A program made the translations under genes and the position numbers. The notes beneath the pieces are model-generated. The model was not told the DNA's origin. It made no database searches and saw only the letters and a list, made by a program, of their open reading frames with translations. A stretch of 64,000 bases of DNA from Tubulanus polymorphus. Its lineage: Eukaryota > Animalia > Nemertea. This document shows, piece by piece, positions 1 through 64,000 of the stretch (the stretch's first letter is position 1; the number at the start of each line of letters is the position of its first letter). The DNA is taken from assembly GCF_964204645.1 (NCBI RefSeq), contig NC_134035.1, positions 930,001 through 994,000 on the forward strand, read 5' to 3'.

Positions 1-314
1 CCGTAATCGTCTTTGCCATCGCCGTCGACGACGCGGAGACAAAGCGCGCTGGTTGACAATACGCGCGCGCGAATGCCACAAGTTGTCGGCGTTAATGCGA
101 TGAAATGTCCCGCGTCGTGTGAAGATAAACGTCTTACGGTGAGAACGAGAGACAGAGAGCTGAACGTTACCGGCGCTTATACTTGTAGCGCTTGATCGGT
201 AAGCTGTTGTCTGATGATGCTACTACACCGGCATCAAAGCTTATTACGTACATATCAACCTCTCTGTTCTACACTTGTCACTTGAATTTGACTCAAAAAG
301 TAATTATAACGTTA

Positions 315-620
315 CAGGGTGGCGCCACTTACCTGGAAATCAGGGAAAAGTCAGGGAATTTTCTTTTCTTGGAAAAAAGTCAGGTTAGTCATGGAATTTG
401 GTGAAATAGCTAAATATCAGGAAAACTTTGGGGAAATTTGTTGAGATTGTTAGGTCGCGCTTAGTTAAATAATTTCTGTCTATGTCTTACTTATTTGACT
501 GTGTTAATTGATATTTGACTGTGTTAATTGATATTTGACTGTGTTAATTGATTCGATTCTTAGCAGATCAATTCAGGGAAAACAACGTGCATGTCAGGGA
601 ATAGTCGGAGGGAAAAGGCA
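315..620 (+). mobile_element. MITE family A, 5' part
   Basis: CAGGGTGGCGCCACTTACCTGGAAATCAGGGAAAAGTCAGGGAA; same start as the copies at 14116 and 24229. Confidence 0.7.
492..551. repeat. 20-bp tandem repeat x3
   Basis: (TATTTGACTGTGTTAATTGA)3. Confidence 0.95.
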
Positions 621-1876
621 AAAATGTTTTGAGATTTTAAGATTTTGTTCATATCCTCTGTTGATATCCCTTCGGGAGAGGTTCCTGGTGTGACATAGCA
701 ACCCCTTATAGTTTGTAAACTCTGAAGATGGAAGGAAGGAAAGAAACGAGAACGGTTGTGTAAAGTGATATTGTGCGTTTTTGCCCGATAATTTCAAACC
801 TTAGCTGAATAGCCACATCAAGTGACACGAGTTTCCCTAACTTAAGGTTCGTCTTCATCAAAAACAGTCATAATAGATTTTGATGAAATATGTAGTTGTT
901 TGAGTCATCTTTTCTTGCAATAAACACTATTGGTGTATTTGCCTCTACTCACCACATGTCATTGGCTTCGAAATAATATATACGGCCAAGTGTAAGTGGA
1001 ATGATAAAGTTTTATACGCCGCTGTCAAGAATGATTGTTTTTAAATGGAATTCTCTCTCTCTATCTCTAGCTCGCTCTACTTCATAAACGTTAATGCATA
1101 ATGCATAAAATGAGAAAATAATCGCTTGTGTTATTACTAGTATATTAAATAACGTTATTTTTTCAATGCGGGACTCCTCCCCCGACGAGACGAACGAAGA
1201 AACTCATTTCTTTTCGCATTCCGTGAACTCATTTCCATACTACGACGACGACGACTGAACGACCGAGTCCTCGAAATCGGCCATCGTTTATGCGACGTAC
1301 CATTTTCGCGGCAGCCTTTTAATTCTCTGTCTCACTCTTCTCTCCGTCTGTCTCTCTGTCGGGCGTGTGACAACAAGGATCCAATCGCAAACAAATCGGA
1401 CGTATTTCGTCGCATATAAATATATGTATGAAAAGTTTGTTATCGGCGCGTTGTTGTTGTTCGTCGTCGAACGTTCTTGAGGAAACTTGTTCTAGGGCTC
1501 TCGGCGGCGTATTTCAGATCGGTCCGCGTTTATGTAAATATCTGGCTGCTGAATATTTGCCTCAAATGTGTCACTGAATGACGCAGTCGATGACATTGTC
1601 ATCCGCCACCGAGAATTCGGCATATATATATATATATATATATTCATTTGCATCTCCGACTACAAAAGATATTTGAAATCAGGAGCCGCTGAAAAGTGGT
1701 TCTTTCTCTATTGATTGTGTTATTTACAAGTCAAGTTCTGCCTTGTAACTTGTCAGCCGGAGTTTGGAATTTCACCGGGAACTGAAGCCAAGTTCCAAGG
1801 TTATGACGAGAAAAACTAAGTCAAAGAGACTTGAATCTTAAGAGGGAAAAATGAACGACTTCTAAAAATCGTGATG

Positions 1877-2099
1877 AGGCTAAAAAAAATCGATACCTTG
1901 TTTCTCCGCTCTGATGAGCTTAAAACTTGACCCGGCCGGCCGCCTATCTACCCTATACATTACTTTTTTTAAATCGTGATCAATTTTACCATAACAGACC
2001 CGGCCGCTATAGAAATTAACTGTTTACAAATTTTATCATATTTTTCAAAAATGACCCGGCCAATTATAGGAGAAACAAGGTATCATTTTTGTTTAGCCT
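1877..2099. mobile_element. TIR MITE family E
   Basis: AGGCTAAAAAAAATCGATACCTTGTTTCTCC ... GGAGAAACAAGGTATCATTTTTGTTTAGCCT. Confidence 0.8.
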
Positions 2100-4084
2100 A
2101 AGTTGTAGAGAGATGAATTGTTGTAAGACAAAGTCTTTGATCTATATATGAGACAATTTGGCCTGTGCTTAATCAGAGAACGCTTCAGGACCAACTTTTT
2201 AGTGGAGTCAGGCCAAATTACTCGTGTGATCACAGCTACTGAAAAGATGTAACTTCAATAACATTTGATTCCACATTTGGTTCCACAATTATCGATGTTA
2301 AGATTGACTCTTGATAAACACATTATTAGTCAATATTCAATGAAGTCTTTCTTTTCTAACGCGGTCGCTGCCTGACAATAATATCTCGGAAACTTGCATC
2401 TTGATACTCATGTCTTCAATTATCCTATTTGCTTCTCAATCCATTCTAAACGCAGCTCTTCTCTGGGGCTTTCTGCCTTCGAAAGACCCCTGTTCGTCCG
2501 AACTTCATTAAAGGAAATTTCATTACAACCATTCGCGGGAATGGCGCAATTTCAAGACTTTTTAATTACGTCGTGCTCTTGTGAAATATGAATAAGTCGT
2601 CGCTGATGTTGATAAACTGTTATTCGTTCGGTTCATTGCGTGATGATGAAGTCGACAGCGTGAATAAAAACTGTCTAGTTTGTTAATTTTGTTTCCCAGT
2701 GACCGTAATGAATGCATTCTCATTGTTAAGTTGACACAATTCCGATATTTAGTGTCATTTATAAGCGCGCGGTTTTTGCATTTAGCCGTTGTGCGTTTCA
2801 TTGTCATCTCGGTTTGAAGGATAACATACCCATATCTCTCTCTCTCTCTCGCACTCTCTCGCTCTCTCGCTCATCTCTTGGGGGGCTTTATTAGTTATTC
2901 ACAATAGTAGCACTGCTACTGCCATTTCCAATTCAAAAATTCAGACACATACATATGTATATATACTTTTAATGGTAGTTGTTCCCATCAGAATTTTGCC
3001 GTTTGAAATACTTGAGAATTAGATGAATGAATAAGTTCAACAATCGAACAATCTACCGTTTACCAGGTTTAAGAGTGTTTTATTCGAAGACTAACTTTGA
3101 GTGGGTCTAGGAAAATTGGAGGGCAGGAGTCAAGAAAAGAGCGCAATTTTCAGATAAAGCAGCCATGTCAAAGGCAACTAGGGCTTGGTATCTTTGATGA
3201 AATACTTGTCCTAAAAGATGCAATTTTCGCAAAGGATGAGTATCGAATGTACATGTCTTACAATCTCTCTTGTCTTGGTGAAAAGGGCAACCTCAGTTGG
3301 AAGGCAGTGGTCCGGAGCCCTGAGATCCACCCCTGTACTGGCATTCAAACTAAACTATCATGAAAACCAGATTGAAGCACCAGAAGTTGCGTTAATGTAG
3401 AAAATGCTGAACTGGACGTTGTGTAGCATTTGGAGAAATGCTGAAAATCCTGATTGGGTGTAATGACAAATGGACGATACGGACACCACGTGGCAGTACG
3501 AGTTTTCAGTTGCCGCTAATGGGTTATTTTTTGTTGCCTCATTATATCATTTGTTTTCTCACTATTTGAATTGCTACCTGAGTAAGAGGGGGCTAGGCAG
3601 ACGGATGAAGCACTTACCGTTAAAGACTGGTTCTTCCTCTTTACCTTGTGTGCGTAAGACTTGACGTGCTGCCTTTTAAGCCGCATTCAATGGAGAATTA
3701 AACAATAAACGCGAGGTATAATGGGCTGAAGCAATTAAACCCTGTACAATGTATCAACAGCGTTTAGACTTTGTGTCAACAATAATGGCAACAATCTGTC
3801 AACAATGCCAAAGCATAAGCGAGCCTGGTGCAACTTCTGTTGAAGTGGACTTGTTCCTGATTTATTGTTAATGAACGGTTTAATGGAGGTTCCCTGTCTT
3901 GAAAGAGAACTAATCTCCTAACTACTCGCTACTGTAAATTCTCTTCTTATGTAAACTTTGGCTCGGGACTTTTAGATGTATCAATATTCACAATGGATTT
4001 CGCTTCGATGAAGAGGGTCTGGTGCTTAAAATGAAAGAGTTCAGTTCCCAAGTGTAAACAACTGCATCTGGGTATCCTGAGTAG

Positions 4085-4340
4085 AATTTAGCCCGTGCTC
4101 AAACAATGAGCATGTTCGCAATATGTAGCTCGTTATGAAAATGTAATTGATTCAAAATGCTGCTCTGTGGCAAGTGAGTCACTTCCAGAACCGGTTAGTA
4201 TTCACATGAAATAATTCGTCACTGGGCCTTGTCCACGTCCACCATTCATTGGTTGGGACAAATATGCTCCGCGTCGAGCAGGCTTGGACCTGTTTGGCAT
4301 CAGTGTGAACTGATGGTACGGGCTAAATATTACCTGGGTA
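4085..4340 (+). mobile_element. MITE family B, degenerate copy
   Basis: AATTTAGCCCGTGC, GTGAGTCACTTCCAGAACCGG, GGGCCTTGTCC and GTGAAC motifs in family order. Confidence 0.6.
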
Positions 4341-5071
4341 AATGGAACATGGGATTCTGACTTATCGTTTTTGCAATTTTTGATTATTGAGACTTCACCT
4401 GAGACATGTTTTCTTTGTACTTGAAAATAACTTTGCAATAGATATTTCTTGCCTAACCCCTGAAAACTTTCAGGAGTTCAAATATTCTGATGACAAGATA
4501 ATTATCATCATCGGTGTTGTATTTACTCTTGATAAGTACCTATGCCATTACTGATTCGTGGAATTCCAAGACAAAACGTAAATATTCGCGAGTTCTGGTG
4601 CCGGAAAACTTTGTCACGTTGCCTCCATTCGCTAGAAGAATAATAGTCAGACATATCCATCCGGCTTTTAAGACTATCTTCAATTCATATATGGTTTTCA
4701 TCATAAGTATTTGTTGAAGCATTAGGAATCAAGTTTATTTTGTTCACCCGTGTCAGACGCACCCTCAAAGCGTCAGATACTTTGTCCGTATAAGTCGTTA
4801 TTATATACTTTGTCTATTCTTGAGTAGAAAGATTCCACTTCTTTTCATTCGGATTCAATCTTTTTGGGTTAAGTTTTAAATGAAGAAAGTTGCGAGAAGT
4901 TGTTTACCGACTGTCGTCGTCATCGTCGTCGATGGATGATTTATTCGGAAGTTTGAATTCAGAGTCATTTTTCTGTGCGTCACTAATAGCTTCAATTCTA
5001 AATTCAGTGTTTACAGGAGACTTCTATGAACATAAGTAGCTTGAAGAATTGGTATAGTGATTAATAGTTTA

Positions 5072-5482
5072 AAGCCGTGTGTATTTTTTGGCCGGGTCAA
5101 ACTTGGCCCTCGCCAAATTATGCCCGGAACAGCTGTTCATACGAATGCCAATTGGACTTGTGCCTGTTTGGCTAGGTAAAGGGATCGAAACCAGGAGCCA
5201 GTTAATCAGTGGATAACTGAAATAGTATTTAATACAATTGTATTGTGTTCATCCAATGTGGAAGGCCACATGGATAGTGAAGCTATGCAGCATGTCGGCA
5301 CCATGTAATATTACCCTATTTGTGACGGGACATTGTCCCTTATGTACCATTAGCGTGCTAAAATTTGGTCGGGCCTGGTCCAAAGTTTTTGGCCCAGGTC
5401 AAATACGTGTTTGTCATTCATGTGAACAGTTATTCCGGGCTTAATTTGGCACAGGCCTAAAATGCTCGTACGATCGCGACTA
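5072..5482. mobile_element. Two inverted family B 3' ends (5072-5172 and ~5350-5482)
   Basis: GCCAAATTATGCCCGGAACAGCTGTTCA is the approximate reverse complement of TGAACAGTTATTCCGGGCTTAATTTGGC. Confidence 0.6.
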
Positions 5483-6341
5483 TGTATTTTTAGATTGCTA
5501 TTTTAAGCTGTATAAACAGTTATATGTTTATTAATATTTCTTATTATTCACAGTTCGTTGAGATTTACAATCAGTAGAGAATGGAAGAAACAACGCCCTG
5601 TTGGTTTATATAATCGATGGTTTAAATGATACGAACGGCGTCGCGTGCGCTATCGCCGAATAGATCGGTCGTTGTCGTAATAACCGACGACGTTGATTTC
5701 GGATGAAGATGCCACTCGCGAAAAAAAAATGACTACTCGAAAAAAAATCGAATTTCAATTTGTTGAAAGCGCCGGATAATACCGAGGACTAGAAAGGCAA
5801 TATCGCGTATGTACGACGGGCGATATTCGATATATTACGAGTGAATCGGTTTTGATTGAAATTCTAGAGGAATACATTATGTATTAGTGTTTTGAAATTT
5901 CCTGCGGGAAACAATTGAAAACGCTCTTAACGCATTTCGATTCATCAACTCAATTTTCTTGTTTTTTTTTATCATCGATTTGTCGTATTTTTAGGTTGTT
6001 AAATGACTGTAATCACGCGACGAATGATGACGTGCTAATTTAGGCGGTGGTTAGAATAAGTTTAATATTTCATCGATTAATTTTTTGTTCATTTGTCGTA
6101 GACTTGGGGGAAGAATATGATAGGCGTTGCTGTGGGTGTTATTATATGGGTCCTCCTTGATTACTAATTGTTTTATACAAAAATATAGGGTTTGACCCCC
6201 ATTAGTTACTGATGAGGAGCATTTTTCCGTTGGTTCAGTGAAATATTCCTGTAAACATTTCTAATCAGATTTTTGTACTGGTCTTATACAATGGGCTGGA
6301 GGAACAATACTTTTCAATTTTGGAGTCAATGGTTACATTGA

Positions 6342-6442
6342 CAGGGCAAACTTGGCGAAAACTTGGGGAATTTGACCCAAAACCTGGCAAACTTATGGAA
6401 AATTCAGGGAATTTGTAAATGGGTTGAAAGTGGCGCCACCCT
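6342..6442 (+). mobile_element. MITE family A, 3' part
   Basis: Ends CAGGGAATTTGTAAATGGGTTGAAAGTGGCGCCACCCT, like 25459-25496. Confidence 0.7.
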
Positions 6443-7061
6443 CACTGAGCATCTCCTTCATTACCGGTTTCTTTCATATATATTTCGATGAAATGCTAGA
6501 CATCGGTAAAGGTCAGGCTCAAGGTCATAATAGAACGTTCAGAACTTATGTACGGTTGACAAATGACTGCGTTGGGAGAGAATGGTTTCAGTAGCCGTTA
6601 AAACAGGACGAGCAGCAGAATGTCGACGGAACAAACATCGCTCCCCTAATGGCAGTTTAATACTAGGAAAGACTTTGTTTTAATCAACAAACAAACGGCA
6701 TCCGCGTCTTAATCGCTTGTGAAAACCTATCAATCCGACAAATGAGCGTTGTTTTTCGCGCGCCGACAAAACCGTTAAGGCAATTGCCGCGGCTGCGGCG
6801 TTCGGCTGGGCGATTCGTACTAACGTTGTCGTCCGTCATTAATGCAATGTGAAGACGTCGCCCCAACGCGCGAGCAGGAAACTGGTCAATTTGTTCCGTT
6901 TTTGTATTGTCATTTGCGCTACGAAACGCATTAAATTTCGCGCAATCGCGCGAGATTAAAACAGCGTTTTAAATACGCGATTTGAGATTTGAGAATGTCT
7001 CTGTTTTGTTATAGATTTGCTACTTTCATCTTGTGGCTAAAAATATTTGCATTTATCTTTG

Positions 7062-7132
7062 TCTGTTTAGCATGAAAAGCCTTTTTCGAAGCAAACTTTG
7101 CATCGAAAAAGGGTTTTTTCATGCTAAGCAGA
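7062..7132. repeat. ~70-bp imperfect hairpin
   Basis: TCTGTTTAGCATGAAAAGCCTTTTTCGA ... TCGAAAAAGGGTTTTTTCATGCTAAGCAGA. Confidence 0.85.
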
Positions 7133-8127
7133 ACATTACTACACAGTTAATTTGCATCTATGAATTCTACTCCGACTAATCTAACGAGTTCATGTCTAAA
7201 TAGCGTTGATTTTCATTGCATACATACTTCATGCCCCAATTCCCGAGACCGCCCCGACCCCTTGGATGCATACATACTAACTTAATAGATAACCCTTTAC
7301 CAAATATTCTATAACTTCATTTATATGCTGCAACGATGCAACTCAAGGTTTGAAACAATCCCTGAAATAGGCATAAAACCCATGATAGACTAGCAGGCGC
7401 ATTTTATCATTGAATTTACTCTGTTGAGTTGATTTTTGCCAGATTTTACCCGTTGTGGGTCAGGACGCGATGCGAATCAAGTGTATCGTCGCCTAAACAT
7501 GTCGTCATTGGTCTACTGACTTCAAACGCGTGCAAATAATTTGCCAAAGAAATTCTGTCTCTCACAAGCTTCGAACAGCGCACCATCTGTTGTTTAAAAG
7601 TTTTCAAACTTAAAACGCTATTTGTTTTATTTCGGTATACTGTGATAGATAATGGTCGATTGATGAAATCAAACGCATCGGTGAAAGTTTCCATTTGACG
7701 AGTTTATCGGGGATAGTAGTTTATATCTGATACCGCGTCTATTTCGGTGACGTTTCTGACGTCAAACTATCGCGTATCTGTATCTGTGTCTGTGTCGTAA
7801 CCAACGATGCGTGTTTAACATCTACGAATTTACAGTTAATAGAATAATGGCGCATTAAATGCGGGCGATAAAATAATTGCCACGCGTCGCACGCTCGGAT
7901 AACAATTGACCCGAGAACCGCGCCCCGAAATGATAAATATGTAACCAATTAATGTATAAAATGCACAGATTTATTGAAGCGTGGTCGAAATGAATTTGCT
8001 ACATAATCTGAGTTCACACGCCTGTGGATGTCTTTTTGATGGATGAGCAAAAAATTGCTCGTTTTCATGATTTCTTCAGGCGCTAGGTCGACTTGTGTTG
8101 CAACGAAGCGTTTCGGTCAAACGTGAC

Positions 8128-8264
8128 CAGGGGCTGCAGTTGCTGAAAAGTTGGTTGAAGATAATCAGCGGATAGATACCATAGTAACAATGAACTTTCA
8201 ATTGTCACTACGTCAACTATCCACTGGTTAATTCTAACCAACCTTTGAGCGACTGCAGCCCTTG
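8128..8264. mobile_element. Hairpin MITE family C
   Basis: Long imperfect inverted repeat with the internal ATACCATAGTAACAATGAA shared with 31944. Confidence 0.8.
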
Positions 8265-9187
8265 ATTGTCAACAAACTCGTCATTTGTCAGTTGCGCAAA
8301 AGTGCGTATATCTTGGTCGGACTGGGAGATGTTGTGTCACGCTGTAGAAAGTAGAACATGTGTGACTCCACGTTGCAACTGGCTAGGCTGGTAGTCGCTA
8401 GGGTGTATAGGTCGTTGCGACGCTGGTGGTCGCACAGAGAATTGTGTTGCGAGTCATCGCTAGATTGATCTATGCGCCTGGCTTTAGATATATTCTTTGC
8501 TGCTTTGGATTGGTCTTGAAGTTGTTAGATCAACTGTAGACACAAGCTTAGACCGATCTTAAACTCAAATATTTACCGTGAAACTGTGAAACAGAATTTT
8601 TCTGGCCTCATTTCATAATTTAAGCATATACCATTCAATGTCTATTGTCTATTTTCATGTATTCTATGACAATTCCAAAGATCTGAATCGTACAGATATT
8701 TTGTCAACTATTTTTACACGTTAACAACAGAATCACGCAACTCTAATAATAATTAAAGCTCAGTGTTAATAACTATTAATTATGGTTTCTTTTATCAAAC
8801 GGAAAGTTTGCGCCAGCGCCAACGCGTGACACGTAGCTCTTCATGTCTCTCCCTCTTTCTCTTGTCTCTCTCTCTCTAATTGACAGGTATTATTTTTTTC
8901 AGTTATAGATTATAGTTTAAGGCAAGTCGTCTGTCAGTTTGTACTGCGTATATGTATATCTTTATTTGCAGTACGCGCGGCCGCCCGAGGGACATCGCTT
9001 TGAAACTGCGTTTATACAATTAAGTATTATTATAAAACCGTGTATAATTACGTTGTTCGATCTTACGTAAATTGTTTGTTCTTCTCTTGTAACAAATGTG
9101 GTCGAAGAGTTGAAACTTTTTCGCATTACAGACTGAGAGAATTGTATCATTGATTGATAGGAAAAGGAGAAGAGATGGAGAAGGATG

Positions 9188-9423
9188 GGAGACGATTTGG
9201 CATGGATCAGGCCCAAGTAAAATTTGGCCCTAATTTAAGAGCGCGTTCACACAATGCTTAACAAAACCAAGTGAGCCACTTCCAGGAACCAGTTGCAATT
9301 TTTTGACCCATGCTAAAGAATTTGAGTCGGGCCTGGTTCAAAGTTTTTGGTCGGGCCAAACAGTCACTGGCCCATTTGGCATCCATGTGAACAGTTGTTC
9401 AAATAGGCTCCTGTGATCGCGGC
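9188..9423 (+). mobile_element. MITE family B copy
   Basis: Same internal motifs; ends GTGATCGCGGC-taa. Confidence 0.75.
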
Positions 9424-11166
9424 TAAGGAGTGGATGAAAGTCGAAGAGACGGTTTTGTCATGCACGCAGTCATGATCGCAAAATTGCCTGAAGTATTTTG
9501 TTATTTCAAACGTGCAAAAAAAAGCCAAAACTTATCATTATTTCATACCTTTAACTTTATTATGAGCATATTTTTAAACGCTATGTAATCAAACACGCGA
9601 AATTGCGGGACTTCACACAATTTCCCGGGTGCGAAACAACAAAAACACGTTCGGGACACCTTCGAGAAAATTGCAACGCGTTCGGCTTTTGTAAGATTAT
9701 TATCAAAGTCAAATTGTTGGCATGCCGGGCGTTGTATAGGGCTTCGTATTAAGCGTCATTGGCGATGTGTCGCGCTCGTCTCGCGGATGAAAATTAATTC
9801 TCGATTTTATCAAAGAATCGCCCGTGGCTTGTTTGAAGCTATATAAAGTTGTTTGAGAAAGTTCGCCGATCGACGTCGTCCTTGTTTTTCATACTTAACT
9901 CGATTTATTCAGCAACGGACAGGATTTTTTTATATTTTGTTTATGGGATAAAATGTAATCAACCCACGGTACCTCTACCCCTCCTGCCCATCCCCCACAT
10001 CTCCCTACCCTCTCCAGCCCATCCCCCTACCCCTTCCTGGTCAGTAAAATCACACGATCAAACATAATGAACTCGACCATCCTACTGCACCAAACTTGTC
10101 TACAATTAAGCAGACTTGTTCCAGTTATCTGTTAGGTTTTCTTACGCATATATGACAACCACTGACCATGGGGACTAGTTCTATTTGTCTAACCGGTTAG
10201 CACACTTTCTTTAAGACCTAGTGAGTGTGCGTAATATCACTGTCACTTCTTGATCGTTACAGTTTGATCAGCCCAAATTTGAGTGGCATTTTTGGTTATT
10301 TGACCTTTGAAATGAATCCTATATTTTAAGCTCAATCCTCGGCACAGTCCGGGGCTGAATATGAGGAAATCCCTGGTTTACCTAATCAATTAAAACATTG
10401 GAAGGTAACTTAAATCAAGAGATGCTGATCAGTTTGAACTCGCTCGCGGCGTGGGTGCATTTATTGCGCAAAACAACTTCTGTATAGGTATTTACCAGTT
10501 TTTCGCCGCAAAAAAATGAAATGAATGTTGTCGGCTTTCAGAATCGCCAATAATACGCGGACAAACGAATGTCGGTTCTATAGTAACCACACCTAAAACC
10601 ACCATTAGTCGTCAATGCACGTTTTGTTCGTCGTAAACAATGACGCCACGACTACGAGAATAATCGAGCACGATATTTCATTTGTCGATTGCGGCCGGCG
10701 CGATTTTTTGTTCCGTCCATTTTGTTTCAATCGCGTCGACGAGCTTAATATATCTCGTAAAGCTCGCTCTCGTCGTGTATTACGACGACGAGATAATGAA
10801 ATTATAATTCGTTATTGATTTTATCTCGGGCGATTGAAAAAAAAAAAACCTCCCGCGAACCGGCATCGCACGCGGGGGAAAATGAAACGCGATCGGTCCG
10901 TTCGAACAATACCGCGTCGAGTAATGGCGTAACACGCGACAATGAGACCCAACTTCGCCGGTAATGGAACGCTACCGTTCGCGGACAATGCGAAAAAACG
11001 GCGGCCATTGTACGCGGTATAATACATGTCAGGGATTAGCGCGTACGCCCGGGCTCTCGGCTTAACGATGAAAGAATGATGGAGTCGAAATCGCGCGGTA
11101 ACAATGTCGCATTGTCGGCGGGTATAATTGCGTCGGTTGCGTTGGATTTTTAAACGCTGTGGAGTA

Positions 11167-11356
11167 AGGCTGAAATAAAACGATACCTTGTTTCTCGGAA
11201 TCGGCCGGGCCACTCTGTTCACTGCAATGAAATTTGTAATCAATTCATTTCTATAGCTATCATGATTTGAAAGTTTCGTGGTAAATGAGGCGTCTGCTCC
11301 GGTCAACTTTTAAGCCCAGCCGAAATGAGAAACACAGTATCTATTTTTTTTATCCT
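11167..11356. mobile_element. TIR MITE family E
   Basis: AGGCTGAAATAAAACGATACCTTGTTTCTC ... GAGAAACACAGTATC; interior similar to 23124-23329. Confidence 0.75.
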
Positions 11357-11849
11357 AAGTCGGGTGTTTTGTTGTTGGTATTGACTACGAGCTCGGCGCG
11401 TGATATCGTATTCACACCGCGCCACGGCGCACGGATGTGCCGGTATTTGCTCGGTCCATCAGATACTCGTTGAATTTGGCGCCTAATGATAAATGTTCAC
11501 GGTATACGTCGTTGAATTAGTATCAATGACTCGTTTTATAATGGAATGAGATGATATTTTTTGGTCACCACTATTTCCCACTATGAACGATGAATTAATT
11601 TTCAATCCTCTAATCACCGATAGAAATAACTGATATTTCAGAATGGTTCGTTGTGTTGAGTCAGGGATTAGTCGAAAGTTTTTGAATATTGATTCTCATC
11701 TAGGGGGTGATTATCAGGCGTACAGGACCATTCCATAGATTTGAGGTTGACATTTTTGTCAAAACACAGAGAGCGATTATTCAAAGCTGCAAATTTAACA
11801 ATCGTCTTCTGTTAATCAGAAATTTGTTCAAGCCTTGCTTTGCTTCTAT

Positions 11850-12210
11850 AGCGATTTGGCCCGGGTCAAACTGGCTTGGACCAGCCCTGAGTCAGATTTA
11901 GCCCTCGTAATATACGTACATGACATAAATCATTCCTGATAAATAAATTGATACTAAAATGTTATCAAAACAAAATCTGTGGCAAGTGAGGTGAGCCACT
12001 TCCACAACCAGATAGTATCCAAGTGGGTTGACTTAACTCCATGTACCATAGAAACGGTTGGAGTATAAAATAAAATCCTTATCATTAATCCATGGTAAAA
12101 TTTTGTGGTATGGACCTGGTCAGACGTTTTTCGTCTGGCTTCATTTAGCCCTTGTCAACCAGGCCTTTTTGTGTGACCAATTCACACGGGCCATTTGACC
12201 TCGTGCGATG
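11850..12210 (+). mobile_element. MITE family B, degenerate copy
   Basis: GCGATTTGGCCCGG, GTGAGCCACTTCC and GGACCTGGTC motifs. Confidence 0.55.
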
Positions 12211-12577
12211 CTAATGTAGGGAGGTGTTTATGAGAGATGTATGAAAATTGTGAGATTGAACCGGATGCAATTGTTGTATACAATACGTGCGATTGTATCG
12301 ATAATATTCGTCGACACAATCACAAATCAAGCGCGAATTTGAATTAAGACGCGATATTGTCGACTGATTTATCAATAAATCGCTTTACATATTCTCCCCT
12401 CTCTCTCATTGTTCGATCGTGCGCGCGTCTGTCGTCGTCGTCACCTCTTGAGATTTCATTTCAATACAAGACAGGTTGTTGTTGCACCTCGGGTTCATCG
12501 ATGATTGTCATCGGACCGGGGTATTTATTATATTATAAGTGGGTTTCTTATCACGTACAGGAATTCAGAGACAGAAA

Positions 12578-12822
12578 GCCGCGGTCACATGGAGACGATT
12601 AGACCCTGATCAGACCTGAGTCAAATTTGGCCCGTGCCTAAATATAGAGTGCGTTCCCAATATTTGAATGAAGCGAAGTGAATCATTTTCGGAAACTGTA
12701 GCAATTTATACTTATTAATTTGACCTCTGCTAAAATTTGGCTCGGGCCTGGTCCGACGTTCTTGGTTGGGCCGTGCTTTTTGAACAGCTGTTTCGGGACA
12801 AAAATGCTCATGTGCTCGCGGT
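12578..12822 (+). mobile_element. MITE family B (GCCGCGATCACAC-type TIRs; PIF/Harbinger-like), near-complete copy
   Basis: Ends GCCGCGGTCACA / TGTGCTCGCGGT; internal motifs AAATTTGGCCCGTGCC, GGGCCTGGTCC and TGAACAGCTGTT are shared with other copies. Confidence 0.75.
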
Positions 12823-14115
12823 TTATTAGTGAGTCTTGCGTAGTAGGAAAAGGAATTCCTAGAGACAAAGAATGGAGAGAGAGAGAGTACCTGTATCTTC
12901 AGTCAATAATTCATTATCTATTCACATCTTAATTAATAGGATGACGGTTCACGTGTGGTTGAAATATGGCCCGCGGACAGACAAATGGACATCGATACCC
13001 CGGTGTTGTTATGTGAGTGTGTATTGTTACCTCAAGTGACAATAATTACACGCAGAGATTTTGTCTCTAGCGCGCCCCAACGAGAATCGCGTGAGAAATT
13101 CATAAATATCGGTGATGATGGCGACGATGAAGACTTTTATCTCTTGGCGAGTGCGCGTTGATTGACCACTGTCCGGTGATGGTCAGTTGATTGACCATCA
13201 TTGACCGCTTGCTGTATGAATATTGGTGTATATTAGACGCTTGATTGTCGAGTAAGCGTAGCACTCATATCGAGTTGATATATTCGATATTAGTCAGATG
13301 ACCGACGACGACGATGCTCTCTTCGTCCATTCATTATTTACCACTCGCTCGGCGCTGATTCTGTTAATCATACGGCGCGTGTTATGTTCGTTCGCAAAAG
13401 AAAAAAAATGTGAAAATGTGTCGGCAGAGAAACCCTGTCGAAGAAAAACTATGAGAGTATTGTCGTTAGGAACTGAACGCAAAAAAGGGTCTCTCGAAGT
13501 TGAAATTGATTTGTCTGGCTCCCACTGTCTTATACCTAGTCTGCTCATTGAGGTTACCTTTTCATGTAACACTGATACTCCTCTCAGAATCAAATGCTTT
13601 TTGGACATATTTTCCTAAAATTTACCCATCAAATTTCCCCCTGTTAATGTCGGGAATTGAAGCTGTCTGTTATACATCAAATATTGGTCGTTCTTCAGCT
13701 CTGTAGCGCTCATGCTCATCTTACTCGGGACCTGGATCATTGATTATTGCAACCCTTAGCCCACAGTTGAATGTAGTTCATTTTCAATGATTTTAACTCA
13801 TTGTTTAGGAGAAAAAAAACGCGTCTGCTCTTTGTGTAATGTATAGTGTATTCAGTAACTGAGCACCGTTCTTAGTTTTGTTTGCTGAAACGCTACCGAA
13901 CTGTGTGCGAGTTATTACAGAATGAACACCATAATGAAAAAGAAGCATTCACAGAACATCGTTAACTACCTCATTACAAAAACAACAATCAGTTCTCTTC
14001 TCTGCTCCGTTAATCTAGGTGACCTGATTTAATTACGAAAGACTATTCTTGTTATTCCCTCTCTCTTCTTTTCTCGCTCATCCACGCTTCTGTGGTTCGT
14101 TCATTTATTATCGGC

Positions 14116-14282
14116 GCGGCCACTTACTCGGAAATCAGGCAAAAGTCAGGGTAATTACTTTTCTTTAAAATAATCGGGGAATTTCGTAAAAAATGAGGGA
14201 AACGTTTCTTTAAACTAGTCGGATAATAGTCAGGGAATTTTGTAAGAAAGGAAGCTAGAAATGATTGAGAAGTCAGGGAAAT
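14116..14282 (+). mobile_element. MITE family A fragment
   Basis: GGCCACTTACTCGGAAATCAGGCAAAAGTCAGGG plus further TCAGGGAA units. Confidence 0.65.
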
Positions 14283-15599
14283 GAGCCCAAGTGGTTTTAA
14301 AAGTTAGACTGGTTTAGTTGTTGATAAAAGCCAATAAGAGAGGCATGGAACAAGTGGAATGAAACCACGGTATTGATATTTAATTTCCTGAAATGTGGAC
14401 TAATGCAGCGAAATACGAATGACAAGACTTGGCTTCGAAAATCGGACACACCCCTAAAATCCTACCACGTTATCATTGCCAGTAATTGAAAACGGTATTG
14501 ATAAATACTTTATCGGTATTGTTGTTTTAGCTAAAATCAAAACTCAATTAAACCACCTCCCTTTTTAGAATTCTAGTACGATGAATGGATAGCTTTGTAT
14601 CGATTATACATAACAATTATAAATAGCCTTAGAATATTTGGATGATCGAGTTTATAGCTTTGGGAATGTATTCTCGAATGTAAATTTTGATATTTTATTT
14701 GCGCCGCTGGCTGCTTACTATCCTGTGTATCTTCCAGCGCGATATTTGATGTGTCGAAAAGTCTTCTAACTTTCCTTTGTTCCCTGTAGAAAAAAGTATT
14801 CGTGTCTTTTGGCGACTTGTCGCGTTCGGCTTTCCGCGCGAAATCGTTCTTTCGAAACTTTCCTCGAAGGTCTATTTCCGATAACGAAATATCTGTGTCT
14901 TCGAGCGAGTTTCGTATGATATTCGAAACGTTGTTCCTGAACTTGGCGCTGATGAAAGGTCCTCTTCCCACTTGAAATTATTTTTGTCTAAGTCAGTCGA
15001 TGAAAATGAATATAAATCGATTGTTTCATCTGTTGATGTACAACGCTGTATTATTCTAGCTGGAGCGATTTTTTTTTTAATGGATTATTTTTGATGACGC
15101 GCCAAAAATCAGATTCGGCAAATTATCATCAAGTCTCGGTTGACGTTCATTAATTAACGCGTCGTCGTCAAAGCGTTGTTCGTCATTCGTTGTTTTACGT
15201 AGTTGGGAAAAAACGCCGGTGAATACGATTGAAACGGGCGAATGATGTTTAGCTCGGTGGGAGGAGGAGTTTAATACTCGGTGTAACTATACTGCGTTAG
15301 AGAGAAGAGTCTCTCATTCATGCGTTGCAGTAAAGTAATAGTAGTAGTAGTAATTTTTGCTGCCTCGTGTCGTTTGGACTGTTCAGAAAAAAAAAAACGT
15401 TAAGTTGACCGTAATATTATGATAGTGGACTATATAGTGTAAGCCTTAGCAGACGGGAGGAAGCTTCGAGGGATCTACCTGGATTGAATACTGCCTTTTG
15501 CGCGTAAAGGGATGTTGTCGTCTCAATTCATACGTAATCCTGAGTAAGTAAAAATAAACATCTACTGTTTGTATTACCGGTGACAAAGTCATGAGTAAA

Positions 15600-15799
15600 T
15601 AAATGAAGAAATCCCACACTTCGAATTTAAAATTATATGATCAAATTTATTCAAATTCCACCTGATGATGGCTGTTAGTCAACAGCCGAAACGTTGTGGT
15701 TTCGTAATAATAAATTTGATCGTATAATTTTAAATTCGAAGTGTGGGATTTCTTCATTTATCTACAGTATACACGGATTATAGTGTTTATTCGACAACT
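15600..15799 (+). mobile_element. Fold-back non-autonomous Penelope-like element with hammerhead ribozyme
   Basis: Inverted arms 15600-15651 and 15709-15760 (51/52 complementary), hammerhead in the loop, 39-nt 3' tail, flanked by the direct repeat GTCATGAGTAAA (15588-15599, 15800-15811). Confidence 0.8.
15658..15699 (+). ncRNA. Minimal type I hammerhead ribozyme motif
   Basis: CCAC-CTGATGA-T-GGCTGTT-agtc-AACAGCC-GAAA-CG-TT-GTGG: intact core, 7-bp stem II, 4-bp stem I, palindromic AACGTT in place of stem III. Confidence 0.8.
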
Positions 15800-17201
15800 G
15801 TCATGAGTAAACTTTGATTTCACTGGTGGATTGGGTAACCCGGGATGTTTGTCGGGGTCTGGACACCACCCCCCCCCCTTAAGATTTTGAGGTCCTTAAG
15901 AATTCCATCCTCATATATTCGGCAATGAATATTATTTTCGGAAGAAATGTCAAGTTTGACCTTGAAAAACTGAAAAAGTATCAACATTGTGTAATTGTGG
16001 CGACTACCCGTTAAAAAGGTTCTGAAAAAAATCCCAGTGTATTTGAGCAACGAAGTCGCTGCGGAGTTTGGGGTAAGACCCTATAATTTCTTACCTGTTT
16101 ATGTTTAACTCTTGATCCGCTCCTGGAGTTGGAAGTCAGATTTTAACTTTGAACTGGATCGTCATGTTTTGTTGTTTGAAATTAGATACATGTAATTACT
16201 CTTCGACATATTCAACGACCGAAATTTGAATATCGATGCACTTTATGAAGCCCCCACGCGCCCAGATATCCTATAACCTATGCGCTTTATTGTTTCATAG
16301 ATACATTTATACTGCGTTCTTATTAGATTTATAGCTGTTCGGCGCTGGCGGGCAAATCAAAAATTGTATGACAATTTCAATCGCTCTTAACACGTTTTAG
16401 AAATCTCTGCGAAACATTGTTTACGAGAACAAAGACGAGATAATCATTTATGGAAACGTCTCGAACGCACGAGCAATCGTTCATTCGTTTGTTTTCGTCG
16501 TTTGTTTCTATATATTCGTATTTTTGACAATTCGCGAAATCAAGGGGAAATAATCACTTGAAATGTGAGCGTAAATAGACGCGGCGGCGCGGATGATTGC
16601 GTTAGAAAACGATGAAAGGGTTCGGGGTTTGGCGATGACACACGAGATGAAAGGTACCCGTCACGTACCCGTATTGACCACGCCGATTGATAATAACAAC
16701 AATGGCGTTGTTCGCGTGTTGCTGAAACGGTGTTTATTGAGTTTCTCTATTACGAATTTTAGATATATTTCGATCTGTAAATACCAAACAACGAGTTGTT
16801 ATTCTTCGGAGATAAATCGACTTACCGATTATAGATTAACAATGGGGGTTTGTTTATCGGGCGAGCTGCTGCTGTTGTTGTAGGCTTCGTTGGGGTTTCG
16901 ATATTTTTAAGAATTGATCAATGTCGTTCGTACCCGGTGCATTCGAGTCCATCGATGTAAATCTTCAGATACGTTTGTTATGATTCAGCGATGTTTCCAG
17001 TCTAACTTATGATGTTTGTATGTTGTAACTTGGTCACAGTTTGTTGATGGTGTAACTTGTTCTGTTATCAGAGCCGTATGAATTCATCAAACTATTCAAG
17101 AGTGTTAGGAAAGTCATGAATTGGTCACAGTTTACGTCATAGTTAACTAGCGCGCAGTCCATAGCTTGAGGGGGTAGAAATTTTGGAAATATTATTGTTC
17201 T

Positions 17202-17255
17202 GATTCAACATTAAATTTCTATTGGATATATCCAATAGAAATTTAATGTTGAATC
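17202..17255. repeat. Perfect 54-bp palindrome
   Basis: GATTCAACATTAAATTTCTATTGGATA followed directly by its reverse complement. Confidence 0.95.
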
Positions 17256-19504
17256 CTTCACTTGTGACTTGACAAGCATTTTGTTATAGGCCAAACAAAA
17301 GGTCGGATTGTTACACAATCTCATCGGTTAGTTGTCTTCTAAATAACATCGTGGAAGCATAATTTTATTCTCATGCTTGTATGAAGAGCTTAGCTCTAAG
17401 AGAATCCAAATCAAGCCATGAAGATTTTCAAATCCTTGATTGACCTTTTTCATTACATCTTACGATGAAAACCAACTTCAATATTCGAATTCTCCCGAAC
17501 GAAACAATGGCTGGCTGAAATCGGCGACACGCCCTTCCGAGTTTCCCTCGGTTCAAAATCGAAAACTTATATAATTCTTCTGTTCTGTATATACATATAT
17601 ATATATATATCTATCTAATATCTATAATAACTTCAATCAGTTTATACCATGCTGGTAAGCGTGCGAGCGGCATAGAAAGTTCATCTGTTCATTCCGATAT
17701 CGATCGCGGTCGATGGAGAAATTTGAAAATAACCTAATGATATTAAAGCCTGATTGATGTCTATCGTTGTCATCTGCTGGAAGTTTCTTGTTTCAGAAAG
17801 TTTTTAGAAGTTCATTGTTTCGAATCATTAACGTACGCGAATGAAATCGATGGCTTTATTAAGCCCGACGGTGATCGTATTTCTTCTACAATGTACAACA
17901 GTACGAATTGTCGTTCTGGAATAAAAACTGAACAATCAATGAAATTTATGTCTCTCGTTTTAAATATTACGCAAACTGCGGCAGTAACAGGTCGAGAGAC
18001 TGTTTATATAAGTTTCCGGCGAAACTAAAAGCCCCGATTGAAAGTCAGTTATTGTTATAGATTTTAGAACGTGTAAGTTTATTGCATTAGACGTTATAGT
18101 AGTTTCAGTGAACGCCTTCCAATTTCCAATTGAAGAATCAATGAAATGGAGAATTCTAGTACGTTCATTTTTCCGGCCTCTCCCCGTTCGTCGAACTAGG
18201 AAAAAGTAACGTCTAACCTGCTGATAATGAAGTGGGGTGAGGGCATTTTCGAAATGCTTCTTTGAACTAAAGCAGCCATTTTTGCCGATAGGATATAGGG
18301 GTTGAAGACTGTCATCACATATCAGGTGCAGATCCAAGGGGACTTATGAGACTTGTACAAGTCCATCAAATCATTTTGATTGCCATTTTTCAAGATAATT
18401 GGTGCATTTCAATGACCTAAAATTCCTTCATGGACATCAGGTTCCTCAAAATTATCCCCTCAGTGCGGTAGTGCCCCTAATATTGCCTCTTTGCACGTCA
18501 AAGTGCCCTTTTGGGACTGGACAAGTTCTTCAAAATTGGCCCCAGGACTTGCAATTGCATATATGATCTCATTTCCGGATTTATGAAGTAAGAAATAGGA
18601 AAATCGAGAAAAAGAAATGTTTCTCGTTGATATTCACTGCTTCTTGTAACAGAAGTTTATTGTCTACCGTTTAATGGTATAAATGATCGCCTTTGTTTTT
18701 GATCTCGATGCGTTTGATATCAGAACGATTCAAAGACCTCGAAGAGAATAGTTTTATCTATGATCTGTTTGTATTTGTGTGTATGTTGTAATAGCCCAAC
18801 ACGTATCACATATGGTAAACTCAGGGTTGAAACTCCTGACGTCGGTATCCCTCCCGTCTTGTAAGACGGAACTTCTAATGAACAAATTCTTTGGATGAAG
18901 TTGTTGATGTTTGCATCGTCTTGTATTTAGTCTTTGAATCGATGTATATATATATCTGATTTATGGGACAATGTTTGATTAAGTACTTGTAGCAGAAAGA
19001 TTGAGACCGAAGCGTTGGATTGTACCTTAACATTGCTTTTGCTGCGGACTCATTTTCTGAGAAATCATGGTTCATATGGGTTATTTAGGGTGTCCTGTGG
19101 ACAAATGGTAATTCGGGTTTTGTGCTTATTTGGGAAATATATAACAGTTACTTATAGTGGTTCCTTTAACTTGAACAATGATTTCAGGTAAATTTATTTT
19201 CACTTCTCTGATTTAGTTTCAGAGATGTCTTGACAAAAATGCTGTGAAGCCTTTTGTTCCACAGTTTACATTGAACAATGTATTGAACTTAATTGATTCA
19301 CTGTTACATCAATCTACATGTATCTATCTACTAGATTCTGTATTTCATTTGGCTTCTCGTCGTATTTTTTATCTTAGTTTGTAGAAAAAAAATGTTGATA
19401 TTGATCCTGTTATCGATGTTGATTGTTTGATGTGCACAGCAGTAGCATTAACGACGATATCAAAGTCTACTCTAGCTTCTAAACTTAAAAACAAAATGCA
19501 TTCA

Positions 19505-19870
19505 TAGCAGTTGAAATCCTATTGCACACTAGTGACACCTAGTGGATCCTTACCTGCCTCAAGTGGAATCCTCTATTGCCACAGTAGTTGATGTCCTACT
19601 ATACACTAGTGACACCTGGTGGATCCTCACATACCACCGTAGTTGATGTCCCACCGCACACTAGCGACATCTAGTGGATCCTCACTTGCCACAAGTGCAA
19701 TCCTCTATTGCCACAGTAGTAGTTAAGATGAGATAAACGTTTATTCGCCTGACCAGAATAAGTATAAGGTGATCAAATACCTACTACACACTAGTGACAC
19801 CTGGTGGATCCTTGTTGCTGCCCTACTGCACATCAGTGCATGTGGTTGGTCCTCACTTGCAACAGTAGCA
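19505..19870. repeat. Irregular minisatellite with a CTCF-like core
   Basis: Four copies of ACACTAG(T/C)GACA(C/T)CT(A/G)GTGGATCCT with CCACAGTAG-type linkers. Confidence 0.85.
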
Positions 19871-20623
19871 TTGCTGGCTCCTGATATTGATATTGATATC
19901 AATGAAGCTTAGAATAAACTGTTCACTGCATGTGTTACTCTTCCAGTCAGTTGACTTCGACTCTTGTGACAAGCGGTTATTTTTCCGTCGTATAATTACC
20001 AGTTCAAATGGGGGTAGTTCGAAAATTTTGCCCTTTTGTCACGAGGATGCCTCGCGGTGTCGCCGTGTAACGCGCGCCAAACGACGATCGTAATGACTAA
20101 ACAAAGGAGAGCCTGAAATTACAGGGAACGTGACGACTCCGGAGTCAGACTCCCTGTCGATGATGATGATGATGCTGATGACAGGGGCTACAATCCAGGT
20201 GACTCTTATGACACGTAAATTACGGGCGTACATGAAACGATGCTTCCGCGTAAAAGCGTCGCCAAAAAAACAGTTCTTTTTCGGATTACAACCTTAAATA
20301 CATTATTGTTGTATTATTAGTTCAGGGAGTGAAAAAACTTGCTTGTTTTTCACAGAAAGTTTTCACTTATTGATAGCTGTTTTTGTCCCCCTTTAATTCT
20401 AAATCGGTCTCTCTGTTGTGCAGGATATAGGCTGAACCTGTGGATGGAATCTTTTGAAATTTGATGAAATACTGTCGGATCATGTATATGGGAGGAACCC
20501 GTCGTTGATTTTTGAGGTGACACCTTTCAACGTGCTTGACTCGTCTGAAAATAAACCTCCGTTTTGGATTGAAAGTAAGAATTAGTTCATCTTTTATGTC
20601 TTAACGCAACAGTCTAACCTCAG

Positions 20624-20731
20624 GGTCCAGTTCCACAGTTCCGAGTTAAGATTTAACTCTGGGTGAAATCACTGAAAATGAACTAACTTTAACTCAGAGT
20701 TAACTCTAACTCACAACTGTGGAACTGGGTC
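20624..20731. mobile_element. Hairpin MITE family C variant
   Basis: CCAGTTCCACAGTT...AACTGTGGAACTGG inverted ends; central TGAAAATGAACTAA; related copies at ~34000-34095 and ~40660-40765. Confidence 0.75.
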
Positions 20732-21332
20732 TAGAGGTCCACAGGGACCTAAACTCCTACTCTGTAACTGGTTTTGTCAGGGAAAGGCTTCGTGAAAATT
20801 GAAAGAAAATGAATGATATCGTCTCGGCATTCTTGAATTCAAATTTCTCATTTTTTATCTTCAAGAAAGTCTCGCCGCCTAATTGCAGCAATCTTTGACG
20901 ACGATGACAACCTGTCAAAACTAAGAGCAGGTCGCAAGTAAGTCGCCGTCGACGTCGAAGAATAACGAGATCTATTCTCGTTGTAAGACCTCTTTGTGTC
21001 AATAATTAAACCGACGCTAGACAAGGGTTTCGTTTTAACGTCTAAAAATCAAGACAAACAAGTTGTCAGGAGAGACGGGCGGCACTCGATCCGAGCCTCG
21101 CGTCATTAATGATAATCCGATGAATGGAGGATTATGAATATAAATAAATCGTGAATATTTCAGGCGATTTCGTCGACCGAAGAGCTCTTGAATATTAAAC
21201 ATCTATTATTCATTATCGGACAATACGAAATGATTTGTCGAGTTTCTGCCGAGTTTCTTGAGAGGCAGACGACAAGAGACATTGACACTATCGCTAAGAG
21301 AGTTGTGAGTTTTGAAGTGAGAAGCAGGGAGG

Positions 21333-21379
<47 letters not shown>
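21333..21379. repeat. (CAG)n microsatellite, ~15 units
   Basis: Direct reading. Confidence 0.95.
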
Positions 21380-21381
<2 letters not shown>

Positions 21382-21599
21382 GAGAGAGAATTTGACATTG
21401 AAAGTCCTATAAAGTATTGGCATTTAGTTTTCAACTTGTGAGTTATCCATTAATCACATACTCTAAATATTGTCGCATTTTGCAGCCCATCTCTGAGGCC
21501 CTGAAACAATCCTCAAATCTCAAGTCTCTTGGACCCCTTTTATCTAGGATGGCTATGTGCTAAATCCCCTTTGATTTCATCATATTGCCTGCGTTCTGT

Positions 21600-21690
21600 A
21601 GCCGCGTTTTGGCCACACGGGTGCCAAATGGGCCCCGTGCCTGTTTGGACGCCAGACCAGGCCTGAGCCAAATTTTAGCACGGGACAAAT
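21600..21690 (-). mobile_element. MITE family B fragment
   Basis: GACCAGGCCTGAGCCAAATTTTAGCACG is the reverse complement of the family core. Confidence 0.55.
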
Positions 21691-23123
21691 TATTAAATTT
21701 CTAACTTCGCTTTGTTTGTGGGCGTTGTTTTTAGTAAGGAGTGGGAGTCAATTTGATGACGTCATCGGTCGATTTCAGAGGAAACCATCGTAACGCAATC
21801 TCAATTGTGGACGCGAAATGTGTCCCATCGTGAATCTCGCTAAAATAAACGACTTGCGAAATTTCCATCCGATTTGGTGAGTGTATAACTGAAGTTCGTT
21901 ATGGCAACGCATTCTGTTATCAAAAATCCAATTTGTTTGCGTTATTGTGCGTTTCGAATAGTATTTCGAGGCCGTCTTTACAAATGAAATGGCATTTAAT
22001 GACAAATGAAATTTGTGTTCTGTTCATCAATTCTTGGCTGTTATACAGAATGGTAGCTCGTCTCCGGCGCCGGTGATCAGTTGTTACTGGCTGTTGATAT
22101 TGATGTAATAATATCTATTGTACGAAGGAAGGGTTCATCAGTCATCGCAGCTCAAACCGGGTCTACGTCGGAAAACTGACTATACACTCTTCACCATCGA
22201 AGATACCCGCTTAGTTAAAGTCCCCTATGACACCATACAATCACGCAGGCCATATTTCAGTGGCTTCAAAAGTAACACTTGGTTTCACTTACTTTCAAAC
22301 TTATGTTATTCGAGGCCAAATTGCTGAAAAATGAAGCAAAATGTTTTCTATTTTCACCGCAATATGCCAGAAGTTGTGAAATGGCTCGTATTCAAAATTT
22401 TCCACAGGAGTACTCCGACTTAAACCTTTGGCATGTACCCTTTAGAAAAGTCTACTTTTGTGAGAATCAACCCCTCACCCAGGACCTTGTTAATTTTGAG
22501 ATGATGTATACAAAACTACACTTAAAGATCGCATCCATTCTTAGGTTTACAATACCTGAATATGACTACTGTCGGATTACTCTAATGTTTTGTGAAAACT
22601 GCTACAATTAGAGATATCAGGTAGTCTGGTATGGTCTGGTCTGCGCTGGTCTGGTCTGCGCTGGTCTAGTCTAGTCTGTACCCTTCTACGGAAACCACAG
22701 CTTCAGCCTCGGTCTCAACCATTACTTTCCACCGTGTATTGTTCTAAGGATTGGTTTCTTACTCATTTCACGAGAGAGAGAACACTCAGCAATAAAACTC
22801 AGATAATCAGAGCCGCAGTTGATACCGACAGATTCGACCCCCTGCTTATTGGTAACTTACATAAACATGGCCGCAGCTGATTGCTGATTATCTTGTTCGG
22901 GAACAATGTTCAGGTGTAACTGCTTGAAGCTATGAAAGCCGGGCGAAGATAAACATCTCCATTCCCCGCAATAACACAAAGAACGCAATAGAATAGAATG
23001 GACAGTTTAGAAGGAATAGTTACAAGATTTATGGTAAAAGTGCACCAGGATTTCTGGAAATGTACATCGCAGCAATATGAATTTAGGGTCATAGGAGTTC
23101 TTGATATCTGAAAAATAATAGTA

Positions 23124-23329
23124 AGGCCATAAAAAAGAATGAAAGCTTTTTTCTTATTATCAGCCGGGGTCACTTTTGTAAACTGCAATAAAATTTGCGA
23201 TCAGTTCATTGCTATAGCTGCCGGGCCTCTTATTGTTAGCTCGATCATAATGGTGTAATGTACAGGGTAGATTGGCAGCCGACTGGGTCAACTTGGTAAT
23301 GAGAAAAAAGGTATCAACTTTTGGGCCCA
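23124..23329. mobile_element. TIR MITE family E, degenerate
   Basis: ACTGCAATAAAATTTGCGATCAGTTCATTGCTATAGCT matches the 11221-11259 region. Confidence 0.65.
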
Positions 23330-23331
23330 GT

Positions 23332-23346
23332 GCGCCACCTAGTGGC
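23332..23346 (-). promoter_or_regulatory. CTCF consensus motif
   Basis: Minus strand GCCACTAGGTGGCGC is a full match to CCASYAGRKGGCRS. Binding is untested. Confidence 0.45.
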
Positions 23347-24228
23347 AGAACTAGAGAGAAAAAAACTTTTTCTTGAATTGAAGATGACCTCACAACTAGA
23401 TATGACATATCCAAAATGTAATGGGAATTTCGGAGTTCGCCTTGTTGAGCCTGAGCCTGAGAACCGTTGTCGCCTATGGCTTGTTTTGGCGCCAGCATCA
23501 TTCATTGCATCTTTGATTCCCGGTTAATAGGTCTGAAAACTTTGACTGAGTGCTGAATCCCAGACAATATTTTTATGAGGTTTTCATCGTGTGGTGAATC
23601 ATAGAGGAATCGAGCGATTTTTGTCATCATCATCATCTTCATCATCGGCGGTCGTTATCTTACATAATTAACACGTTGTGCGTCGGTCGTTGCGTTATAG
23701 ATCATGACATCAACGAACAACGAGAGCTCGGGTGAAATTTCCGCTCGCTGACAACGGCGGCCATATTTCTCGTCGTCGGGTTCCGTCGCCGAACAATAGC
23801 GTAACGCGTCGGGCGCGCGTTATCGCCCGCGGGCGCCGGTGATGTATCGACGAAGTTGCCGACTTTTGACCCGCGCGTCGTAAACCGACTCCGACGCGGG
23901 ACGACCCGCGAGTCGTCGTCGACGCGGAACCGTTACCGATGTAACGAGCCGATACGATTCACGCGCACGGTTGCCTGACGTTCGACGTCGTTTCCGTGGG
24001 TTTCGACAACGGCTTTAAACAATAGTAGACGGAGAGATCGGGCTTCGAACGTCTTCGCGGGGTTATCAGGCGAGCGGCGATGAATTCATCGACACAAACG
24101 CGTCGGACAAAGTTTGAATAATTCAATAATGCGTAAACATGTCGCCGTATGACAGGACGTACAACAACCGCTCGCTCGATATGATGCAAATGATGATCAC
24201 TTTTCGTCGGCAGACGTCAGATTGTCAC

Positions 24229-24330
24229 CGTGGCCACTTACCTGGAAATCAGGGAAAAGTTAGCGAATTTTCTTTTATTTTAAAATATTAGAAACTAAAA
24301 AAATCAGAGAACTATTGGGGAAATTTGTTG
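24229..24330 (+). mobile_element. MITE family A fragment
   Basis: GTGGCCACTTACCTGGAAATCAGGGAAAAG...GGGGAAATTTGTTGA. Confidence 0.65.
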
Positions 24331-24647
24331 ATTACCAAATGAGTCGATGGATGCTTGACTAGGACCAAATTAGGCCTGATCAACAATTGTCTGATAAAGG
24401 CCGTGTACTCGCTGTATGAATACTAACAGTTCTTCCTCATTGTTTTGATGGCATTTTAGTAATGAGAGTGATTTTTACGCGCTATCTTATTAAGCCTGGG
24501 CCAAATATGACTGGTTCAGTCCGGGCCAGTTTGGCCCGGGTCGAATTGTCCCGTGTAGACACTTAATAAAAAAGACTGTGGAACTGGTGTTACACATATA
24601 GGACAAGCTGTATAACCACTGGACAAGTGGTCTACTGGTTAACAGAT

Positions 24648-24765
24648 GGGCCCAGCTGCATAGACGCGACTGAAATCCAAAAATGGTCGTTGTTACATTG
24701 GTTTTATAGAACCGAGATGGTCTTAAACTGGTCTTAAATCTAAGTCTTCACTGTGCAACTGGCCC
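24648..24765. mobile_element. Family C-like MITE
   Basis: GGGCCCAGCTGCATAG...CTGTGCAACTGGCCC-ctg; internal CTGGTCTTAA motif shared with 42070-42365 and 49180-49560. Confidence 0.65.
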
Positions 24766-25182
24766 CTGTGTTCGAACCCCGGTGATTGCGCAATATCTCA
24801 CTTTAACTTACACTGGGTCGTGATACCTAGAACTGTTTAGAAGGTCACAGTCATTTGGGAATCAATTGTAAAAGCTTCCTTTCATCGAAACTGTCTGACC
24901 CTTGAGGCATTTCACTAATTCTTTAATATCGCACAGGCACATCTAAAACAATATAAATATGAGAGGAGAGACTGGTTCGGATTTCATAAACAGTAAATAA
25001 CGAACGGATGAACGAAATCGATATTTTATCCATCATTCGATTGATGAGGAAATGTAGCATGTGTCAGGTGTTCGAATTACGCGAGTCCCACCCAAATTCA
25101 CATTAGTAACACAAACACTTTATTTGATATTTGATTTTTTTTAATGCTGGATACATTTACATTTCCATTGAGAGGTGTGAAT

Positions 25183-25496
25183 ACGGTGGCGCCACTGATC
25201 ATTATTATCAAGAAACTGCAGGGAATTCGATACCAAAAACCTGGAAAACTCAGGGAATTAGAAAAGTAAGGGAAAACTCAGGAAACTTTACAAATTCTAC
25301 CAAAAACCTGGAAAACTTGGGAATTTGGATATCGCCATTGACCGCGTGTTTATCAGTACATGATTCAATGAAAAACAAATACGGTAGTAACATTTAAAAC
25401 TTTGAAATTACTCAGGATTTTCTCAGGGAATTTAGTGTGATCAAAATCAGGGAGAACTCAGGGATTTGTAAATGGGTGGAAAGTGGCGCCACCCTG
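25183..25496 (+). mobile_element. MITE family A (GGTGGCGCCAC...GTGGCGCCACCCTG termini, internal GGAAAA.TCAGGGAA repeats), most complete copy
   Basis: Both termini present; related fragments at ~315, 6342, 14116, 24229, 28117, 28820 and 61195. Confidence 0.75.
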
Positions 25497-26064
25497 ATGA
25501 GATCAGAACATCGAGAAATCAAACTTCTGAATAAAATTTTACATGACTAAAAATGGCTTAGAATTGAAAACTTAGCGAGGCCTGAGGTGTCATTTTCTAA
25601 ATGTTTATTTATGCCGTTGTATTCCATTTGATTAAGAATTGAAAATTATGTTCGTGGTCGCGGTGAAGAGATGCTGAGTCATTACAGCGCTGTTGAGTCG
25701 TCGCGCACGCGTTTGAGTCGTCCGCTGGCCGCTGCAACAGTCAGTCGTTTCTGTCGGTTACGCCGCGGTGCTGTCACTGATTCTCTCTCGACTCTAGCAG
25801 ACGCACGACGATGACGACGCATCGCGATTGATAAATGTGATTTGTTCGCCGCGATCGTCGTCAATAGTCGTTCGCTCGGCTACTAGTGCATGCTGGGATA
25901 CGCTAGCTAGCGTGTGATTAGAGACTGGATGCCGCCCGCGCTCCTCGCTGGTTGCTGCTGATGCTGTCATCTGTTATTGTTGTTTGTCGTAGTCGTGAGG
26001 AACAGTACTAGCTGCAGCAGCAGCAGCAGCACACCACCGCAGCAGCAGCAGTGTGTTATTTCAC

Positions 26065-26137
26065 TCAGTACTCGTTCACTCGTAGTGTGTTCAACATCAT
26101 GTGGACTATAACTCCTCCTCGTCAGTAACGCAATCAG
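26065..26137 (+). other. Candidate non-coding first exon A of SoxD
   Basis: Lies at the end of a CpG-rich, CAG-rich block; Inr-like TCAGTA at 26065; donor-like CAG|gtagga after 26137; contains a short uORF MWTITPPRQ* from 26099. Confidence 0.35.
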
Positions 26138-26206
26138 GTAGGATCCATTTTTTCAAAGTCCAAATGCTTTTTTAATCACTTTTCTGATTTGCTAATCATA
26201 GCTTAT

Positions 26207-26328
26207 CGAGGTTTCATTCATTCTACGCGATATTTTTGACCCAATCGTAGATTTTCACTCATTTAGATTTCATCTACAGACGAGGTTTCGTTCATTCTAC
26301 GCGGTATTTTAGACCCAATCGTAGATTT
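26207..26328. repeat. ~74-bp-period local duplication
   Basis: CGAGGTTTC(A/G)TTCATTCTACGCG(A/G)TATTTT(T/A)GACCCAATCGTAGATTT at 26207 and 26281. Confidence 0.85.
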
Positions 26329-28116
26329 GTTCCCGATTACCCAAGATTTCATCCATTTCTACTCGACGTTCTTAGAAATTCATTTCAAATCCAATTTCCA
26401 TTGAACTCGTAATTTCTGAAACGCTGTTCAACGCTTAATTTATAGGCATTTTTTCTAAGCTTTCGTTTTCGGAGATATCATTTCTGGTCGGCGTAAGGCA
26501 TCGCATGCTCTTGCTCTAACATGTCTTGACGGTGTTATAGAATTCAGAAAAATATAAAAACATTTATAGAGTTATCTGTTTTTGCCCTCAATATCCGCCT
26601 TCTTATAGGCTTCTGATTATCTCTGATTCTTCAGAATTGTTATCGAAGCTGTTTTTGAAAATTATTCATATTCAACAAATTTGAATCAACAAAGAATGAC
26701 GTTGTTGCGCCGTAAAAATCAACAAAGAAACATTTGATCGAATCAAGAGAGGAATTTTTCCAAAAAAAAAAAATTTTCCGATTTTGTATAATTTATGATC
26801 GTAGTTGTAGTAGTAGTAACAGTGATGATGAATGTTACGCGATAAAGCAATTAGAAAATGAACATCTATTCGTTGAATATTAATAATTTCACTAGTTCCA
26901 CGAGGGTTTGGTCTAACGAGGGTATCGGGTCTCTTCTCTCGCCCTCATCCTAATACACACACGCTGCTGCTGCTGCTGCTGCCTTATCGCAGTTTTTCAA
27001 TTAATGACATACTGAATGAATAGTTTATTCCCCTATCCCGGATCAACAAGGGATTCCTGCCACGTCTATTGTATAAATACGTAACCACGGTAACTATTGT
27101 CTTGCTCACTAGCGGCGCGCGCTATTGTTTTAAGAAGTTCAGTTTTTTTGCCCGTTGTTTCCGAGTTGTTTTCCCGGAGAACTGCTGTTTTGATTTTTTG
27201 ATCTGAAATCTACTTGTCCTCTGCAATCAATTTCGAGGACGGTTCTTTAAAGGCTTAAAAATGATACCATTTAGCTGCTCACTGTCCTAACCACGAGACC
27301 GCTGAGTCATGCACAGTTCAAAAGTTTGTCTGGTCAGCGTTGTGACCATTTAGCTGTGGTTGATCAGTCAGGTGTGATGACGCGGTGTCAAAATCACCGA
27401 CAATACCATAATCAGGGTTTCTAATCAAGCAAATCATAGGCAAACCGAGTAGAACATATCATTCACCATACAGAGTTTTTGGAGAATAAACTTGGCGTTC
27501 AAAACTAATTTATTGGCCAGTTTTACCCCAAATAAAAACATTCCACCCCTCTCCTCTCCTCTAACCTATCCGTAGTGTAATTACAGTTTGCGTCGGCTGG
27601 CTGTTGCTCATATTGGTACAGACAGCACTGGAAACTAATCTTAAACTCATATCGCTAGATGATATTTATTGTTTTCATTGTTCATCGCAAACTACTTCCG
27701 TAATTTATGTCATTCGTCGTCTCTCTCTTGAGAGCTCTTCGTATATCCCCTATTGTTTTAACTTGAGCCATTAATTTTATTTTATGGATTTTGTCGACTG
27801 CGAGCGCATTTAAAATTCCGATTGTCTGTTGACTACAACAGCGACGGAGAATAGCAGACGGATAGGCTGCATTTACAGCACGTATCTGAAGCGAGTTATA
27901 TGTATCGGAATGACAACAACTCGTGACATTTTGCCTTTGTAATAACACAAATCGAAATAAAGGATGAATCTCGCAATAAAGGGCGAATATTCCATCGATT
28001 TGAAATATTTAAAGTTTTGTACGTGACAACAAACTTCAGGAGACGAGAAATTCTGTTTGTTGTAAGCAATAGGCGACAGTTTGTGAAATTCTTGGAAAAA
28101 CAATACAGCAAAAATA

Positions 28117-28250
28117 CAGGATGGCCGCAAACCTGGAAATTAGGGAAAAGTCGGGGATTTTCTTTTTATCTAGAAAAGTCTGGAAATCCAGAGAATTTTG
28201 TAAGAAAAGCTGAAAATCAGGGAAATTTGTTGAGATTGCTAGATCCCTAG
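28117..28250 (+). mobile_element. MITE family A fragment
   Basis: CAGGATGGCCGCAAACCTGGAAATTAGGGAAAAGTC...CAGGGAAATTTGTTGAGATTG, similar to 315-452. Confidence 0.65.
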
Positions 28251-28999
28251 GTCTTTTTGATAATTTTACAATCACGGAACCTCAAATTTCAGAGAAAATC
28301 TGTAAATATCCATTAAGTTCATTATTTCCATCATTTAAATTATTAGATAAGAATTGTTATTAGATTCTGATAGATCTTACTACAGTCCGACACGACGTGA
28401 CAATGTTGAATGATTTTTTTCCACGCGCGCACGTGTGTCTTTCTCTCTCTTTAGGGTCTAGATTTCCACCCACCTCCAGATGTGCTGTAATCTGCAGATA
28501 GATTACGTTCACAGCGTCGGGTTTTACTACTCTGTTAGTTTTCAGCAGAAGTCGTTGAAGCATTTTACACTTTTTCAATACACAGTAAACACCCGGCAGT
28601 GATCCTGATGAACTGCACCGAGCTGAACTTTCATCTCAGTTCACTGCTAAGAAGTGGAGATAGAATAGTTGTTACATTTATGGTCAAGCTCCTTTGCTTG
28701 GCTGGCTTGGTGTTGTTTTCCTCCAGCTCTGGGCCTGTGTATCTTGCACATGGCTCTGGTTCATTCGTATATTTTCAGTAAGTGATTCATAAGAAATAAA
28801 TGAATTGTTACTTTTTGAACGGAGAAATTTCTAAAATTCACAACATGGAAACACTCAGGGATTTTGTGAGTTGGCGGGAAGTGGCCACTGTGGTGTATCT
28901 TGCCCTATTCTGGCTTCGGGCTGGTAGTATGGCTCCCAGCTGGTATGTTAGGGTCTTGTACCTATCCACCTGGCTCATGGTCATCTGTCCATCTACTGC

Positions 29000-29145
29000 A
29001 CTCCGGGCTTGTACTGGTCTCTCGTCTGTCCCCGGGCTGGTGCTGGTCTCGACTGTCTCCGGGCTGGTGCTGGTCTCTTGACTGTCTCCGGGCTGGTACT
29101 GGTCTCTCGTCTGTCTCCGGGCTGGTACTGGTCTCTTGTCTGTCT
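29000..29145. repeat. ~26-28-bp minisatellite
   Basis: CTCCGGGCTGGT(A/G)CTGGTCTC...CTGT, about 5 copies; explains the overlapping spurious ORFs. Confidence 0.9.
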
Positions 29146-30094
29146 ATGTCCGATCCTCGAAGGTATCGTATATTCAAATCGATCAACACACAGTGAATAC
29201 ATTCACCTGAGTCTCGTTATATACAGCATGGCTGACGAGGTGAGATTTCATTTCTCAGTGGACGCTGGTCAGATAACGTCCGTTTATCGCGTCCTTCTCT
29301 CCCCTTCTCCGTACTTGAATACCTTCTCAATGGTTAATCACATTGTTTTGCTGAATCACCGGTATACTTCAGGGACTAAGTCAAAATTCTGATTCAACGA
29401 TGCATCATCAGGCTATAGACTGACCATCGCTGTAAAAAGTTGAGACTATTTCCATTATTGATGAATATCATTTAGACAAACCAATTTAAACAATTGTTAT
29501 TGTTTTGATTTTTCAAGCTGCCCTTCGAAAACTAAGTATAAAAAAAATTTTGGACATTTTTGCGAAATTTGGATACTATTTTCATGGGTTTTTTTTTTTC
29601 TAAATAAAAAGTTATCCATTCTCGGCTGATGTATTTAGGTAGCGCGACACAACCTCATATTTTAGAGATCTGTCCTTTTTCAATAGGAAAGTGTAAAAAC
29701 GTGTGAAAAAGTGCCCTTTTTGCTATTGAAATAGAACTGTCCCTATTGCTTGTCACGGGTCTTATCGTCACTTACAACATATTTCATAAGTTGGCATATT
29801 GTTGTCTGATTTTTTCCTCGTAGAAGGATTGATTCAGTTTCCGATGGAGGGATTGTTCTTTCTCAATGAAGAATAAACAACTGTTACTTGTTAACTGCAG
29901 CTCATTGTTTACAACGGAGAGCTCGAGCTCGTTCGCTGCACGGAGGAGCAATTCCTTTATCAGTACGCGCGCGGCAATAATACCCGGTAATTACCGGATA
30001 CCCCAGGTAGCGTTACACCTGGTGTGAGTTAGAACTCCATTCTCTCTCTCTCGGTTGCTCTCTCTCAGGATTCTCTTCAGAGTGATGCTGACAG

Positions 30095-30343
30095 TCAGTT
30101 GTTATTCAGCTGCTGAGGCGGAGCGGAGATCATCGTTGGTTAGTAGACAGTTTTCACCTATTGTTCTTATTCTCTGTGTGTGTGTAGCTGAAACAGATGA
30201 TACTTTTACTACTACTACGCTGCTGCTGCTGCTGCTGCTGCCGGGAGTTTACTATTGATGCTACTACTGTATATACTACAACTATTCTTCACAACTAGAA
30301 CTGATGAATCGGCTAAATCTTTAGTCACTTTTGGGTATTGCGT
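30095..30343 (+). other. Candidate alternative first exon B of SoxD (ATG 30258)
   Basis: CT repeats upstream, Inr-like TCAGTT at 30095, donor gtaagt at 30344. ATG 30258 is open for 28 codons + 2 nt, the phase needed to join the 39819 acceptor in frame. Confidence 0.4.
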
Positions 30344-31674
30344 GTAAGTCATCATTTTCATACATCTTTTGACAATGTTTTGATAGAAACTTGATTTTTA
30401 CGTAAGATCTTCAGAAGTTCATCGTCAGATATGTTTCCAAATTAAACTTTTCGAGAAAGATTGATAATTAAGGGGTTTTTTTATGAATTGCTGTAACGCT
30501 TTGTATTTCATAGCATGTTAAAGTGTTCTTTTCACAATTCTAAATAATTTTCAAAAATGATAAATTCTCTAAATGTTTACTACACATTAGTTTTTGTTTA
30601 AATAGTTTTTTTTTCCTACACGATAATGCTATTCACATTCTGTGATGGCAAAAGCGATTGAAATCGAGCCCTTTTCAAACTCATCGCCGATCAATAATCA
30701 GTCTTTTATTTTTAAAACGAAGATATCCACCACCGGATCGAACTTGCTGTTTCTACAATGTTCCAGGCGCGCTCGCGCACGGACGACACAAACGACTAGA
30801 CAAACTGTTAAATCAAGTGTGCATAACAACGTTGGTCGTCGTATAAACGATTGTTGCGTCTTCTTTCATTCATTCTAGAATTCGTGATTTTTCGATTCAA
30901 TTTGCATCTAAATTCGTAGTTCTGCGAACTGAATCTCTTATCTTCATCGATTTCCATGTTCTATTATGTTTCGCGTGTATTTATAAATTTTTAATCGGGT
31001 ACCGTCAATGCTACCGTGGCAAGCGAGGATTCCGCCAGGTGTCGCTAGTAGTAACTGGGTTACCGCGCTTCGATTTCTTCAACATTTCGATTAAATTCGA
31101 TTCTACTTATCCAAATTTTAGTAAATCAATTTTAGCGTACCATCTCTGACTGAGAAAGCGGGTCTTATATCTATCCGATGACTTGTTTGTGAATTTTCAG
31201 ATTTTGGAGCCTAAAAATCAAGTTCAGTGAAGTGAAAGCAATCATGTAGATTATGAAATTTCAGATATTTTTCTCAAATATTTCATGACTATTACACCTA
31301 ACTATGCATCATCAACAATAGATTTTGAAAAAATTATCGCCAATTCGGTGTTTGTTCACAAAACTGGAAACTATTTGTTGTCTCTAAATTAGAGGGCTTT
31401 TACGTAGTAAATAGTTTTTCATTCAGTAAACCTCTCCTCTCCTCCTCATGGGATCTGTAAAAATGCCGGGATTGAATGAAGATCCACTCAGCAGCAGTAG
31501 AAGCAGCAGCAGCGGCGGCAACATCTCGCTGGAATTTCTAAACAATTATAAGCAAACAAAAACATTCAGCAAACATGAACCACTTCCTGTTTTATGGTAT
31601 TCACACAATAGACGATCAGACACGGGGTATCTCAGCAGAGTTCTCTCAAAATCTTCATCTGATTCTCGAGTGAT

Positions 31675-31748
31675 ATGATCCAGTTCTTGGACGATCGTGG
31701 TGTTTTAGAGATTGAGTCTAGTTTTCTAGGATTAAATGTAAGGGTAGG
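31675..31748 (+). other. Candidate alternative first coding exon C of SoxD
   Basis: ATG 31675 is open for 24 codons + 2 nt (MIQFLDDRGVLEIESSFLGLNVRV) to the donor GG|gtaagt at 31749; in frame with the 39819 acceptor. Confidence 0.35.
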
Positions 31749-31943
31749 GTAAGTAAGGGTGATATTTTGACATTTAATCGGTCAATGATAGAAGCATTCT
31801 TGGAAGTAAAATCCGTTAGAAATGAAGAGAAATTCATCGACTCTGGCATTCTCATGTCAGTATATAGATTCTTAGGTTTTTAAGTCATTTTGTTGAATTT
31901 GCTAAATGCGCCTTCGGTCATAGTTTCATGTGCTCCAGCTCTG

Positions 31944-32070
31944 GGGCCAGTTGCTCAAAAGTTGGTTAAAGATAACCGACCGTTAAATACCATAGTAACA
32001 ATGAAATTTTAATTGTCACCATATCAACTATCCACTGGTTACCTCTAACCAACTTTTGAGCAACCGGCCC
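31944..32070. mobile_element. Hairpin MITE family C (GGGCC termini, CTG duplication; PIF/Harbinger-like)
   Basis: ctg-GGGCCAGTTGCTCAAAAGTTGGTTA...TAACCAACTTTTGAGCAACCGGCCC-ctg; nearly the same as 8128-8264. Confidence 0.8.
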
Positions 32071-35000
32071 CTGGTCTTTAGAGCATTGTGTAGAAGGTGT
32101 GTGTATTATCTTACAGAGGTCAATAAACATATTTCTACCTCTGGTTGATGTTATGTATGAGGGAACGGATTATCATCCACATTTCATGTGGTCTCTGTAA
32201 ACAGTAAAAGGACAAAGGCATTATCATCCTCGCAGTATAATTATCACACACAGCTTTTAGCTATGTTGCTTGTGTATGCTTGTTACTAGGTAGGGGGCAT
32301 CTGAAGATTATTCCAATCAGTTTTGGGTTCGAGTTTGAAGTTTCTTATTTTTCCCTTTTCCAAATGATGGAAACAGAGAGGAAGCCTTTCTGTCTACGGT
32401 TAGCGTGCTTTTGTTGATAAGATTTGTACACACTATTCTCAGATTCTAATATATATATTTTCCACTGTATAGAAATTGAATGGAAAACTTATTTCTAGCT
32501 TCAAGAAACTGATTTCAAATCATCATCGGATTAAGAAAAAGGAAAATCAACTAGCTAAAATGGCGAATTTTCAAAAAGAAGTACTTTGTACTCAAGGCAC
32601 CTTTCAAACTTAGGAAACTTTTTTGTTAGATGTTAAGCCAAGTTGATGGAATCATGCATTTTCGAGGTGGTCCCTCATAGTGTAGAAGCTGTGGCAGTAA
32701 TTATGAGTGCAGCTACAGAACAATTACTCGCCTATAGACCATCTGGTTCTAATGACTGCGTTTGTAAAACTCGCCTACAATCAGTCGGAAACTGATCAAG
32801 TCAGATTATCTTTTGTCTGCCAATCAATCAATCCATCTATATTATACTAGCACCTATCTGTAGGCAGGTGATTGATAATCTACTCATCATCGAGAGTTAC
32901 TACACCTTTCTCGTTCTAGGAGAAAGTATTGATTTTATTTTCATTCATCCTCCAGAGTTCCTATGTGTCGTCACTCATCTGAACACAGTTAATGAAATAT
33001 TTGTAAAAGGCGTTTTGAATTTTTCCTTTTTTAAACAAGTCGGTGTTTGAACTATTTGTAGAAAAGAAACGTTTAATTGTCGTAAATAGTTAAAACTATT
33101 GCAGTTTTGATGAGTATAATTGAGAGAAACTCTTGATATCAATTTAAACATTGGTCTATAGATTTTTAGCGTTATTTGAAATTTGAAACTAACTGTAACC
33201 GCGTACCAGTCGTCATTATGTACCGCAAGTATTCATTTCGATGATAATACTCAATTAAAGTCCCGCCTTAAATTAAAAATCATTAAAACTCGGCCCTCGA
33301 GGCATCTACGGCGATGTTTAAAGGTTCTTTTCTAAACGTCTGATCTTCACAAAGTATAGAATAAATGCTGAACATCAAAATTCACGAAAACAATATATAA
33401 AAATAACTTCTGCCTTTTTTCCTTAAACTCTCGATTCGGATATTTTTTGTTTTGATGTTCGACGTTTTATAAATAATTATGACGAATGCGACAGGAAAAA
33501 AGTTCAATTCTAAATGTCAGAAACCACTTCACAAGAATGATTTGTATAATGAAGTTCGCTTGATTAGAATTTGTTGTTTCATTCGTGGAGAAAAAAACAC
33601 CTGACAAAAAACCTATATTTGTGATGACATTTTGAAATACAGATATGGGTGGAGTCTGTTACAGTTCTGTGAATTTGGAAATTGAGGTTAATTTATTCTA
33701 TTTGATATAATTAGGCGAGGAGGTACCTTGCCATCTTTCACTGGTCTTCCGGATCAGGGATGGATTCAGCGTTAAATTTTGACTACTTCGTCAATGAAAA
33801 TGGCGTAACTTTTTTTCATAAAATGAACATTGTAGGAATCAATCCAAATTCACGATATAAGCCATGCTCTTAGGGTTGACAACAGCACACCCTCAAATCC
33901 TACCCAAAGACTCGTCAGATTTAGACTAGTCGGATGTTTTCCAAGGTTTTAAGAAATTTATCGATAAGAGTTCTTGATCGCCTCGTCTGAGGTTTCCCTG
34001 AGGATCCAGTCGTGTAGTTATGAGTTACAGTTAACTGTTGAGTTGAAATCAGTTCATTTTCGATGAGTTAACTCTTGAGTCAGTTCTTATCCCAGATCTG
34101 CGTAACCGAGTTCTGGGTTCTTCGGTTCAAATCCTAGTTGTAGCGGAGTTTCCTGGACATGTGGTCCTATTTTGTAATGCTGACTTGGAAGTGACCAATA
34201 TAGATTCAGCACTGGTGACTACACTCATCAACTCTATTGTCTATTGTAAATATGTATAAATATACAATGATGGATTGCTCGGTGTATTTACATCTGGATT
34301 CTGTTAATTAAGACCATTAATAGGAATCAATTTCTTACAGCGCGCCGATCATTTCATCCATCCACCTCCGACGGAGCGAGCATCCATCCATCGGCGATTA
34401 GAGAGCAAAAGCTCAAGCTTTGATAGTTGTGCGTGTGAGTCATCTCTTATATCACTGAACAAACTCTCCAGTACACAATCATAAATTATACTCCCTGATG
34501 GTCATCATTCATCCTTCATGTATATGTATTGTGAGTGAGTATATATATATGTGTTTGTGTATCTGGTGGTGGTGCTGTTGTTGTTGTTGATCCCTTGTGG
34601 CCAGATTTAATCGTTGTTCTATCTCTCTCTCTCTTCAAACCGTGCCTGACTCATCCCCGATGCACAATACAATACCCACCGTATTGGATGAATGGGTATA
34701 TATCTAAGACTTAGACTCCTGATGAATGGGTACCCCGTATGATCAGGACTTAGACTCCTGCAACTCTATAAGGGTAACAGGTAATAATACCCTTCCGGTA
34801 GATATCGCCCCATTGCATATGTCAAAAAGTATCATCTTGTTTTTATCCAAGTGTTACATACTCTAGTTTGATAGAAAACTGAATTTGAAGGCGGGGGTAT
34901 TTTTACCTGGGTTGGATTTATATATACTGTGAACTGGGGGTTGATTCTTAGGATGTGCCATTTTGGTGCTTGATGGTTGGATGCCATTTTAAAGTAGAAC

Positions 35001-36459
35001 TTATACCTACCAGCAACTGAGAAGCTTCTACTATATAGAATGCTAGCTATGACATCTAATAAACAGTTACATAACCCGTTGAATATACATTGTTGCCATG
35101 GATGATGCAGGGGTCCATGCTTTCAAGTGTTTTCTTAGCTCTCAAGATGATTTGGATTAAGTTGAGGAAATAATGTTTCTGTTCAGATTCCTTGCTGATT
35201 TCTCTTTGACGACGAAGGAACAATCTGGAATTGTGTATGAGCTTCACTAGCTATAATTGGCTGCATACTCCGGTTGGGAATAGCATAACACGAGCTGTAC
35301 CTCTAGTGACAAGACCAAGAATATTCTTCAGGCTGAAATTTTGTTTTCTCGAATATATCGCTGCACTGGACTTGACGCCCACGAATCCTAAATTTCTTCA
35401 CATGAGCCGTGACAAGGTACGAGATTGTCTTCATGACTCGGAGGTTGGTTTCGTAACGATGGGATTTTCTTCAAAGAAAAGTTGTATCGAACTTAATTGA
35501 TATGTAAATGTTAGGAATTAGGGAATTTGTTTATTCTCCAACCATTTCTGTGGTACATGGAGGGAGACTATGAAATATATATATTTACAAAACAACAGAA
35601 AATATAAACTTTTGTTGATGAAATATAACACAAAGTTATTAACAATACTGTACATGTCATACACTAATTATATAATATATCAAACTTGGAGAGATCTATA
35701 TAGATGAATTCAAACAGCGCTACCTAGTGACAGATCATCAATTGTCACGATTCAAAGAGATATTCTTTATTTGAGGTAGAGAAAAAAGGTTTAATGTCAT
35801 CATCATCATCATTATAGACATTGCTAATCAATGAGCATGATAACCTCTTCGTACCTAGGGGCCAGGGTGTGCTACTTCTCTCTCTCGATATCCTGAAGGA
35901 GATCATTTTGAGATAAAAAAAATAGATTAATAAGCAGTTATCAGGTGTTGTCTAATTTTCATGCGATTAATTAGGTTTTCTCTCACGTGCCACACGCGTG
36001 GCGCGCTGCCGTCTACAGCGGGTTCACAAACGCTCGTAATCAGCCATTGTTCTACGTCATTAACGCGAAGTCACTACTCGCTTTACCTGTGACCTCGGAG
36101 TCGAGATTACGTTTTCGCGCCGAGATGTAGATTTTTTCGGCGGAAGGTTTCAGGTTTAATTAGGCGACGATCGATATATCGTAGTAATTACGCCGCGAAA
36201 GAGAATGGTCGACTAGAAACGATGTCGTTTTCGTTTGTGTTGTCGGAAGATAATTTCTCGTTAATGCCGCATCGCGCGCGCGGACGCTTTAATTAGAATC
36301 GATTCGCGTTAATTATGAAAACGAAGGCAAAAAATTATTATCTCTTCTTTCTTTGTATCGTTATCGGAGGCGGCTTCTGTCTTACGACCGTCTGCGCCTG
36401 TTATCAGCAGAACAGTGTACAGACCAATACCATCTGGTCAAGTCCCTGCAAATGAGGAA

Positions 36460-36745
36460 AATGGCAGAGTCTCATGGTGCCATAAGTTTCAAATCCTTTC
36501 AAGGGAGGGACGTTGTAGATTGTCATGAGTTCAAATCCTTCAAGGAAGGAATGTTTCACAGTCCTAATGAGACCACGAGGTTCAAACCCTATCGAGGGAG
36601 GAACGTTGTAAAGTCTCATGATGTCATCAAGTTCCAATCCTTGCCACGCAGGAGCACTACAGTCACATGATGCCACGAGGTTCAAAGCTCTGGAGGAACA
36701 GAGACCTGTGGAGGAACGTAGTTCAAATCCATACAATGTGGAGGA
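36460..36745. repeat. ~40-bp degenerate minisatellite
   Basis: Recurring GTTCAAATCC...GGAGGAACGTTGTA units. Confidence 0.8.
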
Positions 36746-36790
36746 TGCTCATAACACACATGACTGGTAGACTGATATTAGGCTTAAAGA

Positions 36791-37025
36791 GTTAACAAAT
36801 AAAAACCCACAGCAGATATTGAAAAGTTAGTTAATTATCTGACTAACAGATTCGGGGTTACTTCTAAACCCTTTCATCAGAGAGACCATACAGATTTTAT
36901 GGTTTCACTGATGATCGGGTTTAGAAATAACCCTGAAACTGTTATTCAGATGATAAACTAACTTTTCAATATCTACTGTGGGTTTTTTACTTGTTAACCG
37001 CGTCATCATTTTGAAACATGACACT
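36791..37025 (+). mobile_element. Older fold-back element with two degenerate hammerhead motifs
   Basis: Imperfect palindrome 36791-36998. Plus strand: CTGATGA (36908)-GGGTT...AACCC-t-GAAACTGTTATTC. Minus strand: CTGATGA (36880-36874)-aa-GGGTT...AACCC-c-GAATCTGTTAGTC. Tail hairpin GTCAT...ATGAC. No clear TSD. Confidence 0.7.
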
Positions 37026-37952
37026 TTTAATTAATAAGAATCGCAGCAACTGCAGCAGCATCGGTGGCGCTGATGCAGTTTTTATATCTCGGATGATGCC
37101 GCGTTTTCACTTTGTTTCAGCTATTGTTGAGTAAAAACACTCGACAATGTATCGGCACTTCAACGCTGCTGTTATTAATTTTCCTGAGGTTTAAGTGCTG
37201 CTATACTTTGTGATAATGAAACGACACAAAACTCAACTTGAAGTAGTTATCGTCATCGTCAACTGTTATTGTTTTTACGACTATAGAATTTTCCGTCGTC
37301 GTCGTCGTCAAACTTTTCATCATTTTCGTACATATTGTTATTTACTACGCGGGAGGTTCGAGGGTACTCGTACCGCTCGTAGTCGCTGTACTTTAACCAA
37401 CTTTCTCTCAGCGGAAAACGTTTCGGATTAAGCGTCGTTCCTTCTAAAAACTTCACACCGGATTTCGTTATAATCTGTTTTCCGATAGTTGGAAAACATT
37501 CACGAATATTTTTCGAAAAAAAAAAAAAATTTCCCGCTTGAAAACGACAGCATAGTTTTTATAAGTGATTGATCAATTATGAAAGCGCAATTGAGTTGGG
37601 CCCATTTTCCGAATTATACTCTATTCCCGATAGTGGTAAATATTTAACCAAGACATTTTCGCCTAATGGCCACCGTTTGATTGTCCAAGAGGGACCGTGT
37701 AATAATGTTATTTGTCCTGAGGCACACGTCATATATCTTGACGGCAAACAACTATTCGTCCATATTTGATCTCATTTCTTTCCACTTTTTTTCCCGATAT
37801 TGTTTCTGTTCTAGTACTCATCTCCTAGGTTTCAATGGATAGATACTGTATCCATGTTGTGACGATAATATGTAGAGAATGTCACGATAAAAGAATGAAA
37901 GAAAGGAATGATATGAAAGTCTGAAAATGTCTCCTTGAGCTAGTGAAGTTTA

Positions 37953-37994
37953 TTTCAACGTTTTGACTAAATTTTTACTAGTCATCTTCAGGAG
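37953..37994 (-). ncRNA. Degenerate minimal hammerhead motif (Penelope-like terminal repeat remnant)
   Basis: Minus strand CTC-CTGAAGA-T-GACTA-gtaaaaatt-TAGTC-AAAACGTT-GAA; core GAAA is changed to AAAA. Confidence 0.5.
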
Positions 37995-39541
37995 CATTTC
38001 CCTTAGTAATCTAATAGTCATATTCAGGAATAATGAGTTACATCACAGTTATAGGTAATTATATAATACGATAGTGAATATAGATATAGATTTAAATCAA
38101 TAGATATTGAAGACATGAACTAGCAGGTACTTAAATCAAAACAATAGTCAGATATTAGAGACAAACTAGGGGGTACTCATTCATTCATTCATTCATATTT
38201 TATTGCTCAAAAAAAATAATTTGCATAGAGCATCGTTTTTAGCAAGATAGCAAATGTAACAATAGTTCAAAAGTATTTCAAGCCTTTTCTAATATAAAGA
38301 ACTAAGTTGAGACGAGTTCTTCCTACTTAGATCAAAACAATATTAGAGACAAAGTAGGGAGTACTTAAATAAAAACAATAGTCATTCAAACTTAGGTATT
38401 CACTATTGTTTTGACCTGTTTTGGAACTTTATATCGATTTTTTCGTTGTTTTTGTATGATTCTCTAGATGTTTCTTTGGATATGTGTTATTCGCGTTATC
38501 TGGGATCTAGTTCTTACCCTTGAACACACTCTACTACCATCATCATCTATCGGCGAAGAAATGCTAATTAACAAGATGTAATTTTTATCGTCCTCCCGAC
38601 AAATTGACCGAATTCTTCGTTAACTATTATTCTAACACCGATTTTAGGTGCGCCTGATTCTGCGCGGCTCGGTTTAGAAATAAAAAAAACTTGAACTCCT
38701 GCGTCGGAATATCTTATCATATGATAAGACTGCGATTGTTTAGCCGGAGAGAGGGTATTTGTTTCAGTTCGATGGTTGTAAACAGACAATTTATGGACTC
38801 TAAAAACGTAGAAATGGCCCTTAAGATTTAATAAATAATGGCATCGGTTCATCGTAACAACCTGAAAGAGAGGTATTGTGTATCGTGGCAACTTTTGTCT
38901 AGTGTTTACGCGTATATATATACACTTTGTCAATTTCTCCTCTCCCTCCAGTGAGAGAGTGGGTTTTACCTACGTTCTGGAAATTTATGGGTTCGGAAAT
39001 ATTTGCAGCAGCAATGCCGGAGCGCAAATGAATATTTCAGCGAAATAAAAAAAAAGAGAGAACATCGGGGCATTGTTCGCCTCTGTGTGAGATTTACGAT
39101 TGCCCCGTTTGCGTAAGAAAGACAGTAACATAAGTTGTGAAGAAGAGTTACTGTTCTCGTTATAGATTACTAGCGTTTGTAGACAAAGAGAGAATCAAAT
39201 GGGTTCTACTACTCGAACTTATCAGTCGTATCGAGAGAACAGATCGACCATTTTCCGATGATCTGCGATATCATTTTAGAGGTATTTGTTAGATTTCGGC
39301 CGTGAGTTTGAAACTCGTTCCTCGGTAACAGTTTGAAAATCGATGTGAATATTCTTCGGACAGAGTTCTTTGCCACACTAGACTGAGTGCGCAGGTTTCG
39401 CCGCAAGAAAATTTGTGGCTATAAACAGATTGCCCGTTGTATAATCGCTGAGGCAATTTCATGTTTAAATGAAAATGGAAAAACCCTGACTAAAATGAAA
39501 CTGGATTTCTGATTTGCTAATCATGATATCATCTAAGCTGC

Positions 39542-39670
39542 GCACTCGGTCTAGTGTGGCAGGGTTTCATACCATGGCCAGTCTCAATGCCATCAGGTTC
39601 GAATCCCTGTCGGAGGAAAGGATGGAATGTAAGACTGATGTGTTCTCAGTTTCAGCAGTTGGCAAACAAA
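39542..39670 (+). mobile_element. tRNA-derived SINE remnant
   Basis: A-box-like GGTCTAGTGTGG (39548) and a perfect B box GGTTCGAATCC (39596-39606); no complete cloverleaf. Confidence 0.55.
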
Positions 39671-39822
39671 CCGCAATTTATGATATGTTATAAAGTTAAT
39701 TCTTCTAATTACATATGGATGCGTCCGGGTATACTTGGTTTTGGCGTCGACTGAAAATGTTAACTTCGGTTTATTATTAAACTGTGGCTGATCTTTTATC
39801 GTTTTTGAATACTTTCAGAGAA

Positions 39823-40371
39823 ATGAGCTCGAAACGAAAGAATACTCCGACGAAATTGGCTTCAACATCTGACAGTGAACTGAGTGATCTGACCCCGACG
39901 ATGATGGACACCGATCATCACGACCAACAGGTCATAGGTGGCGCCGTCGTGCCGCGAACTCTGACGCCGATGGACAGCGAAAGCGAGTGTCCGAGCGACG
40001 ACTGCGAGAGCACGTGTTCCGACCGGCCGCAGAGCAAAAAACAAAGAATCCTACAAAGCGTCATGAACGGTGGCGCCACCGGTATCGAATCGGACGACAG
40101 CGACGTATCGAATAACAATTTACTGAAAACGTCGGGACAACGTCGTCACCATCGGCAACCGGCGCAACAACATAATCACCGCATCGTCGAGAACGGTAAC
40201 CACGTCGGCCAACAGGTGGCGCCGCCGCCGTCGTTAGTTATCGAAACGGTGAAAGAAGCGTTGACCGGTGACGAAACGATCGAAGAGAAAGAACGGAAGT
40301 TGTCGGAGATGATCGCGCATCTTCAGAGTTTAAAGCAGACGCTCGTTAAAGAGAACGGAACCGCTTTATTG
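39823..40371 (+). CDS. SoxD: SoxD-group (Sox5/6/13-like) transcription factor, N-terminal coding exon (183 codons, partial gene)
   Basis: Pyrimidine-rich acceptor ...gaatactttcag| ends at 39818; ATG at 39823; donor TTG|gtgagt after 40371 (phase 0). Translation starts MSSKRKNTPTKL (vertebrate Sox5 has MSSKRPASP). It contains EEKERKLSEMIAHLQSLKQTL, matching the SoxD leucine zipper as I recall it ([21 protein letters not shown] in Sox5). GC/CpG-rich coding-like composition ends near the donor. ORF-track residues outside these limits are intronic. Confidence 0.9.
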
Positions 40372-43300
40372 GTGAGTTCGATTTCACCGTTATTCTACAG
40401 ATCGTATTTTGTCTGTATATCAGTGTCGATGTGTGATTTGAAGAAGTCCCTGTGTCGAGTATTAGTATTGAGAAGTTTTTTCCATCACGGGATTATGACA
40501 TTTTGGGTAAAAACTAGCTACGATTCCTGCTAGTTTTTCCCCAAAACATCTAAAAAGCTGCACAATTTCTAATCTCACTTTCCAGCGACCTCTTCAATGA
40601 ATTTTTTCTTGTAGATAGGTTACAGGTAGAAAAATAGTTCCGTTTTTACTTAAAACACTGGACCCAGTTCCGGAATTGTCGGTTGTTCAACTTTTGAGAG
40701 CTGAAATCAGTTCATTTTTGATGTTTTAAAGAGTCAAATTCTAACAGGCAACTATGGAGCTGGGTTGAAGTGACTGAAAATTCACTTGTACAGACAAGTT
40801 ATAAAAAACTTGAATCGGTAAGTAAGACACTTCCCATCGATTCCCCCATTCTCTCCCTCGCTGAAAGCTGATCTCGTATTTTTAATTGCTGTCCGGATTC
40901 TAGTTTTCAAACTTTCCCGAACAACAACGAATGAAAGTTGTTGTATTGAAAGGTTTTAATGAGCTATCGTCCGTCTGCCGCTGATGGTGTACGCGCGCTC
41001 CGTGACATTGATAAATGATCGCGAAAATAGTAGTCGGTATTCATAGTAGTTGTAGCGATGATGATGAAGTTTAAGTTTGAAAGTTGAAAAGTTGCCGAGT
41101 TGCGGAGACGAGAACAGGCAGGCGGACGGGCGGGCGGGCAGACGGGTCTCGGTCGTCATTAATCTTCCGTCGGTGATGTTCGCGCCGTAGTTACGCTCGT
41201 TCGCTCGTGCTCGACTGCGTTTTATTGGCATGCAAATCGAACAAAACAAAATGCCAATAGACCGTGTTCGCAGTCGCGCTGCGGATGATTGATCACGACG
41301 CATCGGTCTGCTGTGCGTTCGTACCGCTATCAACCCCACACCCATACTACGAATGAAACTTGCTTATGGGTGTCGGTAGCCGTTCCACTATGGATTCCAA
41401 CCCCTTGCTCATACAAGGATTGGAATTTTTTCAGTTTATGGACATGTCTAAGGTGTCAATAGGGATGTCTAAGCATGTCTATAGGGTTTTCTATGGATCA
41501 GCGAAGGACCCAAATCATTAACGCCCCCCACCCCCCCCCCCCGCCCATACGAGGGTGGGGGTGGGGGACATACCTATGGATGTCAGTAGGCGTGGTTTCT
41601 ATGGAACCGAACCCTTTTGTTCTGGCTAACCCATTTCTGGTCTATTATCATCTGGCAATTGATACCTGTCGGTTTCAAATTTAGCCCTCTCTCTCCCTGC
41701 CCTTATCTTGCCGGCATAGAAGGAGGAGGAGGGAGAAACCATTGATATCGTAAAAATCAGAAATAATTGGAATCTCAGTCGACTGTGTTCGATCATCGGT
41801 GAAAAATTAATTGTCTCATTTGCGCGCGAGTTCAGAAAGTTTTTAATTGGCGATTTTCGATGATCGCGTTGTCAATTTTAATAAGGCCTGCTATCGGCTC
41901 ATTGACTGACTGACTGTTTACGTACGCGCACTGCGCACAGTAGAGTAAAACGTAATGAACCTATTTTTAACGGCGTATGTTCAGGGATTTTCCCCCGAGG
42001 AAACACAGAATGAAAAACAGTTTGTTCGTTACTATTTTAGAGGCTGGCGTTAATCAATTTTCTTTCAAGTGTCTGCACAGTCAAAGCTAAGGTTCTGAAA
42101 CTAGTTTAAGCCGGTTTTAGTTCAATATCCAATCCGGAATCTTAAACTTAAGTTTGAAAAGACCTTATCGGACAAGACCAATTGTGTATTCACGGCTTTG
42201 ACTTCAGACCAGTCTAAGGCCAACTTAGTTCTATAGCCAGTCTAACAACTTAAGACCAGTCTAAGACTAACTTTGTTCTAACGCTGATCTAACTATACTT
42301 AATACCCAGACTTAAGAGCTAAAACCACTTTTGGACTTAAGACACAACTGTGTAACTAGCACCAGGACCTACTAACCGGGCCTAAGTCTCAGTCGCAAAT
42401 TCATGACTGAAAATTTGGAGCTAATTTCGGGTCTATGACCTATCAACGCCCTAGATATGTTAGTAGTTCATAAATGTATAAATAACGCCGGCTATGATGG
42501 ATTTGACAGCTGGTTGGTACTGGACCTGAGCGGGAGCACAAGAGAAGACAGCTGGCTATATTTCATCATCACCACCAGTAGACATTGGGTATTGTTTTAC
42601 TGTGTGACATTGTGTTCTGGTTGCATTGTAGTCTTTGTTCTTGACAATGAAATAATAACCGTTCCTGCAGTGTTTACTGTGTCAACTAACCTTGCTATGA
42701 CTGATTGTTAGTTTTAGGTCAGTCTAGTAGTAAATCCAAATATACCGGATAAACAGACAAGAGGCATGGCTCAAATTCTAACCATTCATTGTTACATATT
42801 TTTACATAGTAGATTGTCTTTTTTTAGCTACGATAAGCTACAAAACTTACACGCACGTGGATCGTGAGGGGGGTTAGAGTTGTCCAAAATAACGTCAAAT
42901 TGGGCAGAGGGGGTCCCTTAATACATCGTTAAGTGAGGTCGAATTATTTTCTAAATATGAAGTAAATAGAATTCAAATTTCACTTTGTCACGAATGAGAT
43001 ATGTTTCATGAAAGTGTAGTCGTCCCCTAAACACTACTGAACTAAACTGAATACCATAACAAAATAATAAAAGAAATTTCTTTATTGTCGGCAACTCGAA
43101 CTTTAGACTCGAACACCCGTTAAATGCGCGCGCCACTGAATATCATAAAGCAATATTGTTATTGTTACATATTTTATTTATCTAATCTGAAGTCTTTGTT
43201 TCGCGCTCATTGCAGGATGAGTCTCGGCTTGTTTTTCTTTGAGAAACACCAAAGGCTTTTGACTTTTGCCCACTTTGCTGTTGCTTTCTGGTTTCTGTGT

Positions 43301-44874
43301 AAATGAAATGAAGGGCAATCTGATCCTGGCTATTGTGTTCGAGATTTCAAGTGTTTTGTAGTAATAACTCATTGTTAACTTATCTATCTCTCTCTCTCTC
43401 TGGGTATGAAAGTTTATTCAAATATTCTAAAGTGGAGACATGTTTATAAATTGGCTGCCTATATTTGTAAACTCGATGATTTTCGGTAAAAGCCTCCTAA
43501 ATTTAGATGTGACAAACTTCTAAACATTTCACATCGGTATTGAATTAACTTCATTCGATACAGCATCAAAACTAAGTTTGGAAAATGGATGGAATGGATG
43601 TTTTAACTAGTTATTGTTTACTGTACTACTTAATCATTTTGAGAAATACTGATTTTCATTTTAACAGAAATAGTGTTCCCCTTTTAATTACTGATTGATT
43701 CGAACAGATGAAAGGTATTACTGAGGATGTTACCCCCTGATTGAACAGAAAGTTGTTACTGAAGCTCTTGTCCTCTTTGGAAAGGCAGCCCTGATAAATG
43801 TGAAATAACTTTTTGATCCTTGTTCCCTAAACGGTTATTTTACACAGGGCTCAATCTGTGGCTGAGATTTTCATTGAAAATTTTCCATTGTGTACCATGT
43901 GTGCAGCGGAGCTAACATGATTTAGTCAACAATGATAATGAATATCAGTGGAATGCGTTTAGTAATGAATGACTTGAATAAATGATAAAGCTTTAATGGA
44001 TTTTGCGGGAGGCTTTCTGACAATTGAGTAAAAAGCGGGTATTGTCTGCAGAGAGAGAACTGATTTTCACAATAGAAATAGTCCTGTTGATTATTGTACT
44101 GAATGAATGTGACTGGCACGCAAGGCCCCAGTAATATTAGCGTACTTAGATTATATCATTACCACACACATGCAAATCCGTGCCAAATGAACTTAGACCC
44201 CTCATAGTGTCTGTCGTTCTCAGGAAAGTGTTTTACTCGGGAAATAATTACTCTGGAGCTGATTTCAGTATCTTCGATCTTGTTTTTGCATAATTTTTGT
44301 AAGTAAATTTTAAAAAGCGAAATAAATCTTCCGCTGTATTCAAGGGGTGGGGCCTGGAAGTCAGTAGTAGTAGGATAGGCCTAGTAGTTGTCGGGTTAGA
44401 TGTTTGGATCCTGGTGTGGTCTGATTAAACTGCTCGGGAGTGGTCGAGTAAGGCCACCATGGACGTTTATAGTTTACACGTCCGTGGGCCACCATTTCAT
44501 TAGTGTCTCGTTCAGTTTAGACAAATTCAAGCGATACACTTTATTTAGATTTAGGAAATACAACCAATGAATCTAGCTGAATTCATGTCAACTCATCTTT
44601 CACTAAGCATTACTGTCATTTAGAACTTGTGAATTATGCTGAAAATCGAAATTCAATTGAAATTTTGTTCTGAATTTGTTTGGTTACCAGCGTATTGTTT
44701 ATTTGATGCCAGTTCATCTCAGTGTTTGGCAAAAGAGCTTAAAACACTAGCGATAGTTTTTTTACCCAGATGTTCAAAAAGTATAACTCTTAAAACGGTA
44801 TTTTGAGATTGATCATTCTTGTGAAACTGGACGCGGAAAGTGCCACCGTAAAACTAGAGATAAATTCTATATCA

Positions 44875-45037
44875 ATCCATACAATACCATTATACCATAT
44901 CAAATACCATATATTACTATATCATACCATTCATACAATATCATACCATAAAATATTTATACCATACCATATAATACCATATATCATACCATATCACATC
45001 ATATACCATACCATGCAATACCATACCATATACCATC
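44875..45037. repeat. (ACCAT)n degenerate pentanucleotide repeat
   Basis: Direct reading. Confidence 0.9.
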
Positions 45038-47643
45038 CTAAAGAACTTTATTGACTCTAGAATTATGTGATAAAGACATTTAAGTATAGATTGACATAGT
45101 ACAGAAAGGAAGATTTATAGTATCATATGAAATAAACTGAAAACTCCCCCGCCCCAGCCCCCCACTCCCTTTCTCCCCTTCTCCCCACTCCCTTTCTGTT
45201 TATGTATGAGTTATTATAATTGGGTATAAATCGAATCAGCTGTCATTCAGCGTGGAGAATATATTCTATTGAATACGTGCAGTGTGTTCTCGTCATAAGC
45301 GGCTAATGGGTTAATAATCCTTTTGTTTTGGTTGAATGTACTGCGCTTAGTCACCATGATTGCTACATGGTCCGGGATTACCGTAATCAATCGCGTATTT
45401 CATCCGCATCAAATTCCGTGCCTCGTGCCGGTATCGATAAAACGCAGCCGGCCGAGGCAGTGAATGAATGAATATGTAGTTTATATTCGATCAGTCTTTT
45501 TCTTTCGGTAGGGTTTAGTGAATTCATGTGGAATATGAATTTCGAAAAATTAGATGTCGAATTTAAAATTTTTACTTTACAAAAAGCGGTATTCGATTCA
45601 TATTTGTGGTTGTATAGATATATCGAGGCCAATCCCGGGTAAAATGAAAATTTAAAATCGTAAAACTAAACAGTTTAAATTGTTGGGTTGTAATCGATAG
45701 CAACTTCTGTTAACATTTTATCGTACAAGCGAGATCCTAAGGGAGGTTTTCGTGAATCTTGAAAAAGTTCCGTTGCCTTTTTGTCAATTGAAACGCAATC
45801 CTATTAATGTTGACTCAATGACGGCCTTGAGACGGACGACTGACACGACAAAGTTCACTAGAATATTCTGTACTACAACCCGGATATGATGACGATCTAG
45901 TAGATTTTTTGGTTGACCTCATCGACCTATAAAACCAATATTCAGAAGGTGTTTATCAATCGTAACGATGTTCCTTTCGAACTTTGTCGTTTAAGTGCTA
46001 GGTTCTATATTTTAGGAAGTTTACTATGTATGTTTTGGTGTGCAGTAGTCTAAAGTAAGACTTTTTATGAAGGAAAATTAAAGCTGTTCATAAATTTACT
46101 TATCGCAAGGAATTTCAATTGTCTTATGAAGTTTTCCCCTCAGTTTGTCATCTCGGTGCTTCTTCAGTAGTTGTCCTAAACGAGTCCTCATTTGAGGAAA
46201 TATCGCAACTACTTATCAATTATCTCTCGGTACATTATACAGCGCGTAACGAGTCTTGGTCGATTTTTTAGACGGCTTACGTCACATCTGGTACTGGGGG
46301 AGTCTATCGGAATGTAGAGTGATTACGTTGATCTGATCACTGTATTGTCATGCAAACCACTCGACGAATATACGCTGTATGCTGATGCCGTATACGCGTG
46401 CGCGCCGCACGGCTCATCTCTCCACCGCACGATGATCGCCGTCCATTGTTTGAATATTATTAATCGTGATTTTTATTGGCCTTTCGTCGTTCATGCGTGT
46501 AATTGCATTATACGGCGCGGGTATTGCGGTCGGGAGGGAGTAGAGGGCCGCGCGAGTCTCTCGTTCGTTCGGCTCTCCGCGCTCTCTCTCTCTCTCGTGT
46601 GTTTGCTTTTGAAGAGCAAATTGCACTCGAAGATCGGCAAATTTAATCAGCATCGCGTCAGGAGTATTGTAGATGATAGAATACGCAGATAATAGCCTGA
46701 TGCATGAATGGAAGCTCTCCGGGTCGATTGTCGAACGACAATGGCTCGCAAATCCCTGCAGAGCGGGCGCACACGAATCATAGTTGGCGGCGGCGGCTGA
46801 TACTGATGATTTTTGCGCTGTATTGATGCGTAGTAATGGCACGCTGGGTCGTGTTTGCTCAGCATGTCGATTTCGACCTTTATTTCGACCTTTATTTCGA
46901 TTGTCGACTCTTTCCCCGGTGACGAGTAGCTCGCGAGAGAGAGTCCGGGAGTCGAGTGGATTTCCGTTGTCGATGTACGCGAATTCAATGATTATTAGCG
47001 GCCATGTTTTTTCGTAATGAGTGCCCTATGGTTACGAACAATCGGGTCCCGGGTTACTTTAGCCGCCGGTCACGCGCGGTCGTATATTAGCGATGGCTTT
47101 CACGACGAGTAAAAACGGGGGAAAAAATTACGAGAATAATGTCCTCGGTGATGTGCGCGCATCTGAATAACGATGAAACGTTTTTTACTACGCAGCGCGT
47201 ACCCCGTGCGAAGTTTCCGGTGGTAGCGAATGTTTTGACACGGGCCTAAAAGACCCCCGTTAATCGCAGGGATCCTACGCATTAAAACAAACGACGCATG
47301 ATTTCGTGGTCGGCTACAATCACACTTTTATTGATAACGAAACAAGAGTTGAATTATCAAATAAGCAGAAATCTGGTTTTGTATATCGCGTTTTATTGCT
47401 CCCCTACTAACTCCTGCATAAAACGTCTGCCTGAATGATTTGCGTCCATTCGGTATTGCAGTTATGTGAACGTGTTATTTTTTCCGTAGCCTGTAACTTT
47501 CATGAATGAACGTTTCTACAGTGTGGACGGATATGTCAAAACAAGCAGTAGGTCGAGTATCTAACTTAAAGAATTAGTGATCTTCAAGATTGGCCATGGT
47601 ACTAACTTGAGTTCTTAGGTTTGTTTTAGAACCAAAATCTTAT

Positions 47644-47928
47644 CCCTTTCAATGCTGACTTATTAATACCTGAAAATGCTGGTTATGATTTGAAATTTCA
47701 AAAGATTCCAACTCTGTGTGTTGAAATAACAGACCATATCTGTATGGTTCACCGCGGTGCGGTGTATCGTTAATTACTAATATTCCACTGTTTGACAGGT
47801 GCTGCCATCTTTCAATTGAGATAAAAACCAATTACTAATTACATCGACAATACACCATGATGCGGTGTACTAGCAAAGTCTGTCACCGGTTTTATACACC
47901 GCACTGCAGTGTAGATGCACTGAAAGGG
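47644..47928. mobile_element. piggyBac-like MITE
   Basis: ttat-CCCTTTCAATGC ... GCACTGAAAGGG-ttaa; CCC/GGG termini with a TTAA-type flank. Confidence 0.65.
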
Positions 47929-49179
47929 TTAAATTGTTAGATTATTGGCCATTCAAGTTGTTTTGTTGTTTAAAACATAGTTTTCAGTTTTAATCTCAGT
48001 CTATTGCGTAACTGGTCCTTCGGTTTTTATCTCCATCTTTCCACAGAAGACACAGCTATCGCGTAATGATGATAATATACTCGTCCGACGCGTCGGTATC
48101 TAAACGGTTAAAACAGTTCCCTACACTCCGTCCGTTATCCTATCGCTTTTACTACAAAGTAGTTTGTAAGTACGGAAAGAATGGATCGCGCATTTTGCAG
48201 TAAACAAGAGCGAAAGCGATCTGATAGACAGCAACAAGGTACGATAGATAACGGAACACCTACGGTTTACAACTGATTCATTCATTGCCGGCGCTATTGT
48301 AAAATTGGCCGATGAGCGAGGAAGAGAGAGAGAGAGAAAGTAAGATGATTCTACATTCCTAGTCGGTGTATTAAATCACCTCACAGTCAGATAGCTGAGT
48401 GAGAGGAAAAAAACAATGCTGTTTTTCAGTCGATTCAAAACACTCCTGCTGAAGATTCAGTCGAAAGTGCGTCTAAGTCAGCGTTGTTTTGCTATAAACA
48501 GTTGGGGGTTTTAGTTTAACTACTATTTAAAAGATGGCATGACAATCTCATGCGTTTTTTTTTCTATGGTTATGGAAAATCAGAAAATGATCTCGTAATA
48601 GAATTTTCTCTATTTTGACAAACTTTTTGAAAATACTTTGTCAATGGTATTTATTTACATTGAACAGGCCTTCATTGCTTATTCTACTTTGGTGATGTGC
48701 CGAACTTAGGGATATGGAAAATGAAATCGGTAAACTTCCTAAAAAACGCTGTTATCATTATCTATGACACAGTGTGCCCCTTATTGGTCCAAAGATCTCT
48801 TGTTTAGAAAATGCTGCTTCAACTTGTTGGTTTTTTGCGAAGCTTTGTGATCAAAATGAGCTATAACCGAAAACATTCCTCGTAAACACGACTTTCGTGC
48901 GTCAAGTTTTCAGATCTTGCGTTTGTTTTTGTGATGCTTAGAATTCTGTTCGCTTTGATGTTTTTTTTTTCTCTCTTTTTCCCGGATGAAAAGAAAATCA
49001 TTTTTCGAGCAACGATTAGTCACTGTTCTTTATTACCGTGATACTTCTGTTGCGTCAGTTCTATTTGCCGAGGAGGTCGTCGCGCGAGTAAGCGTGAGTG
49101 AGCGAGCGAGGAGCACAGTCACATCCACCTGCTGAATCATGGCTACAATAAGAAATGAGATGAGGAAAAATACGTTTCC

Positions 49180-49560
49180 AGTGGTCTTAGAGTTGTTAGA
49201 TAGGCAATAGAACGTTAAATTTGAATGTTAAATTTGCTATAGAATCAAAATGATCTTAGACTGGGTCTGAAGTTGTTAGATTGGTTATAGAATCAAAATG
49301 AGCTTAGGCTGGGTCTGAAGTTGTTAGATTGATTATAGAACCAAAATGAGCTTAGGCTGGTCTTGTTGTTATATTGGTTATAGAAATAAAATGAGCTTAG
49401 ACTGGTCTTAAGTTGTTATATTGGTTATAGAACTAAAATGAGCTTAGGCTGGGTCTTAAGTTGTTAGATCGGTTATAGAACCAAAATGAGCTTAGACTGG
49501 TGCGAACTTGTTAGAACCTAAATGAGCCTGGTCTTCAAATTATAAGACTTGCTATAGAAC
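49180..49560. repeat. ~47-bp minisatellite, ~7 units
   Basis: TATAGAA(T/C)CAAAATGAGCTTAG(A/G)CTGG(G)TCT(T/G)AAGTTGTTAGATTGGT. Confidence 0.9.
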
Positions 49561-51189
49561 CAGGAACAGCTTATACCGGGGTCCTATATGATGGTGACTT
49601 GTGACACTATGATGTAATGTGGATAAACCCCTCACAGTTACAGCGATCAACACTACAAGTTTCTACCCGAGCGTACAGTACATACAGTATCTTAACCAAG
49701 AAATCGGCAAGAAAAAAACAATGATTTTTTCCGTAATGATTTCCTCTGCCATTGTCGCTATGAGTCGAGATGATGTCTCATAGTGCATCCGCAGGGTTAA
49801 CATGTTGCGATTTCCCTCGGTTTCCCCGTCGTCGATGTTGTCTGCAGCAAGCAATCGTCGGGGTCCATCGTCATCGTGTGTTGTTTATTCGAAAGGGATT
49901 ACTCATCGTTGTCAATACACATTGTTGCTGAGTCAGACCCTCGTCGTCGTTGCCGATGACGAAGGAAGGACAGACAATTCTCTCTCTCGGTATCTTCTGC
50001 TTTTTCTAATCCGTCTGCTGTAAAAGAGCGCCGATTGTTAATTGTCTTGCGAGGCGAGAGGCGTACGTCGTCGTCGTTGATGCGCGTTTTGTTTGTTGAA
50101 TACGCGCATCAAGGTGAATATACATTCGTCATGCATCATCGCGACATTCGTTTGTCTTTGATGACAATTAATGGCGTTGGATTAAAAAATCAGGAGATTC
50201 TCGTGCGCGTCGTCGTCATCGTGATTTTTGATCGCTCAAAACGCCTGAATAGCTGATCGGAATACGTCTGTGGTGTTAATTGCGTAAATGAAAAATACAT
50301 TACTAGTGTCTTCTTTTTCTTTTTGAATTCAATCGTGAACTGTTAACTCATTATTTTTACCAACCCTCCCACCACTGAGGTTACTCCCGATACTGTGGTT
50401 ACTGCGCCTTTCCTGGTTTTGAATTAGTTGAAGTTTCTTTATCTCAATCCTATCGGTATAGAAACAGTATGCCGTGACAATTTTGGAGAAACAGTTTTCC
50501 ATTACAATTTTTGGTTCTCAATGAAGCTTACCCAAGCCCAGTTAACCAGTAGAGACTGGTCTTAGTTGTTGAATAAGCTGTAAAACCAATATTGGCTTCA
50601 AAGTGGTCTTAATCTAAATCTTGATTACATCTAACCGAAGGGTTTAGTAGCATCCCGAGGGAGGTGTGGACCAATAGGACTTGTTCATCTGCGCTCTCTT
50701 GCGATGAGAGGCTTCGCTATCATTGTCATCTTCACCCGTACCGATTGCGTGTCTCCAAACATTGTCCGTCGTATTACAGCGAATTTTATTCCATAGCCGC
50801 GCGGAATTTGCTGTTTAAATTAGCCAATTCGATGTCTGTATCGTCCCCACAGACGCTGCTAGTAATCTATCGATCTATGACGAACATAGACAACGGCTAT
50901 TGTTCGAACTGGCGTGCTTAAATACTTTTGTCATTTCGGACGAGTTTCCCCGAGGGTATCGACGAGCTCTGAATCACGCTAGTCGCTTGAACACACGACC
51001 GGCTGGCCATCGGGAGTCACCGATTGTTGTGTCTCGTGCAGATACGAATTCCGATACATGGTGTCAGCTGTGGTCAGTGCGGCCTGTTATAATAATGATA
51101 ATTTTACTTCATCATCGATGAAAAGGAAAATACATGGAATGTACAGAGATAGTAGATAAATGATAGAATTAAGGGTTGAAGATTTGATT

Positions 51190-51459
51190 TGATTAATTTG
51201 AAGAGAAATATGAAAGTTGTTACCGAGGGTCTTACTGTTGACTACTGATTAATTAGAACAGAAATATTAAAGGTGTTACTGAGGGTCTTACTGTTGATTA
51301 CTGATTAATTTGAAGAGAAATATGAAAGATGTTACTGAGGGTCTTACTGTTGATTACTGATGAATTTAAACAGAAATATGAAAGATGTTACTGAGGGTCT
51401 TACTGTTGATTACCGATTAATTTGAAGAGAAATATGAAAGATGTTACTGAAGGTCTTAC
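51190..51459. repeat. ~56-bp minisatellite, ~4.5 units
   Basis: GAAATATGAAAGATGTTACTGAGGGTCTTACTGTTGATTACTGATTAATTTGAAGA; degenerate relative at ~43665-43765. Confidence 0.9.
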
Positions 51460-52275
51460 AGCAGTCCTGTGCTGCTGATGATGATGATAATGATGATAAT
51501 AATGTTTATGATTAATATGCGAGTTGGTTTATGATATGCAACGTGGAGTATACGACGCATGAAGGATTTCTACCATCATTCGTCCTATTCTTACCGGATT
51601 ACCATAAGTTTACGAACCGCGGCTATTAGTTTTACATGAATGCAGCGTTGATGATCGCGCTGAATAGCGTCATCGTTCGACCGTTTGACAGGCCGGGGTA
51701 CATCTCGTCGCCGCTGACGGCATTCTCGGCGTTCCGAATCGGCTATTGTTGCGTCGTCGTATTGTATTGTTCGTCGATAGATCAATGTCGAGAGTATCGT
51801 CGTCACGATGCATGACGGAACGAATGCTACTGTTGTCAGTGTGTGTGTGTGCGTGTAGAGCTATTCGCTTAATTTGTAAATTCTAATTGAGAAGTTGAGT
51901 GTAGCGGTCGCGCGACGCGTATGTCTCATGCTTGTTGTATTACAGACGCAGTCGTTATTACTGATATCATAAATTCTACTGCCATTCATGACATCATTGA
52001 GTTACGTATTTATACGCGCCGCTGTTGAAAGTTAAATTTGACTCTTGTCGTCGTCAAACCGGCGCCAGTTCAGGTTTGACTGTAGATTTTGAAGCTAATC
52101 CATCATTGTTGAACAGTGACACAATTAGCCTCACACTAACTGTGGAACTATGGGTCCTGAGTTGAGCTTTCACTTGAATCAAATTGAGCCCAACTTCCTT
52201 AATCGGGTTCAATTCACAGCTGTAGTGCCGGTTGCTAATCTTTGAGAGCCGTTAGTAGACTGGATCCTGTCATAA

Positions 52276-52504
52276 GCCGCGATCACACAGACAAATTGTC
52301 CCAGATCAGGCCCAAGTTGAATTTGGCCCGTGCCTAATTAGTGAGTGCGTTCACACATAAACCGCTAACTCGATACAATGCTTTAACAAGTGGGTCACTT
52401 CCGGTACCAGTTGCAATTCACATGGACCTGTGCTGAAATTTGGCTCCGGTCGGACGTTTTTGGTCGCGCCTAGTTTGACTTGGGCCAAAAATGCTAGTGT
52501 GGCT
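52276..52504 (+). mobile_element. MITE family B copy
   Basis: taa-GCCGCGATCACAC start; GTCACTTCCGGTACCAGTTGCAATT core. Confidence 0.75.
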
Positions 52505-54293
52505 GAAGTTATAGTTTAGAATTTAATTTTCTCAATGGAAAGAAAACATTATTGACAATTAAATATCAAAAGATACTATATTTTCAGGGGGAGGGGGTGC
52601 TGAAGGTGACCATTAATAGTACGGAGTGTTATTACTGGGTATAGAATAGTGTAAATGTTGGGAGGATTTAAACTGCGATGTCTGTGTTTAATTACGTTGA
52701 GCTCGTGTAAATTTACGCGCCCCATTATCAATGATTTATCGCGAATTGTGAGACGCAGGAATTGACAGAAATTCTAAATATGGAAAAATTCATGCGATGA
52801 ATCGATACGCGTTCAGTGTAGTAACGATGCAGTGAGGGATGGTATTGGCACATTGACTCTTTCATGGACCTGTTTTAATAGAACAAACTCTTCATTTTCT
52901 TCAGTCTGGATTTTTCATTCTCGTCGATATTTTCTGCATCGTGTATCGCTAACTGTAGAATCGTTATTCTGTCTTACGAATTTTAGTTGCTCATTGACTG
53001 AACCGAAAGTTTTTCAATCCTAGAATATCCTGATTCTTTTCAGATGCGGATTTAGGGGTTGGTCTCGGTGATCTGGACTTATGCTTTCCCACTTAGTTTG
53101 CTCTTTTCATCAAGACACACTTAGTTAAAACCTAGTTGAAACCTGCAGATTTGACACTCATCTTTCGGAACTGCATCTTTTCGGACCCCGCTAGTGGCTT
53201 CTGACATGGCTGCTACATCTGAGAAATGCCTAGTATTTTCTTCAAGACCCTGTTCTTCCAATTTTCCTCTACTTCTGCTATTACTCAGCCCCCACTTCTA
53301 AAATGAAACTCAATATTTTGATTAGTTCATCAAACTTTGTTTATATTATGGATACTTTATAGAATTGGAGCAATGCACGAGTTCATCACCACAGAAGACA
53401 TCGGATACTGATTGTACTTAAATTATGAAAGCGTGTCATTATCAGCCGCGGCGGCGTCTCGGGTCACAATGAGTTGCACTTGTATGACGCATACAATATT
53501 CTACAGATGTCATTATCGTCCGTTATCTTGTAAAGGCACGCTCTGATGCCGGCGATGACTAAAAAACCGGCAGCAGCAAAACCTGTAGTCGAAACCAACA
53601 ACTAAGAAGACGTTCATCGGCTTTGTCATCTCTCTCTCCGTCTCTGTGAGGGTATTGTATTGTGTATGTGCGTGAGATCGGCGCGACGACGATGGCGGAG
53701 TATGAATCATCGTTACTGATTATCCTCTGAGATGCTGTATGGCTGCTCAGGCGACAAACGGCTGCGCGCACGACTGATTAGGCATTGTAGGGCCACTCTG
53801 AGTTGTTCGCGCAGGTCAGACAGGATTTTCCAGTACGGCTGAAATTGCGTTCAGTTTGATCCGATCCTTAATGAGGAATCGGGAGCTATTATTATTTTCA
53901 TCGTCAGCTGTGTCCCCGCGTGTTGTTCGAGGTCGTTCCTAAGACCTCAACTCGGATGAAGAACTGCTGCCTTTTTCGTAGTTCTACGTGGTTTTAGATT
54001 AAGTCAGTATCCTTGTACCTACAAATATATCTAAAAATGGTCTTATTCCACAAAGTAGTCTTTGACATTCGGGATCCAGTTACATAGCTAGCGGTTGACA
54101 TTCGAATTTAAAGGTTGAAAATATTTGAAATGAACCACGTTGAAACTGGGGGAACATGGTTTGTTGGTGGAGAGATTTTATCTGTCGGCAAAATGGAAAA
54201 CTTCAGACGCTAATAGTACCATGAGGTGACGAGAGAAATCCCACAATAAATTCAGCCAAAACGAGAAACTTAGATATATATATATATATATTT

Positions 54294-54331
54294 GCGCAAA
54301 GTTTCGGCTAAATACTATTAGCCATCATCAG
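54294..54331 (-). ncRNA. Inverted hammerhead copy lacking its own 5' stem I strand
   Basis: Minus strand reads CTGATGA-T-GGCTAA-tagtat-TTAGCC-GAAACTTTGCGC with a perfect stem II. Confidence 0.6.
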
Positions 54332-54375
54332 TACGCCTGATGATGGCTAATAGTATTTAACCGAAACTTTGCGTA
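54332..54375 (+). ncRNA. Minimal type I hammerhead ribozyme motif
   Basis: TACGC-CTGATGA-T-GGCTAA-tagtat-TTAACC-GAAA-CT-TT-GCGTA; 5-bp stem I, one mismatch in stem II. Confidence 0.7.
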
Positions 54376-56647
54376 AACATATTTACTCATCTATTCAAGT
54401 TTCTCGTTTTGACTGAATCAATGTGGGATTTCTCTCGTTATCATCTTACACGGATATTGTGTATCTTCTCGTCTCACCATGAGGTGGTGTCAGGCAGGAT
54501 GAGGTTTGAAGTCATTGTTGAATGCATCCCGAGCTTTACGGCTTCAAAAACGAGTAAACAGTAGTAGAAATTTTTAAAAAACGACATTTAGACAAAGCTC
54601 TTCGCGTCGATACCAGATGCTTCGCGTACGCGCGCCGCGTACATCTTTCCTCTCTTTCGTTGCCTCTTCATCATCATCATCATCATCATCATCTATCTAT
54701 CTAACTATATACCGTATCGTGCTCTTCGCCGGGAGATGTTCTTTACAGCATCGTAAATTCCTGTTAAATCGTAGAATTTCACCCGATAACGCCATAAGCC
54801 GATGATGTATGCGAAGAGAAGTTCACATTGTGTTTCTTCGCGCTGTTGTTGTGTTTCGTGTTCACAGTGATGAAGATCGCGGGGTTTTTTTACTGCTCGA
54901 ATGCAGTAGATTCAGCACGGGCAGATCTGTGAAAATGGGAAGGCCGGGTCCAGAAGAAATGAAAAGGCATTTCTCAGATAGAGCAGCCACTAGCGAGGCC
55001 CCACTCTGGGTGACAATAGTATGAAGGAATACATCCTTATAGGTTTAACTCTGTCTAAACAAATATGGCAACTTAAGTGGTAAGCCCTGAGACCACCCAT
55101 TAAATCCACCCCTGATCAGCGGCGTTACGCCATGAATATTTCATTTTAAGTTATTTGCCAGTCGCGTATCGGGAACATAAAAAGTCTTTCTTTTCTTAGT
55201 TCAGTTTGGCAAATTTTATCTCACAATTGGTGACAGGGTCCAAGTTTTTTGCCTGTACCTCGTTGAGAATTGGGTAAATAGAAAGTTAAAATGTGGTGAC
55301 TCTTGTCTGAAATATAAACGCGATTCTGGAACTTTGTGAAGAAATTGATTTTCTTTTCATAATGGGAAACTTGCTTTATCTAAAAGCCGAAGATCGATTG
55401 ATAGTTATAACGTTGATTCGGGTGTGTTCTCCGTAAACGAGAAGAAAACTTGCTGAATCGCAAAGTTTTATCGGTTTAGCTGCCGGGTAAAGAAACAAAA
55501 ACTTTAAGTGTCCTTTTATTGGACGGTTACATTAACCGGGGTTGAGTAAATCCTTTAAAACCGGAGTCGACAGTGTGAAGACACTTTCCTTATGATGAAA
55601 CGCAAATAATAAAGCTCTGTAAATACAATATCAACGCGCGAGACTATTTCATTATCTCAGAAAGTTCTCGCTACGCGCGCGGCGCGCTCGCAAATGAAAT
55701 ATATATATATGAAAAATCGATTTCGAGAAAGGATAGTCAACAGAAAGGGTTATTTTCATCAAATCGACGTTTACATAACAGCCACTTGACTAACCTTTTG
55801 TAGAGCGCAGGGTAGCGCGATATACCAGTTGTAATCGGCTTTTGTTTTTATTTTCCGCCGCTGATATCTATTACTACTCCGGTTGGAAGTTTTTTCCGCT
55901 GTCAGTTTTATCGGAATATAATTGGTCTGTTCTTTTTCAAGGTTGGCTCAGCCGCCGAGCGATGCCGAACCCGCGGAGCTGTATGATAATAGCGCATCTG
56001 TATTAAAGAGTTGCACCTGAGTTTATTTATAAATATTTACGCGGGGCGGTTCGTTAGAATAGCGAGTTGAGAATACCGACATGACTTGAGTCATCTATAT
56101 ATCTATGCAGTGTCCTTTCTTTTTCACTACCCAGGCATCCCGCAGTTGTGAAGAGGGCTTTGTTTTCCCGAGCTGCGAAAGACCACCCACTGAATGTTGT
56201 ACTATGTACCTGGGTGTTGCCTGCGGCCGGCGGCGCGGCCAGTGAAAATGATAATAACTGCTTATCAACAAAATGTCTACAGCTTTCTTATAATAGTTTA
56301 GTGAAGTTGAACAGCGCTGTTAAAACGTAATTTACAGAAATTCCCTCATCGTCTCTACCCCTCGTACAAAGAGTTTAGGTGTTTTCGCATTCATATCAAG
56401 AGATTTATATAAACAATAATACTTTAAAGGTGTAAAAACCAAATAATAAATAAAGAAATGGTGATCGACTTTTTCTCAACGTAAATCTTGTAATTGGTAG
56501 CACTTAGTCACGAATCCGGGCTTCCACAGGTATTTCTGTGTTATAGGTGATGAGAGTTTTTGCGGGAGAGATATCTATGTTTTATGAAAAAAAGAACATT
56601 ATTGCCCGCATTGAATACATGATATGGTAGAATCCTCCTTACTCCGT

Positions 56648-56915
56648 GTCAGTCAACTCATAATATTTGAGTATTTCAAAGAGTGAACTCCGAACTTTGT
56701 ACAAGTCAATGCATAAGACCGGCTCAACTTGACTCATATTTAGTAGGCTTCTGTATCAGTCAACTCAAATACTGGCCACAGTCAACTCATCCTCAAATCC
56801 GTGCGGGTTAAACTGCTCGCAGTCAACTTCCTATTTGGTATCGTTCGACTCCCCATCACTCGGTAATGGTCACTGACAAGTGCTGTAAGTCTTCTCTTCG
56901 TACCGGTCAACTCTA
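56648..56915. repeat. Degenerate array of GTCAACTC motifs
   Basis: AGTCAACTC-like words recur at irregular 20-60 bp spacing. Confidence 0.6.
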
Positions 56916-58139
56916 ATCAGTCCCTGAAATATCATTGAATTGAATACGCGTTCAGAGACGATACACCTATGAACTCTTATCTATCTTAGAAGCCTTTTTG
57001 CTTTCAGGTATGAGTAGACAAGAGCCTGTCATGTTTATAAAGAGTGATCTTTCATAGCTCCTCATCGTAATCTCACAACTGATTACATACTTTACCCTGC
57101 ATTCCTTCATCGTAGTTCTACCGTACGGTTGTGTACCGGCGTGTGTGTGCTTGGCGCGCATCGCTTTTTTGTTTGATGGATGATTTAGAAAAAGAATTGG
57201 GAATGAATCTTGGATTTATTGCAACACGGAATTTTTACACCCTCTTGTACGCGACTAACAGCGCCGCGTTAGGGGTACTTCGATTACGAGGAATGGTGGT
57301 CTCAGGATCCAGCTCCATAGGTCACAAGGCCCACATTGAAACCATAGATTAAACCATTTTCAATAGGTGTAGTACCTGATAGTACCATAGAAGTGTCGTT
57401 CTATGATACAGAAAGGTGAATGACCTAAGGAAGTTCTATCAGAACTGGTGGCAACGGTAAACAACTCATTTTCCCTTTTTCTCAATCTTTTCAGCCTGAG
57501 AAATATTGATTTGATTTCTGTAGCATATTTGCATTCTTTCATATTTGATGAAATCTTCCTTTGTAAATTGTCTTAGCTCATCAAGATTTAGAGGGACCTA
57601 CTGCTGAGAATGGATGACTTTCTGATCGAGAACCGCCATTTATCACTGATAGAACAATAGCACGGATTTGACCTCAACGCGGAGACAACGACCGATGGTT
57701 GATGTTGTTGAACTACGACTCACCGAGGCGACTCGCGAACGACAGCAGTACTCGACAACGTCTAATCCGATTGCCACGACGTTCATTCTCGACGGTGTTC
57801 GATCGCGATTTCATTTGCGGCTATTGTTGAGTTACTTCTCATTAAAATAATGAATGGAGCGCCGGGGTGAACGTTGTATTGTTGCGTAGTTTGATGGAAT
57901 GGCAGCTCCGTCGGGGATGACGGGTTCGCAGATGATGTCGAGATCGATTTTATTCATGATTCTACTGGAATTCTGCACGCAAGCACACAACACAATACAG
58001 CCTGAGTATCGATCTCTCGGCAACGGTTTGAAAGACGATCCTTCCTTTATTATCATTCTTATTGTTGACTTTGATTGAAAATGCGCTGAGTTTTTTTGCG
58101 TTATCGCTTGCTCTCACGTTTTGAAGATGTGAAGTACGT

Positions 58140-58455
58140 TAGCCAATCATAGCGGCTTTTACATGGAGATAATTTCTTTAGGTCAACTCTCATTGGTCGG
58201 CTTGATGATGTACACTAGCCAATCATTGTGGCTTTTACTTCAGAATATATAACTATAGGTCAGTTCTCAATTCTCATTGGTCAGTTTGATGAAGTACACT
58301 GATTAGCCGATCATAGTGGCTTATACTATGAGGTAAATTACTATAGGTCTATTCCGCTCATTGGTCAGTTTCTGAAAGTACACTTACTAGCCAATCATGG
58401 TGGCTTTTACATCGGGAAAAATACTATGGGTCAATAATCACTCATTCATTGGTCT
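58140..58455. repeat. ~80-bp tandem repeat x4 with inverted CCAAT boxes
   Basis: Units at 58140, 58216, 58304 and 58388: TAGCCAATCAT..GGCTTTTAC...CATTGGTC (the third unit has CCGAT). Confidence 0.9.
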
Positions 58456-59034
58456 GTTTGAGTAAATGTATCGCTCCTTAAAAGGTTTGATCTTATGAAA
58501 CAGAATTAGGAAGTATGATCGAACCGTTTTGGGATATGACTGCGGAACAGGCTGAGGTGTACTGCAGTTTGCCGACAATGACTAAGAGCTAGACACTCAA
58601 TTTCCCATAATCAGTTATAGATTTTAGGTATTGGGTTGTATTGAAGCGAGATCATTTCATATCGCCATCAGACAGGTTACAACACACACACAGAGGCAGA
58701 GAGTCTGATGTTGTTTATGAGTGACATCATTTGCAACTGACGTAAAGTCGATGATGATCATCAAGAACAGATCGCCATAGCAATCAATAACCCATTATAA
58801 TACCGGTCCATTGTATATTACACACACAGCGGCAGTAACGCAGTAATGGCGGCTGGTTTCATCGGCGTCAGCGGCGAGCGAGCAAATCCGACGTTTAATT
58901 TAAAGTTTACAACTCGTTTTGCTCGACGCCGTCGTCGACGGTAACTAGGAGTCTGTAACTAATCCGTGATTCGGTCGCTCCATCTATAATCGGGTATTGA
59001 TCGAGGTCGCGAATTATCTTACACAGCCCTGAAC

Positions 59035-59285
59035 ACTCGCACACATATATACACACACCTCAAATAGAAACACTCATGCGTGTGTGCGCACACTCATTTG
59101 TGACACTTACATTTGCGTATAATACATACACAACGCACACATTCCTCTACACACACTTTCCTCTTTACACACATTCCTCTACACACATTCCTCTACACAC
59201 ACATTCCTCTACATTCTACATTGCACACTCATTAATTGGCACACACACTCCATGAACACTCATAGTCAATCACACCTTCACACCC
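59035..59285. repeat. CA-rich low-complexity tract with ACACATTCCTCT units
   Basis: Direct reading. Confidence 0.85.
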
Positions 59286-59300
59286 TATGGTACGAGTGCT

Positions 59301-59511
59301 GCCCAAAAACATTGGACCGGGCTCGAGCCAAAATTTAGCACGAAAGTTATTGCATGTGAATTGCAACTGGTTCTGGATGTGACTCACTTCACTTGGTTTA
59401 AGCATTGTTTAGTATTGAGTTAGTAGTTTAAATGTAAACATGATACCTAATGGGCCAAATTTGACTCGGCCAGATCTTCTCAGGCCAGATCGTCTCCCGT
59501 GTGATCGTGGC
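59301..59511 (-). mobile_element. MITE family B copy, reverse orientation
   Basis: Reverse complement of the 9188/12578 copies; ends CGTCTCCCGTGTGATCGTGGC. Confidence 0.75.
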
Positions 59512-62321
59512 TATTGTTGTTTGGCATCAGTCACCTCATGTGAGCTGCCTCCCACCCTCCCCGCCTGCTGCTGCTGCTGCTTACATATTATATTCAAGCA
59601 ATCGGCGTCATTAGCATACAAATAGAGAATCGAACGTCGACAATGCCCCAGTGAACAGGCATTTTGTTTTTGCGATGACTAATGCGCAGAGCGGCGTGTA
59701 GTGCGTCGACGCAGCACCGTCGACTGTGATGGAATCCGAATTCGAATTCCTTCACTCTCTGTCAAAAATGGATGCATGAGTAATTTAAATAAATTTGCCT
59801 CAAAATTGGATTGTGCATTCTTGCTCGAGGGAATTTGATTCGATTCGCGATCGAAGCGACTGATTCTTGATCCGCCGTCGTCGATGCCGCCGAGTAACCG
59901 GGGTATTGTTGAGGCCTGCGCGAATCCGTCCGGGCCGCGGCGGTAGAGTCTGCGGCGTCGTAGACGAAAAATCAACGCGCCGAAACTAATGAGGTCATAC
60001 CATCAATAATAGGATGTTTGTTCGGGAATTTCACGCGATTTCGATTTCAACGAATCGATGGCGGTTCAGTACGACGCGTCGCGCGCCGCGGTGGAAACCG
60101 GTTGATAACTAAACGTAGATAACGTCAAAAATATTCCAGTTCACGATTCGTCGCCAGGCATCATTGTGCGTATCGCGCTCATGCGCGAGTTGAAAAGGCC
60201 AACAACAATCGTAATTCGGATCAACAATTGTCTAAGATTAAGATTGAAAACTGCCTACTACAGTAAACCTCGGGACAAACTGGGACTGTAGAATCTGATC
60301 AAGGAGGCGAAAATGAAATGAAATATCAACGGGCATTGTCTATGTTCTTGTCGATTGCTTTTGCTCGGATGGTTGCAGATGTATTGTTGGTACACTGATA
60401 AGCCCCAGTACAAAGTTTCGAGGCCACATATTCCCTGTGGCCACCGGGGGCGGGGGTGTTGGGATTGGGTAACTGAACAATTGAAAAAGTGACAATTTCA
60501 TTACATTGAAAGGTTGGATACAAGTAGTTTATGAATGACATGAAAATTTAGATTTAGCTGATCAAGTTTTTACTGCGTACACAGTTTGCAGGAATGCCGG
60601 TGATTTCTTTTTTACGGAAGTTTGTCTGGCGAATTATTTTTAGGCTTTTTTTTTATGTCCATTGTTTGAAGCGTGCGGATCAGCTGCGGATACGTTGTAC
60701 ATAAAATCTCAAGTTTACGCCGTCAAACATTATTTGTTCGTTTCATCTTGTGTGTTTGAGCCATGAGAAAAAAACGATAACAAAAAGATTTCCGTACTAC
60801 TTGTTCTCTCTCTCTTTCTCCTCTCTCTTTCTCTGTGACAGAGGATCAAACGCTTTTCGACAATAAATATTATGTCTGAAGGAGAGAGTTGAGTTGGAGT
60901 GTGCCATCGGGCAATAAATTCACTTTCTATGTGACTCATGCCCGCATCTGTAAACGTTATTTCATTGCTGTTTTTAAAAGGATGGTCCTCGATGAACTAT
61001 CACCGGGGCATTTCATTTCACAAGTTTAAAGACAGTTTGTGTATTGATCGCATTTTTGCAGCCTGTATATTCAAACATTCTCAGAGGATAGTCCTATTTC
61101 GGGGACATATTTTTTCTACCAAAGAATTGTCAATACGATTCTCGATCAATACATGTTTCATGAAAAGAAATGAACAGATTCTAACATTTTAAACCGAGAA
61201 AATCCTCAGATTTTTACTCACCGAATTTTGTGAGTGGAAAAATTAAGGGAGGAAAACCCAGGGAATTTGTAAATTGGTGTACTTGTAAACAATCAGGTCA
61301 TCTTTTTTCCGACTCGGTTTAATGCATTATTCGCGACGAGAGAAGTGAAATTGTAAGCATTTCAATCCAAACGCGTTGATGCTCTTCCATTCGATCGATA
61401 CTGTCACAGACGCAGGGAGAGAGTCTCATCCCATTCCTTCCAACAATCAACTACACATAAAACATCTATAAACCATTGTTTAGAGAGAGAGAGATGGATA
61501 TCAGATATTCATTCTCGATTGTCTGCGTAAATCTTCCTACGCACGCGTTCTACTACAACAATCAGGGGTTCACGGCGACGAACGAGAGCAGAAGACAATA
61601 TCGACGACGACTACATCGACATCTACACGGAAACAATAATTACCGGGAGTTTTTTTTATAGATTTCCCCTGTTGTCGACGACGGTTCGACAATTGAAGAG
61701 GTTTAGCCATGGTTTTCTTTTATCCGTCGACGACGACGACGACGAAGATGAAAATATTATTTTCCTCTGTTCGACGACGACGGTTCGATATACGCGTTAG
61801 TCACACGACGACGATTGTAGCGGACAGACGGACGAACGGACCGTACTGCGGCGACTGATTTCATTGTCGTCCTCATCGATAAGTTTTTTCTCCCGAGAAA
61901 GAAATGGTGCGCTATAAAATGGTGCGAGCTGTTATGGCTTCCGCGCGCGATACATACCGATATAACTCGATAAATCGTGTATTTAGTCATTATTATTCGT
62001 TGTGTTTTCGCGGTATAAAACCCACTCATTAGTTAGCACTGATAGAGCTTCATCTATTGACTGTGTGTGAAGTTCTATCAGGAATGTATTCGGTCTGAAG
62101 TATTGCTGCCTTATTTTCATTGCTCGAAAGCCTTAGGGGCAGTAGTGCGGTTTCCATTGACCACTAGTTGACAGTCAAACACCCTCCACCACCCCCCTTC
62201 CACCACCCACCCCTCTTAACCCAAAAGGCATCCAGATAGATTTGGGATCTACTTCTTTTATAAACCTAGTTACCAACTATAGATACTTCAGGTTATAGCC
62301 CCATTTATGATTCACCTCAGA

Positions 62322-62449
<128 letters not shown>

Positions 62450-62535
62450 ACTCATGAAGGCAAATTCTTTTTAAAAGATTTTCGGCCATTTGGAAGTATG
62501 AACAACCCATGGCAAAGTTCCTGGATACGCCCCTG

Positions 62536-62644
62536 GGCCTGGTTTTATAGACTGGTATTACCTTTAACCCGAGGGCTAACTTAGTTCATTTTCAATTTAG
62601 TTAGCCCCTGGGTTAAAGGTAATACCGGTCTATAAAACCGGGCC
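62536..62644. mobile_element. Hairpin MITE family C variant, near-perfect fold-back
   Basis: ctg-GGCCTGGTTTTATAGACTGGTATTACCTTTAACCC...GGGTTAAAGGTAATACCGGTCTATAAAACCGGGCC-ctg. Confidence 0.85.
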
Positions 62645-63891
62645 CTGGTGACCAGTGGTCGAGTTAATCTGGTGTTGAAAACCTATCTACGAAACCAGGT
62701 TGGAAGCACCTGAATTTCATAATAGGGTAAATAGCAGACTTCAGAGTAAGATTGTATGGACTCGGATCGCAGAAATACGACCTCCAGACGGTGACATTTC
62801 GAATTACCTTTGAAATCCTATATTTGTACCCTCTTAGTGTAACAAGAATCCAGTATAGAATGAAATAGAAGTGTAAATGACTTGAAAGACCACCAGGTGG
62901 TGATATAGGTTTGTCAACTCCAAAAATAACGTGATCATGCATTAATAGCCGCGATTACACAAACGTTTTGGGCCGGTTCGCATGGGCCAAAATTTGACGC
63001 AGGCCATATCGAATGTAAAGCCTATTCGAATGAAAAAGATGGCGTCAATGGATGCGCACGAGCCGCAATTATTATAACGTAATTGAAGGTCTATTCAAAC
63101 AGTGTAGTTAGTGTATGTATTGTTCAACTGCGGCGACGTCGTCCTAAGTTACCGTATCTTGTCCGTATCCATTCTACCTCACGTAGAGCAGACGCGATAC
63201 CGGCCGACAACCAACGTTAAACTCAATTATACACCGCGAAATGCGTCTTAAAGCCAACAATTGTCAAATCCGATTTCGTCGTCGAGGCAATGACGACATT
63301 TCGTGTCGTCGGGAATCGTGGAGATCGCTCGGAAAGAATCACGGCACGTCGACGGTAAACGGTAGTCATCTTAACTCCCCGACTACAAAGGGCGCTGTAA
63401 AAAACAACATGAGTAAGAGGAGCAATGGTGAATGGAAGCTTAGTTATATTCCCTATAATCATTCTGGTCATGATGTCGGTCGTTCTGAATGGTGCGAATT
63501 CTTCCCCTTTTTGGGTTCAGAAGGCGTGATGCTGTTGCACGCACTATCAGCGCTGAGTGACAAGCGGGTTCGGTCCTGCTGGTTGCTCTTACAGCGCGCA
63601 GGCAATACTTTTAAGGCTGTCCTGTCATAAGGTTAAGACACAATCCAATATGGTTTATCTTGCAAACCAAGATCAAGATAATGTCGAGTAAGATAAAACA
63701 AAACGGGATAAAAAAACAAAAGCTAATTTAGAATTTTGCCTGGGAAATTGAATGCAGGTTTTTTTGAGGTGAACTGTAGTTCTTAAGGTCTTCGATGCAA
63801 TGTCTTGTATGATAGCACTTATTGAAGAGTCTTCAAGTTTAGGCGCTTATTGAGGTTTTCGAACTCTCAAGACAATGAGCAGAATATTCTG

Positions 63892-63997
63892 GCCCCAGTT
63901 TTATGACTTATGAGTTTTATGTTTTTAGACTGGTACTAACCCTGGGCTTACTCAATTGAAAATGAACTGAATTAGCACCAGTCTATAAAACCAGGCC
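63892..63997. mobile_element. Hairpin MITE family C variant
   Basis: Ends ACCAGTCTATAAAACCAGGCC-cag; central TTGAAAATGAACT. Confidence 0.7.
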
Positions 63998-64000
63998 CAG

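Follow-up and report, generated by a model that had tools for sequence, protein, structure and literature searches.

Hammerhead-bearing fold-back insertions in Tubulanus polymorphus as very probable head-to-head by-products of Penelope-like elements

Three fold-back insertions of 200-250 bp lie at about 15600, 36791 and 54229 (elements 1, 2 and 3) in the window analysed here, a 64,000-nt stretch of Tubulanus polymorphus NC_134035.1 whose positions serve as coordinates. All three are present where an earlier note on this DNA had placed them. They are very probably dead-end products of canonical Penelope-like elements (PLEs), which encode a reverse transcriptase (RT) with a C-terminal GIY-YIG domain, and consist of two head-to-head copies of the pseudo-LTR (pLTR) of such an element, a unit of ~110 nt that contains a hammerhead motif. 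One of the two copies bears an extra tail of 30-40 nt. The parent PLEs are active in this genome, and the fold-backs are a known by-product of insertion and not a new class of element. The link to Penelope and the existence of several families, both proposed in the earlier note, are upheld: three families are seen, one per window insertion, and the arms of families 1 and 3 match the ends of autonomous elements at 97-100% identity.

Element 1 is composed of the following features.

15588..15599, unstranded: left target-site duplication GTCATGAGTAAA, an exact 12-nt direct repeat (spacing 212)
15600..15651, minus strand: inverted, tail-less arm, a copy of the family-1 reference end (about 1555-1611)
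15652..15654, unstranded: junction filler CAA, 3 nt, between the arms, from the alignment of fold-back copies
15655..15761, plus strand: direct arm, a complete family-1 pLTR beginning ATTCCAC
15655..15699, plus strand: minimal type I hammerhead, by descriptor match, pair counts and published features (PMC4209133)
15762..15799, plus strand: tail of 38 nt with a small hairpin ACAC/GTGT, on the direct arm only
15800..15811, unstranded: right target-site duplication GTCATGAGTAAA, an exact 12-bp direct repeat

The inverted arm stops short of the hammerhead, and the inverted arms are 96% complementary over 57 nt. The right arm is 97-99% identical to the terminal 145 bp of an element that encodes RT and GIY-YIG upstream; the direct arm itself is 97.9% identical to the end of one such RT/GIY-YIG element (L014) and at most 99% identical to other copies. 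In family-1 copies that extend upstream past the 145-bp unit, the sequence continues into an ORF with an RVT_1 and a GIY-YIG domain, and matches to both domains were found upstream of the unit in loci L014, L010, L026 and L016. Arm lengths of the head-to-head structures in this family range from 0.1 to 1.4 kb. In family 1 the 5' ATTCCAC is predicted to pair with the GTGGGAT box; this pairing was considered as a general feature and rejected, as it is not kept in family 3.

The hammerhead of element 1 has a helix I of CCAC/GTGG, the core CTGATGA at 15662-15668 followed by an unpaired T, a helix II of GGCTGTT/AACAGCC, and GAAA at 15688-15691 followed by a palindromic ACGT, an arrangement that is predicted to cut after T15695. 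The unpaired base after A9, the G10.1-C11.1 pair, the palindromic helix III, the long helix II and the short helix I are all features of the published PLE minimal hammerhead. A descriptor of the minimal hammerhead gave three matches in the window, the expectation from shuffles being 0.02; these are element 1, the inverted arm of element 3, and a site at 14949 that looks like a chance match. A hammerhead core had been read in all three insertions, and that of element 1 stands, whereas the window copies of elements 2 and 3 are mutated in the core or stems. The proposal that stem II sequences differ while pairing is kept agrees with two-sided changes across the families: helix II is 85% paired, with six of its seven pairs changing on both sides (in 4-5 independent lineages, so that the statistics are modest), and its covariation score of 0.49 compares with 0.20 for shuffles and with a maximum of 0.26 on sliding. 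The Rfam hammerhead models (Hammerhead_1, Hammerhead_3, HH9, HH10, Hammerhead_II) gave no match in the window at the gathering score, and none in five loci even at E<=10, which is expected because the motif lacks a closed helix III. The sole matches in the Rfam scans were chance ones, of long hairpins to miRNA models. Translation from the AUG within CUGAUGA, where the ORF of the anole element starts, was also rejected, since this frame is just 21 codons long for family 1 and 6 codons long for family 3. The putative ribozyme is a passenger within the pLTR.

Element 3 has a similar organisation.

54218..54228, unstranded: left target-site duplication ACCATGAGGTG, an exact 11-bp direct repeat
54229..54331, minus strand: inverted tail-less arm, a near-complete pLTR, with hammerhead core at 54331-54325 and an (AT)n expansion
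54332..54438, plus strand: direct arm, the family-3 pLTR, with hammerhead core at 54337-54343
54439..54475, plus strand: tail of 37 nt with hairpin TACAC/GTGTA, on the direct arm
54476..54486, unstranded: right target-site duplication ACCATGAGGTG, an exact 11-bp direct repeat

Over arms of about 100 nt the complementarity is 87%, and the direct arm of the window copy has a mismatch in helix II and a changed 16.2 base. No PLE ORF was found by tblastn in the window or in the family-2 and family-3 loci. The arm and tail of a young family-3 fold-back are 100% identical over 150 nt to the repeats at C1:15223349 and C1:15226206, which by their coordinates are direct, on the same strand and 2857 bp apart, and between which lies an unbroken frame of 817 aa that matches GIY-YIG at C1:15223974. 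This 2857-bp spacing is found again on C2, C3, C4 and C5, and GIY-YIG matches occur in 817-aa frames 476 bp upstream of 100%-identical repeats. From these coordinates we infer an autonomous family-3 element with direct pseudo-LTRs around its ORF, the domain match being to GIY-YIG. Full-length family-3 elements also occur head to head, again by coordinates. An RT/GIY-YIG partner with the same 3' end, as sought by the earlier note, is present for family 1 and, with RT presumed, for family 3; for the old family 2 none was found.

Element 2 is an old, decayed copy of the third family (family 2).

36763..36790, minus strand: tail, decayed and one-sided, left of the palindrome, common to relatives L063-L080
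36791..36893, minus strand: tail-bearing direct arm with a hammerhead remnant (core 36880-36874, GAAT for GAAA)
36894..36998, plus strand: tail-less arm with a hammerhead-like remnant (core 36908-36914)

The arms are 88% complementary, the nearest relative of the tail is the L066 variant, and homology to the relatives ends at 36998, with nothing shared rightwards. The three insertions had been taken to share one orientation, which holds for elements 1 and 3; element 2 lies on the opposite strand, because its conserved one-sided tail is at the left, on the minus strand. Its flanks hold no convincing target-site duplication. A candidate, (A)ACATGAC (about 36755-36763 and 37015-37023), matches at 8 of 9 positions and would leave 16-18 nt of unexplained filler, and was not accepted because the estimated probability of such a match by chance is about 0.06. 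Element 2 is also the insertion that most resembles a miniature inverted-repeat or foldback DNA transposon (MITE), being a near-perfect palindrome of 208 bp whose arms end in TTAAC, with TTAA-like ends alongside. However, each of its relatives bears a conserved tail, about 32 nt long, on a single side, a minimal hammerhead complete with helix I and helix II persists in both arms of the relatives, and the target duplication of relative L073 is about 11 bp and not TTAA. With elements 1 and 3 identical to retroelement ends, we rejected a DNA-transposon origin, which is exceedingly improbable for any of the insertions, on the grounds of the asymmetric tail, the duplications of 10 to 15 bp and the retroelement-end arms.

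The tails are 38, 37 and about 28-32 nt long in elements 1, 3 and 2, respectively, and in every case occur on one arm only; the inverted arm is always without a tail, as the earlier note had described and as would be predicted from the two known start sites of PLE reverse transcription. Elements 1 and 3 have in common the GTGGGATTTCT box and the tail motif TACACGGAT...GTGT and, as also described, are the two insertions with direct repeats of 11-12 bp. These target duplications measure 12 and 11 bp in the window, and 10-15 bp in eight other independent copies. In family 1 the outer ends fall at reference position about 1606-1612 or at 1645, and the tail-bearing arm can be either the short or the long one. 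The outer ends thus lie at two fixed sites about 38 nt apart, matching the two reverse-transcription start sites, and the cleavage and extension of both strands, reported for an anole PLE (PMC11167929). It is reasonable to suppose that the conserved GTGGG(A/T)TTT box, which adjoins the inner start site, may act as a recognition signal.

The fold-back is formed afresh at each insertion. Junctions vary among independently flanked copies, and among the family-3 copies sampled the arms are 100% identical in 10 of 21, while the copies differ from one another by 5.7% on average; any one arm asymmetry is common to at most three of them. These samples consist of the best-scored 30-40 of about 760-1170 candidates, picked with fold-back queries, and their proportions are not genome-wide estimates. 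The earlier note had proposed instead a distinct, compact, ORF-less family, in which hairpin and tail propagate as a non-autonomous unit mobilised in trans by a PLE protein. There are indeed many copies of like architecture with independent target duplications, a pLTR-only template without a protein makes some action in trans plausible, and retrozymes have been proposed as non-autonomous derivatives of pLTRs (preprint 10.64898/2026.07.22.740005). Nevertheless, we consider a distinct family improbable, since the arms are the pLTRs of autonomous elements, at the high identity given above, junctions vary among otherwise near-identical copies, the arms of young copies are identical with no asymmetry inherited, and the same architecture is seen at all arm lengths, up to full-length elements. 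Certain junction types do recur, although they are few overall; CATCA|TCAG, for example, is found in about seven family-3 copies. This could reflect some inheritance, but is accounted for just as well by microhomology within the palindromic core. Alternatively, single 5'-truncated copies might have been made palindromic later, by errors of replication or repair, and the centres are in fact unstable, with deletions at the junction and expansions of (CAT)n or (AT)n. Such a secondary origin is very unlikely, however, as the target duplications enclose the whole fold-back rather than a single arm, the inverted arm stops at a fixed tail-less site in every copy, and the youngest copies already have identical arms.

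Given formation at each insertion, one may outline a mechanism in which the PLE protein would nick both DNA strands, and each nick would serve as primer for reverse transcription from one of two internal start sites, which lie around the tail hairpin immediately 3' of the GTGGG(A/T)TTT box. The two cDNAs would then be extended as far as the 5' terminus of a short template and join there, with a few nucleotides lost or added. That template would be the full-length RNA's leader or else a transcript beginning in a pLTR. In family 1 the direct arm begins at reference 1499-1502 in 18 of the 30 loci of the best-scored sample; five of these 18 are a single insertion inside another repeat, leaving 14 independent events, and in the remaining 12 loci the start lies anywhere from 1 to 1514. 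The 5' ends of the arms cluster at TCA|TTCC in family 1, TCA|GTAC in family 3 and, about 10 nt before the core, TTA|GTTT in family 2. Each of these sites agrees fully or almost fully with the YYANWYY initiator pattern, a match that is loose and was spotted after the fact. That the arms end at one base by the hammerhead, on an initiator-like motif, suggests that the template may end there at an RNA 5' end.

The same products might also arise if the template were a separate short RNA, started at the initiator-like first base of any 3' or solo pLTR and copied in trans to give a monomeric retrozyme- or SINE-like lineage; as template, this RNA would take the place of the full-length RNA leader. We regard this as possible, though doubtful. 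It would accord with the clustering of arm ends in all three families, and internal initiation makes the read-through 3' end of such an RNA irrelevant (PMC11167929). Against it stand the looseness and post hoc nature of the initiator match, and the fact that initiation at the tail of the upstream pLTR in a full-length RNA predicts identical products. The fuller form of this speculation, in which the pile-up of arm ends marks the true start of PLE RNA and pLTR-only RNAs from any pLTR form a trans-mobilised SINE-like or monomeric-retrozyme lineage, seems to us rather unlikely. If true, the head-to-head products would record, in vivo, reverse transcription that had been primed on both strands, and the hairpin loci could also supply small RNAs that silence the parent elements.

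Public reads holding the locus came from four small contig-type runs of one study, none of them RNA. The insertion is present in the best run, because flanking contigs enter the element from both sides, and no empty allele was seen in the four runs. Summed contig depth over the hammerhead is about 3000 times the flanking depth; although no count, this figure roughly indicates a very high copy number.

Since such hairpins resemble MITEs or new ribozyme elements and would mislead repeat annotation, their assignment to PLEs is useful. The fold-backs are clean natural footprints of PLE insertion, recording two fixed start sites about 38 nt apart, copying from both strands and a template with a discrete 5' end. 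They agree with the in vitro work on one lizard element and extend it to an invertebrate; no new class of mobile element or ribozyme is involved.

The suggestion that this architecture may be undescribed does not hold, as it is already published (PMC8557442, PMC4209133, PMC11167929). With the PLEs of PMC8557442 (2021) the present elements share the RT and C-terminal GIY-YIG, the pLTRs with their hammerhead, copies often truncated at the 5' end, an inverted and 5'-truncated copy directly adjoining the 5' end, and a tail of 30-40 bp at one end only. They differ in that truncation here is extreme, leaving only the pLTR on either arm and a MITE-like product, and in the concentration of arm ends at the pLTR's first base. 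Cervera and de la Pena (2014, PMC4209133) described minimal hammerheads in metazoan PLEs with the same core CUGAUGA...GAAA, the unpaired base between 9 and 10.1, the G10.1-C11.1 pair, a helix II of 6-7 bp, a helix I of 3-5 bp, and the palindromic 15.2-16.2 that implies action as a dimer. That study reported paired motifs 100-700 bp apart on opposite strands, most motifs being single and 'probably related to truncated PLEs', but left the head-to-head pairs undissected, whereas here the boundaries, tails and target duplications of such pairs are mapped.

Metazoan non-LTR retrozymes (Cervera and de la Pena 2020, PMC7229834; Li, Clavereau and Pollet 2026 preprint) are likewise short and ORF-less with a type I hammerhead, are related to PLE pLTRs, and are thought to depend on PLE machinery. 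Retrozymes, however, form head-to-tail tandem arrays that yield circular RNAs; no tandem array, their hallmark, was found at the three window sites, where the copies are single head-to-head, inverted pairs flanked by a target duplication and bearing a tail, and the fold-backs show no sign of independent propagation. For the anole PLE PAc, two adjacent internal start sites in a stem-loop, with a spacing that sets the tail, and cleavage and extension of both DNA strands were demonstrated in vitro (Frangieh et al. 2024, PMC11167929). In contrast to PAc, the evidence here consists of genomic footprints alone and comes from an invertebrate, and whereas the start sites of PAc lie within the ORF, the pLTR and tail described here appear to precede it.

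The three short fold-back insertions that the earlier note had read from the bare sequence are real. Both site reading and the repeat finder recover them, each as two head-to-head arms, and the direct repeats of 11-12 bp proposed for two of them are exact. Their positions in the window are as follows.

Fold-back insertions and their flanks in the window
15588-15599 and 15800-15811: exact 12-bp direct repeat flanking element 1 (repeat finder)
15600-15799: element 1, a fold-back with arms of 57 nt, 96% complementary (site reading and repeat finder)
36763-36790, minus strand: tail of element 2, left of its palindrome, closest to the variant at locus L066
36791-36998: element 2, a near-palindrome of 208 bp whose arms are 88% complementary (site reading and repeat finder)
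54218-54228 and 54476-54486: exact 11-bp direct repeat flanking element 3 (repeat finder)
54229-54475: element 3, a fold-back with arms of ~100 nt, 87% complementary (site reading and repeat finder)

A direct repeat at element 2 was absent from the repeat-finder output. The box GTGGGATTTCT is common to elements 1 and 3, as is the tail motif TACACGGAT...GTGT that had been noticed. Perfect trinucleotide arrays also occur in the window, (CAG)15 at 21334-21379 and (TGC)42 at 62323-62449. Among sequencing reads, the element 1 locus occurs in only four small contig-type runs, all from one study and none of them RNA. In the best of these, over 15200-16200, flanking contigs enter the element from left and right and break within the repeat; the insertion is therefore present in that run, which may derive from the assembled individual itself. 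Summed contig depth over this interval is ~3000 times higher on the hammerhead than on the flanks, and neither an empty allele nor an RNA end could be seen in the four runs.

Searched with element 1, the 268-Mb genome from which the window comes gave ~760 first-look candidates, many of which match the right-hand 145 bp alone, at 97-99%. Upstream of this unit many family 1 copies have further sequence in common, whose translation is an ORF with RVT_1 and GIY-YIG domains, and the direct arm of element 1 is 97.9% identical to the final 145 nt of an autonomous Penelope-like element (PLE) at locus L014. For family 3 the search gave ~1100 candidates, and more than 25 sites match the arm and tail of one young fold-back, L032, at 100% identity over 150 nt. 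On contig C1 this end occurs as a pair of direct repeats with a coding frame between them.

Autonomous family 3 element on C1
C1:15223349-15223498 and C1:15226206-15226355: family 3 direct repeats 2857 bp apart, 100% identical to the L032 end
C1:15223974-15224150, same strand as the repeats and between them: GIY-YIG match inside an uninterrupted 817-aa frame (genome profile scan)

The distance of 476 bp from the GIY-YIG match to the downstream repeat is found again on C2 and C4, and further 817-aa frames adjoin identical repeats on C3 and C5. This element, known from its coordinates and the GIY-YIG profile match, looks intact. An RT/GIY-YIG ORF lies upstream of the family 1 end and an 817-aa GIY-YIG frame between family 3 repeats; for two of the three families there is therefore an autonomous partner that shares their end, the test set in the earlier note. 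The link to Penelope drawn there was right. Genome-wide, at least 150 GIY-YIG matches passed the Pfam cut-off; uninterrupted frames of 833 aa contain about a dozen of them, and frames of 817-820 aa contain several. These numbers suggest that ORFs are still intact in several PLE families of T. polymorphus.

One family 1 fold-back insertion recurs with identical flanks in at least five places (L018, L019, L021, L022 and L030, on C5, C5, C3, C3 and C6), and thus rides inside another multi-copy repeat. At its junction a CATCATC derived from the inverted hammerhead core has expanded to (CAT)n arrays of a handful to ~45 units. Beside the family 1 copy in L008 lie a LINE-type RT fragment with an FADD motif (62-821, minus strand) and a 373-aa ORF (1666-2787, minus strand) that looks like a seven-helix receptor.

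The fold-back itself is created at insertion and is not inherited. The arm-to-arm junction varies among family 1 copies that differ in flanks and target duplication, the inverted arm stopping at position 1496, 1500, 1509, 1516, 1549-1564 or, in L017, 1041 of the reference, and fillers of a few bases also occur. Family 3 has at least eight junction forms among 21 copies; the arms are 100% identical within 10 of these, against a mean difference of 5.7% between the direct arms of separate copies, and each arm-to-arm difference is common to at most three of the 21. Head-to-head arms occur at any length (57 nt against 1400 nt, or 575 nt against 716 nt, for example), and the tail sits on the long arm in some pairs and on the short arm in others. 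By GIY-YIG and pLTR (hammerhead-bearing terminal repeat) coordinates only, C5:7313720-7321041 shows the fold-back architecture at full-length scale: two family 3 elements in head-to-head order, both with an 817-aa frame and both with a truncated unit in front. Given the varying junctions, the identical young arms and the full range of arm lengths, the tiny elements of the window are the short extreme of ordinary PLE insertion structure; they lend no support to the new compact fold-back family that had been proposed.

Element 2 departs from its first description, in which it had a right-hand tail and the orientation of the other two. Its relatives have nothing in common to the right of 36998, so that tail is not part of the element; what family 2 relatives do share is ~32 nt on one side only. 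With this tail at the left, on the minus strand, element 2 is opposite in orientation to elements 1 and 3. A near-palindrome of this size could be taken for a MITE, a reading ruled out by the one-sided tail, by the good minimal hammerhead in both arms of its relatives and by a target duplication of ~11 bp in one of them, L073. The best relatives reach just 72-80% identity, and no autonomous partner came to light; family 2 is an old family.

The hammerhead proposed in the earlier note agrees point for point with the minimal type described for the pLTRs of metazoan PLEs (PMC4209133). The window's own elements 2 and 3 carry core or stem changes that disable it, and Rfam found no hammerhead at gathering scores in the whole window, nor at E<=10 in five loci. 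The motif has the core CUGAUGA, one unpaired base after A9, a G-C pair at the start of a long helix II and then GAAA; helix I is short, and in place of a closed helix III stands a palindromic ACGU, which would imply action as a dimer.

Hammerhead of element 1
Helix I: CCAC/GTGG
15662-15668: core
Helix II: GGCTGTT/AACAGCC
15688-15691: GAAA
After 15695: predicted cut

A descriptor written to fit this architecture, a check already suggested, gave three matches in the window against 0.02 in shuffles: one in element 1, one in element 3 (inverted arm) and one at 14949-14997 (plus strand). The last has a weak 4-bp helix II with wobble pairs, lies within a 132-aa minus-strand ORF (14573-14971) and is probably due to chance. 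Pairing in helix II is kept although its sequence differs, as had been observed: in 21 aligned segments drawn from the families it is 85% paired, with two-sided changes in six of the seven pairs. A covariation score of 0.49 compares with 0.20 in shuffles (0 of 500 reaching 0.49) and with at most 0.26 when the partner is slid; as just four or five independent lineages contribute, these statistics are supportive, not strong. Helix I of family 2 (AGAAA/TTTCT) is out of register in this count because of one extra base in its helix III. At 37956-37998 (minus strand) a decayed hammerhead-like stretch, with CTGAAGA, an unpaired T, the helix GACTA/TAGTC, AAAA instead of GAAA, and CGTT, may be what remains of an even older PLE end. 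In family 1, ATTCCAC (15655-15661) can pair either with the GTGGGAT box (15743-15749) or with the GTGG of helix I, alternatives that might form a switch from one fold to another; the pairing with GTGGGAT is not conserved in family 3.

The inner ends of the arms are clustered. When 30 family 1 loci were mapped onto a 1645-nt reference end taken from L014, the direct arm started at 1499-1502, just before ATTCCAC, in 18 (14 independent events, five loci being one insertion inside another repeat), and anywhere from 1 to 1514 in the remaining 12. In family 3 homology begins at one base, TCAGTAC, in more than 25 sites, and the arms of its fold-backs both end there or a few bases away. The start bases, TCATTCC, TCAGTAC and, in family 2, TTAGTTT, resemble a YYANWYY initiator, a loose match noticed after the fact. 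Such clustering suggests a template that stops at the 5' end of the RNA. The RNA copied into both arms could be the leader of a full-length RNA, with reverse transcription starting in the tail of the upstream repeat; equally, it could be a short transcript starting in any pLTR and copied in trans, and the two would yield the same products.

The outer ends are fixed at two points. Family 1 copies finish at reference ~1606-1612 or at 1645, and family 3 copies at query position 118-125 or 155. A small hairpin sits in every tail, be it the 38-nt tail of family 1, the tail of 37-38 nt of family 3 or that of ~32 nt of family 2. The loops are alike (GAUUA or GAUAU), on stems that differ by two-sided changes, ACAC/GUGU in families 1 and 3 against ACUGA/UCAGU in family 2; the hairpins are so short that their fold energies are not distinguishable from those of shuffles. 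Just inside the inner of these two ends, the GTGGG(A/T)TTT box may be part of the protein's recognition signal, as the earlier note proposed and as we infer solely from its conservation in three otherwise dissimilar families.

The two outer ends and the hairpin tail match, here from genomic copies alone, the start sites of an anole PLE, for which reverse transcription in vitro begins inside a stem-loop, at two neighbouring internal sites that bound the tail, and both DNA strands are cut and extended by the protein (PMC11167929). As footprints left by PLE insertion in nature, the fold-backs have a modest value. Their structure was known already: PLE insertions are frequently 5' truncated, a truncated copy in reverse orientation adjoins their 5' end, and one of their two ends bears a tail of 30-40 bp (PMC8557442), a structure that the window fold-backs share at its short extreme. 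Minimal hammerheads had also been noted in pairs on opposite strands, at distances of 100-700 bp (PMC4209133).
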